Shown here one piece after another: positions 1 through 64,000 of a stretch of 64,000 bases of DNA. The stretch covers positions 13,628-77,627 of the forward strand of contig JBGTKD010000192.1 of NCBI GenBank assembly GCA_041744795.1, given 5' to 3'. Below the pieces are notes generated by a model, which was not told where the DNA came from, did no database searches, and saw nothing but the letters and a program-made list of their open reading frames with translations. The translations under genes were made by a program, and so were the position numbers. This DNA comes from Acidimicrobiia bacterium (GTDB lineage: Bacteria > Actinomycetota > Acidimicrobiia > Spongiisociales > ZC4RG35). The stretch's first letter is position 1. Every line of letters starts with the position of its first letter.

Positions 1-170
1 CGATGCTCATCGGGACGGTCGCCGTCTCGTGCTCCTCACATCCCATAGACCCCCTGAGCGTTCTCCCGCCGCCCGCGTGTTGGCCGAGGTTGTCGGACCT
101 GACAAGCCCGTCTTCGACGTGATCCAACTCCTGGATCCGCAAGACATGGATCGCCTGGCCGCGCACGTCG

Positions 171-521
171 ATGGTTGAAGACAGCCGGCCGACGTCTACC
201 GCTCCCGGCAACGTCGCCGTCGCCGTCGTGCATGAGGATCCACCTCGGATTTTTGTCGCATCCGACGAGGTGTCGCTCGGCAGGCTTCTGGCCACCGAGA
301 TCGTGTGTGAGGCCGATCCTGGTCGCCTGGATGAAGGAGATCTGTCGGTCATCCGCACCGCACTGCTGGGTGAGGACTGGTCGACGGCGGTGGCTACGTG
401 GATCGAAGCGACGGGCGTGCGCGTCGATGTCCATCCCGACGAGCCTGTGACTCACCACCAGGATCTGACATCAGAAGACGCCGCTTTCGACATCCGGCTG
501 AGCAGGTTGTTCGAGAAGTGA
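171..521 (+). CDS. hypothetical small acidic protein (116 aa) immediately upstream of add
   Basis: ATG-initiated ORF bounded upstream by an in-frame TGA at ~126. Third codon positions are moderately GC-rich. It ends 15 nt before the add start. I see no recognisable motifs. Confidence 0.3.
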   Translation: MVEDSRPTSTAPGNVAVAVVHEDPPRIFVASDEVSLGRLLATEIVCEADPGRLDEGDLSVIRTALLGEDWSTAVATWIEATGVRVDVHPDEPVTHHQDLTSEDAAFDIRLSRLFEK

Positions 522-535
522 GCGTGTGGGATTCG

Positions 536-1507
536 ATGCCCAAGGTGGAGCTTCATCTCCACCTGGAAGGGGCGATACCCGCCGATGGGATGTGGACGCT
601 CGTCGAACGTCACGGCGGGGACCCCGACGTGCCTGACCCGGGTGCGCTGGCCGCCCGCTTCGAATTTTCGGATTTCACCCACTTCATCTCGACCTGGGAA
701 TGGAAGCTGAAGTTCCACACGACCCTCGACGACTATCGCTTCCTGGCCGAGGCAGTAGCCCGAGACCTCGCCCGTCAGGGACACACCTATGTAGAGGCTT
801 ACGTTTCGCCGTCCGATTCGGGTCTCGCCACCCAGCCCATGCTGATGGCCGTGCGGGAGGGACTCGAGGCGGTCCAAGGGATTCGCGTCGCTCTGGTCCC
901 AGACCTCGTACGTGACACCGGACACGAAATGGCGATGCGGACGTTGGAGGAGGTGATCGAGGTCGCCGCCGACGCCGGCGTGATCGGCATCACGATCGGC
1001 GGCTCAGAACAACACCACCCGGCGGTCGAGTTTGTCGAGGTGTTCCGTCGGGCGCGCAGCGCGGGACTGGGACTGACCGCCCACGCCGGGGAGGCGGCCG
1101 GCCCCGAAAGTGTTCGCCAGGCGATCGACGACCTCGGAGTTGATCGGATCGGTCACGGAGTTCGGTCGGTTGAAGACCCGGCGCTCTTAGCCGAGATCGT
1201 CGATCGTCAGATACCACTCGAGGTTTGTCCGACCTCGAATGTGCGAACGGGGGTTTCAGCAGACTTTGCCAGCCACCAGGTACGAGAACTTATCGATGCC
1301 GGGGCCTTTGTGACCATCAACACCGACGATCCCGCCATGTTCGGTTGCACTCTGGCCAGCGAGCTTTCGGCGATCGAGTCTCTCGGGTACAACGACGACA
1401 CCATGCGGGTGCTGGCCGAGAACGCCATAGACGCCTCCTGGGCAACAGCGGGCGCCAAGCGAGACATGCATGTCGCGCTGGCCGAGTGGTGGAGCGACCA
1501 CCGGTAG
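536..1507 (+). CDS. add: adenosine deaminase
   Basis: N-terminal PKVELHLHLEG and C-terminal FVTINTDDP metal-binding motifs of the adenosine/AMP deaminase family. The ORF-track start at 398 is an Arg-rich leader; the likely true start is ATG 536 (MPKVELH...). Confidence 0.85.
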   Translation: MPKVELHLHLEGAIPADGMWTLVERHGGDPDVPDPGALAARFEFSDFTHFISTWEWKLKFHTTLDDYRFLAEAVARDLARQGHTYVEAYVSPSDSGLATQPMLMAVREGLEAVQGIRVALVPDLVRDTGHEMAMRTLEEVIEVAADAGVIGITIGGSEQHHPAVEFVEVFRRARSAGLGLTAHAGEAAGPESVRQAIDDLGVDRIGHGVRSVEDPALLAEIVDRQIPLEVCPTSNVRTGVSADFASHQVRELIDAGAFVTINTDDPAMFGCTLASELSAIESLGYNDDTMRVLAENAIDASWATAGAKRDMHVALAEWWSDHR

Positions 1508-1516
1508 CCTGGTCCT

Positions 1517-3154
1517 ATGAAAGTGGCGGGCGCCCAATTGAACCTCACCGTCGGAGACTTGGAGGGCAACGAGACCCGTATCGCTGATGCGATGCGATGG
1601 GCGGAGGACGAAGGCGCAGATGTGCTGCTCGTTCCCGAACTGGCTGTAACCGGCTACCCGCCTGAGGACCTCGTTCACCGCCCCTCGTTCGTGGCCGCCA
1701 ATCGGGAGGTGGTCGTGAGGCTGGCTCGCCTGTCGGGACATACGACCTCGGTCATCGGGTTCGTCGACACGGCGAACGACCGGGTTTCGGGAGATGCAGG
1801 TCCCCCCAGGGTGGCTAACGCCGCCGCGGTCGTCTCCGGCGGGGAAATCCGCGGCGTGTATCACAAGGTTCTCCTGCCCAACTACGGAGTCTTCGATGAG
1901 GACCGCTACTTCGAGGCAGGCTCGAAACCCGCGACGGTCTGGGAGATTGCCGGGGAGTCAGTAGGGATTTCGATCTGTGAGGACATGTGGCTGGCGGAAG
2001 GTCCACCCCATCTCCAGGCCGGGGCAGGAGCCCGGATTCTTCTAAACATCAACGCCTCCCCGTTCCACCGGGGAAAGGCCGCCGAGCGCGAGCGCATGCT
2101 GGCGCAGAGGGCGATAACGGCGAATGTCCCCGTCGTGTACCTGAACCTGATAGGCGGCCAGGATGAGTTGGTCTTCGACGGTGCGTCGGTTGTTCTCGCC
2201 GCCGATGGAACCGTGATCCATCGCTCCCCCCAGTTCACCGAAGACCGTTTTCTCGTCGAGCTGGCACTTGGCGGCGAGCCAGAGGTTCCGTGTTGTGTGG
2301 CAGATCTCCTCGAACCGACCGAAGAGGTTTATCGGGCACTGGTTACCGGTCTCGGTGACTACTGCCGCAAGAACGGCTTCGACAATGTGGTGATTGGCCT
2401 CTCGGGGGGTATCGACTCAGCTTTGACGGCCACGCTGGCAGCTGACGCCCTGGGCGGAGCGAACGTGTGGGGGGTCACAATGCCCTCCCGCTTCAGCTCG
2501 GAAGGGTCCGTGTCGGACTCCAAGGCTCTCGCCGCAAACTTGGGACTGCGGTTCGACGAGATAGCCATGGATGACATCTTTTCGGAGTTTCTGGACGCCC
2601 TGGGTCCGGCGTTCGCAGGTACAGAGTTCGGTGTGGCCGAAGAGAACATCCAGTCCCGGATCAGGGGCGCACTGCTGATGGCCCTATCCAACAAGCACGG
2701 TCCGATGGTTGTCGCAACCGGCAACAAGTCGGAGATGGCAGCCGGGTACGCCACCCTTTATGGGGACATGGCGGGCGGGTTCGCCGTACTGCAGGACGTC
2801 TTCAAGACACTGGTTTTCGAGCTGGCCAGATGGCGCAACCGCCACGGGGAGGTGATTCCCTGGGCCACCATCGAAAAACCTCCGTCTGCCGAACTACGTC
2901 CGAATCAGAAGGACACAGATTCGCTGCCCCCATATGAGGTGCTCGATGCGATCTTGGAGCGATACATCGAAGACGACATGGGTCCGGCTGAGATCATTGC
3001 TGACGGTTTCGAACCGGATTTGGTTAGACGGATAGCGCGCATGGTGGATCGCAACGAGTACAAACGGCGCCAGGCAGCGCCCGGCGTGAAGATCACAACC
3101 AAGGCTTTCGGTCGCGATCGCAGACTGCCAATCACGAATCACTTCCGTCCGTGA
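1517..3154 (+). CDS. nadE: glutamine-dependent NAD+ synthetase (carbon-nitrogen hydrolase domain + NAD synthetase domain)
   Basis: 545 aa. The N-terminal nitrilase/CN-hydrolase domain reads (EL)AVTGYPPEDL. The C-terminal PP-loop GLSGGIDSALTA is the NAD synthetase signature. Confidence 0.9.
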   Translation: MKVAGAQLNLTVGDLEGNETRIADAMRWAEDEGADVLLVPELAVTGYPPEDLVHRPSFVAANREVVVRLARLSGHTTSVIGFVDTANDRVSGDAGPPRVANAAAVVSGGEIRGVYHKVLLPNYGVFDEDRYFEAGSKPATVWEIAGESVGISICEDMWLAEGPPHLQAGAGARILLNINASPFHRGKAAERERMLAQRAITANVPVVYLNLIGGQDELVFDGASVVLAADGTVIHRSPQFTEDRFLVELALGGEPEVPCCVADLLEPTEEVYRALVTGLGDYCRKNGFDNVVIGLSGGIDSALTATLAADALGGANVWGVTMPSRFSSEGSVSDSKALAANLGLRFDEIAMDDIFSEFLDALGPAFAGTEFGVAEENIQSRIRGALLMALSNKHGPMVVATGNKSEMAAGYATLYGDMAGGFAVLQDVFKTLVFELARWRNRHGEVIPWATIEKPPSAELRPNQKDTDSLPPYEVLDAILERYIEDDMGPAEIIADGFEPDLVRRIARMVDRNEYKRRQAAPGVKITTKAFGRDRRLPITNHFRP

Positions 3155-3966
3155 TCGCCCTCGTCGACGGCGTTCGCCAGGAACTGCTTCCGGTCACCGA
3201 CTCGTCAATCATCCGCGGCGATGGCATCTTCGAGGCTGTCCGTAGCTACGGCGGCTCACTATTCGCTCTCGACGAACACCTCGAGCGGCTTGGGTTGAGC
3301 GCCGCCGCTGTTGGAATCCCGCTGCCTGACGATGGGCGGATCGGGTCTTGGGCGCGGTCGCTTGCTGCCGAAGGAGGCGAGGGCATCGTGCGTGTCATCG
3401 TCAGTCGGGGCGATGCCGTGCCGGGGTCATCGAGCAACAGCCGGATTGTCCTGCTTCATCATCAATTGCCGTTCAGCCCAGCGACTGTTCGTCTTCGACT
3501 CTGGCCCGCTCCTTGGCACCCTGCGGGGCGCCCGTGGGAGCTGGCCGGCATAAAGACGTTGTCCTACGCCCCCAATGTGGCGGCGAGTCGCCTCGCTAGC
3601 CGAGATGGGTTCGACGACGCTCTGTTGACAGCCGACGACGGGGCCGTTCTCGAAGGGCCCACTTTCTGTGTTGCATGGGTCACGGACGGCGTTGTGAAGG
3701 CGCCTTCTGTCGACCTGGGGATTCTCGATTCGATCACGAGACGCCATGTGCTCCGTTTGGCGACCGAGGCCGGAATGACGGTCGAGACAGGTCGATTCTC
3801 GAGCACCGAGGTGTCGACGGCCAACGAGGTCTTTGCCATGAGCACCGTCAAGGAAGTGACACCTGTGATCTCCGTTGGCGAAAGGGAGTTTCCGATAGGA
3901 CCGGTGACCACCCGTCTGCGCGAGTTGTTCAGGGCCTTCGTCACCGAGTCCATTCGCGCAACTTGA
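3151..3966 (+). CDS. aminotransferase class IV (branched-chain aa / aminodeoxychorismate lyase family)
   Basis: 271 aa. Its start overlaps the nadE stop (ATGA). The N-terminal IIRGDGIFE motif and overall length match fold-type IV PLP enzymes. Confidence 0.7.
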   Translation: MIALVDGVRQELLPVTDSSIIRGDGIFEAVRSYGGSLFALDEHLERLGLSAAAVGIPLPDDGRIGSWARSLAAEGGEGIVRVIVSRGDAVPGSSSNSRIVLLHHQLPFSPATVRLRLWPAPWHPAGRPWELAGIKTLSYAPNVAASRLASRDGFDDALLTADDGAVLEGPTFCVAWVTDGVVKAPSVDLGILDSITRRHVLRLATEAGMTVETGRFSSTEVSTANEVFAMSTVKEVTPVISVGEREFPIGPVTTRLRELFRAFVTESIRAT

Positions 3967-4011
3967 GGGCGGCTGTACGCTGGCGGTACGGAGAACCGAG
4001 GAGGTCCCACC

Positions 4012-4515
4012 GTGTTGCGCCGCATCTTCGCACTCGCTGTCGTTGTAATACTCATAGCCGCTTGTTCGCCCGAAGAAGCCGAACTGACAACGACGACGAC
4101 AACGACATCTCCGGTCGAGTCGACAGCCACGACACTCGACGAGACGACGACGACCACGGGAAATGGCGACAACACCCAAGGCTCTCCTGCGATTGAGGAC
4201 TACGAGGTCGTTGTCCGGTCGAGCTCGACCGCTGGCGAGACGCTGTGGATACTCATCGACCCAGGCGACTACTCCGACATCGACCTCGAGAACCTGATCC
4301 GCGAGCTCGTAGCCGAGACCGATGTGACGATTTTCGGCGTCCACGTCTTTGACGATCGTGACGCGCTCGATGCCGGAAGAGTTGAAGCTGATGCCAGGAC
4401 CGACGACGAGCAGGCTCTGGTTGATGAGCACTTTCTCGTGAGCCTCATAGACGGTGCCATCATCCGGTTCGAGGGCCCGTACGCCGAGTTCGGAGAGACC
4501 GTCGTCGGTAGCTGA
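4012..4515 (+). CDS. secreted lipoprotein with Thr-rich linker
   Basis: Signal peptide with lipobox (LIAAC), then a TTTTTTTS low-complexity linker and an acidic C-terminal domain. A GAGGAGG RBS lies upstream of the GTG start. Confidence 0.55.
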   Translation: MLRRIFALAVVVILIAACSPEEAELTTTTTTTSPVESTATTLDETTTTTGNGDNTQGSPAIEDYEVVVRSSSTAGETLWILIDPGDYSDIDLENLIRELVAETDVTIFGVHVFDDRDALDAGRVEADARTDDEQALVDEHFLVSLIDGAIIRFEGPYAEFGETVVGS

Positions 4516-4537
4516 GTCGTCTATAACGATCCAGCAG

Positions 4538-5692
4538 ATGGACCTGACCAGCCAGTTTCTGCGGGGAGCGGCTGTTACCCGTCAAACGCTGGCGGATGAC
4601 TTCCACGCCGTTCTCGCTGATCTGAGGTCTCACGAGCCGGTCACCTGGATTCCAGCATTGCACGGCTGGATGGTCACCCGGAGGGACCTGTCGATCGAGG
4701 TGCTGCGTGATGCGGACCGGTTCACGGTGGATGACCCGCGGTTTTCGACGGGACAGGTTCTCGGGCCATCAATGCTCTCACTCGACGGGTTGGAGCATTC
4801 CCGCCACCGGACTCCTTTCGCTGAAGCTCTTCGGATGGGCAGGGTTCGTGACTACTTCTCGCCGATCGTCGAGCGTGAGGCGAGGCGGCTCATCGACGAC
4901 CTGGCCCCGGCGGGTGAGGGGGACCTGCGCCATGACCTGGCCGGTCCGCTGGCGGTGGCGGTCGTTGCGGCGTCCCTCGACATGGCAGATGTCGACCCTG
5001 TAGCAATGCGGGCTTGGTACGACGACATCGTGGCGGCAGTGTCCGCCGCCTCCGACGGTGTAACTGGTGTCCCCGTACCCGTGGCCGTGGGGCTTCTCGA
5101 AAGGCGGGTGCAGCAGGCGATCAAAGACGGATCTGAGCTGCTGACCAATGCCAGACGAACCCTTGACGAGGCCGAGGTGGTGTCGAATACGGCGGTCATG
5201 CTGTTTGGTGGCGTCGAGACGAGCGAAGGAGCCACTGCCAATGCTTTCGCCCATCTCTTGGAACGCCCCGACCAACTCTCCCTGGTTCTCTCCGACGCGG
5301 ACCTCATGACCCGCGCTGTGGACGAGTCTCTTCGTCTAGAGCCATCCGTTGTCCAACTCGACCGGTTTGCGACGACTGACTCACAACTCGGTGGCGTGTC
5401 GATAGCACGAGGCGACTTCGTGATGGTCTCGGTAGCTGCCGCCAATCGCGACCCCGACGTATATCCCGATCCCGACACTTTCGACGTGACCAGGGAGAAC
5501 GCTCGGAGCCACTTGGCGTTCGCCCAGGGCCCCCACCACTGCATCGGACTTCACCTGGCGAGAGTAGAGACCAGGGCGGCGCTGGCAGCCGCCCTAACCC
5601 GGTTGCCGGGCCTTCGTCTGGCGGGTCCGGTGGAACTGGAGGGCACAGTGTTCCGAAAACCGAAGAATGTGCCCGCAGCCTGGATTGCCTGA
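4538..5692 (+). CDS. cytochrome P450
   Basis: Heme-binding loop FAQGPHHCIGLHLA (FxxGxHxCxG) near the C-terminus, an ExxR-like motif, and ~385 aa from ATG 4538 (MDLTSQFL). The ORF-track start at 4454 is an upstream GTG extension. Confidence 0.85.
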   Translation: MDLTSQFLRGAAVTRQTLADDFHAVLADLRSHEPVTWIPALHGWMVTRRDLSIEVLRDADRFTVDDPRFSTGQVLGPSMLSLDGLEHSRHRTPFAEALRMGRVRDYFSPIVEREARRLIDDLAPAGEGDLRHDLAGPLAVAVVAASLDMADVDPVAMRAWYDDIVAAVSAASDGVTGVPVPVAVGLLERRVQQAIKDGSELLTNARRTLDEAEVVSNTAVMLFGGVETSEGATANAFAHLLERPDQLSLVLSDADLMTRAVDESLRLEPSVVQLDRFATTDSQLGGVSIARGDFVMVSVAAANRDPDVYPDPDTFDVTRENARSHLAFAQGPHHCIGLHLARVETRAALAAALTRLPGLRLAGPVELEGTVFRKPKNVPAAWIA

Positions 5693-5809
5693 ACGCTGAC
5701 GGCATTCCAGTACCTATGATCGTGGCTTGCCCGCTGTCGCCGGGCGTTGCCAAACCCGCACAGGACGCTCTCATGCCGCAGTCTCCCTTCGCCCCCTACA
5801 GCCACGGCC

Positions 5810-7252
5810 ATGTCTGATCTAGACCGCAAGGCCCGCGAAGAAGCCTTGGCGATGGCGCGCCGTGTGGCGCGCACACCGAGGGAGCTGGCTCGCTGGCTGC
5901 GACTGCTCGCCCGTCGCCAGCCGCGGGACGCCGAGGAGTACATCCAGGCAAACGCGGCGGAGTGGGCGACGGTCGCCGACACGAGTCCGGGCGATGCGGC
6001 CGACATCCTTGAGGCTCTCGGGGAGGAAGCCGCCGGCGAGCTCTTTGCGGGCCTCGATCCGGTTCAGGCTGCGGAGCTTCTCGAAGAGCTGCGCGATGAC
6101 CTGGCCGCGACTCTTCTGTCTGACCTGCCGCCCGCCGACGCAGTGCTGGTGCTCGAGGAGATGTCTCCCGATGACGCAGCGGACGTCATCGCTCATGTCG
6201 AAGACGAGGCCGCCGAACGGATGCTTGACGCGGCGGCGGATGAGTTCTCCGACGAAGTGCGCAGGCTGCTCGGCCACGACCCCGAGTCTGCCGGTGGTCT
6301 GATGACCACCGATATCGCCGCCCTTCCTTCCGGCTTGACTGTCGGCGAGGCGGTGGAGCGAATCCGCGTTCTTCACGAGGAGTACGAGGACCTGTCCTAT
6401 GTCTACGTCGTCGACGATGCCGACCGGTTGATCGGCGTCGTCTCGTTCCGGGATCTCGTCTTCCGACGCCCGGGAGATGGGATCGACGAGGCGATGGTGC
6501 GCGATCCGGTGGCAGTTCTGGAGTCAACGGACCGGGAAGAGGTCGCCGAGCTCGTTCAGCGATACCACCTCTTTGGCATCCCTGTTGTCGATGAGGAACG
6601 CAGACTTGTTGGCATGGTCACGACCGAGGCCGTCCTCGAGACGGTTCAGGAAGAAGCGCTCGAGGACTTCGCCATGGCGGTCGGTACTACGGCGGAGGAC
6701 TCGGTCTTCGTTCCGGTGCGCCAGTCAATCCGCTACCGCTTGCCGTGGATCGCCTTTGACCTGGTTGTGTCGTCGGTGGTCGTCCTCGCCATTTCCCGCT
6801 TCGACGACATCCTCGCCGCCTTCGTGGTGCTGGCTGCCTTGATGCCGCTCATTGCCCGCATCGGCGGCGATGCCGGTGCCCAGACGCTGGCCGTCGTGAT
6901 ACGCGGTCTCGCCACAGATGGGATAAGTGGATCCGACGTCAAGCGTGTGTTGGGACGCGAGGCTCTGATCGGAGTGGTCAACGGTGTCTTCATCGGCGTG
7001 CTCGCAGGAGTCCTGGGTTACTCACTCCAGGTCTTCCAGGGCGGTCCCAGTCCGTTCCGGATCGCGCTGGCAATGTTCATCGCCTCGTGGGCGAACCTCA
7101 TCCTCGCTGGCTTTGTGGGGGCGGCGGTCCCGCTGACCTTGCGTCGTCTCGGGTTCGACCCGGCCCTCGGCTCGAACCTATTCCTCACGACAGCAACCGA
7201 CCTCGTCGGCTTCGCCGGATTCCTGGCTGTCGCCTCGGCCCTTCTGTTATGA
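5810..7252 (+). CDS. mgtE: magnesium transporter MgtE
   Basis: N-terminal MgtE_N acidic helical domain, tandem CBS region, and a C-terminal TM domain with DAGAQTLAVVIRGLATDGI (Mg2+ pore motif). The likely start is ATG 5810 (MSDLDRK...). Confidence 0.85.
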   Translation: MSDLDRKAREEALAMARRVARTPRELARWLRLLARRQPRDAEEYIQANAAEWATVADTSPGDAADILEALGEEAAGELFAGLDPVQAAELLEELRDDLAATLLSDLPPADAVLVLEEMSPDDAADVIAHVEDEAAERMLDAAADEFSDEVRRLLGHDPESAGGLMTTDIAALPSGLTVGEAVERIRVLHEEYEDLSYVYVVDDADRLIGVVSFRDLVFRRPGDGIDEAMVRDPVAVLESTDREEVAELVQRYHLFGIPVVDEERRLVGMVTTEAVLETVQEEALEDFAMAVGTTAEDSVFVPVRQSIRYRLPWIAFDLVVSSVVVLAISRFDDILAAFVVLAALMPLIARIGGDAGAQTLAVVIRGLATDGISGSDVKRVLGREALIGVVNGVFIGVLAGVLGYSLQVFQGGPSPFRIALAMFIASWANLILAGFVGAAVPLTLRRLGFDPALGSNLFLTTATDLVGFAGFLAVASALLL

Positions 7253-7255
7253 CTC

Positions 7256-7732
7256 TCAGCCGGTGAAGGTTTTGACGTCCTTCACCGTGACCGTGAACTT
7301 CCCACCGGGTGCCTGATAGCTGACCTCGTCGCCGACTCCGGCACCCAGCAACGCCTTTCCCAACGGGCCGTCCGGTGATGCCAGCAGGACCCCTGGTTGC
7401 TTGTTCTCTGGTGAGGCCACAAAAAAGTCGTTCTCGTCGCCATCTGCGTCGACCAGGGTGACGACAGATCCCACGATGACCGTGTCTTTGGCCTCGACTG
7501 TGCGCACTTCGGCCTTGTCAAGGAGCGCCTGGACCTGGCGAATCCTGGCCTCCATCAGGCCCTGGTCGTTCTTGGCCGCGTCGTAGTCGGCGTTCTCGCG
7601 AAGGTCGCCGTGCTCTCGTGCGGTCTGGATGCGCTGTTCGATCTCGGCTCGTCCTGTCGTTAGGAGGTGTTCGAGTTCGTCCTGCAGTTTCTGGTGGGCT
7701 TCAGGTGTCAGGAATGTGGTGTCTTTGGTCAT
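7256..7732 (-). CDS. greA: transcription elongation factor GreA
   Basis: N-terminal coiled coil with acidic tip (LRENADYDAAKNDQG) and a C-terminal FKBP-like domain. Start MTKDTTFLTPEA at 7732. Confidence 0.9.
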   Translation of the reverse strand: MTKDTTFLTPEAHQKLQDELEHLLTTGRAEIEQRIQTAREHGDLRENADYDAAKNDQGLMEARIRQVQALLDKAEVRTVEAKDTVIVGSVVTLVDADGDENDFFVASPENKQPGVLLASPDGPLGKALLGAGVGDEVSYQAPGGKFTVTVKDVKTFTG

Positions 7733-7848
7733 GAGATCTTCGGGTCGGGGAAGCATCAAACGATAGGGACCGGGCGCGTTGGTTGGCGAATGGGCGATGT
7801 CGCCTCGTGATGCCTCGACCGGAGGATCCGCAGGTAGCGTCCCTGCGG

Positions 7849-8889
7849 ATGGAACCAGTACGGCTAACGAGTTTCAGTCACGGCGCCGGTTGAGCCTGCA
7901 AGCTCGGGTCATCCGAGTTGGCGCAGGTTCTGCGTCCGTTGCACGGCCACCAAGCCTCGACACACCCTGACCTGATCGTCGGGACGGAGACGTCAGACGA
8001 TGCCGGGGTGTATCGCATCGCGCCCGGGCAGGCACTGGTCCAAACGGTGGACTTCTTCACACCGGTCGTCGACGACGCCTACGACTGGGGTCGCATCGCC
8101 GCTGCCAACGCTCTCTCTGACATCTATGCCATGGGGGCTACGCCGTTGACTGCCCTGCAACTGCTCGGTTGGCCGCGTGATGTAATCGCCTGGGAGGTGG
8201 CGGGCGAGGTGATCCGGGGCGGTGCCGATGTGATGGCTTCTGCGGGTTGCACGATCGTGGGTGGGCATTCCGTAGATGACGCCGAACCCAAGTACGGGTT
8301 TGCCGTCACGGGCCTCGTCGATCCAGAGCGCGTGATGACCAACGCCAGCGCCCGACCGGGGGAATCGCTCATACTCACCAAGCCGATCGGTACAGGTGTG
8401 GTGACCACCGCCATCAAGCGAGGAGCGTGCCCGGATGACCTGCGGGAGCGGGTGGTGGCCCAGATGGCCGAACTGAACGACCGCGCGGCGAGAGCCGCCA
8501 CTTCGGTGGGGGTGGCTGCGGCGACCGACGTCACGGGTTTTGGACTCCTTGGCCATCTGCATGAAATGTTGCGAGCAGCGGACCTGTCAGCGGTCCTCGA
8601 CGTAGGCGCCGTTCCAGTGCTCGCCGGCGCCGCCCGGTTGTTGGCAGACGGGCACTTTCCCGGCGGTTCCGGCCGCAATCTCGCCGCCGTCGCGCCGTTT
8701 GTGGACGGGGATGCGGCGACGGACGATATCCGGATGCTGTCCGATGCTCAGACCTCTGGGGGTTTGTTGTTTGCAACTTCCCAGGTCGAAGCCCTGCAGG
8801 CAGCTTTGGCTCGCGAGGGGGCCGAAGGCTGGGTCATCGGGCGGCTCACTGCCGACACCGGGACGCGGATGCGGCTCGAATCTCGCTAG
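7849..8889 (+). CDS. selD: selenide, water dikinase (selenophosphate synthetase), selenocysteine-containing form; in-frame UGA (Sec) at 7891-7893
   Basis: Reading upstream of the ORF-track start in the same frame gives ATG 7849, M-E-P-V-R-L-T-S-F-S-H-G-A-G-[TGA]-A-C-K-L-G-S-S-E-L-A-Q-V-L. This matches the SelD N-terminus (E. coli [25 protein letters not shown]) with Sec in place of the catalytic Cys. The rest (LVQTVDFFTPVVDD, GGHS...) is canonical SelD. The ORF track therefore truncated the N-terminus. Confidence 0.85.
7894..7927 (+). promoter_or_regulatory. bacterial SECIS-like stem-loop immediately 3' of the selD UGA
   Basis: CCTGC(7895-7899)/GCAGG(7923-7927) outer stem and CTCGG(7903-7907)/CCGAG(7913-7917) inner stem with apical loop GUCAU (preceded by G-G). 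The hairpin starts 2 nt after the UGA, at the position expected for a bSECIS. Confidence 0.55.
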
Positions 8890-8916
8890 GGCGTCACGGC
8901 CATACACTCACTCTCC

Positions 8917-9345
8917 GTGGAACCACTCAACAGGCTCACGACCATCGCGGAAGCGCTCTCGATCCCCCGGGTACAGCGCCACATTTTTCTGTGCGCAGAT
9001 CAGACGAACCCGAAGTGCGCACCGTACGCCGAGACCAACGAGGTGTGGCGCTACCTCAAAGCCCGCTGCAAGGAACTGGGAATCTCCTCCGCACCGCCCA
9101 GCTGGCACGGAGTGCCGACCGTCCCGGCCGTTGCCACTCCTCCCGGCGACGGTTCCGTTCTGCGTACCAAGGTGGATTGCCTGCGGATATGTGAGATGGG
9201 CCCCATTGCCGTGGTGTATCCGGACGGCGTTTGGTACCACTCAGTGACCGTGCCGGTCATGGAGCGGATCATTACCGAACACCTCGTGGGAGGCGTCCCC
9301 GTCGCTGAGCACACCTTCGCCGTTGGCGCGCTGGACTCGCAATGA
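8917..9345 (+). CDS. thioredoxin-like [2Fe-2S] ferredoxin (NuoE/HoxF-type fold)
   Basis: Four Cys in the pattern [13 protein letters not shown] ... [21 protein letters not shown] typical of Trx-like [2Fe-2S] ferredoxins; 142 aa. Confidence 0.7.
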
Positions 9346-10247
9346 AAAAGCTCCTTGCCGCCCTGATTCTGTTCCGCTTGGTCGCTCCGGTCCTCGCGCC
9401 CCGGTTCCGCGAGCCTCAGGTCCATCCGTGGCCACTCGAAGGTCGGTCAGTGTTCGCTGGTGATCGCGAGTTTGTGATCCACCAGACAGGACCTTCAGAT
9501 GGCGACGACATCGTTCTCCTCCACGGCCTGGGTGGTTCGGCTTTGGCCGAGTGGTACGAGGTCGGTCCTCTACTGGCAGGCCGCTACCGCCTCACCCTGG
9601 TCGAGTATCTCAATCACGGGTTGGCACCGATCTCCACGGGCCGCTACGAGATCTCGGACCTGGCTGACGACGTGGCCGCAGTTCTCGCCGCTGCCGGCGT
9701 GAGCGAAGCCACGGCCGTCGGCTATTCGATGGGAGGAACCGTTGCACAGGAACTCGCCCACCGGCATCCCAAGATCACCAATCGGCTCGTGCTGATCGGT
9801 ACGTTTGCCACCCATCCCGGTGCTTGGCGGTCCGCTCGCCAGGTTGGGACCTACGTCGTTCGAGCCTGGGAGCGGGTGATGGGTGTCGGTACGCCCGACG
9901 TCCGTGCCGGTTACCTCATCCTCACCGGAGCGGTGGCTCCTCAGTACGCCAAGTGGATGTGGGAGGAAACCCACAGGCGCAACATAGAGGGAGGCGCGGC
10001 CGCCTCCCTGGCATTGATGCGTTTCGACGCGACGGAGTGGTTGGGGACCCTCGACGTCCCGGCTCTGGTCATCGTGGCAACCAAGGACCAGCTAGTCCCT
10101 CCCTCGTGGCAGTACGCGCTTGGGGGCCTGATACCGGGGGCGCGGATCATCGATGTCAACGGTGGCCGTCACGAACTTCCGTGGACCCATGCCCATCGGC
10201 TGGCGGCCGAGATCGAGACGTTTCTCAGCGAAAATGCGGCGCAGTGA
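9342..10247 (+). CDS. alpha/beta hydrolase
   Basis: HGLGGS oxyanion-hole region and the nucleophile elbow GYSMGG. Its start overlaps the previous stop. Confidence 0.75.
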
Positions 10248-10309
10248 TCGGGCGATCGAACGGCTAAAAAGCCAGCGCGACAGGGCTGATCGCGACGATC
10301 AGCCAGTTG

Positions 10310-10387
10310 TCAGTCGTTGTCCATTATCTGCTTGACGACGAAGCCGACGAGGCCCGCCACCAGCAGGAACATGAGGAATTTCTTCAT
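10310..10387 (-). CDS. candidate 25-aa hydrophobic small peptide (MKKFLMFLLVAGLVGFVVKQIMDND)
   Basis: Short ATG ORF in the intergenic gap, made of a single predicted TM helix with charged ends. An 8-bp hairpin GCTGATCG-CGA-CGATCAGC (10285-10303) lies just downstream of its stop. It is too short for composition statistics. Confidence 0.2.
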   Translation of the reverse strand: MKKFLMFLLVAGLVGFVVKQIMDND

Positions 10388-10460
10388 AGTGTCCAGTCTA
10401 CGCGGTAGCGAAAGTTCTGACGCTTGGAGAGTTGCGCCGCGGGATATCTACGCTGCCAGC

Positions 10461-10907
10461 ATGCGTTCTCTCATCTCGGTCGTCCTCGTCGCGCTGCTTG
10501 CCGCCTGCAGCGGTGCGGACGTGACGTCGCCGACGACCGCACCCAGCACCTCCACAACTGACACGGCCTCCACAGCCACCACCACACTTCCCACCGGATC
10601 GACTTCTACCACCATCGAGTCGACGACCCTTACCACTGAGCCGGTCGACCCTTATGCCTTCGACATCGTGATCGATGGCTCGACGGTCACCGGGGGCGGC
10701 CGGATCTCGGTTCCATTGGGCGAGACGGTGACCCTTCGCTTCACGTCCGACATCGCAGACGAGATCCACATCCACGGCTATGAACTCATACTCGACCTCG
10801 AGCCGGGCGTGACCGCCGAGATCAGCTTCCTCGCCGACATTCCTGGCATCGTCGAGATAGAAACTCATGGCAACCACCAGATCGTTGCCAACCTCGAGTC
10901 GAGTTGA
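10461..10907 (+). CDS. lipoprotein with Ser/Thr-rich linker and C-terminal beta-sandwich-like domain
   Basis: MRSLISVVLVALLAACSG lipobox signal, an STSTTDTASTATTT linker, and a C-terminal domain containing the EIHIHGYE His cluster. The ORF-track start at 10317 is an upstream extension. Confidence 0.6.
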   Translation: MRSLISVVLVALLAACSGADVTSPTTAPSTSTTDTASTATTTLPTGSTSTTIESTTLTTEPVDPYAFDIVIDGSTVTGGGRISVPLGETVTLRFTSDIADEIHIHGYELILDLEPGVTAEISFLADIPGIVEIETHGNHQIVANLESS

Positions 10908-12292
10908 TGCGTCGTCGTCTGACAGTCATCTCAGCGGCGGCCACCACCGTCGCTGTCATGCCTCTACCCGCCTTGGCCCACGGTATCGGTGGCCGGGCGG
11001 ACCTTCCCGTTCCGTTGGAGTTCTTTGTTATTGCCGCCTCGGTCGTACTGGTGCTCACTTTTGTGGGGCTGGCGGTTCTCTGGCCGGACGTGCGACTGCA
11101 GGACGTGCCGCCCGAACCGCAAGGGCGACCCATCCGCTGGCTGTGGAACCTCTTGGGGGTGGTGGGGGCCTTGATGCTGGTCGTTTCGATCGTCACCGGG
11201 GTCTTTGGCATTGACAACAGCACCCGGAATCCCAACGGGGTAATCGTTTTCGTCGGTCTCTGGTTGGTGGTGCCGTTCGTTGCCGCTCTGCTCGTCGACC
11301 TCTATCCCGCGATCAGCCCTTGGCGGCGCCTACCCGCGTGGCTGGGACTACATCCCGCAGAGCGCCCGGAGATGGTCGACCGCCTCGGATATTGGCCGGC
11401 GACCGGGGTGTTCCTCGCCTTCACGTGGTTCGAGTTGGTTGCTCCGAGCAACGGACCGCGGGCCATCGGGATAGCGGCGGTCATCTTCACCCTCTACATG
11501 CTGGGCATGGCGATATGGCTCGGTCCGGACACCGCCGCCCACACATCCGACGGCTTCGCCGTATACGCCCGCTTTCTGGGGGCGATGGCTCCGTTCACGT
11601 TCCGGGACGGGGTCTGGCGTCGTCAGGGCTGGCTCCGCGGCCTGGTCCAGCTACCCGAGCGCACTGGCATGGCGGCCTTCGTGGTGGCGATGATCGGGAC
11701 AGTCACCTACGACGGTGCCTCCTCGACCCAGTGGTGGGCGGAGTCGCTACGCGAGCCGTTGGTTGTCGGCCTCGAGAGCTGGGGCCTGTCCTTTCGGCCT
11801 GCTGGTGTTGTTGTGGGAACGGTTGGCTGGGCTGTGGTCACACTGCTCGTCGGGCTCGCGTACTACACCGCATCGGGTGCGGCTGCCCGCCTCGGAGGAG
11901 CGGACTTCTCAGCCAGACATGTGGCAACCCGCTTCGCCCACACCCTCGTGCCGATCGGCTTCGCCTACGCCTTCGCCCACTATTTCACACTGGTCATCTT
12001 CGAGGGCCAGTTGTTCCTGTCGACCTTCTCGGATCCTTTCGGATTGGGTTGGGACCTCTTTGGCACGGCCGACCGCCGGATTGACTACTCGCTACTTCAA
12101 CAGTCGAGGGCCTGGGTCTGGTACGTGCAGGTGGGTGTGATCGTCGCCGGGCATATTGGTGGCGTGATCCTCAGCCACGACCGGGCGCTCGCCGACTTCC
12201 CGAAAGCGAAGGCCGTGGCGTCGCAGTACGCAATGCTGGCGCTGATGGTGGTACTCACTGGGATCGCTCTTGTTCTGATGGCAGCGGGATGA
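10904..12292 (+). CDS. polytopic integral membrane protein (signal peptide + ~10 TM)
   Basis: 462 aa. N-terminal signal AVMPLPALAHG, then many hydrophobic segments rich in W/G/F. It is translationally coupled to the upstream lipoprotein (overlap ATGA). I assign no family. Confidence 0.6.
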   Translation: MMRRRLTVISAAATTVAVMPLPALAHGIGGRADLPVPLEFFVIAASVVLVLTFVGLAVLWPDVRLQDVPPEPQGRPIRWLWNLLGVVGALMLVVSIVTGVFGIDNSTRNPNGVIVFVGLWLVVPFVAALLVDLYPAISPWRRLPAWLGLHPAERPEMVDRLGYWPATGVFLAFTWFELVAPSNGPRAIGIAAVIFTLYMLGMAIWLGPDTAAHTSDGFAVYARFLGAMAPFTFRDGVWRRQGWLRGLVQLPERTGMAAFVVAMIGTVTYDGASSTQWWAESLREPLVVGLESWGLSFRPAGVVVGTVGWAVVTLLVGLAYYTASGAAARLGGADFSARHVATRFAHTLVPIGFAYAFAHYFTLVIFEGQLFLSTFSDPFGLGWDLFGTADRRIDYSLLQQSRAWVWYVQVGVIVAGHIGGVILSHDRALADFPKAKAVASQYAMLALMVVLTGIALVLMAAG

Positions 12293-12477
12293 TCACATTC
12301 GCCCACGGGCTCTACCTTGACGAATTCCTCTGGTTCGTCGTGCCTGTGGGCCTGTCGTTGTGGGCTCTGCGCTGGGCAGAGCGCAGGGCGCGGGAGAAGG
12401 CGGAGGCAGCCCACGTCGAGGAAGGGACTGGCCCCGCACAGGAAGAGGCGGCGAACCGACCAGCCGCCGACGGGTAG
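12289..12477 (+). CDS. small membrane protein (62 aa)
   Basis: Its ATG overlaps the previous stop. It has one TM helix (FLWFVVPVGLSLWAL) and a charged tail. Confidence 0.3.
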   Translation: MITFAHGLYLDEFLWFVVPVGLSLWALRWAERRAREKAEAAHVEEGTGPAQEEAANRPAADG

Positions 12478-12496
12478 TGGCTATCCTCGCCCACCG

Positions 12497-13627
12497 ATGA
12501 GTGAGTTCCTCGCTGCCGCTGCCAGCACGATGGACGTACCCGAGGCGCTGGTGAAGCGCTCCGCTGAGGCGCGTTCGAAATCGACTGGCGCATCGATCGA
12601 CGAGATCCTCCAGGCTTGGGCCGGTGGCGGTCCCGCTCCTGTCGGTTCTTCCTCGCCGACTCCGCCGGAACCGCAGACGGCTGTGGCGACGGAACCGTCT
12701 GCTCCAGTGGTCTCAGAGTCTGCCGAGGAGACCGCGCCTGCTGCCCAATCCGTTCCGCCAGTCGCTCCTGTCGCGGTGGCCCTGATGGACGAACCCGCTG
12801 AGGAACCTGTCGATGCCGCCCCGTTGCGCGAGCGTGTCCGCGTCGGGGGTCGTATCGGTATGGGATTCGGAGTGGTCGCTGCGGTGTTCGTGATGGTGTT
12901 CAGCGCCCAGTGGCTGCTTCCGCGAGCCGGCGTTGCGCCGTCGGAGACCGGAGACGTGGTGTTCGCCTTCTCGGTCGCGGCTGGCTCTCTACTGCTCGGA
13001 TCAGGCTTGATCGGAATCGCCTTGGGTGTGGCGGGGGCGGCGTTCATCCGGGCGGTGACCGGGTGGAAGAGCCCTGGCATGCGTCTGGTCTCCTCCACCA
13101 CTTCCTCGCTGGTGGTCGGCGCAGTGGCAGGACTTGTCACCGGAATCGTGGTGGCCTCTGTCGTTGCAGGGTCAGGGGTCGAAGACACATTGGATCCGAC
13201 CGTCACCGTCGTCCCGATGCTGGCCGCCCTTGTTTGGACTCTGTTTGGCTGGGTGGCGGGTGGTTGGATGATCGGGGCCTTGGTTCATGCTCTCGGCGTG
13301 CCCGACGGCCTCGACGAGGCAGAGAAGACCGAGGGCACCGTCGTTCAGCGCCGGTTGAGCGCCGCCTTCGGGTTGCCGGTCGTGGCGGCAGTCTCCATCG
13401 CTTTGATTGTGCTGCCCGCCGCCTGGGTGTTCATTCAGTTCCCTGGATGGGCGCCAGTTATCGCGATCTTCATCTCCGGCGCCATCATCGCCTTTGCTTT
13501 TCTGGCTGCCGCCCGCCCCGGCATGCGCATCACCGCGGGCGAGTTCCTGGTGGCGGCGGCGGGTGTAGGCGTGGTAGTCCTAATTCTCGCAAGCGTCCTC
13601 TTCACTCAAGGCGCCGGCGGCCACTAA
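12497..13627 (+). CDS. membrane protein with cytoplasmic N-terminal domain, Pro/Ala-rich linker and multi-TM C-terminus
   Basis: ATG 12497 (MSEFLAAAAS...). The PAPVGSSSPTPPEPQTAVATEP linker is followed by ~8 hydrophobic helices. Confidence 0.55.
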   Translation: MSEFLAAAASTMDVPEALVKRSAEARSKSTGASIDEILQAWAGGGPAPVGSSSPTPPEPQTAVATEPSAPVVSESAEETAPAAQSVPPVAPVAVALMDEPAEEPVDAAPLRERVRVGGRIGMGFGVVAAVFVMVFSAQWLLPRAGVAPSETGDVVFAFSVAAGSLLLGSGLIGIALGVAGAAFIRAVTGWKSPGMRLVSSTTSSLVVGAVAGLVTGIVVASVVAGSGVEDTLDPTVTVVPMLAALVWTLFGWVAGGWMIGALVHALGVPDGLDEAEKTEGTVVQRRLSAAFGLPVVAAVSIALIVLPAAWVFIQFPGWAPVIAIFISGAIIAFAFLAAARPGMRITAGEFLVAAAGVGVVVLILASVLFTQGAGGH

Positions 13628-13628
13628 A

Positions 13629-13680
13629 CCCGTTTTTGGCGTATCAACGTCGCGAAAATGACCCGTTCTGCGGTAGAGAA
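13629..13680. repeat. copy A of a ~50-nt intergenic repeat family (TTTTTGGCG[T/C]ATCAACGTCGCGAAAATGAC[C/G]CGTTCTGCGGTAGAGAA)
   Basis: Near-identical to 27037-27090 and 27855-27908 (2-5 mismatches over ~50 nt). It sits in the convergent gap between the membrane protein stop and the PNP stop. Confidence 0.8.
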
Positions 13681-13689
13681 GCGGCCTGC

Positions 13690-14514
13690 CTAGAGGCTGG
13701 GCAAGAGTTCGTCGAGTAGTAGGCCGAGACGGTCGGCGGCCTGTGCTGCAGCTTCGATGACCTCGTCGGCCGTAATCGGATTGGGCGAGATCCCGGCTGC
13801 CAGGTTCGTGCAGAGGGAGAGTCCGAGTACCTCGGCGCCCATGTGTCGAGCCGCAGTTGCTTCTGGCACGGTGGACATTCCCACCAGCCCTGCTCCGAGC
13901 ATCTTGGCCATTCGGATTTCGGCGGGCGTTTCGAACATGGGGCCATGCCACCAGAGGTAGACGGCCTCTCGGAGTTCCGAGCCGATACGGGCAGCAGCTG
14001 CATGCGCTTTGGCGCGCAACGCGGGCGTGTATACGTCAGTCATGTCAGGAAACTGTGGTCCCAGCCGCTCGTCGTTGGTCCCCATCAGAGGACTGATGCC
14101 TGCCATGTTGATGTGATCGGTGATGAGCACTAGGTCTCCCGCTTCAATCCCATCCCCGCATCCACCGGCCGCGTTCGTGAGGAGCACCTTCCGCGCGCCA
14201 GCCATAATCGCCGTTCGGACCGGGAACGTGACGGTCTCCATGCTGTGACCCTCATACGCATGCGGCCTTCCCGCCAAGAGCAGAACCTTGTTCTCGCCCA
14301 TCCTGACCGAGTAGGCAGTGCCGGAGTGTCCTACCGCCGTTGGGACGGCGAATCCGGGGAGTTCCGCGTATGGAACGGAAATGGCATCGGCGCGAGTGGA
14401 CGGGTAGGTACCAAGTCCGGTCCCGAATACAGCCACAACGTCATGGGTCGCGACCCCCGTCTTCTCGATAAGAATATCGGCGGTGGCACGGAGCCGGTCA
14501 TACAGGCTCGTCAT
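13690..14514 (-). CDS. punA: purine nucleoside phosphorylase, trimeric PunA/MTAP-type
   Basis: VFGTGLG phosphate loop, HAYEG, and MSTVPEA motifs of family-1 trimeric PNPs; 274 aa. Confidence 0.85.
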   Translation of the reverse strand: MTSLYDRLRATADILIEKTGVATHDVVAVFGTGLGTYPSTRADAISVPYAELPGFAVPTAVGHSGTAYSVRMGENKVLLLAGRPHAYEGHSMETVTFPVRTAIMAGARKVLLTNAAGGCGDGIEAGDLVLITDHINMAGISPLMGTNDERLGPQFPDMTDVYTPALRAKAHAAAARIGSELREAVYLWWHGPMFETPAEIRMAKMLGAGLVGMSTVPEATAARHMGAEVLGLSLCTNLAAGISPNPITADEVIEAAAQAADRLGLLLDELLPSL

Positions 14515-15236
14515 GCGATGAGTGCGTTCAGGGCGACCTCGATCATGACTTCGACCGCATCATGGACTACATCTCGATGTGGGTTGTAAATCTCGGCTGT
14601 CGTTCGGAGAGGGTTTCCGTCGACGGTTAGTAGCGCTCCTACTTCGATCCCTTGTAGTGATCCGATTACGAATAGGGCGGCGCACTCCATCTCGACTGCC
14701 ATTGCCCCGGATCGTGCCCACATTGCGAGTGATGAACCGCGAACGTCATGGGGGTAGAAGACCGCTCCGGTGAGCACGAGGCCTTCGTGAACCCGATGGC
14801 CGACGGCCGCCACGCTGCCACGGAGGGCCATAATCACGTCGGCCGATGCCACCGCGGGAAACTCTGGAGGCACTAGACCTGAGGTGAGGCCGTCGTAGCG
14901 GATCGCGCCTGTCGCGATGACGAGGTCCCCATCGGTCACCTCGGGTTGGAGGCCGCCACATGTACCGGCGCGGATGATCTTTGTGGCCCCGGCTTGGTGC
15001 AGTTCCTCGAAACACAACGCCGCTCCCGGCGCTCCGACGCCGTGTGACGAAATGGTCACCGCCACGCCCTTGTACTTCCCCTTGAAAGTCACGTACTCCC
15101 GGAACCGTCCGAGTTCAGTTACCTCCTCGAGACGTGAAGCCACGAGGGCTGCTCTAGCTGGGTCGCCAACCACAAGTGCTCGCTGCGGGATCTCACCAGG
15201 CATGATTCTCAGTATCGGGGTTGGCTCGGACATCAC
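14511..15236 (-). CDS. nucleoside phosphorylase, hexameric DeoD/Udp-type
   Basis: PNP_UDP_1 fold: SSHGVGAPGAALCFEEL...KIIRAGTCGGL and MEMECAALF. The stop overlaps the punA start. Confidence 0.8.
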   Translation of the reverse strand: MMSEPTPILRIMPGEIPQRALVVGDPARAALVASRLEEVTELGRFREYVTFKGKYKGVAVTISSHGVGAPGAALCFEELHQAGATKIIRAGTCGGLQPEVTDGDLVIATGAIRYDGLTSGLVPPEFPAVASADVIMALRGSVAAVGHRVHEGLVLTGAVFYPHDVRGSSLAMWARSGAMAVEMECAALFVIGSLQGIEVGALLTVDGNPLRTTAEIYNPHRDVVHDAVEVMIEVALNALIA

Positions 15237-17203
15237 ACCACCCTCTCGTTTCCGCCGTCGATTGGGATCTGTGCCCCGGTAGTGGCAGCGAATGTATCGC
15301 TACACAGGGCCGCGACAACTTGTCCGACAACTCTGGATGTGACTTCGGTCGAGAGCAGATTGCGCGTTTTGTATTCGTCGACTGTCATCGCGTACTTGGC
15401 CGCTCGTTCAGCCAGCAGCTCGTCGGTCCACAGCCCAGTGTCGAACACCCCATCGGGATGGACGACATTGACACGGATACCGTCATCGGCCCACTCGAGC
15501 GCCGCAACCCGGGCGAGTTGTGTCACCGCTGCCTTTGAGGCCGAATAGGCGGCCGCACCTTTCCCGGGTGCTGGCACGTTCTTCGACCCGACAATCACTA
15601 CACGCCCGCCGACAGGTGAAAGTGCCAGCAGCGGATGCACCGTTGCGAGGAGCATCGCAACGGCGTCGGTGTTCACGGTCTGGACCCTATCCCAGTTCTC
15701 CATGGACAGGCCAGCAACAGGGGTTGTCCGACCGAATATGCCGGCAGCGGAGATCACGAGATCAATTCCTCCGAACCGCTCGACAACCGCGGCGAGCGCC
15801 TTGGATTGGGCGTCGGGATCTGTGACGTCGACCTTCAGACCGAGCCAGGAGGGGCCAGAGAAGGCGGTGATGACCTCCTCGGCAAGGTCGAGGCCCGCGA
15901 CGGCACACCCCCTGGTCATCAGTTCGGCGGCGCATGCCCTGCCGATGCCTGAGGCTGCTCCGGTTACGACAGCCGCCATTCCATTGAACTCGGGCGGGGG
16001 GCCGGACCGACGAAGCTTGGCCTGTTCGAGATCCCAATATTCGCAGTCGAATAGATCGCTGGCGGGAAGGGCTTGGTAGCCCCCAAGGTGGTCTTCGGAT
16101 CGCTCCAACACAGGGATGGTGTGTCGGTAGATGTCGGCTGCAATATCGGCGGCTTTGGCGTTCTCGCCGACTGTGAGTACTCCGAGTTCCGGATTCACGA
16201 CTATCCGCGGAGCGGGATCGAGCATGGTGAGTTGGGTGCGACCGCGGTGTTGGTGGTCGGCAAAATATTGCCGGTAGTCCTCGACAAACTCCTCGACTTC
16301 TTCGCCCACCATTGGCTGGCGCTTGGTTCGGATCACGTGGTCCGGTGTCAGGGGTCCTCGGGTGGCCAAGTCGGCCAGATCCGGTCGATTGACGAAGCGT
16401 CTGACAAGGGCATCGGACATCCGACTCATGACCATCGGCCGCCCCGCTGCTTCGGAGATCTTTCTGCGGAGCCCTGCCAGGCGGGCGGGGTCGACCCGCG
16501 CCAGGGCTTCGCCGCTAGGCGAGGAGGATGGTGCGTGCTGGTCCAGCCATCGCTCTGCCTGCTCGATGAGCTCGACATGACGTTCGTAGGCAGCTCTGGT
16601 CGTGTCACCGAAGGTGAACAGGCCGTGGTTCATCAGCACCATGCCGATCGTGTGGTCGCCTGCCAGGTCCTTCCACATCGTTGACACCGTCTTGGCCAGG
16701 TCGAATCCGGGCATGATGTAGGGGATAACGACCACTGTGTTTCCGTAGACGGTCCGCACCTGATCCATCCCATCGGCAACGTTGGTCAGAGTGACAACCA
16801 CGTCTGCGTGTGAGTGCTGCACGGCAGGATGTGGCAGGAACGCATGCAGCAGGCTTTCCACCGACGGGGCGGGCGCATCCGGGTCGAGCTTGGCGCCAGC
16901 CAACTCGCGCATCATGTCGGGATCCGACAGGGTCTCGAGTTGCAGCAGCTGCTGAAGGCGCGAAAGCCGCAGTGGCGGGAAGCCGGGAGCCTCGATCGAG
17001 CCCAGATCCCAGCCTGATCCCTTCACGTACAGAGCGTCCACTGTGGCGCCGGTGATGTCTTCGAACGGCGCTTTAACGGATGTGTTGCCGCCCCCGTGCA
17101 GTACGAGCGAAGGGTCCGACCCGATCAGCCGAGATCCGTACACGCATTCCCCAAGAGCGCCCGGGAAGCCAGCAGCGTCGGCTTCGTTCCAGCGGCTTTC
17201 CAT
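15233..17203 (-). CDS. bifunctional class II aldolase (rhamnulose-1-P aldolase-like) / short-chain dehydrogenase fusion
   Basis: 656 aa. N-terminal class II aldolase/adducin domain (SVESLLHAFLPHPAVQHSHADVVVTL) and C-terminal SDR domain (AVVTGAASGIGRA Rossmann; YSASKAA catalytic Y-x3-K). Architecture as in YuxG/RhaEW-type fusions. Confidence 0.85.
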   Translation of the reverse strand: MESRWNEADAAGFPGALGECVYGSRLIGSDPSLVLHGGGNTSVKAPFEDITGATVDALYVKGSGWDLGSIEAPGFPPLRLSRLQQLLQLETLSDPDMMRELAGAKLDPDAPAPSVESLLHAFLPHPAVQHSHADVVVTLTNVADGMDQVRTVYGNTVVVIPYIMPGFDLAKTVSTMWKDLAGDHTIGMVLMNHGLFTFGDTTRAAYERHVELIEQAERWLDQHAPSSSPSGEALARVDPARLAGLRRKISEAAGRPMVMSRMSDALVRRFVNRPDLADLATRGPLTPDHVIRTKRQPMVGEEVEEFVEDYRQYFADHQHRGRTQLTMLDPAPRIVVNPELGVLTVGENAKAADIAADIYRHTIPVLERSEDHLGGYQALPASDLFDCEYWDLEQAKLRRSGPPPEFNGMAAVVTGAASGIGRACAAELMTRGCAVAGLDLAEEVITAFSGPSWLGLKVDVTDPDAQSKALAAVVERFGGIDLVISAAGIFGRTTPVAGLSMENWDRVQTVNTDAVAMLLATVHPLLALSPVGGRVVIVGSKNVPAPGKGAAAYSASKAAVTQLARVAALEWADDGIRVNVVHPDGVFDTGLWTDELLAERAAKYAMTVDEYKTRNLLSTEVTSRVVGQVVAALCSDTFAATTGAQIPIDGGNERVV

Positions 17204-17220
17204 CGATCGGTCTCCTTGAT

Positions 17221-18006
17221 TCAGTAGGGGGTGTCGCCGCCATCGACGTTGATTGCCTGACCGCGAATGACGACGGCGGCATCCGAGAGAAGAAACGCAA
17301 CGACCCGGCCCACTTCGATCGGCTGGACCTTGCGGCCGAGTTGGGCGGGACCCATTCCGGCTAAGAGTTCTTCAGAGGGGACGTTCAATCTCGGGGCCAG
17401 CCAATCGGCCACTCCGGCGAGCATCGGCGTATCGACCCCTCCTGGGCAAACGGCGTTGACGTTGATCCAGTCAGCGGCCCACTCCAGAGCGAGCGTACGC
17501 GTGAGGTTGATCACGGCAGCCTTGGAGGCGTTGTAAGCCGCCATGTTCTTGTAGCCGACCTTGCCGCAGTTCGAGGCCACGTTGACGATTGCTCCACCTC
17601 CGGATTCGCGCAGGTGGCGTCCCACTGCCTGGGCCATGACGAAGCTTCCTGTCACGTTGACCGCCAGCTCCCGGTCAAAGGCGTCGGCGGAGGAGTCCCA
17701 CGCCGCGTCAAGGGTCACAATTCCGGCGTTGTTCACGATCCCGTCCAGTCGGCCGAAGTGATCTATTGCCGCCCGGACGCAGGATTCAGCATCGTCGACG
17801 GACACGACGTTGCCTTCGACCGGCAGCGTCCTGTCTCCGTTCGGGTCGGTGCGCTCAGCCACAGCCTGGGCTGGCTTGAGGCGCAAATCGAAGAGGACGA
17901 CCCGCCCGCCCTGTTCGAGAATCGCCGCGGTCACTCCCTCGCCGATTCCCCCGCCAGCACCTGTCACGATGTAGGAACGGTCTTGCAGGTCCATCCGGGT
18001 TACCAC
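17221..18006 (-). CDS. SDR family oxidoreductase
   Basis: TGAGGGIGEG Rossmann motif, NNAG, and YNASKAA catalytic triad region. Confidence 0.8.
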   Translation of the reverse strand: MVTRMDLQDRSYIVTGAGGGIGEGVTAAILEQGGRVVLFDLRLKPAQAVAERTDPNGDRTLPVEGNVVSVDDAESCVRAAIDHFGRLDGIVNNAGIVTLDAAWDSSADAFDRELAVNVTGSFVMAQAVGRHLRESGGGAIVNVASNCGKVGYKNMAAYNASKAAVINLTRTLALEWAADWINVNAVCPGGVDTPMLAGVADWLAPRLNVPSEELLAGMGPAQLGRKVQPIEVGRVVAFLLSDAAVVIRGQAINVDGGDTPY

Positions 18007-18752
18007 GTAGTGCTCGTGAGGACGCCGCCGTCGACCACCAGGTCAATGCCTGTAATCCAACGCGAGAGCTCCGAACAAAGGAACACGCAGGCATCGCCGA
18101 CATCTTCGGGGGTACCCAAGCGGCTAAGTGGAGCTGCGGCCCGCCACCGTCCAATGCCTTCGGGCCATTGTTCTTCGATTCCGGGCCGGGCGATCAGACC
18201 AGGCGAGACCGAATTCACCCTGACCCCATGCGGTCCCCAGGCCAACGCTGCTGCCCTGGCGTGCATGACGAGCCCTGCCTTAGACACCGCATAGTGGCCG
18301 TGGACCGGTGTGGGATGGCGCGCCTCGATCGAAGCGATGTGCACGATCGAACCCCCGCCCGACTCCTTCATGGCGCGTGCAGCAGCCTGCGTGAGTAGAT
18401 GGGTGGCGGTGAGGTTTACATCGATCATTTCGGTCCACTCCTCCTCGGTGAGATCGACGAAAGGTACGACCGGTTGGATACCAGCATTGTTGACGAGCGC
18501 GTCGATCCGTCCGTGTGCTGCGACGGTGGCGCCAATCACTGCTTGGGCGCTCCCCGGATTGGCGAGGTCGGTTGACAGCACTGTTACCCCAGGTTCGTCG
18601 ACCGACGAGGTGCGAGTGACTGCGACCACCGTGGCTCCTGTGGCCGCCATACGCTGCACGATTCCAGCGCCGATACCCCCGCCTGCGCCGGTGACCACGG
18701 CCACCTTGCCGGTCAGATCCAGCATCTCGGCGGGCGTGACGATGTCGGTCAT
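18000..18752 (-). CDS. SDR family oxidoreductase
   Basis: Start ATG 18752 (MTDIVTPAEMLDLTGKVAVVTGAGGGIGAG) with an AGGAAG RBS, NNAG, and YAVSKAG. The ORF-track start at 18914 is an Arg-rich extension. Confidence 0.8.
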   Translation of the reverse strand: MTDIVTPAEMLDLTGKVAVVTGAGGGIGAGIVQRMAATGATVVAVTRTSSVDEPGVTVLSTDLANPGSAQAVIGATVAAHGRIDALVNNAGIQPVVPFVDLTEEEWTEMIDVNLTATHLLTQAAARAMKESGGGSIVHIASIEARHPTPVHGHYAVSKAGLVMHARAAALAWGPHGVRVNSVSPGLIARPGIEEQWPEGIGRWRAAAPLSRLGTPEDVGDACVFLCSELSRWITGIDLVVDGGVLTSTTW

Positions 18753-19204
18753 GGATCTTCCTTTCGGATGAATCGGGCAATGTCGGCTGCGGCGTCCGGG
18801 TGGGACATAGTCAATTGTGAAGCGACGCCTAGTTCGAATCCGTCCGGGTCGAATGGCGGGGCCATCGTTGTACCGACGAGCGACCAGTCGCCCGTCGTTG
18901 CTGCTCCCATCCACACTCCGGCTTCGACACCGACAAACGGGCGTTGACCGGAGGCGAGGTCGTCACCGAGTAGAGGACGCCGTGTTTCGCCGCTTGGATC
19001 CAAGAGGAGCATTTCCACCGGAGCCCCGGCGTAGTGGTGCCAGAGCTCGGCGATATTCAGCCTATGCATCGCGGAGAAGTCGCCCGGTCGGAGTAGGAAG
19101 TAGATGCCGGACCCGTGATCGTCACGCCAGGTCTGGCGCCACTTGCCTCCTTCCACGGGCATGGTGCCCAGTCCCAGCAACGAGATGACGTCCTCTGATG
19201 TCAT
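18749..19204 (-). CDS. cupin-fold protein (DUF985-like)
   Basis: 151 aa. GIYFLL...HRL..AELWHHYAGAP pattern typical of DUF985 cupins. Translationally coupled to neighbours. Confidence 0.55.
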   Translation of the reverse strand: MTSEDVISLLGLGTMPVEGGKWRQTWRDDHGSGIYFLLRPGDFSAMHRLNIAELWHHYAGAPVEMLLLDPSGETRRPLLGDDLASGQRPFVGVEAGVWMGAATTGDWSLVGTTMAPPFDPDGFELGVASQLTMSHPDAAADIARFIRKEDP

Positions 19205-20502
19205 GGGATAAGTCGCGCAGCCCGCTGATCGAGCTCTCGGATGGCCTCGTCGGTGTCGATCGTCGTCACTTTGGCGTCGTCGACGACCTGTCGTCCCGCC
19301 ACCCAGACCGAGCGGACTGCGCTCGGCGAACCTGACCAGACCACCCTCGACACCGGATCATCTTCGTCCTGGATCACCGGATGGAAGCTCCCCACATCGG
19401 CCAGCGCCACCATGTCTGCCTGCGCCCCCGCCGTCAGTCGCCCGAGGTCGGGACGACCGATGGCTTCGCCGGCTCCGCCGGTAGTCATCCACAGAGCTCG
19501 CGAAGTTGGAAAACATTGGGCGTCCTGATGACGCAGGCGCGCCAGGCGAATGGCGGTGCGCATCTCCTCGAACAAATCGAGGCGATGATGGGAGGCAGGT
19601 CCGTCTGTTGCGATCCCGATCTTGATCCCCGCCGCTCTCATCTCTTCGACCCGGGCGATCCCGGAGGCATGCTTGGAATTCGAGCATGGACAGTGGGCCA
19701 CAGACACTCGATTCTGGCCGAAGACGGCAATGTCATCATCCGTCAGCCACACGCCGTGGGCAGCCAGAGCTCGGCCCTCGAGCAAGCCGAGGGACTCGAG
19801 GTATGCGGGAGCAGACATTCCTGTCTTCTCCCGGACAGCAGCGTCCTCCCATTCCTGTTCGGCGACATGGATATGAACGAGCATGTCCGCCTCATTGGCG
19901 ACCTCGGCCAGCCTGCTCAGGCATTTGTCGCTGACCGACCAGGCAGCGTGAGGACCCAAACCGATTTCTACGAGGGCGTTCGAAGACCAGCGCTCGCGCA
20001 TGGCCAGCATTTCTTCGACTTGCTCCTGCCAGTGCCCGAAGGCAGAGAGCGCGGGGTCTTCGATGATCGGTGCGGTGACGACGGTGCGTAGCCCTGTTTC
20101 CGAAGCACCCTCGGCGACGGCTTGGCCGTGAAAGTACATTTCGACGGTTGTCGTGATGCCATTGCCCAGGAGCTCGATTGCTCCGGCTCGCATGCCAGCT
20201 CGTACATCGTCAGGGGTGAGTTTTGCTTCGCGAGGCCACATGACTTCGTGCAACCAGCGATCAACAGGTAGGCCTTCGCCCGCGCCTCGTAACAGAACCA
20301 TCGGTGTGTGGCAGTGGATGTTGACCATGCCGGGCATCAGCAACCCGTCGATATGGTGGACGGTTGCTCGGGTGTCCGGCGCGTCGCTCAGTGGTCCGGA
20401 CCATACGACGGTGCCCTCATCGACGTCGACGGCTCCTTGAAAGATTGGCTCGGCATCCTCGTCGGCCATCGTGAGAAGGACATCGGCGACGAAGCGATCC
20501 AC
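19201..20502 (-). CDS. amidohydrolase, MTA/SAH (or nucleobase) deaminase-like
   Basis: 433 aa. Metal-binding HxH (NIHCHTPM), with downstream H and D (TDGPASHH...D) as in the ATZ/TRZ–MtaD–guanine deaminase family. Specificity is not determinable from sequence. Confidence 0.75.
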   Translation of the reverse strand: MDRFVADVLLTMADEDAEPIFQGAVDVDEGTVVWSGPLSDAPDTRATVHHIDGLLMPGMVNIHCHTPMVLLRGAGEGLPVDRWLHEVMWPREAKLTPDDVRAGMRAGAIELLGNGITTTVEMYFHGQAVAEGASETGLRTVVTAPIIEDPALSAFGHWQEQVEEMLAMRERWSSNALVEIGLGPHAAWSVSDKCLSRLAEVANEADMLVHIHVAEQEWEDAAVREKTGMSAPAYLESLGLLEGRALAAHGVWLTDDDIAVFGQNRVSVAHCPCSNSKHASGIARVEEMRAAGIKIGIATDGPASHHRLDLFEEMRTAIRLARLRHQDAQCFPTSRALWMTTGGAGEAIGRPDLGRLTAGAQADMVALADVGSFHPVIQDEDDPVSRVVWSGSPSAVRSVWVAGRQVVDDAKVTTIDTDEAIRELDQRAARLIP

Positions 20503-20566
20503 TTGCGAACCTCCGGGTTGTCAGACAAGCTACTGGTAGCATGATTGGGCTGTCAATCGAGGACAC

Positions 20567-21295
20567 ATGACTGTCGAGTCACTGGGATCTGGCCCCACGT
20601 TGTCGGCCAGGATCGCCGCCGACCTTCGGCTTCGAATTGAATCCGGGGAGTGGACGCCTGGTGAGAAGATGCCGGGCGAACACGACCTGTCCGCTTTCTA
20701 TCAGGTTTCGAGGGCGACCGTCAGAACGGCCCTGCAGGATCTCGAGAGCCGAGGGCTCACAGTGACGAGGCATGGACTCGGCACCCTCGTTACCGCCCAG
20801 GGAGGATCGCGACAGGCGGACCTGCGACGTCTCGAGTCGATGACGGACACGATCGCCCGACAGGGCCGCTTGCCGGGAATGGTCTACCGGTCGATCGCGC
20901 TGCGTGCTGCAACCGAGGTCGAGATTTCCAAGCTGGCAGTAGGCCCCGGCGCGGAAGTACTAGCGACGGAGAGGTCCCTCACAGCAGATAGCGAGACAGT
21001 GGCATTCTCTTACGATGTCATTCCCCGGGCAGTCTTTCCTGCCGAGTTCGACCCAAGCGAGGTCTCGGGCTCGTTGTTTGCCCTGCTCGAACGCCACGGG
21101 GTGCGAGCCGTCGTGGCGCTCACCGAGATCCATGCCACGCACGGAGAGCACATCGGATGGGGCGACCGGCCAGCCAACGCCTCTTATCTTCTCCTGGACC
21201 AGGTCCACTCGGACTCTCGCGGGGTCCCGGTCGCCTTGGCCAGTACCTACTTCATTGAAGGTCGGTTTCCGTTTGGATTGGTGCGGCACCGCTGA
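20567..21295 (+). CDS. GntR/HutC-family transcriptional regulator (wHTH + UTRA effector domain)
   Basis: N-terminal GEKMPGEHDLSAFYQVSRATVRTALQDLESRGL HTH and a C-terminal UTRA-like domain. It is divergent from the amidohydrolase. Confidence 0.85.
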   Translation: MTVESLGSGPTLSARIAADLRLRIESGEWTPGEKMPGEHDLSAFYQVSRATVRTALQDLESRGLTVTRHGLGTLVTAQGGSRQADLRRLESMTDTIARQGRLPGMVYRSIALRAATEVEISKLAVGPGAEVLATERSLTADSETVAFSYDVIPRAVFPAEFDPSEVSGSLFALLERHGVRAVVALTEIHATHGEHIGWGDRPANASYLLLDQVHSDSRGVPVALASTYFIEGRFPFGLVRHR

Positions 21296-21383
21296 CCGGT
21301 TGCGTATGGATTCTGTTGACGACATACCGCTCCCTCACCTAGCCTCGGATCCGAGCTTGTCTGACAACCCGGAAGGCCTGGAA

Positions 21384-22445
21384 ATGGATCGACTCGGCGA
21401 CCGATCGCTCGACTGGATCGATGATGCCGTTGTGCTGGTCGATCAGACTCGGTTGCCGGGAACCTTCGAGACGCTTCGCATCGAGGACGTACCTTCAATG
21501 GTCGCCGCGATCCGCAGGCTGTCGGTGCGGGGTGCTCCCGCGATCGGGGTGGCGGGCGCTTTCGGTGTCGCTCTCGCCTTTCGTCAGTATGGCGATACCG
21601 GTGACGAGTTCGAAACGGCAGTGGCTTCCTTGCGCGACGCTCGACCGACTGCCGTCAACTTGGCTCGGATGGTTGACCGTTGCGCCGCAGTCGCCCCTGA
21701 AGGATTTGACCGAGTCCTCGCGGAGGCATGCGCGATACGAGACGAGGAGCTGGCGGCGTCCATCGCGATGGGCGAATTGGGTGCCGATCTCGTGGAAGAG
21801 ATGTCGGACGAGATCCCGACCACGGTGATGACGATCTGTAACACAGGTGGGCTCGCCACCGTCGAGCGCGGCACAGCCCTGGCCGTAATCCAGACACTTC
21901 ATGAGCGCGGCGAGCTGCGGGAGGCACTTGCCCTGGAGACGCGCCCGTTGCTTCAGGGGGCTCGCCTTACGACCTGGGAGCTCGCCAGGATGGGCGCACC
22001 GCACCGCTTGGTGGTCGATTCGGCAGGGCCCTTCCTCCTCGCCCGGGGAGCGGCCCAAGTCGTTCTCACGGGAGCGGACCGCATTGCTGCAAACGGCGAC
22101 ACCGCAAACAAGATCGGCACCTACGCCTTAGCTCTGGGCGCGGCCCGCGCCGGAGTGCCGTTCATAGTCGTAGCTCCTGAGACCACGGTCGACATGGCGA
22201 CCAGCCACGGGAGTGACATCGAAATCGAAGATCGGGGTGCGTCTGAGGTCGTCTCGATCGCCGGAGTCGCAATCGCGCCTTCGGGCACATCTGCTGTGAA
22301 CCCGGCTTTCGATGTGACACCCGCCGACTTGATCACGGCCATCGTGACCGACCGGCGCGTTATCAGGCTTGACAAGGGAGATACCCCCGAGACGGTGCCA
22401 CTCGGTTCGCTGGCAGGAATGTATAGGAAAGAGAGGAAGAGCTGA
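21384..22445 (+). CDS. mtnA: S-methyl-5-thioribose-1-phosphate isomerase (eIF2B-like sugar-phosphate isomerase)
   Basis: LVDQTRLP N-terminus, GAPAIGVAGAFG, CNTGGLAT, and GADRIAANGDTANKIGTY motifs. GGAAGG RBS before ATG 21384. 353 aa. Confidence 0.85.
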   Translation: MDRLGDRSLDWIDDAVVLVDQTRLPGTFETLRIEDVPSMVAAIRRLSVRGAPAIGVAGAFGVALAFRQYGDTGDEFETAVASLRDARPTAVNLARMVDRCAAVAPEGFDRVLAEACAIRDEELAASIAMGELGADLVEEMSDEIPTTVMTICNTGGLATVERGTALAVIQTLHERGELREALALETRPLLQGARLTTWELARMGAPHRLVVDSAGPFLLARGAAQVVLTGADRIAANGDTANKIGTYALALGAARAGVPFIVVAPETTVDMATSHGSDIEIEDRGASEVVSIAGVAIAPSGTSAVNPAFDVTPADLITAIVTDRRVIRLDKGDTPETVPLGSLAGMYRKERKS

Positions 22446-23470
22446 TGAAACGAAATCTTCGATGGAGCGTGCCACTGCTGGCGCTGGCGATGGTCCTGGC
22501 GGCCTGCGGAGGTTCGGATGACGTAGTCGACGAGCCCGATGGGCCTACCTTTATTTACGTCACGCCTAACCCGATCGGTGTGAACAAGTTTCTCGAACTT
22601 GGCCAGGTCGGCACTCAGCGTGCTGCGGAGAAGCTCGGTGGTACCTGGAGGACTTTCGAGTCGACCGATGACTCCAGCCGACGGGCGAACATCGAAGCAG
22701 CCGTCGACGCCGCCCCCGACGTGATTGTCCTCACAACCTTCACTCTGGTCGAGCTGGCCGACGAGTTCTCGAAAGCCAACCCCGACCAGGAGTTCATCCT
22801 GATCGACACTTGCCCGGAGGCGCCCGCCCCCAACTTGCACTGTGGAGTGTTCAGGGAGCAGGAAGGTGCGTATCTGCTGGGGATCATGGCCGGGCATCTG
22901 AGCGAGTCGAAGCAGGTTGGTTCGGTAGGCGCTCTCGACATCCCGTTCCTGCATCGTTACACGGATAGCTTTGCTCTCGGTGCCCAGTCGGTGGATCCTT
23001 CGATCACCGACACCCAAGTGTGGATCGGTGGTGACAATCCGTTCTCCGATCCGGCGCGGGCAAAGGAACAGGCTCTGGCTGTCGCGGCTCAGGGTTCGGA
23101 TCACATATTCGCGGTCGGAGCCGGATCGAACGGCGGGATCTTCGAGGCCGCTGTCCAACAGGGATTCTTCAGCTACGGCGTAGACGTGAATCAGTGCCCG
23201 GATGCACCCGGCAGCATTGTCGATAGCAACATGAAGCTGGTGGATGTGCTCGTCGAACAGCTCATCGACCAGATCCTGGCGGGAACGGCCGGATCTGTGG
23301 TCTCCTTCGGCTTGGCCGAGGGTGGAACCGGGGTCATGGCACTGTCCGACGATCTGGCTGGCAGCCAGTGTGTGATCGCCGAGCATCCTGACGTGGTGGA
23401 GGCGGTTAAGGCAGCAGCCCAGGGAATTATCGATGGGTCCATCGTTGTTCCTGACCCACTGTTCGGCTGA
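22445..23470 (+). CDS. BMP-family (PnrA/Med-like) ABC substrate-binding lipoprotein, probable nucleoside binder
   Basis: Signal plus lipobox (LAACGG) and a periplasmic-binding fold typical of basic membrane protein family nucleoside receptors. Confidence 0.8.
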   Translation: MKRNLRWSVPLLALAMVLAACGGSDDVVDEPDGPTFIYVTPNPIGVNKFLELGQVGTQRAAEKLGGTWRTFESTDDSSRRANIEAAVDAAPDVIVLTTFTLVELADEFSKANPDQEFILIDTCPEAPAPNLHCGVFREQEGAYLLGIMAGHLSESKQVGSVGALDIPFLHRYTDSFALGAQSVDPSITDTQVWIGGDNPFSDPARAKEQALAVAAQGSDHIFAVGAGSNGGIFEAAVQQGFFSYGVDVNQCPDAPGSIVDSNMKLVDVLVEQLIDQILAGTAGSVVSFGLAEGGTGVMALSDDLAGSQCVIAEHPDVVEAVKAAAQGIIDGSIVVPDPLFG

Positions 23471-23479
23471 ACACACCGG

Positions 23480-25003
23480 ATGACAATCGAGCTGGAACTC
23501 CGCGGCGTCACCAAGCGGTTCCCCGGCGTCGTCGCCAACGACGCCGTAGACCTCACGGTGCGCGCCGGGGAGGTCCACGCCGTCGTTGGCGAGAACGGGG
23601 CAGGCAAGACCACACTGATGTCGATCCTTTACGGGTTGTTTCCCCCGGATGAGGGCGCGATCCTCATCCGGGGCGAACCCGTTAACTTCTCGTCTGCGCT
23701 CGATGCGATCAATGCCGGGCTAGGCATGGTCCACCAGGCGTTCAAGCTCTTCCCCACCCTCACAGTCGCAGAGAATGTGGTGTTCCGCTCCGAGCCGACC
23801 CGGAGAGGGATGATCGACAGGGCGGCCAGTGTGGCCCGAGTGCGGGAGTTGGCCGAGAGGTATGGACTGGCTGTGGACCCCATAGCCACAGTCGAGAGCC
23901 TCCCTGTCGGAGTGCTACAGCGGGTCGAGATCCTCAAAGCGCTCTACCGCGACGCCCAGATCTTGATCCTCGACGAACCGACCGCGGTCCTCACCCCTCA
24001 AGAGCGGGACATGCTCTTCGACATCATCCACCGACTCAAGGATTCGGGCCGCACGATCCTATTCATCACCCACAAGCTGGGTGAGGTGATGGCTGTCTCG
24101 GACCGAGTCACCGTCTTGCGTAACGGCCGGTCTGTCGCCGAGCTCGTTACCGACCAGACGACACCTGCGGAGATCACGCGTCACATGGTCGGTCGGGACC
24201 TCGACCTGACAAAGAGAGCGTTGCCTCATTCCGCTGGAGCTGTCGTTCTATCCGTTGAGGAGTTGGCCGCGATCGGTGAACACGATCGGGTGGTGGTCGA
24301 GGATGTGACCTTTGTCGTGCGTTCCGGCGAGATAGTCGGAGTGGCCGGTGTGGCGGGCAACGGTCAATCGGAGATGATCGAGGCTGTGACGGGTTTGCGG
24401 CCGGTTGAGAGTGGCTCTATCCATCTCGACGGTGTCGACATCACAGAGGCAGATGTGGCTTCGCGGCGGCGCCGGGGGCTGGCGTACATCCCCGAGGACC
24501 GTCATGGCGTGGGGACGACCCACCATGGGACAGTGTCAGAGAACCTTCTGCTCGGTCATCATCGCGAGGAAGGCATCGAGCGCCGAGGTTGGTTTGCTCT
24601 GGACGAAATCCAGCGCCGAGCCGAGAGCCTTATCGAACGTTTCGGGATAAAGACCCCCTCGGTGTCTACCCGGGTGTCGACGCTCTCCGGAGGAAACCTC
24701 CAGAAGCTCGTTGTCGCGAGGGAACTCGCCTACGACGCCCCGCTGTTGATCGCGGAACAGCCAACCCGCGGGGTCGACATCGGGGCGATCCAGTTCATCC
24801 ATCGCCAACTGCTCGACTACCGGGACGCGGGAGGGGCCGTTTTGATGGTTTCTGCCGAACTCTCCGAGATCCTGGCGCTCAGCACACGAATACTGGTCAT
24901 GTTCGAGGGCCGGATTGTCGCCGAACTCGACCCTGCTGCGGTCGACGAACCACAGATCGGCCGTTACATGACAGGATCGCACTTGGACGCCGCCCGTGCG
25001 TGA
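23480..25003 (+). CDS. ABC transporter ATP-binding protein with two nucleotide-binding domains
   Basis: Two Walker A motifs (GENGAGKTT; GVAGNGQSE) and two LSGG signatures; 507 aa. Confidence 0.9.
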   Translation: MTIELELRGVTKRFPGVVANDAVDLTVRAGEVHAVVGENGAGKTTLMSILYGLFPPDEGAILIRGEPVNFSSALDAINAGLGMVHQAFKLFPTLTVAENVVFRSEPTRRGMIDRAASVARVRELAERYGLAVDPIATVESLPVGVLQRVEILKALYRDAQILILDEPTAVLTPQERDMLFDIIHRLKDSGRTILFITHKLGEVMAVSDRVTVLRNGRSVAELVTDQTTPAEITRHMVGRDLDLTKRALPHSAGAVVLSVEELAAIGEHDRVVVEDVTFVVRSGEIVGVAGVAGNGQSEMIEAVTGLRPVESGSIHLDGVDITEADVASRRRRGLAYIPEDRHGVGTTHHGTVSENLLLGHHREEGIERRGWFALDEIQRRAESLIERFGIKTPSVSTRVSTLSGGNLQKLVVARELAYDAPLLIAEQPTRGVDIGAIQFIHRQLLDYRDAGGAVLMVSAELSEILALSTRILVMFEGRIVAELDPAAVDEPQIGRYMTGSHLDAARA

Positions 25004-26102
25004 GTTGGTCGACCGCCGGCGCCTCGGCGGTTGGGCGCGCAGGGTGGCCGTCAGCCCTGTGACTTTCTCGATTGTGCTCGCGTTCGGGGTGGGGGCCGCC
25101 ATCGTCGCTCTCACCGGCCAGGACCCGTTCGTCGCGTATCGGGAGATGTTCGTTGGGGCGGTCAGCGGGTCAGGGTTGCGCAACACTCTCGCCCGGTCGA
25201 TCCCCATCATCGGAATGGCACTGGCGGTCTCGGTCGCCTTCCGTGCCGGAGTCATCAACCTGGGTGGCGAGGGTCAGATGGTTGTGGGCGGTTTGGCCGG
25301 GACGGTGGTGGCGATATACACCCCGGGTCCCGGCGCGTTTGTCATTCCGCTTGCGCTCTTGGCTGGAGCGGCGGCGGGTGCGGCTTGGGCGCTCTTGCCC
25401 GCCTTCGGACAGACCAAGCTCGCCCTTCCGATTCTGATCACGAGCCTGCTCCTGAACTACGTGGGTAGGGCGATCACCGGATACATGGTGCGGTTCCCGC
25501 TGGCAGACGTTTCGGTGACTCTGGCCACGACGAGGCAGGTTCCCGAGACGGCCAGGATGCCGAAGATGCCCGTTTTCGGGGGTGTGAGCCTGTCGCTTGT
25601 TCTCGTCGTGGTCCTTGTCGTGGCCCTGGGTGTCGTGTATTCGCGAAGTGTCGTCGGATACGAGACTCGGATGGCCGGTTACAGCGGTCGTTTCGCCCGC
25701 TACGGCGGCGTGGCGGTTGAGCGCCAGACGCTCGGCGTGATGGCGGTCGCCGGAGCGATCGGCGGTGTGATCGGCACCCATCTCATAATCGGTGACGCGT
25801 TGCGGTTCATCGAAGGTGAACTCGTCCTCAGTGGCTTGGCCTGGACTGGTCTTCTCGTTTCGCTTCTGGCGGCGAATCGGCCCGTCTTCATCCTCTTGGC
25901 CGGCCTCTTGTTCTCGGGGCTGCAGATCGGTGGCCTCGCCATGCAGAGGAATGCTGACATTTCCTGGAGGCTCGCCCAGGTGCTCCAGGCTCTCGTCATC
26001 ATTGCGGTTGCCAGTCGCCTCAGCCTTCGCAGGCGCGCCAAACGCAAGGATGTTGCGGTGGAAGAGGTGACGGCCGAACCGGCTCGGGTGGGTGAGATCT
26101 GA
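24996..26102 (+). CDS. ABC transporter permease (BPD inner-membrane component)
   Basis: Polytopic hydrophobic protein. It overlaps the ATPase stop. Type matches the BMP/sugar systems. Confidence 0.8.
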   Translation: MRELVDRRRLGGWARRVAVSPVTFSIVLAFGVGAAIVALTGQDPFVAYREMFVGAVSGSGLRNTLARSIPIIGMALAVSVAFRAGVINLGGEGQMVVGGLAGTVVAIYTPGPGAFVIPLALLAGAAAGAAWALLPAFGQTKLALPILITSLLLNYVGRAITGYMVRFPLADVSVTLATTRQVPETARMPKMPVFGGVSLSLVLVVVLVVALGVVYSRSVVGYETRMAGYSGRFARYGGVAVERQTLGVMAVAGAIGGVIGTHLIIGDALRFIEGELVLSGLAWTGLLVSLLAANRPVFILLAGLLFSGLQIGGLAMQRNADISWRLAQVLQALVIIAVASRLSLRRRAKRKDVAVEEVTAEPARVGEI

Positions 26103-27022
26103 TGTTTGAACAGCTTTTCGACTCCGCCCTGCTCGACTCGGCGGTCCGCGCCATGATCCCGATCCTTCTCGCCGCACTGGGTGGGATGATCTGTGAGAGG
26201 GCGGGCGTGTTCCAGATCTCGCTCGAGGGAATGATGGTGGCTGGGGCATTTGCCGCCGTCGCCGGGTCCTACTTTGCGCAGAGTTCCTCTATGGGAATCG
26301 TTTTCGCGATCGGCGCGGGTGTGGCGGTGTCGCTGATCCTTGCCTACGGCGCGGTTACGCGAAGAGGCGATCCGATCGTTCTCGGCATTGCCATCAACCT
26401 TTTCGCGTTCGGGATCACCGGGTTTCTCCTGCCTCAGATCTTTGGCGTCCGCGGGGTGTTTCAACATCCCCGCATCGACGGTCTTGATCGCATTCCCATC
26501 CCGTTCCTCTCCGACATTCCGGTCGTGGGACCGGTGTTGTTCTCGAACACCGCCACCGCCTACCTCGCTTTTCTCCTCGTGCCGGGACTGTGGTTCTTCC
26601 TCTTTCGGACTCCGATTGGCTTGCGGCTGCGCGGGGTGGGCGAACGTCCGGCGGCGGCCGAGACACTCGGTGTCTCCGCCACCCAGTACAAGTACATGGC
26701 AGTGATCGCCTCCGGGGTTCTCTCGGGTCTCGCCGGCGCTCAACTGGCGCTGGGCAATGTCGTCCAGTTCGCCGAGAATATGTCCAGTGGCCGTGGCTGG
26801 GTTGCGGTTGTGGCCGTCATGTTGGGTCGGGCTCACCCGGTCGGTGTACTGGGAGCGAGTCTGCTGTTTGCCTTCGCTGAAGCACTCGGTTTCCGGTTCC
26901 AGGGCAACGGCCTACCTGTTCAGATCACCGACGCTCTGCCGTTCGTAGTGACGCTGCTTGCGCTGGTCATCGCGCGCAAGAGGTTCTCGCGCCTCCTCGA
27001 CCTCACCACCGCCTCCACCTAG
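26102..27022 (+). CDS. ABC transporter permease (second subunit)
   Basis: Polytopic protein. Translationally coupled (ATGA overlap). Confidence 0.8.
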   Translation: MFEQLFDSALLDSAVRAMIPILLAALGGMICERAGVFQISLEGMMVAGAFAAVAGSYFAQSSSMGIVFAIGAGVAVSLILAYGAVTRRGDPIVLGIAINLFAFGITGFLLPQIFGVRGVFQHPRIDGLDRIPIPFLSDIPVVGPVLFSNTATAYLAFLLVPGLWFFLFRTPIGLRLRGVGERPAAAETLGVSATQYKYMAVIASGVLSGLAGAQLALGNVVQFAENMSSGRGWVAVVAVMLGRAHPVGVLGASLLFAFAEALGFRFQGNGLPVQITDALPFVVTLLALVIARKRFSRLLDLTTAST

Positions 27023-27036
27023 CCAGCCACAGCCAT

Positions 27037-27090
27037 CCCCGTTTTTTGGCGCATCAACGTCGCGAAAATGACGCGTTCTGCGGTAGAGAA
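27037..27090. repeat. copy B of the ~50-nt intergenic repeat family
   Basis: Best match to copy A. It lies in the convergent gap between the permease stop (27022) and the DDAH-like stop (27097). Confidence 0.8.
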
Positions 27091-27096
27091 CGCGTG

Positions 27097-27852
27097 TCAG
27101 GACCGGATTCGGACCGACAGACAGGTGACGCACCCTTCCAGTTTCTGGAACTCAGAGACGTCGACGGTTGCCACGTCGTACCCGCGGGCTTCGATCAGTG
27201 CCACCGACCCTGGACAGTCGTCGGCCATCAGTACTCGCCCGTCGCCAAGGTCTACGACAGCCGAACCAGACTCCTCGGGAACGCCGAGAAAGTTCTCGAA
27301 CATCGTTGGATTGTCGACGAGCGGCTCGTGTCCGATAACGGTGCCGTCCGGCAGGGCGGTAACCGCCGACTTCAAATGGAGGACCTTGGTCACCGGAACG
27401 GCCACCACGTTGCGGTCAGGGAGAAGGGCGGCGAGTTGATCGATCCCAGCCTGGTTGGTGCGATCTGACAAACCCACGTAGACGGTGGAACCGACTTTGA
27501 GCACGTCGCCTCCATCAAGTGTGGCTGGCGCGGCGATGTGGGCGACGCGACTGACGTGGCCGGCGATCGCCCGCTCTGCACCGTCGGTCTCGGGTCTGCG
27601 TTGCTCGGCTCCTGGCCGGGTGATGACCGCCAAGTCACCAAAGACGACAACGGCATCTTCGATGAAGACCGCATCAGGCCAGTCGTCGGAGGTCTCGACC
27701 TCCTCGACCCGCCACCCGGTGGTTCTGAGCACCTCGACATAACCGAGCCACTGCTCCACAGCCAGCGGGTAGTCGACCGCGCTTCGTTCGATATGAGTCA
27801 CCAACCCTTGAGTAAGCAACGGCCCCGGCCGTCGCACTAGCGCGATTGTCAT
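27097..27852 (-). CDS. dimethylarginine dimethylaminohydrolase / amidinotransferase-superfamily hydrolase
   Basis: 251 aa. The C-terminal catalytic Cys context LEGCVTCLSVR and the overall pentein-fold pattern indicate the DDAH family. Confidence 0.7.
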   Translation of the reverse strand: MTIALVRRPGPLLTQGLVTHIERSAVDYPLAVEQWLGYVEVLRTTGWRVEEVETSDDWPDAVFIEDAVVVFGDLAVITRPGAEQRRPETDGAERAIAGHVSRVAHIAAPATLDGGDVLKVGSTVYVGLSDRTNQAGIDQLAALLPDRNVVAVPVTKVLHLKSAVTALPDGTVIGHEPLVDNPTMFENFLGVPEESGSAVVDLGDGRVLMADDCPGSVALIEARGYDVATVDVSEFQKLEGCVTCLSVRIRS

Positions 27853-27854
27853 GA

Positions 27855-27908
27855 CCGCTTTTTAGCGCATCAACGTCGCAAGAATGACGCGTTCTGCGGT
27901 AGAGAAGT
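27855..27908. repeat. copy C of the ~50-nt intergenic repeat family
   Basis: The most divergent copy (TTTTTAGCGCATCAACGTCGCAAGAATGACGCGTTCTGCGGTAGAGAA). It abuts the DDAH-like start codon and precedes the BrnT-like gene. Confidence 0.75.
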
Positions 27909-27959
27909 GATCCGGGGCGCGACGGAACCCGCAGGGCGTCACCTCTGCAATCGTCAACA

Positions 27960-28230
27960 AGTGTTGACGATTGCCCACTTCTTGGCGTATCGTTGGAATG
28001 TGGACATCGAGGCGAGTGCGCGCAAACACGGTGTCCCGGACGAAGACATGGTGCATGCGTTGCGACATCATTGGCGAGCATTCGAGACCGGCGACCCGGC
28101 GGTGGTGATGTTCATTGGTCCGTCGTCCACCGGCGAACCTTTGGAGATCGGTGTCGTCACGGATGCGGATGGAACGGCGATCATCCACGCCATGAAGGCC
28201 CGAGATAAGTTCCTGAGAGGTTGGAAGTGA
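27960..28230 (+). CDS. BrnT-like (DUF497) putative toxin
   Basis: YRWNVDIEASARKHGVPDEDMVHAL resembles the BrnT N-terminal WDxxKxxxNxxKHGVxFEEA motif, and AIIHAMKARDKF resembles RIISARKA. I recalled these motifs from memory and did not run a profile search. Possible GTG/TTG starts at 27960-27981. Confidence 0.45.
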
Positions 28231-28490
28231 ACGAAACACGAGCCGAACGAGCGACCGTCCTGGAAGACTGGGCTGACCGAGTTCTCATTGAGGACTTGGT
28301 GGCCGTCGACACCGACGTCTTGCGGATGATCGCCGAACTGGTTGATCAGCGGAACGAGGTCGACGGGGAACTCACGCAAGCCGTCCGTTCAGCCCGCGAA
28401 GCTCATCGCAGCTGGTCAGAAATCGGAGCGATGCTTGGCGTGTCGAAGCAGGCCGCCCAGCGAAAGTACTCGGCAAAGACGTCCGCCTAA
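28227..28490 (+). CDS. putative HTH antitoxin partner
   Basis: GTG start overlaps the upstream stop (GTGA). The C-terminal WSEIGAMLGVSKQAAQRKY is a helix-turn-helix. Length ~87 aa. Confidence 0.4.
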   Translation: MNETRAERATVLEDWADRVLIEDLVAVDTDVLRMIAELVDQRNEVDGELTQAVRSAREAHRSWSEIGAMLGVSKQAAQRKYSAKTSA

Positions 28491-28536
28491 GAGCCGTGTC
28501 GTAACTCCACCCGCCACTAGCCCAGTGGCTGGGCCG

Positions 28537-29343
28537 CTATTTGACGAGTTCGCGTTCCAGGACGTCGAGGCGGCGTTCCTCTGCGATCCACTTGAACCAG
28601 ATCCGGGCGATGATCCCCAGCAGGTAAAACGCGCCGCCAATCTTCATGAGGATTCCGGCGATCGTCTGGTCCTCCACTGGAGTAATACCCCATGTGAGCG
28701 GGGCGTCGCCGTACACCGGGTAAAGCTGATAGTCGCTGAAAGTCAATAACGACGCAGGAACGATCGGAACGATCGTGTTCAAAAAGATGTAGCCGATTCG
28801 AGCTGGTGCAGACAGCCGGGGGATTTCCGGTGTCGGGCTGAATCCCGGGAGCCACAGCAGCATTGCGGTGGCGAAGAATCCGAGATGGACCAGAAAGTGT
28901 CCCCCCTCGGTCTGGTTCTGCCACGCCACCGCGGTGGGCCAGTGGATGGCGACGATCGCAGCATTGAAAGTGATGAGACCCACAACCGGGGTTGCGACCT
29001 TGCGCAGGATCGGCGCGACCCTGGGGTGTCCCAGAGTGCGATCTGCCATCCAGCGCGGCATGCCTACCAACAGCAGCGGAGGCACGACGTAGCCGATGAG
29101 CATGTGCTCGAGCATGTGGAACGTGAACAGCGTCTGCTCGGCGAGGTCGTGTATCGGCCAGCCGGCAGCAACGAGCAGCACACCCACCCCGGCGTACCAG
29201 GCTCGCCATTGGACCCGGGTGGCCGGTGCTGCCTTGGGTGCTACCAGCGGACGTAGCCGCCGTTCGGCCCACCACCAGCCGATGGCCAGGATGGCGATCA
29301 GCGCCAGAACGTCCAAGTGGAGGTGGAAGTCGGGGAGAGGCAT
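28537..29343 (-). CDS. ctaG: caa3-type cytochrome c oxidase assembly factor CtaG-like membrane protein
   Basis: 268 aa, ~7 TM helices with conserved His (HLHLDV, HMLEHM). It is the last gene of the ctaCDEF operon, as in Bacillus ctaG. Confidence 0.55.
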   Translation of the reverse strand: MPLPDFHLHLDVLALIAILAIGWWWAERRLRPLVAPKAAPATRVQWRAWYAGVGVLLVAAGWPIHDLAEQTLFTFHMLEHMLIGYVVPPLLLVGMPRWMADRTLGHPRVAPILRKVATPVVGLITFNAAIVAIHWPTAVAWQNQTEGGHFLVHLGFFATAMLLWLPGFSPTPEIPRLSAPARIGYIFLNTIVPIVPASLLTFSDYQLYPVYGDAPLTWGITPVEDQTIAGILMKIGGAFYLLGIIARIWFKWIAEERRLDVLERELVK

Positions 29344-29349
29344 GTCGCC

Positions 29350-29664
29350 CTAGCGGGTAATCAGCCCCAGAAGGAAAGAACCGATCACGATGCCGTAGAG
29401 GGCGAGGGCCAGGATGAACCCTCCTGCGAAAAAGCGGGTCAGCACCGGCTTTTCGAAACGCAGGTGCATGAACCAGCCGATGACCACGACGAACTTGAAG
29501 AACGACAGGATGATCAGAAGGGGTCCGTCCCATCCCTGCATGTCGACGGCTTCGTCGATATAGAACAGCGCAACCTCGACGGCGGTGACGATCCCCAAGA
29601 GGATGGCGATCTTGACGTACTGACCGGTGGTCGGATGAGCGACGTCGTGGGTGCCTTCAGACAT
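29350..29664 (-). CDS. ctaF: cytochrome c oxidase subunit IV (prokaryotic CtaF)
   Basis: ~104 aa, three TM helices. Start ATG 29664 overlaps the ctaE stop. Confidence 0.7.
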   Translation of the reverse strand: MSEGTHDVAHPTTGQYVKIAILLGIVTAVEVALFYIDEAVDMQGWDGPLLIILSFFKFVVVIGWFMHLRFEKPVLTRFFAGGFILALALYGIVIGSFLLGLITR

Positions 29665-30299
29665 CAGACTGCTCCGAGCAGGTAGACGATGGTGAAGATG
29701 ACGATCCAAATGATGTCGACGAAGTGCCAGTACAGCCCAACCAATTCCAGGTTCATGCCGTGCTTCTCCGACAGCCCGCCCTGGCGCTTGGACATCCCGA
29801 AGAGCGACAACAGCATGACCACGCCGATCGCTACGTGGGCGCCGTGGAAGCCAGTCAACATGAAGAAGGCAGACGACGCAGGGTTGGTCGTGAGCGTCAT
29901 GCCGTAGACCTGGATGAACTCATAGAACTCGAAGACCTGTCCGCCTAGGAAGAGTGATCCGAGCATGGCGGTGGCCAACAGCCACGTTCGTGTCCCGTTC
30001 TGGTCCCCCTGCGCCAGTGAGTGATGGGCGAGCACCATCGTCAGCGAGCTCATGAGAAGCACGAACGAAGATACCGAGGTGAACGGGATGTCGTAGATCT
30101 CCCGAGGCACGACGGTCGCGCCGAAGGTGTCGTTGCCGTAGACGAGATAGTTTGTGATGAGCGCGCCGAAGAACAGGAACTCGGAGCTGAGGAACAGCCA
30201 CATCCCCAGCTTTCGGTTATCGATTCCGAACGACTCGTGCTCTCCGTGACCCCCGTGATCTTCGGCGTGGTCCGCGTTGGCTTGCATCGTGTCAGCCAT
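29664..30299 (-). CDS. ctaE: cytochrome c oxidase subunit III
   Basis: 211 aa. HESFGIDNRKLGMWLFLSSEFLFFGALI matches subunit III. Confidence 0.9.
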   Translation of the reverse strand: MADTMQANADHAEDHGGHGEHESFGIDNRKLGMWLFLSSEFLFFGALITNYLVYGNDTFGATVVPREIYDIPFTSVSSFVLLMSSLTMVLAHHSLAQGDQNGTRTWLLATAMLGSLFLGGQVFEFYEFIQVYGMTLTTNPASSAFFMLTGFHGAHVAIGVVMLLSLFGMSKRQGGLSEKHGMNLELVGLYWHFVDIIWIVIFTIVYLLGAV

Positions 30300-32302
30300 C
30301 AGTACGCCTCGGCCATTTCCGACTCGGGATGTTCGTCATGCGGCTCTTCCAGCGGCTCCATGCCCCATCCGAGCAGGGCGCCGAGGGCGACGATTACTCC
30401 TATAGCGATGAGCAGCTTCCCGGCGAGGCCCTCGTGGAAGATGATCCCGTATGCGATCAACGGCAGACCGGAGGCCATGATGATCGGGTAGTAGGACGGG
30501 TTGGGCAGGTGGATAGGCGACTTTGGGTTCCGCCCGTCGTGGTCCATCCGGTCTACCAACTCGTCAGCGTCGTCCTTGCGAACCGCTCTGCCTTCTTCAT
30601 CCTCGCCGTACTTCATGTGCCAGAAGTGGTCGAGGCTGGTGACGACAGGATTCTCGGCGAAGTTGTACTCCGGGGTCGGGTTGGGGATGCTCCACTCGAT
30701 TGTCCGGGCGTCCCAAGGATCCAGTCCGGAGGCCGGACCTTTCCGCTTCGACCAGGTCCAGTTGAACATGAATACGAGGATCGAGAGGGCGATGGTGAAC
30801 GCTCCGATGGTCACTGCCAGGTTCCAAGGCCCGAAGTTCGTCTCGGGGGCATAGCGCCAGGTGCGTCGGACCATGCCTTGCAGCCCAAGCCAGTGCATGG
30901 GGGCGAAAGTCAGGTTGAAACCTATGAACTGGATCCAGAAGTGCGTCTTTCCGAGCGCTTCGTTCATCATCCGGCCGGTCAGCTTGGGGAACCAGTAGTA
31001 CAGGCCGGCGAAGATCCCAAAGATCGCTCCGCCGAAGAGCACGTAGTGGAAGTGAGCGACGATGTAGTACGTGTCGGTCTGCTGCCAGTCAGACGGGACC
31101 ACGGAGTGGGTCACGCCGGACAGTCCGCCGATCACGAACATCGCCACAAAGCCAATGGCGAACAACATCGGGGTGGTCAAACGTATTCGCCCGCCCCACA
31201 TCGTCCCCAGCCAGTTGAAGATTTTGATGCCCGTCGGGATAGCGATGGTCATTGTCGATAGACCGAACGCCGCCTGGGCGACCGGGGTGAGTGCCGAGGA
31301 GAACATGTGGTGGGCCCACACGCCGAAACCCAGGAAGGCGATGGCGCCGCCGGCGAAGACGATGGCTGCGTATCCGAACAGCGGCTTGCGGGAGAAGACG
31401 GGCAGAACTTCTGAGACGATGCCCATCGCGGGGAGGATGAGGATGTAGACCTCGGGGTGGCCAAACAGCCAGAACAGGTGCTGCCAAAGAATTGGATCGC
31501 CTCCGCCCGCCGCCTGGAAGAACAAGGTTCCGAAAGACCGGTCAAAGGTCCCCATGAACAAGGCGACGGCAATGATCGGCAGCGAGAACAGCAGCAGGAA
31601 GGCGACCACCATCGTCATCCAGATGAACACCGGCATCCGGAGCAGCCGCATGCCCTTGGCCCGCATGTTGAACACCGTGACGAGAAAATTCACCGACGAA
31701 ATCAGCGACGCGATACCCAGGATCTGCAATCCGAGCAGGGCGAAGTCGACGGCCGCGCCCGGCGAGAAGTCGGGACCGGCGTTCGGTTGATAAAGGAACC
31801 ATCCGCCGTCTGGCAGACCGCCCAAGAGCGTCTGGTCGGTCGGGTCGATGTTCCCGGGGACTCCTTCCACGCCGAGTGGCGGGGTCACTTGGCCGAAGAA
31901 GATCACCGAATAGAGGAATATCGCCCCCGCCAGGAAAATCCACCACGACAGGGCGTTCATCCGCGGGAAGGCCACGTCCCTGGCGCCGATCATGAGTGGC
32001 AGCAGGTAGTTCATGAAGGCGGCGGAAACCGGCATCACGAACAGGAAGATCATCGTGAGACCGTGAGTGGAGAACAGGGCGTTGTACTCCGCGGCGGTTA
32101 GGAAGTCGCCGTTAGGGCCGGCCAGCTGGAGACGGAGCAGCAGGGCTTCGATTCCTCCGATGATGAAGAACGTGAAGGCGGCGTAGCCATACATGATGCC
32201 GATTTTCTTGTGATCGACAGTCGTGATCCATGACCAGAAGCCCGTGGTGGACTCGGGACGGCGGAAGATCGTCGACGACGGGCGTTGGGTCGTGGCGGTC
32301 AC
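30299..32302 (-). CDS. ctaD: cytochrome c oxidase subunit I (with C-terminal 2-TM extension)
   Basis: KKIGIMY, GHPEVYILILP and WAHHMF heme-copper oxidase motifs. 667 aa including a C-terminal extra helical hairpin. Confidence 0.95.
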   Translation of the reverse strand: MTATTQRPSSTIFRRPESTTGFWSWITTVDHKKIGIMYGYAAFTFFIIGGIEALLLRLQLAGPNGDFLTAAEYNALFSTHGLTMIFLFVMPVSAAFMNYLLPLMIGARDVAFPRMNALSWWIFLAGAIFLYSVIFFGQVTPPLGVEGVPGNIDPTDQTLLGGLPDGGWFLYQPNAGPDFSPGAAVDFALLGLQILGIASLISSVNFLVTVFNMRAKGMRLLRMPVFIWMTMVVAFLLLFSLPIIAVALFMGTFDRSFGTLFFQAAGGGDPILWQHLFWLFGHPEVYILILPAMGIVSEVLPVFSRKPLFGYAAIVFAGGAIAFLGFGVWAHHMFSSALTPVAQAAFGLSTMTIAIPTGIKIFNWLGTMWGGRIRLTTPMLFAIGFVAMFVIGGLSGVTHSVVPSDWQQTDTYYIVAHFHYVLFGGAIFGIFAGLYYWFPKLTGRMMNEALGKTHFWIQFIGFNLTFAPMHWLGLQGMVRRTWRYAPETNFGPWNLAVTIGAFTIALSILVFMFNWTWSKRKGPASGLDPWDARTIEWSIPNPTPEYNFAENPVVTSLDHFWHMKYGEDEEGRAVRKDDADELVDRMDHDGRNPKSPIHLPNPSYYPIIMASGLPLIAYGIIFHEGLAGKLLIAIGVIVALGALLGWGMEPLEEPHDEHPESEMAEAY

Positions 32303-33453
32303 GAAAGTGTCTCCATCCAGGCGATCAGGTCATCTATCTCTTGCTGTGTCAATCCGAGGTCTGGCATGAACGAACCGGGCTTCACCTTCGGCGGGTTGGC
32401 CAGCCACTCGGTTAGAGCCTGGCGGTAGGGGAGGCCCTCATAGGGAAGGTATGCCCCGGCGAACACGTCCCGACTGGCGAAGTGGGTGAGGTTGGGTCCG
32501 TTGAAACCGGGAGGAAGGATGTTGTCGGCGATGCCTTGGTCGTTGTCTTCGAAGTCGACCGTGTGGCATTGGGTGCAGCCCTTGTTCATGAACACCTGCA
32601 GCCCGTCCCAGGCCTGGGTCCCTTCGGCAGGAATCCGCGCTTCTCCCTGCTGGGCGATCACCCAGGCATCAAAGTCTGCCCGGCTGAGAACCTCCGCTTG
32701 GGTGCGCATGAGCGAATGCGAGAGCCCGCAGAACTCCGCGCAGTGACCCCAGAACACTCCCGGCTCATAGGCGTGCAGGCGCAGAAGTGTCTCCTGGCCT
32801 GGAACTAGGTAGCGCTTCCCGTTGAGGGCGGGAATCCAAAAGTTGTGAATCACGTCTTGTGAAGTCATCACCGCACAGATCTCCTCGCCTGCGGGCATGA
32901 CCAACACGTTGGCCGTTTCGATCCCGTGATCCGGGTATTGGAACTCAAACCACCACTGGTGGCCGATGACCTCGATGACCATGGAGTCGCTGTCGCATCC
33001 GGTCAGCTCGAAGACTCCCTGCACGGTTGGAATGGCGATCCCGGCGAGAATCAAGGCGGGGATGACGGTCCAGGCGACTTCCAGCTTCGCATTGCCGTGG
33101 GTCTGTTTTGGCTCTTTGCGGTTCGGTCGGTCACGGAAAGCGATGACAGCGAAGACGAGCGCCCCCTGGACGACCACAAATACAGCAGTGGCGATCCAGA
33201 ACACCGGCCAGAAGAGTCCGTCGATGTGGTCGGCGATCGGGCCGGCGGGTTCGAATGTGGTCAGCGGCGAGTCGATCTCTATGAAGGAACACGAGGACAG
33301 CACCAGGCCCAACAGGGCGACACCAATAAAGCGAAAACGGGACGCTGACCTGGACGAGCGGCGCCACCGAGGGTGCTGAACCATGGGGCGAGTGTAAGTG
33401 CCGGAATAGGTCGCGGCCAAGCCAAGCGGCAAAGGCCCATTTTGCCGCTTCAA
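32299..33453 (-). CDS. ctaC: cytochrome c oxidase subunit II, caa3-type with C-terminal cytochrome c domain
   Basis: CuA ligands HNFWIP...HCAEFCGLSHSLM and a C-terminal CTQCH heme-c site. TTG start with GGAAGA RBS. Lipobox-like LSSCSF. Confidence 0.9.
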   Translation of the reverse strand: MKRQNGPLPLGLAATYSGTYTRPMVQHPRWRRSSRSASRFRFIGVALLGLVLSSCSFIEIDSPLTTFEPAGPIADHIDGLFWPVFWIATAVFVVVQGALVFAVIAFRDRPNRKEPKQTHGNAKLEVAWTVIPALILAGIAIPTVQGVFELTGCDSDSMVIEVIGHQWWFEFQYPDHGIETANVLVMPAGEEICAVMTSQDVIHNFWIPALNGKRYLVPGQETLLRLHAYEPGVFWGHCAEFCGLSHSLMRTQAEVLSRADFDAWVIAQQGEARIPAEGTQAWDGLQVFMNKGCTQCHTVDFEDNDQGIADNILPPGFNGPNLTHFASRDVFAGAYLPYEGLPYRQALTEWLANPPKVKPGSFMPDLGLTQQEIDDLIAWMETLS

Positions 33454-34265
33454 CCGAGGTCTTCCAGGGCTCGTCGCAACTCATCTATCCCTATCGCGCC
33501 TTCGAACCGAGCGGTCACGATCCCGCCGTCGTCGACCACGAAGACCCACGGCTCGGAGGGCAGACCCCACGCTTCCACAGCGGCCACCGTTCGGAGGTCT
33601 CCCCCGGCGGCGGCCGTCAGGTCTTCGAAGATTTCGACGTGGATGAAATCGACTGCCGGGTAGTCGGCCTTCACAGCTTTGACGATATCGAGCGTCGGTC
33701 CGCAGGTGGCGGTCATGCAGAAGGCTGGGGTGGCGAAAGCGATCACGGTCGGTCGCCCGTTGGTGATGGCGTCCGCGATGGACAGTTCGTGCAGCGTCGG
33801 ATCCGGGTTGTTGTCAGACGAGATCTCTCCCAGCGCGAACTCGGGATGGGTGCGGGTGGCGACCACCACGGCGGGATCACCGACAGCCGGCACCGGAGAG
33901 ACGGTCTGAACGGCGAACGGAGTCGGGGGAGTGGGCTTACCGCCTTCGGGCTGAAGGACCACTTCCCAGCGTCCTGCGACATCCAGGTCGACGTTGGCCA
34001 CCAGAAACCCGCGCACGTTGGGGATCGCCCACACCCATTCGGTGGCGACGGTGGCTACCTCGACACCGTCGAGCGAGAAGCGGGCGGTCGTCGGAACGTC
34101 GGGTTCGGAGAGGAAGGCGCCATCCTCCGACGAGACGATCGCCATCAGCAACCGGTTCGGCCCGGGGGTGAGGGTCTGTTGGGTGTTGGCGACGATCGCC
34201 ACCCCGTCGGTTCCTCCGCCGCAAGCGGCGAGGACGAGAACCAGGGCAGCGGTCGTTCGTTTCAT
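33450..34265 (-). CDS. thioredoxin-fold lipoprotein (redoxin/SCO-like), possible CuA-site maturation factor
   Basis: MKRTTAALVLVLAACGG lipobox. The Cys pair FATPAFCMTATCGP sits in a TlpA/SCO-like context. It lies immediately upstream of ctaC in the same operon. Confidence 0.5.
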   Translation of the reverse strand: MKRTTAALVLVLAACGGGTDGVAIVANTQQTLTPGPNRLLMAIVSSEDGAFLSEPDVPTTARFSLDGVEVATVATEWVWAIPNVRGFLVANVDLDVAGRWEVVLQPEGGKPTPPTPFAVQTVSPVPAVGDPAVVVATRTHPEFALGEISSDNNPDPTLHELSIADAITNGRPTVIAFATPAFCMTATCGPTLDIVKAVKADYPAVDFIHVEIFEDLTAAAGGDLRTVAAVEAWGLPSEPWVFVVDDGGIVTARFEGAIGIDELRRALEDLG

Positions 34266-35134
34266 GCCGACCTGAAATGGTCGACGAGGCGGTGCGTGAG
34301 ATCGTCGTACAAGGCTGGTGGGAGATCGTGGCCCATTCCGGGCACGATCCACAGTTCGGCATTGGGGATTGCCTCGGCGCTAGCGATCCCCCCGGAAACG
34401 TCGATCAGGGGATCCTTTTCCCCATGGATCACGAGGGACGCTGCCGTGATCTTCGCAAGCTCGCCGGTGCGGTCGCCGTAAGCGAGGATCGCGGCTAGCT
34501 GGCGTCCAGTTCCCTGCGGGTAGACCACGCGGTCCAGGTTGCGGGCGGCGGTTTCACGAGCTCGGGCTTCGTCGAAGTAGTCGCCCCAGGCCAAGGTGGC
34601 GTAGTCGACAGTTGACTGGATGGCCGCCGAGCGCTCGGTGGGGGGAGCGGTGTACAGCGCCTCGGTCATCTCCGGTGTCGCTTGCCCGACCTCGCGGTTG
34701 CCGGTAGTCGACATGATCGAGGCCAACGTCTTGACGCGTTCAGGGTGACGTATCGCAGTGACCTGGGCTATGTAGCCCCCCATCGACACGCCGAGGATGT
34801 GGGCCTTGTCTATTCCGAGAGCGTCGAGCACACCGACGGAGTCGTCCGCCATATCTGCCAGCGAGTACGGGATCTCCGGGGTGCCACCTGCCTCCAGGGT
34901 CTCGACTACTCGCATCACGCTGACCCGGGCGTTGTCGAAGTGTTGGGAGTATCCGGAGTCACGGTTCTCAAAGAGCACCACCTGGAACCCGGCATCGACG
35001 ATCGGGTCGATAAAGCCTGGACGCCAATAAGTGATCTGGCTTCCCAACCCGGATATGAAGAGCACGGCTGGGTCGTCTTCTGATCCGAACCGCTCGTAGT
35101 AGATCTTGATTCCGTTGGCGGTGAGCTCGGGCAT
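34262..35134 (-). CDS. alpha/beta hydrolase
   Basis: FISGLGS oxyanion region and the GVSMGG nucleophile elbow; 290 aa. Confidence 0.75.
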   Translation of the reverse strand: MPELTANGIKIYYERFGSEDDPAVLFISGLGSQITYWRPGFIDPIVDAGFQVVLFENRDSGYSQHFDNARVSVMRVVETLEAGGTPEIPYSLADMADDSVGVLDALGIDKAHILGVSMGGYIAQVTAIRHPERVKTLASIMSTTGNREVGQATPEMTEALYTAPPTERSAAIQSTVDYATLAWGDYFDEARARETAARNLDRVVYPQGTGRQLAAILAYGDRTGELAKITAASLVIHGEKDPLIDVSGGIASAEAIPNAELWIVPGMGHDLPPALYDDLTHRLVDHFRSA

Positions 35135-35193
35135 CGGGCGAGACTATCCGCTCTGCAAAGTGGGCTCACCTCGCCCGGTAGGCTGACCGGGCA

Positions 35194-36087
35194 ATGGGAG
35201 CAGCTGTCACTACCCCCGCGCCAGCCAAGGGTTTGCGCCATCTGATCGGGCCATACGTCGCTCTGACGAAGCCGCGCATCATCGAATTGCTGCTCATCAC
35301 AACTGTTCCGGCGATGGTGCTCGCCGCACGTGGGTGGCCCGGTACCTGGCTGGTGGTCGCCACGCTCTTCGGTGGCACGCTGTCGGCTGGCGGAGCCAAC
35401 GCCCTAAACAACTACTACGACCGCGATATCGACGAAGTTATGAAGCGAACCTCAAAGCGCCCCCTCCCGAACCACCGGATCGAACCGGTACACGCCCGCA
35501 ACTTCGGCTGGGTCCTGGGAGTCGCAGGTTTCGTCGTGCTGTGGGTTACTTCCAACTTCTTGGCTGCGGCGTTGTCCACGGGTGCGCTGTTGTTCTATGT
35601 CTACGTCTACACGCTGCGTCTCAAGCGGACCACATCCCAGAACATCGTGATCGGCGGAGCCGCGGGGGCGGCCCCCGTGCTGGTCGGATGGGCAGCGGTG
35701 ACGGGCGATCTCTCCACGCCTGCCTGGGCGATGTTTGCCGTCGTGTTCGCCTGGACGCCACCACACTTCTGGGCGCTGGCCGTGAGATATCGAGACGACT
35801 ACGCCGCCGCCGGCGTGCCCATGCTCCCCGTGGTCACCTCCATCGAGTCCACCACCCGCCAGATGGCCCTCTACGGCGGAGTCACCGTCCTGTTCTCCCT
35901 GGCCCTCGTTCCCCTGGCGAACCTCGGCTGGCTCTACCTGATCACTGCTGTTGTCTGCGGGGCCGTGTTCATGATCGAGTCGATTCGAGTCATGTTCCAA
36001 CCAGCCAGGGCGATGAAACTATTCACTTACTCAACGGTCTATCTCAGCGTGTTGTTCGGCGCCCTCTTGGTGGATGCCCTGATCTGA
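35194..36087 (+). CDS. ctaB: protoheme IX farnesyltransferase (heme O synthase)
   Basis: UbiA-family motif NNYYDRDIDEVMKRTSKRPLP with ~8 TM helices. Confidence 0.9.
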   Translation: MGAAVTTPAPAKGLRHLIGPYVALTKPRIIELLLITTVPAMVLAARGWPGTWLVVATLFGGTLSAGGANALNNYYDRDIDEVMKRTSKRPLPNHRIEPVHARNFGWVLGVAGFVVLWVTSNFLAAALSTGALLFYVYVYTLRLKRTTSQNIVIGGAAGAAPVLVGWAAVTGDLSTPAWAMFAVVFAWTPPHFWALAVRYRDDYAAAGVPMLPVVTSIESTTRQMALYGGVTVLFSLALVPLANLGWLYLITAVVCGAVFMIESIRVMFQPARAMKLFTYSTVYLSVLFGALLVDALI

Positions 36088-36117
36088 CTGCCTGGGTGGG
36101 GGCGCTTCCGCTTACCG

Positions 36118-37437
36118 CTACCTGACCTCGCGCAGGCCCTCGATCATTTCGAGGAGGTGATCGAGTCCCAGGTGGGACCACATCTGGTACTCGCGGCCGT
36201 CTGACACAACAACCCTGGCCCGGTACCCGGCGGGAACGAGGATCCCGGTCTGTCGATCTGCGAACTGATATCGGTCGGCAGGGAGCAGATCGTCGCCCAC
36301 GTAATACCCGATCTCCGCGTACGACCCATCGTTGTAACCGATCCGCAGCGGTAGTCCAACCGGTCCGGTTCGCGCCTCATTGGGGCCGAACTCTGCGAAT
36401 CCGACCACACCCCGCCCGCAGACTTCACACGGGACGTTCAAAGTGTCATGACCAGGCTGGCCGGGGACATCCCAGGCCACGCCCCATGCGCCGACGGTGG
36501 CGGATCGAATGGTGGCGGAGTCGAACTCGATAGTTGTCGGTAGTAGCAGCGGGCCTTCGATCCCTGCCTCCGGACGTCCTATGGGCAGGAACGGCACATC
36601 ATCGGTCGGTGGCGAGGCGACCCACGGCGCAACTCCCCCGACCCGCACTTCGACTTCCGTGACCAATTCGACCGGCTCGGCCTGGAGTCCTTCGACGAAT
36701 CGCAGAGAGTTGACGACCTCCATGAGATGCTCGTTGCCCAACTCCGACCACACCTGGTAAATGCAACCCTGTCCGAAGACGACGAGTTCTCCCAACCGCC
36801 GAGGGTTGGACTCGTCCAGCCCTTCGCCCCCGTAACCCAAGACGGAGCCCTCGGCGTAGTACTCGACGTTTGGCCAACGTCTTACCAACTCAATCTGAGA
36901 CACGAGACTTGTTCCGGCAACACCGAATGCAGACCGAAGATCCGGCGCGTCGTAGACCAGGCCCCACCCTCCCTCGAAGTTGGCCGTGCGCGCCTTGTAC
37001 GCCTCCACGAGCCGAGGGTTGTCGATCGTGAGCGCCGAACACCACATCCGGTTTTCGGCGATCGACCACTCATCGGCGAGTTCGGGCGGAACTGAGTCGA
37101 GGGGGACTGGCAGCACCGTCCAAGGGGCGTCGGGCCCCTGCGGGTTGGTCGTAGCAACCGTCGTTTCTGTTGCAGCGGTCGTCGCGACATCGCCAGACAG
37201 GGGCTGGCTAACGCTGTCGAACAAGCCTTCCTTTTCTCCGCCCAGCAGAACACTCACACCGATGAGAGCGATGACCGCGACCACCGCGGCCACCGGTGCC
37301 AGGACCCAGCCAACTCTTCGATGTGGCTCGTCGGCCAAGGGAAGTTCTCGAACTTCGGTCCCAAGCTCGGCGGCTACGTCGTCCCAGAAGCTTTCCCGAT
37401 GTTCGGGCACGGGCAGGTCACGCAAGTCACGCTTCAC
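36118..37437 (-). CDS. putative anti-sigma factor / membrane-anchored protein with repeated extracytoplasmic domains
   Basis: Cytoplasmic N-terminus, a single TM (VGWVLAPVAAVVAVIALIGV), and an ectodomain with an internally repeated motif (YQVWSELGNEHLMEVVNSLR / YQMWSHLGLDHLLEMIEGLR). It overlaps the ECF sigma stop. Confidence 0.5.
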   Translation of the reverse strand: MKRDLRDLPVPEHRESFWDDVAAELGTEVRELPLADEPHRRVGWVLAPVAAVVAVIALIGVSVLLGGEKEGLFDSVSQPLSGDVATTAATETTVATTNPQGPDAPWTVLPVPLDSVPPELADEWSIAENRMWCSALTIDNPRLVEAYKARTANFEGGWGLVYDAPDLRSAFGVAGTSLVSQIELVRRWPNVEYYAEGSVLGYGGEGLDESNPRRLGELVVFGQGCIYQVWSELGNEHLMEVVNSLRFVEGLQAEPVELVTEVEVRVGGVAPWVASPPTDDVPFLPIGRPEAGIEGPLLLPTTIEFDSATIRSATVGAWGVAWDVPGQPGHDTLNVPCEVCGRGVVGFAEFGPNEARTGPVGLPLRIGYNDGSYAEIGYYVGDDLLPADRYQFADRQTGILVPAGYRARVVVSDGREYQMWSHLGLDHLLEMIEGLREVR

Positions 37438-37970
37438 GACCCACTACCTCCTTCCAACAGTTGCTGCATTGATCGGCGCGCTCGGGAGAGGCGGGATCGG
37501 ACAGTCCCGACGGGAACGCCGAGGATCTCCGCGGCCGCCGAGTAGTCAAAGCCGTGTAGGTCGACGAGCAGCAGCACCGCCCTGTGGGTGACCGGGATTG
37601 CGTCGAGCGCATCGACGAGGTCGAGTCGCAAATCGGCGAGGTCGTCGAACCGATCGCCCGGAATTTCGTCCACCTCGTCGAGTTCTCTCCGTCTGCGGAT
37701 GATGTCTATGCAGGCGTTGTGTGCGATCCGAAAGATCCAAGTCCGGAAGGATGAATCGCCCCGAAAGCGGGGCAGGGAGCGGAACGCGGCGAGGTAGGCG
37801 TCCTGGAGGGCGTCGTCCATCAGGTGGCGGTCAGCCAATATGCGATAGGCGAGCGCGCGAAGGGCTCGGTCGTGCGGCCGGATGAGTTGGAGGAAGGCAT
37901 CCGCGTCGCCTCCCGCCGCCTGAGCAATGAGACGTCGTTCGGTCACGGTCTGGGGCATTGTGGCGATCAC
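37434..37970 (-). CDS. ECF-family RNA polymerase sigma-70 factor
   Basis: Region 2 (DALQDAYLAAFR...FRTWIFRIAHN) and region 4 HTH (DYSAAAEILGVPVGTVRSRLSRAR). Confidence 0.85.
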   Translation of the reverse strand: MIATMPQTVTERRLIAQAAGGDADAFLQLIRPHDRALRALAYRILADRHLMDDALQDAYLAAFRSLPRFRGDSSFRTWIFRIAHNACIDIIRRRRELDEVDEIPGDRFDDLADLRLDLVDALDAIPVTHRAVLLLVDLHGFDYSAAAEILGVPVGTVRSRLSRARRSMQQLLEGGSGS

Positions 37971-38059
37971 ACAGACTTCTGACGGATCACTCGCCTGGAT
38001 CGTTCCATCGGATACACGTTGGGGTGGATTGGCCTGGCACGAAATTACGTGATCTACGG

Positions 38060-38300
38060 GCCAATTCCGCTCACCGGCCCCCCTCGCCCGGTTCCGTCGG
38101 GCGGTTCAGGAGGAACGAAAAGGATCAGGCCGGCCGAAGGCCGGGCCGAATGATCTAATCGACGAGGTCGCTTCGCTTACCGCCCCCCTCGCCCGGCTAC
38201 GCCGGGCGGTCCCCCCAACTTCGCTTCGCTCCTGGGTGGACAAATTCTTGCCGCCCGCCCCGCTCGGTCAGCCTTCGGCTGTGCTCGGTCGAGGGGGGAC
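38060..38300. repeat. GC-rich hairpin-dense intergenic region with direct repeats of CCCCCCTCGCCCGG
   Basis: Two copies of CCGCCCCCCTCGCCCGG (38083-38099 and 38182-38198), each followed by a perfect hairpin (e.g. GCCCGGC-TAC-GCCGGGC), plus GGCCGG-CCGAA-GGCCGG and CAGCC-TTCGG-CTG hairpins. Could be a regulatory element or ncRNA. Confidence 0.4.
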
Positions 38301-38302
38301 AG

Positions 38303-39196
38303 ATGAGTCCTACTGTTGTTGCTGTGATCGCTGTTATTTCTTATCCGCCGATTCCGCTTTTTGAGGTTGGGCCGCTGACGATGTCCCTCCATGGGGTCTT
38401 CGCCGCTCTTGGGTTCGTGGCGGGAGCGTTCTACACGACGAAGCTCCTGAACGAGCGCGGGTTCTCCGGGGAGGCCTTCCAGTCGGTGCTTTCCTGGGCC
38501 CTGGTCGGCTCTCTGCTGGGGGCCCGCTACTTCACCGCCCCCGCCGCTCTCCTTGATGGCGTTCCATTCTTGACCGCCCTCAACCCGGTTAGCGGGAACT
38601 TCTCGATCATGGGCGGGTTCGCCGGTGGGATCCTTGTTGGCTGGTGGCGGATGCGGAAGATCGGGCTCGACCGTCTTCCGACGTTCGATTCAGCCTCCTA
38701 CGGGCTGGCGATAGGCACCATCGTCGGACGTATCGGTGATTTGGCGATCGTCGAGCATTTGGGAAGCGCCACGACCATGCCGTGGGGGTACGGGATCCGC
38801 CCCGGTTATGACGTGGCACCGATGCACGATGGTCTCGAGTGCGCGGCAGTGCCTCTCGGTCAGCAATTCTGTGGCGTCTTCCACCACGCGGCGATGTACG
38901 ACATGATCGGGGCGATCATTCTCTTCTTCGTCCTGATGCAGGTCCAGGGCCGGTTCCGGCTGCATTACGGGCAGCTCTTTTCGTTCTGGATCATCTGGTA
39001 CGGCCTGCAGCGGTTCGTGCTCGACTTTCTCCGCTTCGGCTCAGGCGACGCGACAATCGGCGTCTTCACCTGGAACCAGGTGAGCGGGCTCGCCGCGGCT
39101 CTCCTTGGTGTTGTCCTGTTCCTTAAATTCGGCGCGTCCGAGCCGAAGGTGTCGGACGAAAACGACGAACCCAGACAGATGTTGGCTCCTGTCTGA
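38303..39196 (+). CDS. lgt: prolipoprotein diacylglyceryl transferase
   Basis: N-terminal IPLFEVGPLTMSLHGVFAALGF and the GTIVGRIGDLAIVEHLG (Lgt signature G-x-x-x-GR-x-G) region; 297 aa. Confidence 0.85.
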   Translation: MSPTVVAVIAVISYPPIPLFEVGPLTMSLHGVFAALGFVAGAFYTTKLLNERGFSGEAFQSVLSWALVGSLLGARYFTAPAALLDGVPFLTALNPVSGNFSIMGGFAGGILVGWWRMRKIGLDRLPTFDSASYGLAIGTIVGRIGDLAIVEHLGSATTMPWGYGIRPGYDVAPMHDGLECAAVPLGQQFCGVFHHAAMYDMIGAIILFFVLMQVQGRFRLHYGQLFSFWIIWYGLQRFVLDFLRFGSGDATIGVFTWNQVSGLAAALLGVVLFLKFGASEPKVSDENDEPRQMLAPV

Positions 39197-39228
39197 TCGG
39201 GTCTGAGCAGGGAATCTCCGCGTAGGCC

Positions 39229-39972
39229 TTAGCGGTACTCGGGGTTGGAAAAGTCGTAGCGGCAGCCAGCATCCCATCCAGCCCGCTGGTTGCCGTGCGC
39301 GGGTATCCCGCCAGCGTCTTTGAGCATGCGGGCAAGGTGGAGCAGGTTCCAGGTCATGAAAGTCGTGTTGCGGTTCGTGAAGTCATTCTCCGGCCCCCCG
39401 GAACCTTCATCCAGATAGCTCGGCCCGGGTCCGGCCTCTCCGATCCAGCCGGAGTCGGCCTGGGGCGGGATCACATATCCGAGATGTTGGAGGGAATAGA
39501 GCACGTTCATGGCGATGTGCTTGATTCCGTCTTCGTTTCCTGTCACGAGACAACCGCCGACCTTGCCGTAATAGGCGTACTGACCAGCGTCGTTGAGGAT
39601 CGAAGAACACGCATAGAGGCGTTCGATCACTCTGGTCGCCACCGACGACTTCTCACCCAGCCAGATCGGGGTACCGATGACGAGGATGTGGGCGGCCGCC
39701 ACTTGCTGGTGCAGCGCCGGCCAGGCATCGGTCGCGGCACCGTGTTCGGTCATATCGGGCCATACGCCGGGAGCGATGTCGTGGTCGACAGCTCGGACAA
39801 CTTCGACGCTGACCCCGTTGCGCCGCATGATCTCCATCGAGATGTCCATCAGCCCCTCGGTGTGGGACTGCTCCGGTGATGGTTTGAGCGTGCAATTGAT
39901 GTACAGCGCCCTCAGGTTCGAGAAATCCCATTGCGATTCGGTGTCGTACTTTTCTTCGCTTGTCTCGGCCAT
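39229..39972 (-). CDS. flavodoxin-like fold NAD(P)H-dependent FMN reductase family protein
   Basis: 247 aa; YINCTLKPSP ... ILVIGTPIWLG pattern of NADPH-dependent FMN reductase/flavodoxin-like proteins. Confidence 0.65.
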   Translation of the reverse strand: MAETSEEKYDTESQWDFSNLRALYINCTLKPSPEQSHTEGLMDISMEIMRRNGVSVEVVRAVDHDIAPGVWPDMTEHGAATDAWPALHQQVAAAHILVIGTPIWLGEKSSVATRVIERLYACSSILNDAGQYAYYGKVGGCLVTGNEDGIKHIAMNVLYSLQHLGYVIPPQADSGWIGEAGPGPSYLDEGSGGPENDFTNRNTTFMTWNLLHLARMLKDAGGIPAHGNQRAGWDAGCRYDFSNPEYR

Positions 39973-39993
39973 GTCTTCCTTCCTGGGTGGGTC

Positions 39994-40413
39994 CTAACCC
40001 TCCAACCGAATTGATCCGTCGGCGCTCAATGGCCAGTAGGGGTTGTGGGCGACCTCCCACGGGTGGCCGTCCGGGTCGACGAAAGCTCCGGAGTATCCGC
40101 CCCAGAAGGTCTCTGCCGGTTCCCTGCTGATCTTCGCTCCGGCCAACCGGGCCTCTTCGATGACCCGATCGACTTCCTCGGTCGAACCCACGTTGTGGGC
40201 GAGCGTCACGCCTCCCCATCCGCCGTTGTCGGTGACGCCGCTGTCGGCCGCCAGCTCTTCCCGCGGCCATAAGCCGAAGATCATGCCGCCTGTCTGAAAG
40301 AACACGATCTCTTCGGTGGGTCCGGTCGGGGTCCATCCGAGAGACTCGTAGAACTCCCGTGCCCGGTTGAGATCCGCCACTCCCAAAGTCACAAGACTCA
40401 AACGCTGTTCCAT
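39994..40413 (-). CDS. VOC (glyoxalase/bleomycin-resistance) family protein
   Basis: ATG 40413 with a perfect AGGAGG RBS. LSLVTLGVADLNRAREFY βαβββ module; 139 aa. The ORF-track start at 40614 is an Arg-rich extension. Confidence 0.75.
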   Translation of the reverse strand: MEQRLSLVTLGVADLNRAREFYESLGWTPTGPTEEIVFFQTGGMIFGLWPREELAADSGVTDNGGWGGVTLAHNVGSTEEVDRVIEEARLAGAKISREPAETFWGGYSGAFVDPDGHPWEVAHNPYWPLSADGSIRLEG

Positions 40414-40460
40414 GTTGAACCTCCTGGATGGATTATGCCTGGAGCGAGTGACATACCCTC

Positions 40461-42884
40461 GTGGCCGTGAATCTCGCCGACACCGGTCTTCCTGTAGAAG
40501 CCTCTGTGCTCGCAGTGCGCGCTGCATTGACTGACCCTGGCGCAGCGGTCCTCGTTGCTCCTCCAGGGTCGGGCAAGACGACCGTAGTTCCGTTGCGCCT
40601 GGTGGACGAGGCATGGCGGGAGGACCGCAAGATCGTCGTGTTGGAACCCCGGCGCCTGGCCACTCGGGCGGCGGCGCGGCGGATGGCGTGGCTATTGGGT
40701 GAAGACGTCGGCGAGACCGTCGGCTACGTAACCCGCACCGACCGCCAGACAGGCCCGGGGGTGGCGATCGAAGTGGTCACGGAGGGTGTCTTGACGCGCA
40801 GATTGCAGACCGACCCCGGGCTGATGGACACGTCGGCTGTGATCTTCGATGAGATCCACGAACGCAACCTGCAGACCGACCTAGGACTGGCCCTGGCACT
40901 CCACTCTCGCGGTCTGTTCCGGCCCGACCTCCGACTGCTCGCCATGTCCGCCACCGTCGACGCCGACCGGATCGCCCAGGTGATCGGTGGCCCGGTCATC
41001 ACTTCTGATGCTCGTACGTTCCCGGTCGATGTCCGATGGAAGCCCGCCCCTCGCAAGACTTGGATCGAGGATCACGCCGCCGCCGTCATTCGTCAGGCCC
41101 TGCGGACCGACCAAGGCGACGTCCTCTGCTTCCTCCCTGGCATGGCCCAGATCGACCGCGTGGCCCGCAACCTCGATGGGATAGACGCCGACGTCCACCG
41201 ACTGCACGGGAGCTTGCCGGTCGACGATCAGGACCGGGCTATTGCGCCAGGACCGAACCGGAAAGTGGTGCTGTCCACTGACATCGCAGAGTCGAGCCTC
41301 ACCGTCGAAGGGGTGGCGATAGTCATCGACTCAGGTCTGGCCAGATCGCCCCGATTCGATGCTCGCACCGGCATGACGCGACTCACCACAGTCGGCATCT
41401 CGAAGGCCTCGGCTGACCAGCGTGCGGGCAGGGCAGGACGCCTCGGACCCGGGGTCGCCTACCGGCTCTGGTCGAAGGTGGAACACGCCGCACGTCGCCC
41501 TGACATCGAACCGGAGATCCTGTCGGTGGAACTGGCAGGGTTCATGCTCGACCTGATCCATTTCGGAGCCGACGACCCCTCGGCACTGGTATGGCTCGAC
41601 CCGCCCCCCGAACGGGCAGTGGCCGAGGCCGTGGACCTACTGGTATCGCTGGGAGCGATCGACTCGGAGCGTCGTTTGAGTGCCACAGGCAAGGCGATGG
41701 CTCGCCTGCCCCTTCATCCGCGGCTGGCACGGATGGTGGCCGATGCCGGGGTTGACGCTTGGACGGCGTGTTTGGTGGCGGCGCTAGTCGACGACCGGGA
41801 TGTATTTGGGGGACCGCTGGATGACCGACCGGTTGATCTGGCGTTGCGGGTGCGAGCGGTGATTGATGGTGACCGGAGAGCGGACCGACGGGGAACCGAT
41901 CGGGTTCTACGCACCGCCCGGGACCTGGCAAGCCGAGTGAGGATCTCAGAGGACCGAGTTCGCGCCGATCGGGTCGGGCCTCTATTGGCGTTGGCCTTTC
42001 CCGACAGGCTGGCGATCCGCCGAGGCAGCCCCGGCCGCTTCCAACTGCGGCTGGGTGCGACCGCCTGGGTGCCGAACACCGACCCCCTGGCTCCTGAGCC
42101 GTTCCTGGTGGCGGCTGACCTGGATGGCAAGCGCAAGGACGCCCGCATCCGCCTGGCTGCGGCTATCGACCCTGAAGAGGTGGTTTTTGCTTTCGCCAAC
42201 GACATCGACGAGCGAACCGAACTCGTATGGGACGGCGACCGCATCGTGGAGCGGAGCGAACGAAAACTGGGTGGCATCGTCCTGGAATCCTTCGAGCGTC
42301 GTGCCCGACCCGACGACCGAACACGGGCAATGGTTCTCGACCGGATCCGGTCCGACCCGAGAGTGCTCGCCTGGTCAGGTGCTGCAGGCTCGTTCATCGA
42401 CCGGGTGGCGTTCCTGCACCTCTCCGAGCCTGACCGCTGGCCCGCCTGGAGCAGCGAAGGATTGGCAGTCGGTGTCGACGAGTGGATGGCGGTGTGGATC
42501 ACGGGCGCAGTGAGCCTTGACGAGGTTCGTTCGGTGGACTTGCTGGCGGCGTTGCGGGCCCACCTTGGTCACGACCTAGCTTCCCGGATGGACCGGGAGG
42601 CACCGACGAAGGTAACGCTTCCTTCGGGCCGACAGGCGAAGGTCGACTACTCGGGGGACCGGCCATCGGTCGCTGCCCGGGTTCAGGACTTCTACGGCTC
42701 GACCGTCACCCCGCAGGTGGGTGGACAACCTCTCGTGTTGGAACTGCTCTCACCCGCCAACCGCCCCGTCCAGATCACCGATGACCTTGCCGGGTTTTGG
42801 AAGGGGAGCTGGTCAGAGGTGAGGAAAGACATGGCCGGTCGATATCCTAAGCACGACTGGCCGGAAGACCCCGGATCTATTTGA
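40461..42884 (+). CDS. hrpB: ATP-dependent RNA helicase HrpB (DEAH-box)
   Basis: GSGKTT Walker A, DEIHER DEAH box, helicase C domain, and a C-terminal HrpB-specific domain ending RYPKHDWPEDPGSI; 807 aa. Confidence 0.9.
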   Translation: MAVNLADTGLPVEASVLAVRAALTDPGAAVLVAPPGSGKTTVVPLRLVDEAWREDRKIVVLEPRRLATRAAARRMAWLLGEDVGETVGYVTRTDRQTGPGVAIEVVTEGVLTRRLQTDPGLMDTSAVIFDEIHERNLQTDLGLALALHSRGLFRPDLRLLAMSATVDADRIAQVIGGPVITSDARTFPVDVRWKPAPRKTWIEDHAAAVIRQALRTDQGDVLCFLPGMAQIDRVARNLDGIDADVHRLHGSLPVDDQDRAIAPGPNRKVVLSTDIAESSLTVEGVAIVIDSGLARSPRFDARTGMTRLTTVGISKASADQRAGRAGRLGPGVAYRLWSKVEHAARRPDIEPEILSVELAGFMLDLIHFGADDPSALVWLDPPPERAVAEAVDLLVSLGAIDSERRLSATGKAMARLPLHPRLARMVADAGVDAWTACLVAALVDDRDVFGGPLDDRPVDLALRVRAVIDGDRRADRRGTDRVLRTARDLASRVRISEDRVRADRVGPLLALAFPDRLAIRRGSPGRFQLRLGATAWVPNTDPLAPEPFLVAADLDGKRKDARIRLAAAIDPEEVVFAFANDIDERTELVWDGDRIVERSERKLGGIVLESFERRARPDDRTRAMVLDRIRSDPRVLAWSGAAGSFIDRVAFLHLSEPDRWPAWSSEGLAVGVDEWMAVWITGAVSLDEVRSVDLLAALRAHLGHDLASRMDREAPTKVTLPSGRQAKVDYSGDRPSVAARVQDFYGSTVTPQVGGQPLVLELLSPANRPVQITDDLAGFWKGSWSEVRKDMAGRYPKHDWPEDPGSI

Positions 42885-42929
42885 GCGCTTCGAGGGCCGG
42901 TACGAGCCGTTCTGTCGATTCAAGGCTCC

Positions 42930-43283
42930 TCAAGCCGCCTCCGGTGGAGTCTTGCGGATCGGAAAGGATGCAGCGATGACGGCCAGAACTCCGACTCCGA
43001 TGATCAGGCCCGGGATTACGAGACTCGTCCCCTCGGTCCGCCTCTGCTCGATATACGCAGTAGCTTCTTCTTCGGTCCCTTCGAACGCGACAGTGAGTCG
43101 ATCCTCCGGGTTGGGGGCTTGCTCGTCGACCTCGAAGACCCGGTGGACCGTGCCGTCGCTCTCCACTGAAAAGTTCAAACCCGACCCATATTCCGACTCC
43201 AAACTCCAGGCTCCCAGACCCACCAACACCGCTAGGCCGCCTAACACGCCAACCGCGATGCGGCTCGCCCTCGACAACTTCAC
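42930..43283 (-). CDS. small two-TM membrane protein (117 aa)
   Basis: N- and C-terminal hydrophobic helices flank an acidic soluble segment. It sits between hrpB and a duplicated hrpB 3' fragment. Confidence 0.35.
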   Translation of the reverse strand: MKLSRASRIAVGVLGGLAVLVGLGAWSLESEYGSGLNFSVESDGTVHRVFEVDEQAPNPEDRLTVAFEGTEEEATAYIEQRRTEGTSLVIPGLIIGVGVLAVIAASFPIRKTPPEAA

Positions 43284-43441
43284 ATAGCTCCTTCGTCTAG
43301 TGATGAAACACTACGACTCAGCGCCGGCACTTGAACTCCACACGGTCTCCCAGCTCGACTGGTCGGAGGGTTTCAACTCGATGCGTCGATCTCACGATGG
43401 GCGCTGAGCGTGAGGCGGATTGCTCGGGGCTTGCTGTCCTC

Positions 43442-43495
43442 ATGGCCGCCCGGTACCCGAAACATGACTGGCCGGAAGACCCGGGTGCTATTTGA
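43442..43495 (+). pseudogene. relic/duplicate of the hrpB 3' end (encodes MAARYPKHDWPEDPGAI*)
   Basis: An 18-codon stretch 558 bp downstream of the hrpB stop repeats the last 17 hrpB codons with only synonymous/conservative changes (cgatatcctaagcac vs cggtacccgaaacat), then TGA. Confidence 0.5.
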
Positions 43496-43577
43496 GCTCG
43501 CCCCTCTACTTAGAAACAACCGTCTGTCACCCACCGTGCTTAGCCGTTCGTCTTCTAAGTAACTATCAGGAGCTTGG

Positions 43578-44129
43578 ATGTTGCAGCAATTGTGGAAGCT
43601 TGCAGATTGGCAATGGGTGGCTGGGCGGTTTCTCGTGGCCGGAGGTGCCTTGTATGCCTTTTTTTGGGGCTCGTTTCTGGTCGGCAACTTCGGGGATGAC
43701 CTTTGGTTAATCGGGCTGGCGGTTCATGGAGTGCTGATCTTTCTGATCATCGCTGGCCTGGTTGCGGCGCGGTCGCGGTTACGACTGGAAGGCTGGGCAT
43801 CGTGGGTGTGGAACACGTCAATCGCATTCGCCTTCTTGGGCCAAACCGTCGGCCACCCGATGTGGTCGCTCGCTCTATTTGGCTTGGCCGGCGTGGGGTT
43901 CACCAAGTTGGGGTCAGCCGTGGCTGCATCGTTGGCCGCTGGTGGGTTGGGTTGGCTCGCTCTGTTTTGGAGCGGGGTCCGAGTAGGAGACCAAGACGGC
44001 CCCACCCCGACGGACGGTCAGGTGGTGCTCGGCCTGATCGCGCTAATGCTCACGGCACTTGGACTCATAGGTCTCGGTGTCAGGCTTCGGCGGGCGGTTA
44101 CCTCGGCTGACTTGATGCTCCAGCCTTAG
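43578..44129 (+). CDS. hypothetical polytopic membrane protein
   Basis: 183 aa, ~5 TM helices, AGGAG RBS. It is preceded by an unusually AT-rich 80-nt stretch. Confidence 0.5.
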   Translation: MLQQLWKLADWQWVAGRFLVAGGALYAFFWGSFLVGNFGDDLWLIGLAVHGVLIFLIIAGLVAARSRLRLEGWASWVWNTSIAFAFLGQTVGHPMWSLALFGLAGVGFTKLGSAVAASLAAGGLGWLALFWSGVRVGDQDGPTPTDGQVVLGLIALMLTALGLIGLGVRLRRAVTSADLMLQP

Positions 44130-44228
44130 AAGGGGGGCTCGGATTCATGGATGCCGGCATCTCCCAACGGTTCCGGGACCTCGGCGGGTAGAACGGGCCG
44201 GGAGCGAGGGTCACGTATCGTGCAGGCG

Positions 44229-45026
44229 ATGGCCGAGGCGTACTTCACAACCGACGACGGGGTGTGGTTTCACGGAACCGGTTACACCAGGGGCCCATGG
44301 GATCTGAACTCCTGTCATGCCGGCCCGCCCACCGGGCTGATGGTTCGAGCTTTGGAGCGACTGGTCTCGGACAAGGCACTGACCCGGATGTCGATCGAGA
44401 TCTCCCGGCCAATTCCGATGGGCGGCTTTCGGATCGAAACTGAACTGCGTAAGCAGGGCAGGGCGGTGACGCTCAGCACCGCTCGCATCGTCGATGACGA
44501 GCGGACCTATGCGGAGTGTTCGGCGATGCATCTGCGGGAAATCGACCTTCCCGCCAAGAGCGCACCGTTCGAGCTTCCTGACTTCGAGGCGTCGGTCCCC
44601 GGACCGCACCCAATCACCGAGACTCTGCACGGCGACCAGGCGTTTCCCTCTTCGATAGAAGTGCGATACGACCCGTCAGCGTCGATCGGCGTCGGCGGGT
44701 ACACGGTCATCTGGATGCGAAATCTGGTTCCCCTTCTCGAATCCGAAGAACCGTCGGGTCTCCAGCGCATCTGTCCGCTGGCAGATAGCGGGAATGGCAA
44801 CTCCTACAACGAGTACCTGGACAGGGTGCTATTCGTGAACCCCGATTTACTCTTGTCGATCCACCGCCAACCGGAGGGTGAGTGGTTCGGCGCCAAGACC
44901 GTTTCGCACTGGGGGGACAACGGCATTGGCTGCTCAGATGCAGAGTTGTTCGACTCGAAGGGTCCGGTTGGCCGAGCGACACAGAACCTGTTGCTCGACC
45001 CTGCACCGGATCGCATCGACCCTTAG
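44229..45026 (+). CDS. thioesterase-like (double hotdog, TesB-like) family protein
   Basis: ATG 44229 (MAEAYFTTDDGVWFHGTGYTRGPWD...), ~265 aa. The pattern resembles acyl-CoA thioesterase-like superfamily members. Low-specificity call. Confidence 0.45.
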   Translation: MAEAYFTTDDGVWFHGTGYTRGPWDLNSCHAGPPTGLMVRALERLVSDKALTRMSIEISRPIPMGGFRIETELRKQGRAVTLSTARIVDDERTYAECSAMHLREIDLPAKSAPFELPDFEASVPGPHPITETLHGDQAFPSSIEVRYDPSASIGVGGYTVIWMRNLVPLLESEEPSGLQRICPLADSGNGNSYNEYLDRVLFVNPDLLLSIHRQPEGEWFGAKTVSHWGDNGIGCSDAELFDSKGPVGRATQNLLLDPAPDRIDP

Positions 45027-45029
45027 CTG

Positions 45030-48000
45030 TTGGATCGAAGCGGGACCGTTTGTGTGATCGCCTCCCCGCGCTCGCCGGGTGAGGAGTACATTTCGTCGGG
45101 ACTGGAGGGTTCTCTGTTGGAGTGTCCGAATTGTGGTCATGGGAACACCCGTGATGCCAAGTTCTGTGCGCAATGCGGGACGGGGTTGACAGTCGCGTGC
45201 GGTGTCTGTTCGGCCGTTGGCGATCCGGGGGCGGCTTTCTGTACGAACTGCGGGGCGGCTTTCGGCGCCCCTGCCAGCGGTGAGAATGAGCTCGCCCGGT
45301 ATCTGCCGCAGGAACTGCTGACCAAGCTCGAATCCGCTAGAGCGGGCAGGGCGATGCAGGGGGAGCGGCGCACTGTCACGATGCTGTTCGCCGACATCAA
45401 GGGTTCGACCGCCGCCGCCGAAAAGCTCGATCCAGAAGATTGGGCCGAGATAGTCAACGGTGCTTTCGAACACCTGATCGCGCCGGTTTATCACTACGAG
45501 GGCACCCTCGCCCGCCTCCAGGGCGACGCAGTCCTGGCCTTTTTCGGTGCGCCCATCGCCCACGAGGACGACCCTGTGCGGGCGCTGCGCGCCGGGCTTG
45601 AGATCATCGAGGCGATCGGCGACTACCGCCACCAGATCGAGAGCCGTTGGGGAGTATCGATCGAAGCTCGAGTGGGGATCCACACCGGTCTCGTGGTCGT
45701 CGGTGAAGTGGGCTCCGACCTACGGGTCGAATACACCGCTCTGGGGGACGCGATCAACGTCGCAGCCCGGATGGAGCAAGCCGCCGAACCAGGAACGGTT
45801 TTCGTGACCGACCACACACGGTCCCTCACTGGCGGGGCATTCGAGTTCGAATCGTTAGGCCCGGTCGAAGTGAAAGGAAAGGCCGAGCCGGTCATTGCCC
45901 ACCGGGTGCTCCGGTTTATCGGCGATCACGACACCGCCTCTCCGACGGCTCTCATCGGGAGATCGAACGAGATGGAACGCCTCGAAGCTCTGCGTGCCCA
46001 GCTCGTAGCTGGCTCCGGATGGGTCGCATCGATCACCGCAGATGCGGGCGTGGGCAAGTCCCGTCTGCTGCGCGAGTTCCGAGACTCGACCGAAGCCGCC
46101 GCGATACTCTCGGTGCGCTACGACCAGCCCGGCGAAGTGGCATGGATGACCGGCGCCGGCCGCTCGTACGAGACAGCCACGCCGTTCGCTGCCGTCAGCG
46201 ACCTTCTGAACCGGTGGTGGGGCCTTGTCGATGCAGATGAGCCTTTCGAACGTGTCGAGTCTGCGATCGCTTCGATCGAATGTACCTATCCCGACGGCGC
46301 CGCCCTGCTCTCCCACATCGGCGGCGTCGCCCTCTCAGGCGATGCGGCGGCTTTCGTGGCTGCGCTCGAGGCTCCGGTCCTTCACAGCAAGGCCGCAGTG
46401 GCTTTTACGTCGTACCTTGAGGCCTCTGCCCGGAGACGCCCCGTGCTGATCGTGCTCGAAGATGTCCACTGGGCCGACGACCTGTCCCTGGCCCTCTTCG
46501 AGTCGATTATGGAGTTAACCGAACGCCTCCCCATCGGTCTCATCGTGGCGATGCGGCCATACAGGGAAGACACCTCGTGGCACATTCACCAGGTGGCCGA
46601 ACGCGACCACCCCCACAGGTATCACCAGTTGGCGCTGTCCCCACTGACCACCGACGATGGTGGCGCACTCCTCGATTCGCTGCTCGCTGAAACCGAGATA
46701 CCGGCCGAGACGAGGCAACGGATTCTCGACCGTTCCGCTGGCAACCCCCTGTTCCTCGAAGAGATGGTGAGGACGCTCAGCGAATCCGGATCGGCTACGG
46801 TGCCGACCTCGCTCGCCACCATCCTCACGGCCCGTCTCGACCGCCTCGACGAGTCCACCCGTTACGTCGTGCAGATGGCCTCGGTGATTGGATCCGAATT
46901 CGATCGGGCCACACTGGCTGCCCTGCTCGATCGGGACACGCCCGACCGGGAGATCATCGACCTGCAGCGCCGGGGCATTGTCGTGGACGCCGGACGGGGA
47001 ATGCTTGCGTTCCGGCACGTTCTGATGCAGGAGGCGGCTTACGAGACGATCCTCCGTCGGACTCGGAGAGAACTGCACCGAATGATCGCCGATCACTACG
47101 TGACGGAACGGCCGGAAGAGGTGCAGGGCATCTCCCGCCATCTCACCGAGGCGGGTGACATCGAAGCGGCGTTCCCATACCTTGTCGAGGCGGGCGTCAG
47201 AGCAACCCGGGCGATGGCCCTTGGAGATGCGATCCGACTTCTCACCGAAGCGATAGACAACACGCCAATTGGAGCAGACCCGGCGGTCATCGTGCGTGCC
47301 CACGACACGCTGGGGGCCGCGCATTCCCTAGTGCCGGATCTGTCCAAGGCGGCGGCGGTGTATCAAAGCTTGTACGACTACGGCGAAAGGACGTCCGAAC
47401 CTGCGGCTCGGGTAGCGGCGCTCAACCGGCTGGCCTTCGCCACTGCGTCGCTCAGCGGCAACTTCCAAGACGCGACCGACTACCTCGCTCAGGCCCGGGA
47501 ACTGGCAGAGGAGTCGGGGGACGACGTCGGCCTTGCCGAATATCACATGAACTCGTGTTTCGTGGCCGCCATGAGCGGTGACCTTCGCGGGGCCGTGAGG
47601 CATGACGAAAGCACTGTCGAGGCAGGCGAACGTGCTGGTGCGCCAGGGATCCGCCTCGAGGGGATGATGCGCCGTGCCGTTAACTACGCCGCCCTGCTCG
47701 AACTCGAACAGGCCGAAGCGGCCATCGAATCGGCGCTCGATGCGGCCAAGGACGCAGGGGCTCAAGAAGAGCAGGCCATCATCGAGTCCTTCGCATTGGG
47801 TGTCGTCCGGTATTGGCGGGGGGACCTGCGGGCGGCACTCGACCTGATCGAACGAAACCATGACTCACTCAGTCGCTACGGCTCGTTCTACGAGTCGATC
47901 AATCGGGTGAGGGCAGGGGAGGTCTTCTTCGATCTTGGCGAACCGGAAACCGCCTTGAGTCGTTTTGCCGGTGCACGGCGCGTGGGAGAACAAAACGGGC

Positions 48001-48686
48001 AGGCCTTCGTCATTGCGGCCGGTTCAGCCGGCATGGCGTTCGTGTATGCCTCGGCCGGAATCCACGAATCCCTCCCCCGGTTGCGAGAGGAGGCTCTCGC
48101 TGCGCAAGGACAGCCAATGGGTGAGTTCCTCGCCAACACCGTATGGACCGACTTGGGATGGGCGAATTTGGCATCCGGAGAATTCTCGGTGGCCGAGGCT
48201 GACTTCGCGGAAGGGCTGGCGACGTCGTCGGTGACGCAGTTCACCCACAGGGCCCGTCAGCTCCTGGGCCTGGCTCTGGCGTTGATCGCGTTAGGAAGGC
48301 TGGGTGAGGCAGCCGCCCCGCTCGCCGAGGCTCGGGATTTCATACTGGGTCGGGGGTTGGTGGTTGCAGAACCCCTGCTGTTCTGGGTGGAGAGCGAATA
48401 TCACGTCGCACACGGACGCTTAGAGGGAGCCAACGGGTCACTGGTTGCGGCCCACGAGACCGCCTTGAGTTTGGGCAGACGCTGTCTGCTCCTGCCGATT
48501 CTCGGCACTCGCGCTCGGCTGGCTCGCGCCACCGGCGACATGGCGGCCAGCACCCAACATCGGACTGCTGCCCTCGAACTCATAGACACGATCGTCGCGC
48601 CGATTGTCGATGAGGCATTGGCAGCGGGCCTTCGTTCACGCTGGACACGTGAACTCGATCGTGCCGAGGTCGGTTTCACCGTCTGA
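45030..48686 (+). CDS. multidomain signalling protein: double zinc ribbon + class III adenylate/guanylate cyclase + AAA/NB-ARC-like ATPase + TPR-like helical C-terminus
   Basis: 1218 aa. N-terminal CPNCG...CAQCG...CGVC...CTNCG (two Zn ribbons). Cyclase core RRTVTMLFADIKGSTAAAE...LQGDAVLAFFGAP...GIHTGLVVVGEVGS. Walker A SITADAGVGKSRL. Long helical repeat region. No LuxR-type HTH at the C-terminus. Confidence 0.85.
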   Translation: MDRSGTVCVIASPRSPGEEYISSGLEGSLLECPNCGHGNTRDAKFCAQCGTGLTVACGVCSAVGDPGAAFCTNCGAAFGAPASGENELARYLPQELLTKLESARAGRAMQGERRTVTMLFADIKGSTAAAEKLDPEDWAEIVNGAFEHLIAPVYHYEGTLARLQGDAVLAFFGAPIAHEDDPVRALRAGLEIIEAIGDYRHQIESRWGVSIEARVGIHTGLVVVGEVGSDLRVEYTALGDAINVAARMEQAAEPGTVFVTDHTRSLTGGAFEFESLGPVEVKGKAEPVIAHRVLRFIGDHDTASPTALIGRSNEMERLEALRAQLVAGSGWVASITADAGVGKSRLLREFRDSTEAAAILSVRYDQPGEVAWMTGAGRSYETATPFAAVSDLLNRWWGLVDADEPFERVESAIASIECTYPDGAALLSHIGGVALSGDAAAFVAALEAPVLHSKAAVAFTSYLEASARRRPVLIVLEDVHWADDLSLALFESIMELTERLPIGLIVAMRPYREDTSWHIHQVAERDHPHRYHQLALSPLTTDDGGALLDSLLAETEIPAETRQRILDRSAGNPLFLEEMVRTLSESGSATVPTSLATILTARLDRLDESTRYVVQMASVIGSEFDRATLAALLDRDTPDREIIDLQRRGIVVDAGRGMLAFRHVLMQEAAYETILRRTRRELHRMIADHYVTERPEEVQGISRHLTEAGDIEAAFPYLVEAGVRATRAMALGDAIRLLTEAIDNTPIGADPAVIVRAHDTLGAAHSLVPDLSKAAAVYQSLYDYGERTSEPAARVAALNRLAFATASLSGNFQDATDYLAQARELAEESGDDVGLAEYHMNSCFVAAMSGDLRGAVRHDESTVEAGERAGAPGIRLEGMMRRAVNYAALLELEQAEAAIESALDAAKDAGAQEEQAIIESFALGVVRYWRGDLRAALDLIERNHDSLSRYGSFYESINRVRAGEVFFDLGEPETALSRFAGARRVGEQNGQAFVIAAGSAGMAFVYASAGIHESLPRLREEALAAQGQPMGEFLANTVWTDLGWANLASGEFSVAEADFAEGLATSSVTQFTHRARQLLGLALALIALGRLGEAAAPLAEARDFILGRGLVVAEPLLFWVESEYHVAHGRLEGANGSLVAAHETALSLGRRCLLLPILGTRARLARATGDMAASTQHRTAALELIDTIVAPIVDEALAAGLRSRWTRELDRAEVGFTV

Positions 48687-48881
48687 ACCGGACCCTCAGC
48701 CCTGGCTGTCGATCACCTGTGCGTGGCTGATGGTGCCGATCGGACCGGTCCGGTCATAGACCGTGGTTGTCACCACGCCGTAGCGACTCGAACTACAGCA
48801 CTCGACGCTACCGGACGGGTCTCGGTGAGGCTCCACGACTCCCATTCGGCAGATGGACGGTCCGGTCTGTACATTCGCCGG

Positions 48882-50531
48882 ATGTCTCAAGCTCTCTCGA
48901 TCGCCGATGAGTATTTCCGACTGGCCAAGGCCAACGATCATCTCACCGGGATGTGGAAAGGCGATGTCGAGTACCTCGAAAGCTGGCAGGACCTCAGCGA
49001 GGAGGGTCTGGCTGCCTACCGGTCGGCGCTGACCGACATCGCTGAACGGGCGGACGCTGCTCGCGAGGGGGCAGACGCTGCTGACTCGATCACCCTCTCC
49101 ACCGTCGCCTGGCACGCACGCAACGCCGCCTACGACACCGAGGCCCTTGGCACGCTCGCCGTTCACAATCCGGTCGTCGGGGTCTATTCGCTGCTGGCCG
49201 CCTTTCTACCCCGATACTCGCTCGTGACCCGGGACCACGGTCGCCGCTATCTGGAAAAGCTGTCCGGTTTGCCGGTGATGATCGACCAAATGATCGATGG
49301 CCTAACCGTCGGCCGAGAGACAGGCTGGCTCCCCAACGACCTGCATATTCAGATGATGATCGATGTGCTCGACAGGGTTCTCGCTACTGAACCGGCCGAT
49401 GATCCGCTCGCAGGTCAGCCCGCACCCAAGGAGTGGTCAGAATCCGGATGGGATGATCTCGTCGTCGCCGCTATTCGGGACCATGTCAAGCCCGCCCTGC
49501 GCCGCTACCGCGCTGCGCTCGAGACGGTCGCTCTTGCCTTCTCCCGCTCGGTCGACACTCCCGGACTTTGTCATCTAGATGGGGGCGTCGAGTTGTATCG
49601 AAGGCTCATAACCGGCTTCACCACCACCAACATCACTCCCGAGGAGGTCCATGAGCGGGGTATCGAACAGGTCGCCCGCCTCGACGAGGAGTATCGAGAG
49701 CTGGGTGGGGCGGCGTTCGGACTGACCGAACTGTCGGAGATCTACAGCCGGCTGCGGGACGACGAATCTCTCCACTATCACGATGTCGACACCCTCATCG
49801 CCGATGCGACCGAGATGTTCCACCGGGCCCAGGCCGAGGCTCCCAAGTGGTTCCGTCGAGTGCCCGAAGCGGATTGCGAGATACGGCCTATCACCGCCGG
49901 AGCCATGGCCTTCTATTCGGAACCCAACCCCCAGACAGGTAAGCGCGCCGCCTTTTACTTCAACGTAGAGGACCCTTCACTGTGGGGTCCGCAACTCGCC
50001 AGCACCACATTCCACGAGGGTATCCCCGGTCATCACTTCGACCTGGCGCGTTCGGTCGAGAACCCTGACCTCCACGACGTTCACAGAGAGTTCTACATCG
50101 CGGCTTTTAACGAGGGCTGGGCGCTCTACTCGGAGCGTCTATCAGACGAGATGGGGCTATTCCGCAACGACATCGAACGGCTGGGGATGCTGGCCGCGGA
50201 TTCGCTGCGGGCCTGCCGGCTGGTGGTCGACACTGGGATGCATTTGCACGGATGGTCAAGGGACCGGGCCATCACCTACATGCTCGAGAACAGTCCTCTC
50301 CCGAAGGGTGAGATCGAAGCGGAAATCGACCGTTATATCGGCAACCCCGGCCAGGCCGTCGCATACATGATCGGCCGGTTGGAGATCCAAGAAGCTCGGC
50401 GTGACGCCGAAGAACGCCTCGGGGAACGTTTCGAGATCGCCGACTTCCATGAAGCCGTTCTGGCTCACGGAACCGTGCCGCTCGAGATGATGCGGGCTTC
50501 GGTGGAGGCATGGGTGGCCTCGGTCGAGTGA
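48882..50531 (+). CDS. DUF885-family protein (putative metallopeptidase-like)
   Basis: ATG 48882 (MSQALSIADEYFRLAKA...). The C-terminal HEGIPGHHFDLARS motif is characteristic of DUF885. ~549 aa. Confidence 0.7.
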   Translation: MSQALSIADEYFRLAKANDHLTGMWKGDVEYLESWQDLSEEGLAAYRSALTDIAERADAAREGADAADSITLSTVAWHARNAAYDTEALGTLAVHNPVVGVYSLLAAFLPRYSLVTRDHGRRYLEKLSGLPVMIDQMIDGLTVGRETGWLPNDLHIQMMIDVLDRVLATEPADDPLAGQPAPKEWSESGWDDLVVAAIRDHVKPALRRYRAALETVALAFSRSVDTPGLCHLDGGVELYRRLITGFTTTNITPEEVHERGIEQVARLDEEYRELGGAAFGLTELSEIYSRLRDDESLHYHDVDTLIADATEMFHRAQAEAPKWFRRVPEADCEIRPITAGAMAFYSEPNPQTGKRAAFYFNVEDPSLWGPQLASTTFHEGIPGHHFDLARSVENPDLHDVHREFYIAAFNEGWALYSERLSDEMGLFRNDIERLGMLAADSLRACRLVVDTGMHLHGWSRDRAITYMLENSPLPKGEIEAEIDRYIGNPGQAVAYMIGRLEIQEARRDAEERLGERFEIADFHEAVLAHGTVPLEMMRASVEAWVASVE

Positions 50532-51754
50532 GCACCGAAACTCGGCTGAGAGGGATACGGCTCGGCTCGACAGAGTTCACATGGTTCCTCGCCGCCACCA
50601 TGTCGATGGCCGCTCTCGGCGTCGATGTGATGTTGCCTGCCTTTGGAGCGATCCGCGAGGGATTCGGACTTGCGCCGGACTCGACAGAAGTTGCGCGACT
50701 CGTCACCGCTTACTTCATGGGCTTGGCGGTGGGTCAGGTCTTCTACGGTCCTATCGCGGACTATTTCGGACGGAAACGGACGCTCGCTTTGGCAGGGGTC
50801 CTATACGGAATCGGTGCCGTGGCTTCGGCGCTGTCGCCGACCATCGGGGTCCTCTTGGCGGCTCGCTTTTTCTGGGGTTTGGGCGCGGCAGGTTCTCGGG
50901 TCATCGTCGGGGCGATCGTGCGGGACGTCTACGAAGGCGACCAGATGGCCAAAGCCCTGTCGTTGGTCTTCTCGATCTTCATTCTCGTGCCTGTCATAGC
51001 GCCGGCTCTTGGCGCTCTCATATTGAGAGTCACCTCATGGCAAATGATCTTCGGGTTCTGTGCTTTCTGGGCGGTGGGCGTACTCGCCTGGTCCCGTCGC
51101 CTGCCAGAGACGTTGGCACCCGAGAAGCGGCTGGCCGACCTGACGTTCGCCCGTCTCAAAGTGGCTGCCCGTTTCGTAGTCACGAACAGGATCACGTTTG
51201 GCTACACCGCTGCGCTGGCGGTTCTCTTCGGGGCGTTTACCTCGTACCTGGCCAGCTCGGAGATCATGTTCAGTGAGATCTTCGGGGTCGTCGAGGCGTT
51301 CCCCTACTTCTTTGGCGGGTTGGCGGCGGTGATGGGTGTGGCAATGTTCGTCAACGGGCGCATCGTTGTCAGGGTCGGGATGGTCAGACTGACGCGGCTG
51401 ACGATGAGGGCTTACATCGCTGCGTCGGCGGTCTTCATGGTGTGGATCTTGATGGAGGATGGACGTCCGCCACTGTGGGGATTCGTCGGGGGCATGGCAG
51501 TGATCTTGGCCATTCATGCGCTGCTCATCCCGAACTTGAACAGCCGGGCGCTGGAGCCGATGGGCTCTGTGGCGGGAATGGCTGCGGCAATAGTCGGTAC
51601 GGTTTCGACGCTGATCGGCGCACTGTTGGGAGCGGTGCTCGACGCCCGCTTCGACGGCACTCTGCGACCCTTCGCAATTGCCCTGTTCGCGGCAGCCGTG
51701 ATCGCTTCGTTCATCGTCCACCAGGCCGAAGCCGGCGCTCGAAACCAGGTGTAG
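50510..51754 (+). CDS. MFS transporter, Bcr/CflA-type drug efflux
   Basis: 12 TM. Loop 2-3 GPIADYFGRKRTL (MFS motif A) and loop GLAVGQVFYGPIADYFGRK, as in Bcr/CflA. Confidence 0.8.
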   Translation: MGGLGRVSTETRLRGIRLGSTEFTWFLAATMSMAALGVDVMLPAFGAIREGFGLAPDSTEVARLVTAYFMGLAVGQVFYGPIADYFGRKRTLALAGVLYGIGAVASALSPTIGVLLAARFFWGLGAAGSRVIVGAIVRDVYEGDQMAKALSLVFSIFILVPVIAPALGALILRVTSWQMIFGFCAFWAVGVLAWSRRLPETLAPEKRLADLTFARLKVAARFVVTNRITFGYTAALAVLFGAFTSYLASSEIMFSEIFGVVEAFPYFFGGLAAVMGVAMFVNGRIVVRVGMVRLTRLTMRAYIAASAVFMVWILMEDGRPPLWGFVGGMAVILAIHALLIPNLNSRALEPMGSVAGMAAAIVGTVSTLIGALLGAVLDARFDGTLRPFAIALFAAAVIASFIVHQAEAGARNQV

Positions 51755-51762
51755 GGCCCGCC

Positions 51763-52686
51763 TCAGGCCGAGTGCACCAGACCAACTACGTCGGACATCG
51801 CTTCGGTGGCAGCCGCCAGCTTGGAGGGGTGGTCTGCCAGGACCTCGATGCGGACCGCTTCAATGTCGAGGTCAGCGAGTTGGAGGATCGGCTCGGCCAT
51901 CTCTTCAGCCGATCCGCTCCGGACGTACTCTGGACGGTCGTTCATTCCGAGCGGGTCGAATGAGTACAAGTCGATGGACCGCTCGATACTCGACGGGTCC
52001 CTGCCTGCTTCCTCACACGCTCGGTTCAGCTGTTCGAGGATCGGCGGCAGGTGGTCTGGGGTCCCGCCGGTATCGGCCCACCAGTTCCAGCCGTCGGCCA
52101 GTCGAGCGGTCAGGGCGACCATCTTCGTCCCGCCTGCCGCCACGACGATCGGTGGACCTTGTGGGCGAGGACCGCGGGGACTCCACCAGTCGGCATGGGC
52201 ATGTTCGAACTGTCCGTCGAAGTCCACAGTTCCGGTCCGGAGGAGAGCCGTTATCACCTCGAGACCTTCCGCGAAGCGGGAGAAGCGGGGATCGGCATCC
52301 ATATCGAACATCCGGTAGTCGTCTGGGGTGTTGCCCGCTCCGATGCCGAGGGTGTAGCGCCCGCCGCTGATCTCGTCGAGGGTGTCGGCGGCGCGGGCTA
52401 CTACCGCAGGCTCGCGGTAGGGGGCGTTGACCACGGAGTGGGCGATGCCGATGGTGGTGGTCGAGGCGGCCAGCGCCCCGGCGAGGGTCATGGCCTCCCA
52501 GTATCCCCGACCGTGGTCTGTCACAGCGTCGGCGAGAGTCACGAGGTCGAAGCCCGTTCGCTCTGCCGCGAGTGTCTGGGCCCGCATGTGCTCCCAACTG
52601 GGGATGATGCCGCGACTCCCGCTCTCTTCGATCATCCTCAACGCCAGCCCGATCCGCATCCGATCTCCTTCCGACGGCGCCTTCAA
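51763..52686 (-). CDS. LLM-class (luciferase-like) flavin/F420-dependent oxidoreductase
   Basis: TIM-barrel LLM pattern (MRIGLAL... GRYTLGIGAGN); 307 aa. Confidence 0.8.
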   Translation of the reverse strand: MKAPSEGDRMRIGLALRMIEESGSRGIIPSWEHMRAQTLAAERTGFDLVTLADAVTDHGRGYWEAMTLAGALAASTTTIGIAHSVVNAPYREPAVVARAADTLDEISGGRYTLGIGAGNTPDDYRMFDMDADPRFSRFAEGLEVITALLRTGTVDFDGQFEHAHADWWSPRGPRPQGPPIVVAAGGTKMVALTARLADGWNWWADTGGTPDHLPPILEQLNRACEEAGRDPSSIERSIDLYSFDPLGMNDRPEYVRSGSAEEMAEPILQLADLDIEAVRIEVLADHPSKLAAATEAMSDVVGLVHSA

Positions 52687-52722
52687 CCTAGACGTCGACC
52701 AGGTTTCTTGTCAGGGATGCCG

Positions 52723-53757
52723 TCAGCTCGCAAACGTGGCCTTTATGAGGCCGTGGTGGCGGGCGGCGAAGGCTCGATAGAGGCCGGGCCCATCGGTGAA
52801 TGGCCGTCCGGGGTGGGTCACGATGGTGTCAGTCGGGACTTCTAGCTCACCGCTCACGATCCGATTGAGGATCAGGGCGAGGACGCTTCTGACCGGTGCC
52901 CGACCGGCGCGGATTGTCAGGTTCTTGTCGTAGGCCGTGATCGGGTCGATCCCGAAGTGTTCTGCGGTCTGCACGGCGATGATCGAGATTGTTGCTCCAG
53001 GGGCGGCGATCTCTGCTGCGAGACGCTGGGCTGAGGCCGGCCCCGCCGCCTCGACCACGGCAGTCACACCACCGGCGGCTTGTTTGGGGGAGACCGCTGT
53101 GACCTTCGGACTGATGGACGCCGCGGCCTCTCGTCGTTCCTCCACCGGGTCTATCGCAAGGACGGCCTCCGCTCCGGTGGCTACGGAAATGGACACCGCG
53201 CACAGCCCGACGGCGCCGAGGCCGATGACAGCCATCGGCCCGTCGGTCCAATCGGTTTGGGCTACCGCATGCCAGGCGGTCGGATAGTTGTCGGTCAGAA
53301 GCAGGGCTGTCGTGTCGTCGATCGTCTGCGGGATCGGGACGAGTGTTCCGTTCGCCAGGGGAACCCGGATCTTGGCGGCCTGGCCACCGTGCAATGGAGG
53401 AGAGTCGCTGGACGGGTCGGCCCAGCCGAAGAGGGCGCTGGAGTCGCATCGAGAAGACAGTCCCCGTAGGCAGTTGCCGCAGTGACCGCAGGACACGCTG
53501 AACGGAACGATCACCCGGTCGCCCGGCCGCACCGACGAAACGTCGGAGCCGATGTCGGAGACCACGCCCACCGCCTCGTGGCCGGGAATCACACCCGTCC
53601 GACAAGCCTCCCTGCCCTCGTAGGTGTGCAGGTCGGAACCGCACAGCCCGGCGGCCGTCACGTCCACGATGGCGTCGGAAGCGAAGAGAATCTTGGGTGC
53701 AGGCAGGTCCTCGGTGAACCGGATATCGCCGGGACCGTCGAAGACCAGGCCCCTCAT
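52723..53757 (-). CDS. zinc-dependent alcohol dehydrogenase (MDR family)
   Basis: Catalytic Zn motif GHEAVGVV, structural Zn Cys cluster CGHCGNCLRGLSSRC, and Rossmann GLGAVGL. Confidence 0.85.
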   Translation of the reverse strand: MRGLVFDGPGDIRFTEDLPAPKILFASDAIVDVTAAGLCGSDLHTYEGREACRTGVIPGHEAVGVVSDIGSDVSSVRPGDRVIVPFSVSCGHCGNCLRGLSSRCDSSALFGWADPSSDSPPLHGGQAAKIRVPLANGTLVPIPQTIDDTTALLLTDNYPTAWHAVAQTDWTDGPMAVIGLGAVGLCAVSISVATGAEAVLAIDPVEERREAAASISPKVTAVSPKQAAGGVTAVVEAAGPASAQRLAAEIAAPGATISIIAVQTAEHFGIDPITAYDKNLTIRAGRAPVRSVLALILNRIVSGELEVPTDTIVTHPGRPFTDGPGLYRAFAARHHGLIKATFAS

Positions 53758-53759
53758 TG

Positions 53760-54173
53760 TCAGTTCCAGCTGCCGTTCCCGCCGATTCGCTCTACCGAGA
53801 TACGGATGACGAACCCGTCGGGAGCTTTGGCGGGGACGAAGTCGACCTCCGGCCCGAGGTATACGGCGGCCAGTTGGCGGAGAAGATCCGCTCCGCCGCC
53901 TTCGGTGACGCGGGCTCTTCCGTGGATGACCAGGTAAGGCTCCATTCCGGTCGGCCCAGGGCGACCGGTTCCGATCGAAAGAGCAACGCGAGGATCTCGT
54001 CGAATGTTGACGAGCTTTCGCTGTTTAGAGCTGAGGTGGGCCGAGACGATCTCGTTGTCCTCGACGCCAACCCAGATTCCTGTCACCTGGGGACTGCCAT
54101 CCGGCTCGAGCGTCACCAGGTGGGCGAGGCGGCCGTCCTTGATGAGCGACTCGACCGCTGCGGGAATGTTCAT
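53760..54173 (-). CDS. PPOX-class F420/FMN-binding split-barrel protein
   Basis: 137 aa. The pyridoxamine-5'-phosphate-oxidase-like split β-barrel pattern (AHLVTLEPDGSPQVTGIWV) is typical of F420-dependent PPOX-class enzymes. Confidence 0.65.
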   Translation of the reverse strand: MNIPAAVESLIKDGRLAHLVTLEPDGSPQVTGIWVGVEDNEIVSAHLSSKQRKLVNIRRDPRVALSIGTGRPGPTGMEPYLVIHGRARVTEGGGADLLRQLAAVYLGPEVDFVPAKAPDGFVIRISVERIGGNGSWN

Positions 54174-54204
54174 TTGATGCTCCTGGATCCGGCTCTCCCC
54201 GAAC

Positions 54205-56001
54205 CTACACGTGGGTCTCGGACGTGCCGCGCTGCCAGGACTCGTGGAGCTTGGCGTAGACGCTTCCGTTCCTGACCAGTGTGGCGTGATTGCCGTCTTC
54301 GATGAGCCGGCCCTCGTCGAAGACGAGGATCCTGTCGGCGGCTTCAGCGGTGGACAAGCGATGGGCGATCGTGACGACGGTCCGCCCGGAGGTCAGCTGA
54401 TTTAGCGCACGGCTGATCCGCACCTCCGTGGCCGGGTCAACCGCCGAGGTTGCCTCGTCCAAGACCAGCAACTCGGGGTCGGCGATCGCCGCCCGCACCA
54501 GAGTCACCAACTGGCGTTCCCCGACAGACAGCGACCCACCTCGCTCACCGACCTGGGTAGCGAGACCCTTGTCCATCTCCGCCAGCCAGTCGTCCAACCC
54601 GAGACGACGGAACGCCGAGAGGATCTCGTCTTCGCTCGCCTCCGGCCGCCCCATTCTCACGTTGTCCGCGATCGTTCCCCGGAAGAGCATCCCGTCCTGG
54701 GGCACCATCACCACCCGGTCCCGGAGCGACCGGAACCTGACGAGGCGCAGATCGATACCGCCCACCAGGACACGGCCGTCGGACGGATCCATCAGCCGGG
54801 TCAACAACTTGGCAAAGGTTGTCTTTCCCGAACCCGTCTCGCCCACGATTGCTACCCGGGTGTTGGCCGCGATGGAGGTGGTCACGTCGAGGAGAGCGGT
54901 GGTGCCAGTGGCGTCGGCTGCCACCTCTCCCGATCTCGGGTATCGAAAGTTCACTTGATAGAAGTCGACGTCGAGCGGCCGGTTAGGAAGGTCGACACCG
55001 GTCTCACCGGGGTCCGCCACGTCGGGAGCGATCTCGAGCACGTCCAGCACTCGTCGCCAACCGGCGACTGCGGTCTGGGCCTCGTTGACCGCCTCGCCCA
55101 GCATCTGCACCGGCTGAACGAAGAGCTGGATGAGGAACAAGAAAGCCACAACCGTGCCGATCGAGACCGTCCCAGCCACCGCCATGATCACGCCAACGAC
55201 CAGTGTGGCGGCCAGCACGATGGCCGACAGCAGCTCGCCTGTTCCCGAGAACGCCGACGACAGCACCCCCGCTTTGATCGCCGATGCCCGGTGGTCTTCG
55301 ATGACAACCTCGAGACGTTGACGGGTGTGGTCCTCGATTCCGTAAGCCCTGATCACGGGTGCGCCCACGACGACTTCGGCCAGGGTCCCGAGCAGGCGGG
55401 CCACTTTGTCCCGGACTATCAAATACGCCGTGTCGAGCCGGGTCTGGAACCAACGCATCGTGTAGGCGATGAGCGGAATAACCAGCGCGACGACCAGTCC
55501 AAGTTGCCACGAGTAGATCAGCATGGCCGTGAGCGCCAATATCGCCTGGAAGGTGTTGATCATCAGCATCAGGCCGGCGAACTGCATGAAACGGCTGATC
55601 TGGTCCACGTCCGAGGTCACCCGGGACACCAGGGAGCCCCGGTGCTCCGATGCCTGGTGCAGCATCGACAGATCATGGATGTGACGAAAGGCCTGGATGC
55701 GGAGACCCGAGAGGGCCGTCTCGCTGACCTCTGCCAGACGGATGTGCATGAGTGCCGTGCACCCGGCTGTTATTGCAACTGCCACCAGGGCCACAACCGT
55801 CATCTGGACCACGAACGTCAGGTCGGTTCCTCCCGCGGTCAAGCCCCGATCGAGCACCTGTTGGATGGCTACGGGGACGATGATCCGTCCGGCCGTGGCC
55901 ACGAAACCCAGCAGGAGGGTGACGGGGAGGCCGATCCTCAGGACAGGGGAAAGTTCGATCCCGCGCTTGACCGTCTGGAGAGCACCCCGCCGCTCTGTCA
56001 C
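54205..56001 (-). CDS. ABC transporter ATP-binding/permease fusion (exporter half-transporter)
   Basis: N-terminal 6-TM domain plus C-terminal NBD (GETGSGKTT, LSVGERQ, LVLDEATSAVD). Confidence 0.9.
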   Translation of the reverse strand: MTERRGALQTVKRGIELSPVLRIGLPVTLLLGFVATAGRIIVPVAIQQVLDRGLTAGGTDLTFVVQMTVVALVAVAITAGCTALMHIRLAEVSETALSGLRIQAFRHIHDLSMLHQASEHRGSLVSRVTSDVDQISRFMQFAGLMLMINTFQAILALTAMLIYSWQLGLVVALVIPLIAYTMRWFQTRLDTAYLIVRDKVARLLGTLAEVVVGAPVIRAYGIEDHTRQRLEVVIEDHRASAIKAGVLSSAFSGTGELLSAIVLAATLVVGVIMAVAGTVSIGTVVAFLFLIQLFVQPVQMLGEAVNEAQTAVAGWRRVLDVLEIAPDVADPGETGVDLPNRPLDVDFYQVNFRYPRSGEVAADATGTTALLDVTTSIAANTRVAIVGETGSGKTTFAKLLTRLMDPSDGRVLVGGIDLRLVRFRSLRDRVVMVPQDGMLFRGTIADNVRMGRPEASEDEILSAFRRLGLDDWLAEMDKGLATQVGERGGSLSVGERQLVTLVRAAIADPELLVLDEATSAVDPATEVRISRALNQLTSGRTVVTIAHRLSTAEAADRILVFDEGRLIEDGNHATLVRNGSVYAKLHESWQRGTSETHV

Positions 56002-57863
56002 GCCTTGTCTTCCTGGTTGTAGGCGTCGATCAGCTCGGCGTAGGCGGGCAGGGCGGCGTACAACTCCCGGTGCCTGCCACGGCCGATGACCCTGCCGTCC
56101 TGAACGAATAGGACGATGTCGGCCAGCAGGATTGAAGATCGGCGGTAGGCAACGATCACGGTGGTCGTGTCCAGATCCGCCAGCCCGGCGAGAATTGCTC
56201 CCTCGACAGCCGGGTCCACGGCCGAAGTTGCGTCGTCGAGCACCAGTAGCCGAGGCTTGCGAATGATTGCTCTAGCGAGTGCGATCCGCTGTCGTTGTCC
56301 GCCAGACAGCGATGCTCCTCGTTCGCCGACCACGGTGTCGACACCCTCGGGCAATTCTCGGACAAATCCTGCGCCCTGAGCCATTTCCAGGGCGGCCCAT
56401 ACTTCGTCCTCGCTGGCATTCGTGTCGAGGGCCACGTTCGCTCTAACGGTGTCGTCAAACAGGAATGCCTCCTGGAAAACGAGCGCGGTGGTCTCGGACA
56501 GGTCGGACCGGCGTAGTTCGCTCACACTCATGCCGTCCAGGCGGATGACCCCCTCATCCGGGTCGAAGAGGCGGACCATGAGGTGGGCGATGGTCGTCTT
56601 GCCTGACCCAGTCGGCCCAACGATCGCCACTGTCGTTCCCGGCTCGACTCCCAGGGTGACAGACCTGATCCCGCGGCCCTCACCATCGGCCACTGTCGCC
56701 GCTGTCTGGTCGATGTCGCCAAGATCGGAGTGCGAGTCGTCCGGGTAGACATAGGTCACCTCATCCGCGTTGGCTCCCGCCCCTCCCAACCGTTCGAGGG
56801 CGCCGCTGCCGTAGGTGATTGTCTCGTCTGCTGCCATCACTGCTTCGATCCGGTCCCATCCGACGACTGCCCGGGGCATTTCGGCCAAGAGCCAGGTGAA
56901 GACGCGCAATGGCATGGCCACCAGGCGGAACAGGTAAGCGAACGTCACGAGGGTTCCTGCGGTTATCAGGCCCTCGTCCACTCTCCAGGCGCCGACAGCG
57001 AGCACGGCGAGGACACCAATGTTTGGGAGCGCCTCCATCATCGGGTCGAATACGGCTCGCAGTCGTCCCAACTCGACCATCGAGTCCCGTAGGTCATCCG
57101 AACGTGCCCCGAATCGCCCAACCTCCTGATCCTCACGTCCGAGGGTCTTGACGACGAGGGCCGCATCGAAGGACTCGTGGGCGATCTCGGCCACCTCTGC
57201 CCGCAGCTTCTGGGCGCTGGCCGCAACGACCCGCATTCGGCGCTGAAAGAGGATGTTGCTGAGAATGATTAGCGGCAGGACAGCGAAACCGACGATGGCC
57301 AGGAAGACGTCGGTGATGACAAGAAGCACCGCGGTGATGATCAGCATCAAGAAAACGCCGAACGCCATCGGCAGGGGAGCGGCGATGAAAGACGCGGACT
57401 CGACGTCGGCGTTGACGTTCGACAGCAGTTGGCCGGTGGGATGCCTGCGGTGCCACTCGATTGGGAGCCGCAGGTACTTGTCGGTGACCTCGCGTCGGTC
57501 CCGGGCCTGCAGGCCGTATTGGGCGGCATAGGCGCCGAGGCGGCGGAGGGTTATGCCCAGTCCCCGTATGAGAGAGACGGCGAGGACGGCTCCTGCGGCC
57601 GTGACGAGGGCAGCTGTCGCCACGTTGCCGGCCTCCACGGCCGGGAGTAGGACTTCGTCTGTGACCCAGCCGAGGACGTAGGACGACCCGACCGTGGCAA
57701 CCGCGAATAGGGTTGTTCCCACGCCGCCGAGAGCGAACTCTTTAGGGGCGCGACGGAGCATTCGGAGGATGAGCTGGAAGCCCCGGCCGATCACCTCACG
57801 GTCTGGCCTGCGGGCATGTTCGATCGTCTGGGTATCGGCCACGACCCGCCAGCGTACGCCCAC
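55998..57863 (-). CDS. ABC transporter ATP-binding/permease fusion (partner half-transporter)
   Basis: 6 TM plus NBD (GPTGSGKTT, LSGGQRQR, LVLDDATSAVD). Its stop overlaps the downstream partner start, giving a heterodimeric exporter. Confidence 0.9.
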   Translation of the reverse strand: MGVRWRVVADTQTIEHARRPDREVIGRGFQLILRMLRRAPKEFALGGVGTTLFAVATVGSSYVLGWVTDEVLLPAVEAGNVATAALVTAAGAVLAVSLIRGLGITLRRLGAYAAQYGLQARDRREVTDKYLRLPIEWHRRHPTGQLLSNVNADVESASFIAAPLPMAFGVFLMLIITAVLLVITDVFLAIVGFAVLPLIILSNILFQRRMRVVAASAQKLRAEVAEIAHESFDAALVVKTLGREDQEVGRFGARSDDLRDSMVELGRLRAVFDPMMEALPNIGVLAVLAVGAWRVDEGLITAGTLVTFAYLFRLVAMPLRVFTWLLAEMPRAVVGWDRIEAVMAADETITYGSGALERLGGAGANADEVTYVYPDDSHSDLGDIDQTAATVADGEGRGIRSVTLGVEPGTTVAIVGPTGSGKTTIAHLMVRLFDPDEGVIRLDGMSVSELRRSDLSETTALVFQEAFLFDDTVRANVALDTNASEDEVWAALEMAQGAGFVRELPEGVDTVVGERGASLSGGQRQRIALARAIIRKPRLLVLDDATSAVDPAVEGAILAGLADLDTTTVIVAYRRSSILLADIVLFVQDGRVIGRGRHRELYAALPAYAELIDAYNQEDKA

Positions 57864-58019
57864 CCACCCCCGTCAACGAACCGGCCGGACGCGTACCCAG
57901 GGTTCCATCCCGCGTATGCGCGGGATCTGGCGTCCAGAAAGAGAAGTGGTGCCTCTGCAGGGGGTGAGCGGGGTGCCCGAGCCCCGGTGTAGGAGCCGCT
58001 CCGAAGCTAGCCAGAGCCC

Positions 58020-59156
58020 TCAGGTATCTCGCAGGGTGTCGGCGATGAGTTCGTCGACGACGGCTTTGAGGGCGTCGCTGTCGGAAGCACCGCTGGCGAC
58101 GGCGGCTTCGTAAGCCTGTAACTGGCGACGAGCCGAAGTGCCTTCGTGAGCGATGACACTGGCCCGCTCGACTTCGGCGACGCAGCCCAACTCCTCGGCG
58201 TCCGGTCGAACGAGGTCGACAAGCTCGTCGATCAAATCAGGGAACGGCACAAGAGTCCCGACGCCGTAGTCCATTAGCTCGCCCGCAGCCCCGTACCGCT
58301 GCGCCCGCCAGATGTTCTCTGCCACGAGCATGTTGGCGTATCGCCTCCACTTCTGGTTCGTCCGCCTGAGGCGGAAGAGCATGTGCAGCAGCGATTGATA
58401 AAGGGCAGCGATGGTTACGGCGTCCTGCCATCTCGTGCAGATGTCGGTGACACGCAGCTCGAGAGTCGGGTACTTGACCGATGGGCGGATGTCCCACCAG
58501 ATCTTCGAGCCGTCCTCTATCAGCCCGCCCTCGACGAGAACTTGCACATGGCGCTGGAATTCGGCCCAGCTGGCGAACTCCTCGGGAAGTCCTGTTCGCG
58601 GCATCGTGCGAAAGACGTTCATCCGGTAGCTCTTCAGTCCGGTGTCATGACCGCCCCAGAACGGCGAGGAGGTCGAAAGAGCCAGGAGGTGGGGCAGGAA
58701 GTAGGTCACCTGGTTCATCAGGTCGATCCGTAACTCGGGGTCCTCGATCCCAGCGTGGACGTGCATCCCGCATATGACCATGCGCTGTCCGACGACTCCG
58801 AGGTCCGCTGCTAGATCTTGGTATCGGTCACCTTCGCTGTGAACCTGTTCCCACCACAGAGCGAACGGATGGGTCGAGGCGGCGATGATCGCCGCACCGT
58901 GTTCTGCGCTGAGGGCTCCGAGAGTGCGACGCAACTCGCGCAGGTCGTCTGCTACATCCGAGATATACCGGTGTGGCCTGGTTCCGACTTCTATCTGGGC
59001 GCGGAGCAACTCGCGGCTGACCCGGCCTTCGATGCGGTCGTAGGCACCTGCCCACAGCTCTGAGGGTGGATCGGCGAGAAGATTGCGGGTTTCGAGGTCT
59101 ACAAGGAGGTACTCCTCCTCGATTCCGATCGTGAGTTGCGGCGATGGAGGAGTCAT
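58020..59156 (-). CDS. carboxylate-amine ligase, glutamate-cysteine ligase family 2 (YbdK-like)
   Basis: N-terminal TIGIEEEYLLVD motif diagnostic for GCS2; 378 aa. Confidence 0.85.
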   Translation of the reverse strand: MTPPSPQLTIGIEEEYLLVDLETRNLLADPPSELWAGAYDRIEGRVSRELLRAQIEVGTRPHRYISDVADDLRELRRTLGALSAEHGAAIIAASTHPFALWWEQVHSEGDRYQDLAADLGVVGQRMVICGMHVHAGIEDPELRIDLMNQVTYFLPHLLALSTSSPFWGGHDTGLKSYRMNVFRTMPRTGLPEEFASWAEFQRHVQVLVEGGLIEDGSKIWWDIRPSVKYPTLELRVTDICTRWQDAVTIAALYQSLLHMLFRLRRTNQKWRRYANMLVAENIWRAQRYGAAGELMDYGVGTLVPFPDLIDELVDLVRPDAEELGCVAEVERASVIAHEGTSARRQLQAYEAAVASGASDSDALKAVVDELIADTLRDT

Positions 59157-59184
59157 CTCGCGGCGAGGCTACCGCCTGCGGTGC

Positions 59185-59793
59185 TCAGACGATGGACGAG
59201 GCCGCTTCGGACCGCGCACGCTCTGCGGAGTCTCTGGCGTCACAGCCAAGGAGGTGGTCATTTACGAGACCCATTGCCTGCATAAAGGCATAGACCGTGG
59301 TCGGCCCGACAAAGGTCCAGCCGCGCTTCTTCAGATCCTTGGCTAGAGCGACTGAGGCCTCGGTTGTGGCCGGGATGTCGGAGGGTGCTGTGGTGTCGAG
59401 TTCGGCGTGGCGCCAGAAGTAGGAGGCCAGCGAGCCCGCCTCGGCTGTGAGTTCGAGGGCGCGGGCGGCGTTGTTGATCGTCGAGCGGATCTTGCCTTGG
59501 TGACGGACGATCGAGGCGTCGGCCAGGAGACGGGCCACATCATCTTCTCCGAAGCGGGCCACGGCGCGAGGGTCGAATCCGGCGAAGGCGGTCCGGAAGC
59601 CTTCACGCTTGCGGAGGATGGTCAACCAAGAGAGCCCGGACTGGAATCCTTCTAGGCAGAGCTTTTCAAAGAGTCGGTGATCGTCGGTGACCCCAAAACC
59701 CCATTCGGTGTCGTGGTAGTCACGGTAGATCTCAGGTTCGGTGCCCCACCAGCACCGCCTGACCCCATCGTCTCCAACGACAACTTCCATCGG
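59185..59793 (-). CDS. tag: DNA-3-methyladenine glycosylase I
   Basis: RCWWG...YHDTEWG (zinc-snap motif) and the helix-hairpin-helix fold sequence. Start MEVVVGDDG at 59793. Confidence 0.85.
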   Translation of the reverse strand, partial: PMEVVVGDDGVRRCWWGTEPEIYRDYHDTEWGFGVTDDHRLFEKLCLEGFQSGLSWLTILRKREGFRTAFAGFDPRAVARFGEDDVARLLADASIVRHQGKIRSTINNAARALELTAEAGSLASYFWRHAELDTTAPSDIPATTEASVALAKDLKKRGWTFVGPTTVYAFMQAMGLVNDHLLGCDARDSAERARSEAASSIV

Positions 59794-59900
59794 GAGCCAG
59801 ATTAGGTGGGACTCGTCCCGGGCGTCTCCGGCCCGCAACTGCGAAACGGAGAAGAAACTGTGGGCTGTTGGGCTAGAGGTACTCGGCGGGCCGTCGTAGG

Positions 59901-61475
59901 TTGACTGATATGGCTGTCGACCATCTAGAGGCTCCGCCGTTCGTGGAGCGCCGGAGTTGGCCGCTCGGCATTGCCGGGGCGGTGGCGGGCGGGGTGGCGC
60001 TCGCGACGAGCGAGTTAGCTGCCGGGCTACTCGCCGGGATTCCCTCGCTCGTGTCAGGGGTGGCCACTTTTGTGATCGACAAGGTGCCGCCCGCCGTGAA
60101 AGACCTGGCCATCGATTTCTTCGGTACCCGCGACAAGCTTGCTTTGGCCGTTGGCATCGTCGCCACGACGCTCGCTATCGGGTACCTCGCCGGGCTGGTG
60201 TCCCGCCGGTGGCCACCGATCGTGACGGCAGCCTTCGTCACGTTCGGAGTTCTCGGCGCGCTGGCCGCCGCCCGCACGCCGCTTGCCGATCTGTCGTCTG
60301 CGTTGGTCAACGGCGCTCTCGCCGCAGGAGCCGGAGTTCTCACATTCCGGTTCTTGGCCTTGCCCGTCGTTCGCGCAGTTCGCGACGACGCTGATCTTGA
60401 CCGCAGGCTTTTCCTGGGTCGGGCTGGTGCGGTGGTGGCGCTGGCCATCATTGGGGCAGGAGCCGGTCGAGCCTTTTTCGAAAGGACCCGACGGGTAATC
60501 GCCGGTCGGAACCAGGTAGTTCTCCCCCTCGCATCAGACCTAGCCCCTCCCGTACCGGCTGGCGCCACTCTCGGGCTTTCGGGAATAGCACCCGTGATCA
60601 CTCCCAACGCCGAGTTCTATCGCATAGATACAGCTCCGCTTTCGCCGCCGATTGTCGATCTTGAGACCTGGACGATGTCGCTCACGGGGCTCGTTGACCG
60701 CCCGCTAACCCTCGACTTCACAGACCTTTCGGACCTTCCCATGGTCGAGCGGGTCATCACGATTGCCTGTGTCTCCAACCAGATCGGCGGTGAACTGGTC
60801 GGCACGGCCAAGTGGCTAGGCACCCCGCTGCGAGACCTATTGCGAAGGGCAGGGGTGCGGTCGGAGGCAAGTCAGGTGGTCGGGCGTTCCGTCGATGGGT
60901 TCACCGTCGGATTTCCCGTCGATGCGGTGTTCGACGGTCGCGAGTCCCTGGTTGCTATCGGGATGAACGACGAACCGCTTCCGATCGAACATGGCTTCCC
61001 CGCCCGGTTGATTGTCGCTGGGCTGTACGGCTACGTCTCGGCGACCAAATGGCTATCGGAAATCGAACTGACGACGTGGGATGCCTTCGACGCCTACTGG
61101 GTGCCACGAGGCTGGTCTAAGGAAGGACCGATCAAGACCCAGTCGCGGATCGACACGCCACGGCGAACGACCCGCCTAGAGCCTGGACCCGTCGGAATTG
61201 GCGGGGTGGCATGGGCACCGACAAGGGGCATAGAGCGGGTCGAGGTGCGCATCGACGGCGGGCCGTGGAGAGAGGCAGACCTCGGCGATCCTGTCGGTGA
61301 CAACGTGTGGCGACAGTGGAGCACCGTATGGGATGCAACACCCGGAACCCATCAGGTCCAGGTGCGTGCCACCGACGGCACCGGTGAGACCCAGGCAGAG
61401 GAGATCACGTCGGTCGCGCCAAACGGGGCGACCGGCTATCACACGATTCCCTACCTGGTGACCGAAGAAGTTTGA
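59901..61475 (+). CDS. membrane-anchored molybdopterin-dependent oxidoreductase (sulfite-oxidase family, MsrP/YedY-like catalytic domain)
   Basis: N-terminal multi-TM region, Mo-domain ITIACVSNQIGGELVG (Mo-ligand Cys), and a C-terminal Ig-like dimerisation-type domain; 524 aa. Confidence 0.8.
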   Translation: MTDMAVDHLEAPPFVERRSWPLGIAGAVAGGVALATSELAAGLLAGIPSLVSGVATFVIDKVPPAVKDLAIDFFGTRDKLALAVGIVATTLAIGYLAGLVSRRWPPIVTAAFVTFGVLGALAAARTPLADLSSALVNGALAAGAGVLTFRFLALPVVRAVRDDADLDRRLFLGRAGAVVALAIIGAGAGRAFFERTRRVIAGRNQVVLPLASDLAPPVPAGATLGLSGIAPVITPNAEFYRIDTAPLSPPIVDLETWTMSLTGLVDRPLTLDFTDLSDLPMVERVITIACVSNQIGGELVGTAKWLGTPLRDLLRRAGVRSEASQVVGRSVDGFTVGFPVDAVFDGRESLVAIGMNDEPLPIEHGFPARLIVAGLYGYVSATKWLSEIELTTWDAFDAYWVPRGWSKEGPIKTQSRIDTPRRTTRLEPGPVGIGGVAWAPTRGIERVEVRIDGGPWREADLGDPVGDNVWRQWSTVWDATPGTHQVQVRATDGTGETQAEEITSVAPNGATGYHTIPYLVTEEV

Positions 61476-61478
61476 CCT

Positions 61479-62468
61479 CTAGCCCGTGTCCGGCCCCTCG
61501 GTTCGGGCATCTGCGGCCGAAAACGCCCAGCCCAGCCCGTCGATAGGGTCGTGAACAGCGATTTGGAGACGCCATCCGCTGGCGGCCCCGTCGCTCCACA
61601 GCCACCACTCCAGGGACGATCCGGCGCTGCGAAGTTCGTCCGGCTCGACGGGCCAGTCCAGCCCGGTCAGAGCAGCCACTGCCGACCAAGCGTGGAACCG
61701 ACCGGCCGCCATGCCCCTTCGACGGCCATGGGCTCCGCCGGACCCAGCAGCCCAAGCCATCCACGCCAGAGCGGTGGGCAAATCAACCTGTGATCCAGTC
61801 GCGGTCGGGACTCCGAGCGCGGCGATCGCTCCCGCTGCCGTGCCCTCGACAATCGCCAGGTCTGTCACGCCGTTCGACATTGAGGTCCACGGCGTCACCA
61901 AAGCCAGCAGCGCCTCTTCGGTGGGTTCGTCCTCGATCCGGGCAGGGTCAGGCGGCAGGGCAATCGGTCCGCCTTCGACCGTATCAGGAGTTGGGAAGTC
62001 GGCTTTGTCCGCCTGGTAGGTCGCAACCGGATACTCCGGCTCCCAGGCGGCGACGAGAGGGATGTCGAAGAGTTGGGCATCGAATTGGGCATCGATCGAC
62101 TCGCCTCGTATCGCCCTTTCGTGAGCGACGACCGTTCGATCCATGGGACTCGACAGGTGGCGGTCGAGCTCTTCGAACGTGTTCACCTGGGCGACCACTT
62201 CGGTGAGGGGCCCGAGGGTGAATCGCGCCGGGCCTTCTTGGATTGCTGGCACCGAGACCTCAGGAGGAGCCTCCAGCGCAAGTCGGTATCGGACGTGCTC
62301 GTCGACACCCCACAACTGGCGCCCTCGTTCGACGGCCGCGCTGAGATGGGTGCGCAAGGTCGTCATCTCTTCCCAGGCGCGTCGACTTGCCATCCCGTCG
62401 ACGATCCGGAGCAGGCCGTCCGTGTCGGCTAGTTCTATGGCGGTGAGAGTCGTTTCGTCGAGGTTCAT
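61479..62468 (-). CDS. hypothetical protein (329 aa, Trp/Ala-rich C-terminus)
   Basis: Clean ORF with good codon usage, translationally coupled to the downstream rhodanese (stop/start overlap). I recognise no family. Confidence 0.45.
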   Translation of the reverse strand: MNLDETTLTAIELADTDGLLRIVDGMASRRAWEEMTTLRTHLSAAVERGRQLWGVDEHVRYRLALEAPPEVSVPAIQEGPARFTLGPLTEVVAQVNTFEELDRHLSSPMDRTVVAHERAIRGESIDAQFDAQLFDIPLVAAWEPEYPVATYQADKADFPTPDTVEGGPIALPPDPARIEDEPTEEALLALVTPWTSMSNGVTDLAIVEGTAAGAIAALGVPTATGSQVDLPTALAWMAWAAGSGGAHGRRRGMAAGRFHAWSAVAALTGLDWPVEPDELRSAGSSLEWWLWSDGAASGWRLQIAVHDPIDGLGWAFSAADARTEGPDTG

Positions 62469-63274
62469 TCGTCGCCGGTCGCCACCGGGGCGTGCTGCTG
62501 GCGGGACCAGTCACTCCAAGAACCCTCGTACAGCAGAGCGTCGTCGATTCCGGCCAGGTGCATAGCCAGGATTCCGTGACAGGCGCTGATGCCGGATCCG
62601 CAGTAAACGATCGCCTCGGGTCCGACGTTTCCGTACAACGATGCCAGCTCCGAAGGCTCCAGGAAGGTGCCGTCCGGGCCCAGGTTCCGCTGATAGTGCA
62701 GGTTGATTGCTCCCGGGATGTGACCCGCTACTTGATCGATCGGTTCGTGCTCACCCGTGTATCGCTCCGGGGCCCTGACATCGATCAACCTCGACGAAGT
62801 CGACTCGACTGTCGCTCGATCCACGACCCCTCGCCACTCTCTGACCGTCGGGAAGTCGCCCGGCACGGGACGGGGGATAGCCCTGGTGATTGGGCGGCGC
62901 TCGACCTCCCATTTGGGAAATCCCCCGTCGAGCACACTGACCTCGGAGTGTCCGAGCGAGCGGAGCATCCACCAGATACGCGATGCCCAGGCCCCACCGT
63001 TGTCGTCGTAGGCCACGACCATGTCGCCGGGGTTGACTCCCCACCGGCGGACAACCGCTGAGAACTCCTCCGGTCGGGGGAGAGGGTGTCTACCGGGGCC
63101 GCTTCTTCCCGTCAGGTCCGTCTCCAAGTCGACGAACACCGCCCCGGGCAGGTGACCCGCTTCATAACGGCGACGACCTTCGGCCGGGTCAGCCAGGTCG
63201 GCCCGCACATCGAGCACCACGAGGGATGCACTGGCGATGCGTGAACCGAGTTCGCTGGTAGAGATCAAGCCCAT
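62465..63274 (-). CDS. sseA: thiosulfate/3-mercaptopyruvate sulfurtransferase (tandem rhodanese)
   Basis: Two rhodanese domains. Active-site loop CGSGISA (Cys in a CG(S/T)G loop, mercaptopyruvate-type). Start ATG 63274. Confidence 0.8.
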   Translation of the reverse strand: MGLISTSELGSRIASASLVVLDVRADLADPAEGRRRYEAGHLPGAVFVDLETDLTGRSGPGRHPLPRPEEFSAVVRRWGVNPGDMVVAYDDNGGAWASRIWWMLRSLGHSEVSVLDGGFPKWEVERRPITRAIPRPVPGDFPTVREWRGVVDRATVESTSSRLIDVRAPERYTGEHEPIDQVAGHIPGAINLHYQRNLGPDGTFLEPSELASLYGNVGPEAIVYCGSGISACHGILAMHLAGIDDALLYEGSWSDWSRQQHAPVATGDE

Positions 63275-63296
63275 GGACGCCGAATGTACCTCTTCG

Positions 63297-63515
63297 TCAG
63301 CTGCGGAAGAGGCGGCCGAGCACATTCAGGAGAATCGTCGCAATCACCGACACCACGATCATCGACGTGACCGGGATGAAAATCGTCGTGGACTCGCCGT
63401 CGGATCGGAAATCACCTGGTAGCCGGCCAAACCAGGAGAACCACCCGACGCGAACCATTAATCCGAGCGCGATGAGGGCGACGCCTCCAAAGATGAGCAG
63501 GTTTCCTGATCGCAT
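63297..63515 (-). CDS. DUF2905-like small membrane protein
   Basis: 72 aa from ATG 63515; two TM helices (LLIFGGVALIALGLMV / IVVSVIATILLNVLG). Confidence 0.45.
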   Translation of the reverse strand: MRSGNLLIFGGVALIALGLMVRVGWFSWFGRLPGDFRSDGESTTIFIPVTSMIVVSVIATILLNVLGRLFRS

Positions 63516-63516
63516 A

Positions 63517-63864
63517 TCAGTCCTCGTCCGGGGTCGTGGCCTCCTGCTCTCTGGCACTTCGCAGTTCGTCCCCGAGTTGGGAGAAGGTCTGACCAAGAGC
63601 GGTCACGAATGTCGCAGTTGCGTCTTTCACCTGCTCTCGGACGCCAGGGTCCTTCATGGCGTTGCCGACGGAGTCAGCTACCGCCCTGGCCGCCTCGCCG
63701 AGGGTCTCCAGCGCGGAGCGCACTTCGTCTTCGCTTGGGCCGCCGTCGCCTGAGACTTCCTTGTAGTGATCGCGAAGTTTCTCGCCGATGGAAGACCACC
63801 GCTTCCCGGCTTCGGACCATGGATCTACGGGGTCGTGCGTAGGATCGTTGTCGTGCTGCTCCAC
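63517..63864 (-). CDS. hypothetical acidic protein (115 aa)
   Basis: Clean ORF upstream of the DUF2905 gene. Helical and acidic. No motif recognised. Confidence 0.4.
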   Translation of the reverse strand: MEQHDNDPTHDPVDPWSEAGKRWSSIGEKLRDHYKEVSGDGGPSEDEVRSALETLGEAARAVADSVGNAMKDPGVREQVKDATATFVTALGQTFSQLGDELRSAREQEATTPDED

Positions 63865-64000
63865 GTGCTCGATGGTACATATGAGCTGTTCCGCTCCTAT
63901 TTCGGGGTGCCCCCTCGATCTGCGCCGGATGGTCGCGAGGTGGGAGCGGTGCGAGGAATCATCGACTCGACTTTGGCCCTTCTCGTAGACGGTGGCGTGA

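Follow-up and report, generated by a model that had tools for sequence, protein, structure and literature searches.

The selD gene of an uncultured Acidimicrobiia bacterium raises the question of where its product begins, and whether a UGA codon lying upstream of the called start is a stop signal or a codon for selenocysteine (Sec). In the stretch of DNA that was analysed (64 kb in length, hereafter the window), the ORF list has selD running from a TTG at 7918 to 8889. Translation of 7801-8889 in the same frame yields ...RMEPVRLTSFSHGAG, then the stop symbol, then ACKLGSSELAQVL..., with an ATG at 7849 and the TGA at 7891-7893; taken from 7801, the selD frame reads RLVMPRPEDPQVASLR-MEPVRLTSFSHGAG, the TGA at 7891-7893, and ACKLGSSELAQVLRPLHG.... 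An earlier note on this DNA had claimed that the frame opened by ATG 7849 runs through the TGA into the called ORF, and the translation bears this out. Counted from that ATG, the UGA is codon 15, the ORF caller drops the first 23 codons, and the restored SelD is 346 aa in length. The features of the gene are as follows.

7849-8889, + strand: selD (selenophosphate synthetase) at full length, 346 codons including one Sec codon, as supported by translation, NCBIfam and the match to E. coli SelD

7849-7851, + strand: ATG, the probable true start, with ATG or GTG at the aligned codon in 15 of 19 Sec-type orthologues

7891-7893, + strand: in-frame UGA, putatively read as Sec, at the position of Cys17 of E. 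coli SelD (alignment and orthologue conservation)

7918-7920, + strand: TTG, the start according to the ORF caller, which on the full translation is an internal Leu codon inside the 3' arm of hairpin A (described below)

Among the 19 Sec-type orthologues, the residues directly upstream of ATG 7849 are not conserved, and an ATG or GTG is found 10-14 codons upstream of the UGA in Sec-type sequences. ATG 7849 is the likely start of selD; a second in-frame ATG, a possible alternative start, occurs further upstream, at 7810.

For protein searches with the 346-aa SelD, the UGA was entered as Cys. The product matched the NCBIfam model TIGR00476 (selD) at 393.7 bits (cutoff 125), with residues 5-312 on profile positions 1-308, and NF002098 at 372.7 bits (cutoff 299), with residues 2-343 on positions 4-344. 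In a search of solved structures, E. coli SelD (PDB 3u0o) was matched with E = 4e-82 across residues 3-345, an end-to-end alignment with the shared motif SHGAG-C/U-xCK. Within it, the stretch pvRLTsfSHGAG-U-aCK places the UGA opposite C17 of SHGAGCGCK, and the UGA also falls opposite the corresponding Cys of the Aquifex chain 2yye. The Sec would belong to the glycine-rich N-terminal loop SHGAG-U-ACK, with the counterpart of Lys20 following three residues later, and the loop of catalytic Cys or Sec and Lys expected of a SelD is present only if the UGA is read through; a product begun at TTG 7918 would therefore be without it. That the extended N-terminus is the conserved one of SelD, with Sec at the catalytic Cys, had been proposed before, and it is upheld both by the match to TIGR00476 from profile position 1 and by the placement of the UGA at Cys17. 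E. coli SelD itself differs in having Cys17 where selD here has Sec, and no recoding element is needed in E. coli.

Relatives were gathered through a search of 5.8 billion proteins, plus genome and metagenome scans, and DNA was fetched for the encoding loci. The best 28 database proteins (67-92% identity, 285-327 aa) are all without the N-terminal motif and, among the matches listed, the slightly more distant full-length relatives all carry Cys, in the form SHGAGCACK. When the DNA of ten N-terminally short relatives was inspected, TGA was present at the aligned codon in 10/10, after an open and conserved RLTxFSHGAG frame. Scanning metagenomes with a protein query recovered mostly Cys-type relatives (with the Cys-encoding HGAGCACK pattern), together with at least three new Sec-type loci. 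The collection comprises at least 19 distinct Sec-type sequences with TGA, mostly from MAGs labelled Acidimicrobiia and 56-92% identical, and at least 124 more distant relatives with TGC or TGT at the UGA codon.

Conservation of the upstream frame in orthologues, on which the earlier note had made its reading depend, was found in the 19 Sec-type orthologues. In 19 independent assemblies, the protein sequence encoded by the 14 codons ahead of the UGA is conserved, and when the 19 sequences are compared pairwise over 11 of the upstream codons, 623 codon differences are synonymous against 398 others. In a neighbour-joining tree, the window sequence lies within an all-Sec clade of 16 sequences, and four other Sec-type sequences are dispersed among the Cys-type, a scatter that fits the turnover between Sec and Cys reported for SelD (PMC1794560). 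Moreover, the window uses TGA as an ordinary stop more than any other codon, at the end of 34 of 48 genes; UGA is therefore not reassigned in this genome, and a local, site-specific signal would be needed for it to be read as anything else.

A signal of this kind would be expected in the RNA just downstream of the UGA, where the following structures were considered.

7895-7927, + strand: 33-nt stem-loop of the earlier note, with an outer stem (7895-7899 with 7923-7927) that is not conserved

7901-7919, + strand: hairpin A, a 7-bp stem (7901-7907 with 7913-7919), closing pair 7908/7912 and triloop 7909-7911, supported by pairing and covariation

7920-7936, + strand: hairpin B, a 7-bp stem (7920-7926 with 7930-7936) and triloop GUU (7927-7929), a candidate SelB-binding apical loop, supported by pairing, compensatory changes and the bacterial SECIS (bSECIS) model

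The 33-nt stem-loop is built from CCUGC (7895-7899), AGCUCGG (7901-7907), the loop GUCAU (7908-7912), CCGAGUU (7913-7919) and GCAGG (7923-7927), and it is the minimum-energy structure that RNAfold predicts for 7885-7945, at -27.8 kcal/mol (z = -2.2 relative to dinucleotide shuffles). As a stricter control, the codons after the TGA were replaced by synonymous ones according to codon usage in the window, giving z = -2.48 over 12 codons (a fraction of 0.011 folding as well) and z = -2.35 over 16 codons (0.0095). Only some 1% of recodings reach the same stability, so the structure exceeds what the protein sequence alone dictates, by a margin that is modest but real.

Comparison among relatives divides this stretch differently. 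The 19 Sec-type sequences were aligned without gaps, column c being window position 7881 + c. Hairpin A, which corresponds to the inner stem of the 33-nt stem-loop, is paired in 96% of cells across the 19 sequences, has a folding energy of -8.7 kcal/mol alone and is returned by RNAalifold in an 8-bp version. Its closing pair, 7908/7912, links the third base of a Gly codon, a synonymous site, with the opening base of a Ser or Ala codon two positions on, and is CG in seven sequences, AU in four, GU in three, UG in three and unpaired in two; GGR goes with UCC and GGY with GCC (Fisher p = 7e-4, among related sequences). Hairpin B, with the sequence GGCGCAG-GUU-CUGCGUC, had not been described in the earlier note. 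It is paired in 93% of cells across the same 19 sequences and reaches -8.6 kcal/mol alone, with compensatory changes at the aligned pair 7923/7933 from GC to AU (two sequences) and from GC to CG (one), and its loop is GUY in 18/19 and GUG in 1/19. Taken together, hairpins A and B have 94.7% of cells paired, compared with 27-46% when the partners are slid, and a covariation score above 500/500 shuffles; the shuffle and Fisher statistics overstate independence, because the 19 sequences are related.

The outer stem, 7895-7899 with 7923-7927, does not qualify as a conserved element. In 11/19 sequences the counterpart of pair 7896/7926 is disrupted, covariation in the stem does not rise above shuffles, and the stem shares bases that hairpin B needs, making the two mutually exclusive; RNAalifold instead extends hairpin A by pairing 7897-7899 with 7921-7923. 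Of the 33-nt stem-loop, then, its presence, its prediction by RNAfold and the conservation of its inner stem stand, but not the outer stem, which competes with hairpin B. Similarly, the G/U that had been remarked upon in the apical loop is real in the window, where the loop of hairpin A starts with GU, but a loop G is found in only 4/19 relatives.

Part of hairpin A is imposed by the codons of K-L-G..E-L, and similar hairpins also occur in some Cys-type relatives (loci L092, L006 and L012), so that structure alone is not diagnostic. The two types of gene nevertheless differ as groups. Mean folding energy after the codon is -21.4 kcal/mol in Sec-type versus -13.9 kcal/mol in Cys-type sequences (124 Cys-type; Mann-Whitney p = 3e-10). 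A near-complete hairpin A (at least 7/8 pairs) is present in 95% of Sec-type versus 14% of Cys-type sequences, a near-complete hairpin B (at least 6/7 pairs) in 79% versus 6%, and both together in 74% versus 3%. Codon choice differs as well, with the Leu at +4 being encoded by CTC in 19/19 Sec-type versus 60/103 Cys-type sequences, and the Leu at +13 by CTG or TTG in 19/19 Sec-type sequences and never by CTC, which serves in 50/88 of the Cys-type. The Ala at +10 is GCG in 15/18 Sec-type sequences, a bias that agrees with the other fixed codons because the window prefers GCC for Ala. The peptide ELAQVL, for its part, is nearly invariant in the Sec-type and variable in the Cys-type, and this double constraint, on peptide and codons alike, is what an in-frame SECIS predicts. 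The downstream RNA structure thus appears to be under selection, with the statistics being inflated by relatedness.

The archetype of bacterial SECIS elements is that of E. coli fdhF, a coding-region stem-loop that follows closely 3' of the UGA and the apical loop of which starts with G-U. Hairpin B has the same G-U loop start, and the loop of hairpin A is about as far away as that of fdhF; sequence similarity to the fdhF element is lacking, and the candidate SelB-binding structures here are two hairpins of 7-8 bp with triloops. The consensus bSECIS has an apical loop of 3-9 nt on a stem of 4-16 bp, a G within the first two nucleotides of the loop, as a rule with G or U after it, a UGA-to-loop distance of 16-37 nt and a minimum free energy of -7.5 kcal/mol or lower (PMC13188914). 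Hairpin B agrees with this consensus on every count (loop GUU, 7 bp, 33 nt after the UGA, -8.6 kcal/mol). Hairpin A agrees in loop, stem and energy, with a spacing that, counted strictly after the UGA, is 14 nt and so slightly under the 16-37 nt range, and with its loop G limited to 4/19 sequences. The outer-stem form of the earlier note fits the published bacterial model less well than does hairpin B. A SECIS can accordingly be placed, with some caution, within 7894-7936, where B is the more likely SelB contact than A. A scan of the whole window with Rfam at the gathering threshold gave no match to a SECIS family (SECIS_1 to SECIS_5), and at E <= 10 over 7700-8100 there was again no SECIS match, the sole result being a chance match to mir-9058. 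Such an outcome is expected, because Rfam models poorly cover bacterial SECIS elements; the Rfam SECIS models fail for selD of Actinomarina too (bioRxiv 10.64898/2026.04.03.716425).

The reading that best accommodates these observations, with a probability of roughly 0.9, is that selD (7849-8889, + strand) encodes a Sec-containing selenophosphate synthetase, with the UGA decoded via an in-frame downstream bSECIS. Translation would begin at ATG 7849, and the UGA at 7891-7893 (codon 15) would be decoded as Sec by Sec-tRNA(Sec). The latter would be delivered by SelB, itself recruited by an mRNA structure that lies in the coding region directly after the UGA (a bacterial SECIS), and this recruiting structure within 7894-7936 would consist of the adjacent hairpins A (7901-7919) and B (7920-7936). 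The resulting Sec would occupy the SHGAG-U-ACK loop, in the place of the catalytic Cys17 of Cys-type enzymes. Sec insertion at codon 15 is itself something that we infer from the gene. An assignment in which the GUY loop of hairpin B makes the SelB contact and A acts as spacer or helper is favoured here rather than decided by the data. The central proposal of the earlier note, a selenoprotein gene that lost its N-terminus to annotation at a Sec-UGA, can be retained, given that the UGA and its frame are kept in 19 orthologues, that homology extends over the full length, and that the conserved RNA structure is specific to the Sec-type.

The genes needed for such decoding were sought around selD. 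No member of the SelA or SelB families was detected among the approximately 57 ORFs of the window by Pfam and NCBIfam scans, tblastn with SelA and SelB from Mycobacterium locus L052 found no match in the window or in Acidimicrobiia loci, and no tRNA-Sec was found in the 64-kb window by ARAGORN or Rfam. These scans agree with the prior statement that the window holds no other Sec-decoding genes. In the flanks of Sec-type relatives, which were the only parts of those genomes covered, ARAGORN and tblastn likewise found no selA, selB or tRNA-Sec. The same approach with ARAGORN located a tRNA-Sec adjoining selD in 28 Actinomycetes loci, where selC-selA-selB is divergent from selD, indicating that the methods work and that this lineage simply does not cluster its Sec genes; selA, selB and selC presumably lie elsewhere in the genome.

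That absence of nearby machinery could also be taken to favour read-through of the UGA without any Sec machinery, with Cys or Trp inserted by a near-cognate tRNA, the hairpins merely slowing termination and the full-length product not being a selenoprotein. Stem-loops adjacent to a UGA can indeed promote such events in eukaryotic SPS genes (SRE/HRE; PMC4561486). Yet the UGA is located exactly where SelD alternates between Sec and Cys (PMC4561486), hairpin B has the form expected of a SelB-type bSECIS (PMC13188914), and within the same class the Sec trait has been documented, a Sec-SelD included (bioRxiv 10.64898/2026.04.03.716425). Moreover, were the product to carry Cys, a change from TGA to TGY would be favoured, yet TGA is kept in the clade down to about 65% identity. 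Decoding of this kind is accordingly regarded as very unlikely.

The prediction of the short form by ORF callers, here and in all close relatives, would agree with the UGA being a true stop, the product then being a truncated protein begun at TTG 7918, or selD a pseudogene in decay. Such a protein would be without the loop of catalytic Sec or Cys and Lys, and the 14 codons ahead of the UGA are conserved, with mostly synonymous differences, in 19 independent assemblies. The rest of selD, moreover, is intact and clearly constrained at 56-92% identity, relatives share no start codon at the TTG position, their database starts varying from one to another, all of which makes termination at the UGA a most improbable account. 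As for a sequencing or assembly error in place of TGC or TGT, nothing specific speaks for it beyond TGA being one base away from the Cys codons, and it is effectively refuted by the recurrence of the same TGA across independent assemblies, the 19 distinct sequences stemming from separate samples, projects and assemblers.

Within the preferred reading, Sec insertion directed by a bSECIS, it is conceivable that the clade possesses a bipartite recoding element in which hairpins A and B have separate roles. Hairpin B, with its GUY triloop 33 nt after the UGA, may be the SelB-binding SECIS, and hairpin A beside the UGA, which covaries independently, may serve another function, such as ribosome pausing or occlusion of RF2. 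A small ferredoxin-like ORF at 8917-9345 is conserved next to selD, and its product might serve SelD as a dedicated partner in redox chemistry or selenium delivery. The bipartite element and the SelD partner, taken jointly, make a rather doubtful proposition.

SelD is among the two most widespread bacterial selenoproteins, and every Sec-decoding bacterium analysed has a Sec-type FdhA or SelD (PMC1794560). Among prokaryotic selenoproteins, the Sec-containing SelD ranks second in how widely it occurs. Of the prokaryotic SelD genes in a reference set of genomes, 19% encode Sec, always at the position equivalent to Cys17 (PMC4561486). Sec-containing examples include those of Haemophilus influenzae, Clostridia, Deltaproteobacteria, Rubrobacter xylanophilus and Symbiobacterium thermophilum (PMC1794560), with which the gene described here shares the family TIGR00476, a single Sec at the Cys17 equivalent and in-frame stem-loop structure after the UGA. 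It differs from them in that its host is an uncultured member of the Acidimicrobiia with approximately 63% GC, in having two adjacent short hairpins instead of one long stem-loop, and in not being clustered with selA, selB or selC. The same class includes the order Actinomarinales, in which selA, selB and selC occur together with a Sec form of selD (bioRxiv 10.64898/2026.04.03.716425). The Sec-selD of Actinomarina, likened here by its description, is of similar size (342-346 aa) and has an MRLT-type N-terminus, and standard gene callers miss or truncate it, just as they do in the present case; Actinomarina, however, has streamlined marine genomes of approximately 1.1 Mb and belongs to a different order from the window.

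The Sec-type selD of this lineage is an annotation correction and not a discovery, as this kind of gene is already well known and its biology is that of textbooks. The correction applies to a whole clade of Acidimicrobiia SelD, which is mis-annotated, with the best 28 relatives being stored in protein collections without their catalytic loop. A Sec-type SelD also implies that the lineage decodes selenocysteine and needs selenium, and other selenoprotein genes of the host are probably truncated in annotation too. That synthesis of SelD may in turn depend on selenium, as a form of autoregulation, is a reasonable supposition from the literature. Further coding frames bridged by TGA were sought in the window with a crude scan, which returned only antisense-frame artefacts and gene junctions and was insensitive enough to miss selD itself.

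The surroundings of selD are conserved across the clade, in the order mgtE, greA (on the opposite strand), selD, a 142-aa ORF and an alpha/beta hydrolase gene. Finally, the presence of a caa3 cytochrome oxidase operon in the window suggests that the host is aerobic.

The in-frame UGA that encodes Sec in selD has also left its mark on the databases. Among the best 120 SelD relatives in a large protein collection, about 50 (P0001–P0028 and others) are stored in N-terminally truncated form, with false start codons of assorted kinds, and this systematic mis-annotation is attributable to the Sec-UGA.

Hairpins like those that make up the candidate SECIS 3′ of the UGA also occur at a Cys-type locus, L092.

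L092, 2196–2255: Cys-type (TGC) relative with both hairpins

Its TGC codon notwithstanding, L092 keeps every pair of the two hairpins (8/8 and 7/7), and they are intact although the peptide there is a different one (KLAPGEL). These hairpins may be a leftover SECIS following a Sec-to-Cys change, an event with a remnant SECIS that is already known for SelD (PMC1794560).

Cys-type selD genes also occur beside the Sec machinery itself.

L052, 2898–6981: Cys-type selD divergent from a tRNA-Sec-selA-selB cluster

This divergent arrangement was found at 28 Actinomycetes loci (L052 and 27 others), from Mycobacterium, Actinoplanes, and related genera. In contrast, clustering with tRNA-Sec-selA-selB was not found at the Acidimicrobiia selD loci.

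8917–9345, + strand: 142-aa ORF directly 3′ of selD
10317–13627, + strand: three ORFs in succession, of 196, 462, and 436 aa

The 142-aa ORF yielded no match in a Pfam search and only a weak, sub-threshold one (41.9 bits) to thioredoxin-like 2Fe-2S ferredoxins in NCBIfam. Among the gene tables inspected, an ORF of 140–145 aa lacking a Pfam match neighbors selD in most Sec-type loci, including L165, despite its rearranged neighborhood; it is absent beside selD in L171, also Sec-type. The 142-aa product may be considered a candidate functional partner of SelD. Family searches with the three ORFs further downstream returned nothing significant, and ORFs of comparable size and position, also without Pfam matches, lie downstream of selD in the related loci L161 and L163.

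Elsewhere in the window are the following features.

17221–18006, − strand: short-chain dehydrogenase gene
28537–33453, − strand: caa3-type cytochrome c oxidase operon (CtaG, COX3, COX1, and COX2 with a cytochrome c domain)
45030–48686, + strand: 1218-aa multidomain protein with zinc ribbons, an adenylate/guanylate cyclase domain, an AAA ATPase domain, and TPR repeats

A 76-nt tRNA-Ser(cga) called by ARAGORN (17785–17860, + strand) lies within the dehydrogenase gene, lacks an Rfam tRNA match, and is almost certainly a false positive. The oxidase operon makes an aerobic host probable; this stands out because most selenoprotein-rich bacteria are anaerobes (PMC1794560).

Follow-up and report, generated by a model that had tools for sequence, protein, structure and literature searches.

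Three short, nearly identical repeats lie between genes in a 64,000-nucleotide stretch of Acidimicrobiia DNA, which is referred to here as the window. Do they mark the edges of gene blocks that have been inserted or exchanged, or do they act at the ends of the transcripts that they adjoin? Sequence comparison identifies the three repeats as members of a REP-like hairpin family that is confined to a small group of uncultured Acidimicrobiia. The sites are old, their sequence is conserved among relatives, and gene order differs between lineages exactly where copies of the element are found.

Three intergenic copies and their gene neighborhood

The repeat is about 50 nt long and all three copies lie on the plus strand, at 13629-13686 (c1), 27039-27096 (c2) and 27855-27912 (c3), with covariance model scores of 70.4, 74.5 and 74.8 bits, respectively. 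A consensus matched with at most three mismatches recovers exactly three sites in the window, all on the plus strand (13633-13680, 27043-27090 and 27859-27906), with no chance matches expected based on 100 shuffles. Pairwise identity over 48-49 nt is 95.8% for c1 and c2, 93.8% for c2 and c3 and 89.8% for c1 and c3, confirming the range of 90-96% given by an earlier sequence-only reading of this DNA. The conserved block extends over about 52-58 nt, and the flanks of the three copies share no similarity. Searches of the 64 kb retrieved no further copy, either by nhmmer at E<=100 or by the covariance model at E<=1. Logan contigs end inside c1 and c2, a hint of additional copies in the genome; no 31-mer is common to the three copies, and strain variants such as the one at the related locus L092 could explain the contig breaks.

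All copies are strictly intergenic, and c1 and c2 sit at convergent gene ends, both as described earlier. The 62-nt gap occupied by c1 separates a gene of a membrane-protein operon (12317-13627, plus strand) from punA (13690-14514, minus strand), with the 3' end of c1 falling 4 nt from the punA stop codon (13690). The 74-nt gap occupied by c2 separates a nucleoside ABC permease gene (26102-27022, plus strand) from a dimethylargininase gene (27097-27852, minus strand), and the 3' end of c2 adjoins the dimethylargininase stop codon (27097). Of the roughly nine convergent gaps in the window, only two carry a copy. The c3 gap is unidirectional. A distance of 2-6 nt separates the T-run end of c3 from the dimethylargininase start codon (27852, minus strand), no plus-strand gene is located upstream, and the other end faces the stop codon of CtaG in relatives. 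The reported adjacency of the third copy to the start codon of a DDAH-like gene was accurate, as c3 begins 2 nt away, and the gene is a true dimethylargininase (NCBIfam equivalog, 375 bits compared to a cut-off of 340).

The direct copies c1 and c2 enclose a nucleoside/methylthioadenosine salvage cluster of 13.3 kb, running from punA to the ABC permease (13690..27022), and c2 and c3 enclose the dimethylargininase gene. Between c3 and the CtaG stop codon (28537) lies a window-specific insertion on the plus strand (27913..28536), consisting of two small ORFs and a palindromic operator, which is missing at the equivalent junction in all relatives. The promoter scan detects a promoter-like site in this insertion. 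No protein family was matched by the two small ORFs, and the label BrnT-like previously attached to the ORF next to c3 finds no backing in Pfam or NCBIfam. Among the ORFs of the whole window, about 66 in number (roughly 60 genes), none encodes an integrase, a transposase or a Y1/RAYT protein (Y1_Tnp).

Inherited sites, selection and a covarying hairpin

All three sites are also occupied in at least three other lineages, making at least four lineages in all. Orthologues of c1 are found in the gap between the membrane gene and punA in L090 (10829-10886), L091 (10482-10539) and L092 (1440-1497). Orthologues of c2 are present in L083, L084-86 and L087-89, and those of c3 in L083, L084/86, L087-89 and L094 (9941-9998). 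The stretch CCGCTTTTTAGCGCATCA of c3 is invariant across all c3 orthologues, and the dimethylargininase gene is likewise bracketed by copies in L083, L084, L087 and L094. The motif is hence conserved in relatives rather than restricted to the window, and the presence of orthologous copies at the same sites across diverged lineages rules out a recent mobile insertion. The suggestion that the element marks a recent insertion fails for the same reason: the dimethylargininase gene with both of its copies, as well as the copy on the punA side, was inherited, and synonymous sites have diverged by about half.

Conservation is concentrated in two blocks. Block 1 (TTTTT-R-GCG-YATCAACGTCGC; c1 13633..13653, c2 27043-27063, c3 27859-27879, plus strand) constitutes the 5' arm of a hairpin. 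Block 2 (TCTGCGGTAGAGAA; c1 13667..13680, c2 27077-27090, c3 27893-27906, plus strand) constitutes the 3' arm of its outer and middle stems. Identity among orthologous copies is 0.93 for block 1, the most conserved part of the element, 0.82 for block 2 and 0.68 for the 13 nt between the blocks, which is about neutral, and the immediate flanks are unconserved. Fourfold-degenerate sites are identical at 0.48-0.72 between lineages of the window clade. Because the 5' block retains 93% identity while synonymous sites retain only 48-72%, the element must be under selection, and the comparison indicates purifying selection on both blocks. Copies within the window differ from each other by 3-5 nt and orthologues by 6-13 nt, and lineage-specific substitutions are common to c1 and c2 in three genomes. 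The pattern indicates that copies in one genome exchange sequence, i.e. concerted evolution.

The element of about 48 nt is composed of a 5' T-run, AGCG, a spacer of 4 nt, a variable inner stem of 9 bp with a 4-nt loop, GCGG and the purine run AGAGAA, which pairs back to the T-run. Across 26 family copies, 81.6% of the cells of this long hairpin are paired, and double-sided changes are seen at seven pairs (38 cells). The covariation score of 0.224 compares to 0.149 +/- 0.012 among shuffles, with none of 500 shuffles reaching it, and slid registers score at most 0.111. Covariation across the wider family hence supports one long hairpin. Fold z-scores on the plus strand range from -3.5 to -5.7 in the L087/L091 lineage, and the minus strand is weaker overall. 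G-U cells outnumber A-C cells across pairs by 51 to 22. Only the strand that has the T-run 5' can form these G-U pairs, and its fold is accordingly the better one. The window copies themselves fold no better than shuffled sequence (z = +0.4, -1.8 and -1.1), and no compensatory changes were found in the window clade alone. These copies are best read as decayed versions of the family hairpin. Within the window clade, the 5' arm is nearly invariant and its inner 3' partner drifts, which points to sequence-specific recognition rather than structure alone. The two short palindromes recognized in the sequence-only reading are better understood as parts of one long, partly decayed, covarying hairpin.

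The covariance model (R1) was run over 1.65 Mb of related Acidimicrobiia and actinobacterial loci. It returned 39 matches, in the window clade and in L006, L007, L093, L094 and L095, and none in 75 other Acidimicrobiia and actinobacterial loci. Outside the window clade, the family is thereby detected in four more MAGs. Exact-pattern scans of genome, metagenome and viral collections gave no match, and relatives were reached via neighboring proteins for this reason. A phage or plasmid origin was discarded in the absence of any meaningful match. The wider family falls into two subtypes with the invariant end TT.TT.GCG. GTAG is confined to subtype I, where it is located inside the 3' arm, and its place is taken by GCATGAGAGAA or GCAGACCAGAA in subtype II. 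Doublets arranged tail to tail occur in L093 (8438-8574), L094 (20568-20704 and 9692-9998) and L006 (3268-3408), and every copy in the window clade is a singleton. L094/L095 carry six copies within 11 kb, with none in 16 further kb of L094, and the window has three in 64 kb. Copy number therefore looks low and locally clustered. The element typically starts 2-45 nt after the stop codon of the gene reading into its T-run end. Based on a hand tabulation from gene tables, the T-run end lies at most 45 nt after a stop codon at about 11 of 17 distinct sites.

Possible functions of the repeats

Several simpler identities can be set aside. The scan for Rho-independent terminators reports no site at any copy and the T-run of the plus strand lies before the hairpin, not after it. 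The absence of a U-tract following the hairpin on either strand means that the element is not a canonical intrinsic terminator, in agreement with the sequence-only reading. Mycobacterial RNA polymerase does not terminate at hairpins without U-tracts (PMC3993855). The proposed likeness to a tRNA D-arm did not survive, as ARAGORN calls nothing at the copies and Rfam yields nothing relevant even at E<=10, with only snoRNA and hammerhead matches at chance level. A small-RNA family is equally unsupported, with no Rfam gathering-score match in the window and no small-RNA signature. The earlier judgment against a single operator is supported, the element being a repeat family instead. The operator of the cluster's GntR-family regulator was considered and is a different 20-nt inverted pair (20512-20531 and 21354-21373). 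An ECF-sigma promoter was rejected, as TCAAC-N15-CGTTC in the element compares to GGAAC-N17-CGTC upstream of the window's ECF sigma gene and the CGT (-10) is lost in five of 14 orthologues. A sigma-70 promoter was rejected for either strand, with no site at the copies in the scan and a right-spaced -35 falling in the neutral spacer. Both c1 and c2 share the frame of the upstream stop codons, and the differences between them looked synonymous. A coding or stop-codon read-through peptide was rejected, as variation across 14 copies lacks a 3-nt periodicity and an A/G variant makes TAG in the upstream-stop frame.

Gene order differs between lineages exactly at element copies. The window reads membrane gene, c1, cluster, c2, dimethylargininase, c3 and CtaG. 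In L007 and L093, the dimethylargininase gene has the salvage cluster on its opposite side. In L094, unrelated genes (LiaF/PspC/Germane) sit between the equivalent direct copies and the salvage cluster is missing at the locus. The idea that the element marks an insertion or cassette boundary is thus borne out in that gene content varies at the copies among relatives, and not in the sense of a recent insertion, given the orthologous sites.

We suggest, with about even confidence, that the copies are vertically inherited, partly decayed REP-like hairpin repeats of about 48 nt, which would probably serve both as 3'-UTR hairpins on plus-strand mRNAs and as recombination substrates. The copy c1 would form the last 50 nt or so of the plus-strand mRNA of the membrane-protein operon, and c2 the equivalent end of the operon running from mtnA to the ABC permease. 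Once transcribed, both might fold into a 3'-terminal hairpin. Such a hairpin could limit decay of the operon mRNAs by 3' exonucleases, as well as read-through into the convergent punA operon and the dimethylargininase gene. The copy c3 may be the remaining half of a tail-to-tail doublet that once separated CtaG from the dimethylargininase gene, and would now lie in the immediate 5' leader of the latter, which may explain its invariance. Dispersed, near-identical direct copies would furthermore be substrates for homologous recombination, which would account for gene-order differences at exactly these sites. Points that weigh against this reading include the poor folding of the window copies, the missing U-tract, the lack of a plus-strand gene before c3 and the small share of convergent gaps that hold a copy.

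Alternatively, the copies might be DNA-level recombination sites of an att- or integron-like kind, at which a putative recombinase or RecA exchanges gene blocks between conserved flanking genes. We regard this as unlikely. Sequence conservation would then reflect recognition by the recombination machinery, and the 5' block is indeed conserved in sequence beyond mere pairing. Three direct copies bound two segments and relatives show the arrangements expected from recombination among copies, a two-gene insertion specific to the window lies immediately beside c3, and c1 and c2 share lineage-specific substitutions despite being 13.4 kb apart. However, none of the window's ORFs encodes a candidate enzyme, and the arrangement has remained stable over about 50% synonymous divergence in four lineages. 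The dimethylargininase gene of L093 is flanked by inverted rather than direct copies, which simple excision and integration does not yield. Breakpoints and 3' hairpins would coincide at operon ends anyway, and the match to attC is poor, with AAC/GTT cores 16 nt apart and a badly fitting consensus. A more specific form, exchange of operon-scale cassettes, is less likely still. The anchors (membrane-protein operon, dimethylargininase gene and cta operon) would each carry one copy, and a 21-nt block would be recognized by a putative recombinase or ssDNA transposase. Whole gene blocks would then be excised, re-inserted or swapped between copies, with the 13-kb salvage cluster, the LiaF/PspC block, the dimethylargininase gene and the toxin-antitoxin-like pair as cargo.

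Other readings place the function in a single copy, in duplex DNA or on the opposite strand. It is improbable, to a similar degree as cassette exchange, that c3 is the functional copy, as promoter or 5' leader of the minus-strand dimethylargininase gene, with c1 and c2 as passive paralogues maintained by gene conversion from c3. The copy adjoins the start codon, and no orthologue departs from its first 18-25 nt or so (on the minus strand GCGACGTTGATGCGCTAAAAAGCGG and then ATG), not even the one in L094, whose protein is only 72% identical. Conservation declines with distance from the start codon. TAAAAA precedes the ATG by 6-7 nt, as a -10 element would in a leaderless mRNA, and this position varies in c1 and c2 (TGG/TAG, TTCTT), which fits a role confined to c3. 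Yet actinobacterial -10 hexamers end in T and TAAAAA does not, no conserved -35 stands at the right spacing, and none of the three copies holds a promoter-like site in the scan. At orthologous sites, block 1 persists in c1 and c2 but the diagnostic variants of c3 are missing, which makes conversion from c3 not obvious, and the wider family is found mainly after stop codons. Very unlikely, too, is a role as duplex-DNA binding sites of a nucleoid-associated or topological factor, by which the copies would be landmarks of domain or operon boundaries, analogous to BIMEs, which bind IHF and gyrase. The bipartite conserved sequence with a neutral 13-nt spacer of fixed length, the copies at both ends of the 13-kb cluster and the doublets in sister genomes are consistent with such sites. 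Against them, no candidate protein is known, the cluster's GntR-family regulator has its own operator, and the compensatory changes in the wider family together with the G-U strand asymmetry suggest that a single strand folds and not that a duplex is recognized. We give least credence to the 3' half acting on the minus strand as an intrinsic terminator of punA, dimethylargininase and CtaG, with a hairpin CGCGTTCT/AGAACGCG followed by TCATTTTC. The stem of c2 has 9 bp and precedes a T-rich tract that remains T-rich despite sequence variation, and in the ancestral gene order, each copy comes after a minus-strand gene. However, several orthologues (win_c3, L084_c2, L084_c3 and L087_c2) have a weak stem or none (-2.6 to -5.8 kcal/mol), and the stem needs flanking bases that are not conserved. 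The terminator scan does not report it, and in the wider family, the columns of the supposed T-tract belong to the inner stem of the long hairpin and its loop.

Relation to known repeat families

On present evidence, the element is not a new kind of system, and REP-like, as suggested in the sequence-only reading, is the closest description of the family. As in REP, BIME and REPIN elements, a short imperfect palindrome folds as a stem-loop. The copies are strictly extragenic, lie near ORF 3' ends in convergent and unidirectional gaps, and keep the same placement in relatives. The consensus is genome-specific with compensatory change between species, singletons occur alongside inverted doublets (in L093, L094 and L006 and not in the window clade), and copies are associated with points of rearrangement. 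Most REP elements are reported to lie no more than about 20 nt from ORF 3' ends, and the described GTAG- and CGTC-tagged families are 20-40 nt long (Di Nocera et al. 2013, PMC3733652). The present element differs by its 48 nt and the lack of an unpaired GTAG or CGTC tag, its conserved end being TTTTTAGCG. It also differs by an apparently low and locally clustered copy number, no RAYT transposase seen in the window, and window copies whose sequence is better conserved than their pairing. Most documentation of REP-like elements comes from Proteobacteria, and the host here is an Acidimicrobiia lineage.

The attC sites of integrons have R''/R' cores RYYYAAC ... GTTRRRY at least about 50 nt apart and an integron integrase nearby. 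Cassette arrays resemble the locus in having gene blocks separated by direct repeats whose conserved ends enclose a variable, structured center, in the toxin-antitoxin-like pair beside one copy, and in cargo that varies between genomes at equivalent repeats. In contrast, CATCAAC and GTTCTGC each match only five of seven core positions and are 16 nt apart, and the window holds no integrase or attI. The supposed cassettes are a 13-kb cluster of two operons and a gene at the end of the cta operon, in an arrangement that is stable across lineages.

The nearest actinobacterial analogue is the poorly understood TRIT motif. TRIT of Mycobacterium is palindromic and mostly bidirectional, with 147 copies per genome starting inside the coding sequence at about -8 and overlapping the stop codon, and a further binding factor was suspected by those who described it (Gardner et al. 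2011, RNIE paper, PMC3152330). Both motifs are actinobacterial, lineage-restricted hairpins of about 50 nt conserved in sequence and structure, placed in a narrow window at stop codons without a canonical U-tract. The element described here is set apart by its asymmetry, with G-U pairs on one strand only, its few copies and its start just after the stop codon, a separation drawn from descriptions of the two motifs. As a small and tractable REP-like example in uncultured Acidimicrobiia, it allows the same three sites to be traced across lineages. These sites show purifying selection, gene conversion over 13 kb, decay of pairing with the sequence of one arm kept, and changes in gene order. The family thus bears on whether hairpin repeats are selfish, domesticated or both, as well as on what defines operon ends in high-GC bacteria without canonical terminators.

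Three inherited intergenic copies

The three repeat copies described by the sequence-only reading are real. Its consensus, searched with <=3 mismatches, matches three places, all on the + strand (13633-13680, 27043-27090 and 27859-27906), against a chance expectation of none. The copies c1 (13629-13686), c2 (27039-27096) and c3 (27855-27912) share 90-96% pairwise identity over a conserved block of ~52-58 nt, and alignments including the flanks show the latter to be unrelated. Neither nhmmer (E<=100) nor a covariance model detected a fourth copy in the 64-kb window. Gene calls around the copies confirm that all are intergenic. c1 fills the 62 nt where a membrane-protein gene (12317-13627, +) and punA (13690-14514, -) converge. 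c2 does the same in the 74 nt between the convergent genes for an ABC permease (26102-27022, +) and a dimethylargininase (27097-27852, -), and c3 starts 2 nt from the start codon of the latter.

Exact-pattern scans for the element in genome, metagenome and viral collections gave no match. A mid-region protein places the window in uncultured Acidimicrobiia, with the nearest species representatives 78% identical at the protein level. Closer relatives were reached via the dimethylargininase and punA proteins, and their contigs were fetched. In three further lineages (dimethylargininase 83-90% identical), c2 and c3 bracket the gene exactly as in the window, and a c1 orthologue occupies the same membrane-gene/punA gap. 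A fourth source (L092, punA 99% identical) has c1 too. The copies had been read as marking an insertion or cassette boundary, but recent insertion is rejected as their origin, c1-c3 being inherited vertically at three sites.

Fourfold-degenerate sites in four neighbouring genes are 48-72% identical between these lineages. Among orthologous copies, identity is 93% in the 21-nt 5' block (TTTTT-R-GCGCATCAACGTCGC), 82% in the 14-nt 3' block (TCTGCGGTAGAGAA) and 68%, hence approximately neutral, in the 13 nt between them, with no conservation directly outside the element. Variation in the element lacks 3-nt periodicity, so the element is non-coding, and a read-through peptide is rejected. Window paralogues differ by 3-5 nt versus 6-13 nt between orthologues, and c1 and c2, 13.4 kb apart, have lineage-specific substitutions in common in each of three genomes. 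Together with the block identities, these substitution patterns indicate that the copies are old, under constraint and exchanging sequence inside a genome.

A covarying hairpin in a narrow family

Within the window clade (the window and its close relatives), the RNAalifold consensus is weak and shows no compensatory change, and the window copies have no folding advantage over shuffled sequences. Elements with the same length and ends occur in the related loci L094 (dimethylargininase 72% identical), L093, L006 and L007, where each genome has its own inner stems, paired perfectly or nearly so. Two subtypes are found among distant relatives (TTTTTAGCGCA... and TTTTTAGCGGGGCA...). Covariance analysis, proposed by the sequence-only reading as a check, supports one long hairpin in a gapless alignment of 26 family copies, with 81.6% of cells paired and both-side changes at 7 pairs (38 cells). 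The covariation score of 0.224 compares with 0.149 +/- 0.012 in shuffles and is matched by 0/500, while all slid registers score <=0.111. The strand with the 5' T-run has 51 G-U versus 22 A-C cells and folds better than its complement; in the L087/L091 lineage of the window clade, the + strand fold reaches z = -3.5 to -5.7. The window copies are decayed family members, in which the 5' arm is kept nearly letter for letter and the inner 3' arm has drifted or slipped out of register. In the MAG locus L007, a perfect 24-bp palindrome at 17565-17620 (CTTTTTAGCGCACAGCGGGTGCAGG/CCTGCACCCGCTGTGCGCTAAAAAG, -42 kcal/mol) lies right 3' of the dimethylargininase stop. Its arms are common to the window element, of which it looks like an undecayed form.

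A covariance model made from the 26 copies and run on 1.65 Mb of loci gave 39 matches, all in the window clade, L006, L007, L093, L094 and L095. The other 75 loci (Acidimicrobiia and other Actinomycetota) had no match, nor did another 16 kb from the L094 genome. Tail-to-tail doublets occur in sister genomes (L093 8438-8574, L094 20568-20704, L006 3268-3408). By hand tabulation from gene tables, the T-run end lies <=45 nt past the stop codon of the gene reading into it at ~11/17 distinct sites, the exceptions being c3-type copies and doublets in a divergent gap. In run SRR28170463, two Logan contigs with window genes stop within a repeat copy (L001 1726-1769, c2; L002 999-1052, c1); additional copies or strain variants in that sample may be the cause of these breaks.

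Gene order and neighbouring features

The window clade has the order membrane operon, c1, salvage cluster, c2, dimethylargininase gene, c3, CtaG. In L007 and L093, the dimethylargininase gene lies between membrane operon and punA, also flanked by family elements, and L006 has no such gene. In L094, unrelated genes (LiaF-like, PspC, Germane) sit between two direct copies at the salvage-cluster position. Breakpoints thus coincide with elements; the sequence-only reading had proposed to check whether copies flank variable genes in relatives. The related MAG L006 has a tandem array of ~125-nt units (88-97% identical) between its aldolase-SDR and mtaP genes (14839-15388), and the window has no such array.

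The sole junction difference from relatives is a window-only block beside c3 (27913-28536), absent at the c3/CtaG junction of every relative. It holds two small + strand ORFs (28000-28230 and 28221-28490), an upstream perfect 12+12 palindrome (CAATCGTCAACA/TGTTGACGATTG, 27948-27975) and a promoter-like TTGACG-18-TATCGT 6 nt upstream of the GTG at 28000. The ORFs have no Pfam or NCBIfam match, so the label 'BrnT-like' given to one of them is unconfirmed. An identical 20-nt inverted pair (core TTGTCAGACAA, 20512-20531 and 21354-21373) flanks the gntR gene on both sides; it is likely the operator of the salvage cluster's GntR/HutC-type regulator, with no relation to the repeat, for which a GntR operator role is rejected. 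Just upstream of an ECF sigma factor gene (37434-37970, -) lies GGAAC-N17-CGTC (region 37971-38040), and the next ORF (439 aa, no Pfam match) is possibly an anti-sigma factor. The divergent gap between lgt and this sigma gene contains a GC-rich 29-nt direct repeat (38077-38105 and 38182-38210, 90% identical), both copies of which could form hairpins. A 57-nt direct repeat (42830-42886 and 43441-43497, 82% identical) coincides with, or is close to, the ends of two adjacent genes. The ARAGORN call of tRNA-Ser(cga) at 17785-17860 (+), within an opposite-strand short-chain dehydrogenase gene, is probably a false positive.

Role of the repeats

Rejected identities for the element include an ECF or sigma-70 promoter, a - strand terminator in its 3' half and a phage or plasmid origin. 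The same applies to a tRNA-derived element (a D-arm likeness of the 3' part had been noted earlier) and to any known Rfam family, for which a scan had been proposed. The best-supported reading is that c1-c3 belong to a family of REP-like hairpin repeats from a narrow clade of Acidimicrobiia, and that vertical inheritance and selection have maintained them at three sites. Of the options in the sequence-only reading, a REP-like element comes closest.

For c1 and c2, the most likely role is that of a hairpin transcribed into the 3' UTR of + strand operon mRNAs, because of the post-stop placement, the orientation and the one-strand G-U asymmetry. Against this role, the terminator scan of the window found no U-tract 3' of the hairpin, and hairpins lacking one do not bring about termination by mycobacterial polymerase (PMC3993855). 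The window copies also fold poorly, c3 has no upstream + strand gene, and the one invariant arm suggests a sequence-specific partner. c3 may have been co-opted as part of the dimethylargininase leader. Its T-run end (TAAAAA on the - strand, 6-7 nt upstream of the ATG) is the same in every orthologue. A recombination-site role would account for both the differences in gene order and the conversion between c1 and c2. Yet none of the genes in the 64-kb window codes for an integrase, transposase or Y1 protein, leaving such a site without an enzyme, and operon ends are natural breakpoints in any case; we consider this explanation unlikely.

The element is a real, conserved and structured repeat, a REP-like variant rather than a new kind of system. 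REPs have the same placement past stop codons (PMC3733652), and among actinobacterial elements the mycobacterial TRIT motifs are a near counterpart (PMC3152330).

What the first reader, a model, noticed from the sequence alone, without database searches (positions are those of the whole stretch)
13690..27022. Candidate non-canonical MTA/5'-deoxyadenosine salvage cluster (a DHAP-shunt-like pathway) built around a class-II-aldolase::SDR fusion
A 13-kb block brings together several functions that fit one pathway. These are a BMP-family nucleoside-type ABC importer (22445-27022), an MtaD-like amidohydrolase (19201-20502), a PunA/MTAP-type and a DeoD-type nucleoside phosphorylase (13690-15236), an MtnA-type sugar-1-phosphate isomerase (21384-22445), and a 656-aa fusion of a rhamnulose/fuculose-1-P-type class II aldolase to a short-chain dehydrogenase (15233-17203). 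Two further SDRs, a cupin and a divergently transcribed GntR/HutC regulator are also present. No mtnK, mtnB, mtnC or mtnD and no RuBisCO-like enolase is present, so the full methionine-salvage pathway is not encoded here. In a shunt-type route, MTA or 5'-dAdo would be deaminated, phosphorolysed, isomerised to a ketose-1-phosphate, and cleaved by a class II aldolase into DHAP plus an aldehyde. The aldehyde would then be reduced by an alcohol dehydrogenase. Here the aldolase and a reductase are fused in one polypeptide, a combination usually annotated as rhamnose catabolism (YuxG/RhaEW-like). There is no rhamnose isomerase or kinase in the window, so this is more likely a different, possibly undescribed use of that fusion.
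Basis: partly seen in the sequence, partly recalled or inferred. Interest (0 to 1): 0.75.

Follow-up and report, generated by a model that had tools for sequence, protein, structure and literature searches.

The report
MTA/5'-deoxyadenosine breakdown cluster, new aldolase
This 13-gene Acidimicrobiia cluster most likely imports and breaks down the S-adenosylmethionine by-products methylthioadenosine and 5'-deoxyadenosine, using a fused aldolase-dehydrogenase, so far known only from rhamnose catabolism, in place of the usual pathway aldolase.

Summary
In detail: all 13 genes are at the stated coordinates. They form two divergent, translationally coupled operons. The same unit recurs in at least 8 other Acidimicrobiia genomes with different flanks.

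- The fusion belongs to NCBIfam NF006196, not to the rhamnose RhaEW models. It is 33% identical to a rhizobial RhaD that sits among rha genes, and no rha genes flank it in 80 loci.
- MtnA lies beside NF006196 fusions in 41 of 80 loci across five phyla. In Gallionellaceae-type loci the order is fusion-MtnP-Apt-MtnA, the make-up of a DHAP shunt.
- The amidohydrolase is closest to MTA/SAH deaminases.
- A marine sister cluster has a methylthioinosine phosphorylase in the phosphorylase slot.
- Both window phosphorylases lack the histidine that binds the ribose 5'-OH.
- A palindrome, TTGTC(A/T)GACAA, occurs only in loci that have the GntR gene and is the likely operator.

Corrections: entry is by deaminase plus PNP rather than MTAP, and the fused SDR more probably oxidises the aldehyde, as RhaW does. 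Cupin_5 and one SDR are constant partners whose role is unexplained. Nothing has been tested biochemically. I found no paper describing this arrangement.

The parts
13690..14514 (-). PunA-type (trimeric) purine nucleoside phosphorylase. It lacks the histidine that binds the ribose 5'-OH (Ala249 instead).
   Evidence: NF006054 320 bits, cutoff 218; MTAP model 79 bits, cutoff 275. Nearest solved structure is M. tuberculosis PNP: its 'LSHAEV' aligns with window 'ITADEV'. Cluster orthologs have Gly, Gly, Ala and Ser at this position. Among 118 diverse PunA representatives, 91 have His.
14511..15236 (-). Hexameric NP-I family phosphorylase, most like Plasmodium PNP and Streptococcus uridine phosphorylase. 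Candidate 5'-methylthioinosine / 5'-deoxyinosine phosphorylase.
   Evidence: Pfam PNP_UDP_1. It is below every NCBIfam cutoff. PDB matches: 3QPB 2e-42, P. falciparum PNP 4e-40, S. solfataricus MTAP 5e-29. It aligns to PfPNP without gaps and lacks the insertion specific to uridine phosphorylases. The position of PfPNP His7 is Ile, Val or Leu in all 7 orthologs. That His7 contacts the 5'-OH is from my knowledge of the PfPNP literature.
15233..17203 (-). 656-aa fusion of a RhaE-type class II aldolase (about 1-222), a middle domain (about 225-400) and a classical NAD-type SDR (about 405-656). Proposed MTRu-1-P / 5-dRu-1-P aldolase plus aldehyde dehydrogenase.
   Evidence: NF006196 955 bits, cutoff 831; RhaEW models below cutoff. 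Zn ligands His130/His132/His193, Glu116, GxxxGxG, Asp439 and Ser540/Tyr553/Lys557 are each conserved in at least 79 of the 80 sequences. AlphaFold model pLDDT 78.7; best fold match 3M4R, a class II aldolase domain, TM 0.92. MtnA is a neighbour in 41 of 80 loci.
17221..18006 (-). SDR2, a classical short-chain dehydrogenase. A variable accessory with unassigned role.
   Evidence: Pfam adh_short. Best NCBIfam match is the glucose 1-dehydrogenase subfamily, 212 bits, just under the cutoff of 215. Absent from variants L086 and L091.
18000..18752 (-). SDR1, a classical short-chain dehydrogenase. A constant partner in Actinomycetota clusters, with unassigned role.
   Evidence: Pfam adh_short_C2. PDB matches are generic SDRs. 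Present in all Acidimicrobiia variants, including L086 and L091. The start was refined from the 304-aa ORF because the domain begins at residue 70.
18749..19204 (-). Cupin_5 (DUF985) protein. A constant partner in Actinomycetota clusters, function unknown.
   Evidence: PF06172 109 bits. No NCBIfam match. PDB matches 1ZNP and 1YUD are 'hypothetical protein'. It is linked to MtnA and the fusion in rearranged orders in L013, L019, L086 and L091.
19201..20502 (-). MtaD-like amidohydrolase. Proposed MTA / 5'-deoxyadenosine deaminase that yields the inosine analogues.
   Evidence: Nearest solved structures: 4F0R, an MTA/SAH deaminase (9e-65); 4DYK/4GBD (2e-63; I recall these as P. aeruginosa MTA deaminase PA3170, but the tool labels them only 'AMIDOHYDROLASE' and 'Putative uncharacterized protein'); and Tm0936 (2e-43). 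Guanine deaminases reach only 1e-22. It is below all NCBIfam equivalog cutoffs.
20518..20528 (.). Perfect palindrome TTGTCAGACAA, predicted GntR/HutC operator O1, in the divergent promoter region. It is followed directly by a second perfect palindrome, GCTACTGGTAGC (20529-20540).
   Evidence: Read from the sequence. It overlaps the only sigma-70-like site in the cluster, TTGTCA-16-CATGAT at 20518-20545. TTGTC[AT]GACAA occurs 8 times in 1.53 Mb of held DNA, against about 0.7 expected. All 8 sites lie in non-coding DNA beside cluster genes, in the four sequences that carry the GntR homolog.
20567..21295 (+). GntR/HutC-family regulator (winged helix plus UTRA effector domain).
   Evidence: Pfam GntR 65 bits and UTRA 50 bits. 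Homologs of 54-63% identity sit beside MtnA and the fusion in L004, L009 and L025.
21357..21367 (.). Second copy of the palindrome (TTGTCTGACAA), predicted operator O2, 17 bases upstream of the mtnA start.
   Evidence: It has the same 11-base motif as the sites in L004, L009 and L025.
21384..22445 (+). [quoted passage not shown]
   Evidence: TIGR00512 361 bits, cutoff 279. R15P isomerase model 140 bits, cutoff 314. PDB 1T9K 9e-71, 2YVK 2e-61. The CNtG and GADR motifs are kept.
22445..23470 (+). Bmp/PnrA-family substrate-binding lipoprotein of the ABC importer.
   Evidence: PF02608 124 bits. PDB relatives are the BMP-family binding proteins TmpC (2FQW), BmpD, BmpA and the atrazine periplasmic binding protein 6PI5; that several of these bind purines or nucleosides is my recollection. 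Ligand specificity was not determined.
23480..25003 (+). ABC ATPase with two ATP-binding cassettes.
   Evidence: PF00005, two stretches, 175 bits.
24996..26102 (+). ABC permease 1 (BPD_transp_2).
   Evidence: PF02653 84 bits.
26102..27022 (+). ABC permease 2 (BPD_transp_2).
   Evidence: PF02653 134 bits.

Best explanation
The block is a regulated catabolic/salvage module for the 5'-deoxy-type adenosines made from S-adenosylmethionine: 5'-methylthioadenosine and 5'-deoxyadenosine. It is a variant of the DHAP shunt.

Proposed steps, all inferred from homology and gene context:
1. The Bmp-type ABC system imports the nucleoside.
2. The MtaD-like amidohydrolase deaminates it to 5'-methylthioinosine or 5'-deoxyinosine.
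3. The Plasmodium-PNP-like enzyme and the PunA-like enzyme phosphorolyse it to hypoxanthine plus 5-methylthioribose-1-P or 5-deoxyribose-1-P.
4. MtnA isomerises this to the ribulose-1-phosphate.
5. The class II aldolase domain of the fusion cleaves it to DHAP plus 2-(methylthio)acetaldehyde or acetaldehyde.
6. The fused NAD-type SDR domain immediately converts the reactive aldehyde. By analogy with RhaW this is most probably oxidation to the acid; reduction to the alcohol is the alternative.

The GntR/HutC repressor binds TTGTC(A/T)GACAA at both promoters and would be released by a pathway intermediate. Cupin_5 and SDR1 are constant partners in Actinomycetota, and SDR2 is variable. Their step is unknown.

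The fusion family NF006196 acts as a non-orthologous replacement for the Ald2/DrdA aldolase.
For: - Family assignment: the window fusion and the MtnA/MtnP-linked fusions from Proteobacteria, cyanobacteria and Actinomycetes all pass NF006196 and fail the RhaEW models. True RhaD does the reverse.
- Context: MtnA is present in 41 of 80 NF006196 loci and directly adjacent in 25, across Actinomycetota, Beta- and Gammaproteobacteria, Verrucomicrobiota and Cyanobacteria.
- Six loci have fusion-MtnP(-Apt)-MtnA. MtnP scores 499 bits against a cutoff of 437, and Apt 283 against 170.
- The marine sister cluster L086-L088 carries a methylthioinosine phosphorylase in the phosphorylase slot (NF006599 235 bits, cutoff 223), next to the same deaminase, MtnA, cupin, SDR and fusion.
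- The deaminase is nearest to solved MTA/SAH deaminases.
- The second phosphorylase is nearest to P. falciparum PNP, which from my knowledge acts on both inosine and methylthioinosine.
- The histidine that contacts the 5'-OH is replaced in both phosphorylases and in all their cluster orthologs.
- Catalytic residues of both fusion domains are intact.
- RhaEW precedent: aldolase plus NAD+-dependent aldehyde oxidation in one polypeptide (PMC3870299).
- The operator motif is found only in GntR-bearing loci, at the promoters of cluster genes.
- Known parallel: the E. coli DHAP shunt supports growth on 5'-deoxynucleosides (PMC10986504).
Against: - There are no biochemical or genetic data for any NF006196 member.
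- The window phosphorylases do not pass the MTAP or MTIP models.
- The deaminase passes no equivalog cutoff.
- About 23% of diverse PunA representatives also lack the histidine, so that substitution is suggestive and not diagnostic.
- RhaE-type aldolases act on a (3R,4S) ketose-1-P, whereas MtnA products are (3R,4R). Stereospecificity must therefore have changed (established carbohydrate chemistry; not testable here).
- A simple shunt does not need Cupin_5 plus one or two extra SDRs. Their constant presence in Actinomycetota means part of the chemistry is missing from this model.
- Half of the family's loci show no MtnA nearby (dispersed genes or short contigs).
- The binding protein's ligand is unknown.
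Confidence: 0.6

Rival explanations
1. General ribonucleoside catabolism that bypasses the pentose phosphate pathway. Imported adenosine, inosine or guanosine is phosphorolysed to ribose-1-P. The MtnA homolog isomerises this to ribulose-1-P. The fusion cleaves it to DHAP plus glycolaldehyde and oxidises glycolaldehyde to glycolate.
For: - The Bmp-family importer and PunA-family PNP are typical of ordinary nucleoside uptake.
- No phosphopentomutase is present in the cluster.
- Haloarchaea cleave ribulose-1-P with a class II aldolase in nucleoside catabolism (PMC9700705).
- The review PMC6302742 cites a study proposing a ribose pathway through B. subtilis methionine-salvage enzymes.
Against: - Both phosphorylases have lost the histidine that binds the 5'-OH.
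- The sister cluster uses a methylthioinosine phosphorylase.
- The same fusion family is operonic with MtnP and Apt in chemolithoautotrophic Gallionellaceae, where nucleoside feeding is unlikely.
- The deaminase is nearest to MTA/SAH deaminases.
- Variants without an importer exist (L091).
Confidence: 0.12
2. Catabolism of a different modified nucleoside, for example an S-adenosylhomocysteine derivative, a halogenated or other 5'-substituted adenosine, or a nucleoside with an unusual sugar configuration. Cupin_5 and the free SDRs would remodel the sugar or the side chain before or after the MtnA and aldolase steps.
For: - Cupin_5 plus SDR1 are constant in Actinomycetota clusters and are unexplained by a plain shunt.
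- JGI labels some homologs 'predicted cupin superfamily sugar epimerase'.
- MtaD-family deaminases also take SAH (molecule names).
- A PNP-isomerase-aldolase route exists for 5'-fluoro-5'-deoxyadenosine in Streptomyces (PMC6302742).
Against: - The MtnA-fusion pair works without the cupin and extra SDRs in other phyla.
- The MtnP/Apt and MTIP contexts point to MTA-type substrates.
- No halogenase, SAH hydrolase or sugar-modifying genes are present in the window.
Confidence: 0.2
3. An L-rhamnose (or other 6-deoxyhexose) catabolic enzyme of the RhaEW/YuxG type that happens to lie next to nucleoside genes.
For: JGI annotation of homologs reads 'rhamnose utilization protein RhaD'. The domain architecture is shared with RhaEW.
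Against: - The fusion is below the cutoff on both rhamnose models, and 33% identical to RhaD of R. johnstonii, which sits among rhaI, rhaS, rhaM and a kinase gene.
- No rhaA/rhaI or rhaB/rhaK lies near any of 80 family members or in the window.
Confidence: 0.02

Closest known systems
DHAP shunt (MtnP or MtnN+MtnK, MtnA, Ald2/DrdA) of Rhodospirillum rubrum, extraintestinal E. coli and Bacillus thuringiensis
   Same: The logic is the same: a 5'-deoxy-type nucleoside becomes a pentose-1-P, MtnA makes the ketose-1-P, and a class II aldolase yields DHAP plus a C2 aldehyde. A true MtnA is present. In related loci MtnP and Apt are in the operon. As in E. coli, the module can serve growth on outside nucleosides and is repressor-controlled.
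   Different: - The aldolase is not an Ald2/DrdA/FucA-like protein. It is a RhaE-type domain that is only weakly similar to MtnB (19 bits).
- It is fused to an SDR that handles the aldehyde within the same polypeptide.
- Entry is through deaminase plus PNP rather than MtnP or MtnN/MtnK.
- There is a dedicated Bmp ABC importer, a GntR rather than an MtnR regulator, and additional Cupin_5 and SDR genes.
RhaEW / YuxG bifunctional L-rhamnulose-1-P aldolase / L-lactaldehyde dehydrogenase (TIGR02632, NF006189)
   Same: The three-part architecture, the Zn-binding histidines, and the SDR catalytic residues and NAD-type Asp are shared. It probably uses the same coupling of aldol cleavage to aldehyde oxidation.
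   Different: It is a different NCBIfam equivalog (NF006196) at about 33% identity. It is never next to rha genes and is instead linked to mtnA. The presumed substrate is a 5-deoxy or 5-methylthio pentulose-1-P of opposite C4 configuration.
MTA deaminase plus methylthioinosine phosphorylase route (Pseudomonas aeruginosa PA3170/PA3004; Plasmodium ADA/PNP; Methanocaldococcus DadD/MTIP)
   Same: Deamination comes before phosphorolysis, so hypoxanthine rather than adenine is released. The deaminase is closest to 4F0R and to 4DYK/4GBD (PA3170 by my recollection). One phosphorylase is closest to PfPNP. A sister cluster has an MTIP-family enzyme.
   Different: In those organisms the enzymes are not clustered with MtnA and an aldolase. 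Here the window phosphorylases are PunA-like and PfPNP-like rather than MTIP-family.
Non-carboxylating pentose bisphosphate pathway of haloarchaea
   Same: [quoted passage not shown]
   Different: That pathway needs ribose-1-P kinase, ribose-1,5-bisphosphate isomerase and RuBP phosphatase. None is present here, and the isomerase is MtnA rather than R15P isomerase (140 bits, cutoff 314).

Membership tests
NCBIfam NF006196 (PRK08324.2-4) bifunctional aldolase/short-chain dehydrogenase | Full-length score at or above the curated cutoff of 831 bits | tested here: met
   955 bits over residues 1-656. MtnA/MtnP-linked relatives score 981-1212 bits.
RhaEW / YuxG rhamnulose-1-P aldolase::lactaldehyde dehydrogenase (TIGR02632, NF006189) | Score above the equivalog cutoff (567.75 and 634 bits) | tested here: not met
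   433 and 417 bits. True RhaD (L081) scores 1195 and 1291 bits.
RhaEW / YuxG rhamnulose-1-P aldolase::lactaldehyde dehydrogenase (TIGR02632, NF006189) | Encoded within an rha locus (isomerase, kinase, rhamnose transporter), as PMC3870299 states for all orthologs | tested here: not met
   No such neighbours in the window or in the neighbour clusters of 80 loci. This contrasts with L081.
DHAP shunt | MtnA isomerase | tested here: met
   TIGR00512 361 bits, cutoff 279. Catalytic motifs are kept.
DHAP shunt | MtnP, or MtnN plus MtnK, producing 5-substituted ribose-1-P | tested here: not met
   No MTAP-model pass (79 bits, cutoff 275) and no kinase in the window. A deaminase plus PNP pair is present instead. 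Related loci do carry MtnP or MTIP.
DHAP shunt | Ald2/DrdA-type (FucA-like, about 210 aa) class II aldolase | tested here: not met
   The aldolase domain matches only the fusion-family models. The nearest canonical model is MtnB at 18.7 bits. The best fold match is 3M4R.
DHAP shunt | Conversion of MTRu-1-P or 5-dRu-1-P to DHAP plus aldehyde | not testable with these tools
   This needs an enzyme assay.
Canonical methionine salvage pathway | MtnB dehydratase, MtnC/W/X enolase-phosphatase, MtnD dioxygenase | tested here: not met
   None was found among the window ORFs scanned. The rest of the genome was not seen.
MTA/SAH/5'-deoxyadenosine deaminase (MtaD/DadD) | Score above an equivalog cutoff, or nearest characterised relative is such a deaminase | tested here: inconclusive
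   Below the NCBIfam cutoffs (for example 5'-dAdo deaminase 249 bits, cutoff 522). However, the top solved relatives include MTA/SAH deaminases (4F0R 9e-65, Tm0936), and guanine deaminase reaches only 1e-22.
Non-carboxylating pentose bisphosphate pathway | Ribose-1,5-bisphosphate isomerase | tested here: not met
   TIGR00511 140 bits, cutoff 314.
GntR/HutC regulators | N-terminal GntR winged helix plus C-terminal UTRA domain | tested here: met
   PF00392 65 bits and PF07702 50 bits.

The most novel reading that the evidence does not exclude
The NF006196 aldolase::SDR family is the unrecognised third enzyme of the DHAP shunt in the many bacteria that have mtnP/mtnA, or deaminase plus PNP plus mtnA, but no Ald2, DrdA or MtnB. 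It cleaves the ketose-1-P and detoxifies the aldehyde in one polypeptide. These bacteria include cyanobacteria, for which a 2021 study concluded that 'another pathway of 5dAdo salvage' must exist. In Actinomycetota the invariant Cupin_5 plus SDR partners would add a so far unknown step, for instance processing of the methylthio-C2 product for sulfur recovery.
Probability: 0.35. Interest if true: 0.75.

Novelty: new variant of a known kind. Interest (0 to 1): 0.62.

Why it matters
5'-Deoxyadenosine and methylthioadenosine are unavoidable, inhibitory by-products of radical-SAM, polyamine and quorum-signal chemistry. How many bacteria dispose of them is still open. Rapp et al. (PMC8102628) found cyanobacteria with only mtnP and mtnA and no Ald2, and concluded that another route must exist.

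If the prediction holds, a very large protein family gains a function. At least 8000 database clusters are now named only 'bifunctional aldolase/short-chain dehydrogenase', or wrongly 'rhamnose utilization protein RhaD'. The DHAP shunt would extend to Actinomycetota, cyanobacteria, iron- and sulfur-oxidising Proteobacteria and Verrucomicrobiota.

It would also show that marine, soil and sponge-associated Acidimicrobiia carry a dedicated, regulated importer-linked module for using these nucleosides as carbon, and possibly sulfur, sources. Finally, it gives DUF985 cupins their first conserved metabolic context.

Tried and rejected
- Rhamnose reading: rejected on model scores, identity and context.
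- Pentose bisphosphate reading: rejected because the isomerase is MtnA and no kinase or phosphatase is present.
- Exact look-up of the window fusion (P0001) in the contig index found nothing.
- The first structure job failed. The second succeeded but only confirmed the aldolase and SDR folds. There is no solved full-length relative, and the middle domain stays unassigned.
- PDB and NCBIfam searches for SDR1, SDR2 and the cupin gave only generic or 'hypothetical' matches. A full-text search for DUF985 gave no biochemical function.
- The search for cupin homologs returned only close Acidimicrobiia relatives, so no independent context for DUF985 was obtained beyond cluster variants.
- Cyanobacterial context (Crocosphaera subtropica) is monocistronic and uninformative. 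Two further homologs (L090, L092) also stand alone.
- The histidine-loss argument for PunA was tested against 118 diverse representatives. Because 27 also lack His, it is supportive only.
- The short motif TGTC.GACA occurs at chance frequency in coding DNA. Only the extended 11-base palindrome with a central A or T is specific.
- In the neighbour-joining tree, L050 fell among the outgroups, probably because of a broken ORF. I ignored it.
- Literature searches combining the fusion (RhaEW, YuxG, short-chain dehydrogenase) with MTA, 5-deoxyribose or mtnA terms found no paper linking them. The North et al. 2020 DHAP-shunt paper could not be read.

Full report
**The observation**

The window has 61-66% G+C, and its closest relatives are Acidimicrobiia. 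Between 13690 and 27022 there are two divergent gene sets.

On the minus strand, from 20502 down to 13690:
- an amidohydrolase (433 aa);
- a Cupin_5/DUF985 protein (151 aa);
- two classical SDRs (250 and 261 aa);
- a 656-aa Aldolase_II::SDR fusion;
- an NP-I family phosphorylase (241 aa);
- a PunA-type purine nucleoside phosphorylase (274 aa).

On the plus strand, from 20567 to 27022:
- a GntR/UTRA regulator;
- MtnA;
- a Bmp substrate-binding protein;
- a double-cassette ABC ATPase;
- two permeases.

Junctions inside each set overlap by 1-8 bases or leave at most 17 bases, apart from 88 bases between gntR and mtnA. The sets therefore read as operons. The only refinement is that the first free SDR starts near 18752, not at the start of the mechanical ORF at 18914.

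The remaining larger ORFs of the window that matched a Pfam family encode unrelated functions. These include NAD synthase, MgtE, cytochrome oxidase, Lgt, HrpB, a STAND adenylate cyclase and ABC exporters. None is a methionine-salvage, rhamnose or RuBisCO-like gene.

**Is it a unit?**

Yes. A scan of one genome per species with a profile of the fusion returned 80 loci. Comparing all 13 window proteins against them showed the same gene set in L001, L002, L008, L009, L011 and L012, and partly in L003, L013 and L019.

A 3.76-Mb Acidimicrobiia genome (L085) has exactly the 12 non-regulator genes in the same order. They sit between a LysR gene and a methyltransferase gene, which fixes the boundaries.

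Reduced versions also exist:
- a marine TARA version with MtnA, an ABC ATPase, two permeases and one phosphorylase, opposite cupin-SDR-fusion-amidohydrolase (L086-L088);
- a version without an importer: MtnA opposite amidohydrolase-cupin-SDR-fusion-PunA (L091);
- a minimal MtnA / fusion-GntR version in sponge-associated genomes (L004, L025).

**What the fusion is**

It scores 955 bits on NCBIfam NF006196 (cutoff 831). It is below the cutoff on the two rhamnose models: TIGR02632 at 433 against 568, and NF006189 at 417 against 634.

As a control I fetched the RhaD fusion of Rhizobium johnstonii 3841 pRL11. It sits between rhaI, rhaS, rhaM, a DeoR regulator and an FGGY kinase. It scores 1291 and 1195 bits on the rhamnose models but only 412 on NF006196, and it is 33% identical to the window protein.

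Two other subfamilies lie in other sugar-kinase contexts and also fail NF006196. One is from Shinella, next to an lsrF-like gene. The other is from Rhizobium K102.

Fusions from a Gallionellaceae-type locus, Crocosphaera, another cyanobacterium and Saccharothrix all pass NF006196, with 981-1212 bits.

The key residues are each kept in at least 79 of 80 family members:
- aldolase: Zn ligands His130, His132 and His193, plus Glu116;
- SDR: GxxxGxG, the NAD-type Asp439, and Ser540, Tyr553 and Lys557.

An AlphaFold model (pLDDT 78.7) matches the orphan class II aldolase domain 3M4R (TM 0.92) and generic SDRs. No full-length structure is known.

The N-terminal domain is very far from canonical FucA, Ald2 or MtnB proteins: 64 bits on Pfam Aldolase_II and 19 bits on the MtnB model. 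A joint tree with those clades would therefore say little. This is a separate lineage.

**What travels with the fusion**

I clustered all ORFs within 6 kb of the 80 fusions. The only widely shared neighbour was MtnA. It is present in 41 loci and directly adjacent in 25. These loci are spread over the whole family tree: Acidimicrobiia, Actinomycetes (Saccharothrix, Micromonospora, Longispora), Burkholderiales, Gallionellaceae, Nitrosomonadaceae, Chthoniobacter and a cyanobacterium.

In six Gallionellaceae or betaproteobacterial loci the operon also holds MtnP (NF006492, 499 bits against 437). In five it holds adenine phosphoribosyltransferase. MtnP plus MtnA plus an aldolase is the definition of the DHAP shunt, and Apt recycles the adenine that MtnP releases. 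No rhamnose isomerase or kinase cluster appeared.

**The entry steps in the window**

The amidohydrolase's closest solved relatives are 4F0R, named 5-methylthioadenosine/S-adenosylhomocysteine deaminase (9e-65), then 4DYK/4GBD (2e-63) and Tm0936. I recall 4DYK/4GBD as the P. aeruginosa MTA deaminase PA3170. Guanine deaminases reach only 1e-22.

The 241-aa phosphorylase is closest to S. pyogenes uridine phosphorylase and to P. falciparum PNP. It aligns without gaps to PfPNP and lacks the insertion specific to uridine phosphorylases. The hexameric S. solfataricus MTAP is also a clear match. From my knowledge of that literature, PfPNP acts on both inosine and 5'-methylthioinosine.

In the TARA sister cluster the phosphorylase slot is filled by a different protein. 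It passes the S-methyl-5'-thioinosine phosphorylase model (NF006599, 235 bits against 223).

This matches the deaminase-then-phosphorylase route that I recall from P. aeruginosa, Plasmodium and M. jannaschii.

Both window phosphorylases have lost the histidine that hydrogen-bonds the ribose 5'-OH.
- In PunA, the 'LSHAEV' of M. tuberculosis PNP aligns with 'ITADEV'. The four cluster orthologs have Gly, Gly, Ala and Ser.
- In the PfPNP-like enzyme, the position of His7 is Ile, Val or Leu in all seven orthologs.

The PunA substitution is not unique: 27 of 118 diverse representatives also lack His. I count it as support, not proof.

MtnA passes its equivalog model and keeps the catalytic Cys and Asp motifs.

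**Mechanism proposed**

The proposed route is:
1. import of the nucleoside;
2. deamination to the inosine analogue;
3. phosphorolysis to hypoxanthine plus 5-methylthio- or 5-deoxy-ribose-1-P;
4. isomerisation by MtnA;
5. aldol cleavage to DHAP plus 2-(methylthio)acetaldehyde or acetaldehyde;
6. immediate conversion of the aldehyde by the fused SDR.

The only characterised relatives, RhaEW of Chloroflexus and Bacillus, oxidise lactaldehyde to lactate with NAD+. For the Chloroflexus enzyme no reaction with NADH was seen, and without NAD+ neither DHAP nor lactate formed (PMC3870299). The NAD-type Asp is conserved here. I therefore favour oxidation to acetate or methylthioacetate, but this is inference.

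One chemical caveat applies. Rhamnulose-1-P is (3R,4S), whereas MtnA products are (3R,4R). The NF006196 lineage must therefore have a different stereopreference from RhaE.

**Regulation**

The 64-base gap between the amidohydrolase and gntR holds two abutting perfect palindromes: TTGTCAGACAA (20518-20528) and GCTACTGGTAGC (20529-20540). Both overlap the only sigma-70-like match in the 14-kb region. A second TTGTCTGACAA lies 17 bases upstream of mtnA (21357-21367).

Across the 1.53 Mb of sequence held, TTGTC[AT]GACAA occurs eight times, against about 0.7 expected. The sites are two each in the window, L004, L025 and L009. These are exactly the four sequences that carry the GntR homolog. In every case the sites lie between or just upstream of cluster genes. 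The promoter regions of five related loci without the regulator, which I checked, lack the motif. This is a phylogenetic footprint of the operator.

**What is not explained**

Cupin_5 and one SDR accompany MtnA and the fusion in every Acidimicrobiia variant, even without an importer. In L013 and L019 the cupin, and at least one SDR-like match, lie next to MtnA and the fusion in different orders. They are absent from the proteobacterial and cyanobacterial loci.

Neither has an informative relative. A plain shunt does not need them. The model is therefore incomplete for Actinomycetota, and a modified substrate or an extra step remains possible. One example would be handling of the methylthio-C2 product.

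**Rivals**

- Ordinary ribonucleoside catabolism through ribulose-1-P and glycolaldehyde is chemically feasible. It is disfavoured by the MTIP sister cluster, the MtnP/Apt operons in autotrophs, the affinities of the deaminase and the lost 5'-OH contacts.
- The rhamnose reading is contradicted.
- The pentose bisphosphate pathway lacks its defining enzymes here.

**Novelty**

The DHAP shunt, the deaminase/MTIP route and RhaEW are each known. Their combination appears in none of the papers I could search or read. The combination is a RhaE-type aldolase::SDR as the shunt aldolase, linked to MtnA across phyla, with an importer and a GntR regulon in Acidimicrobiia.

Rapp et al. state that cyanobacteria with only mtnP and mtnA and no Ald2 'must employ another pathway'. 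NF006196 proteins are common in cyanobacteria, and one lies next to MtnA (L036). I could not check the specific strains of that study.

**Verdict**

The finding is a well-supported but purely computational prediction of a new variant of a known pathway. It assigns a function to a large protein family that currently has only a generic or wrong name.

Noticed in passing
window 15320-15330: A third near-copy of the operator palindrome (TTGTCCGACAA, central C) lies inside the 3' end of the fusion gene, about 85 bases upstream of the start of the next gene (14511-15236). It could be an internal operator or chance, because the central-C/G form is common in coding DNA.
   Followed up: partly
L028, L034, L044, L046, L052, L063, L068, L073, L074, L080: In Burkholderiales-type loci a GNAT acetyltransferase (about 148 aa, 9 loci) lies directly upstream of the fusion, often preceded by a 254-aa protein with no NCBIfam match (7 loci). 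MtnA follows in most of these loci. Their role is unknown.
   Followed up: partly
L082 (Shinella plasmid p1) 7053-16991: A sister subfamily of the fusion (45% identity; NF006196 722 bits, below the cutoff) sits between an lsrF-like thiolase/aldolase, a sugar ABC transporter, an FGGY kinase and a glycerol-3-P dehydrogenase. This looks like another uncharacterised ketose-phosphate pathway.
   Followed up: no
L084 (S. meliloti 1021 pSymB) 7001-8239: An aldolase-only homolog covers the first 398 residues of the fusion at 39% identity and has no SDR domain. It is unannotated in the PLSDB table.
   Followed up: no
window 27097-27852 (-): An amidinotransferase/DDAH-like gene (Pfam ADI, 44 bits) lies directly downstream of the importer operon on the opposite strand. 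It is not conserved next to the cluster in L085.
   Followed up: partly
window 45030-48686 (+): A 1218-aa protein combines a double zinc ribbon, an adenylate/guanylate cyclase domain, an AAA_16 (STAND) ATPase and TPR repeats.
   Followed up: no
window 10317-13627 (+): Three consecutive ORFs (196, 462 and 436 aa) have no Pfam match. They look like a lipoprotein with a Thr/Ser-rich linker and two polytopic membrane proteins. They are unrelated to the cluster in other genomes.
   Followed up: partly
window 21015-22445 and 22121-23578(-): Long mechanical ORFs arise from the high G+C content. One is a 476-aa upstream extension of mtnA that overlaps gntR. Another is a 485-aa antisense ORF across mtnA and bmp. 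In the locus comparison, antisense shadow ORFs of the fusion and of MtnA formed large spurious 'families'.
   Followed up: yes
(PunA representatives P0121-P0270): About a quarter of diverse PunA-family representatives carry Gly, Ala, Glu, Ile, Val or Ser in place of the histidine that binds the 5'-OH. They may mark a broader, unrecognised group of 5'-modified-nucleoside phosphorylases. Their gene contexts could not be looked up with the tools allowed.
   Followed up: no
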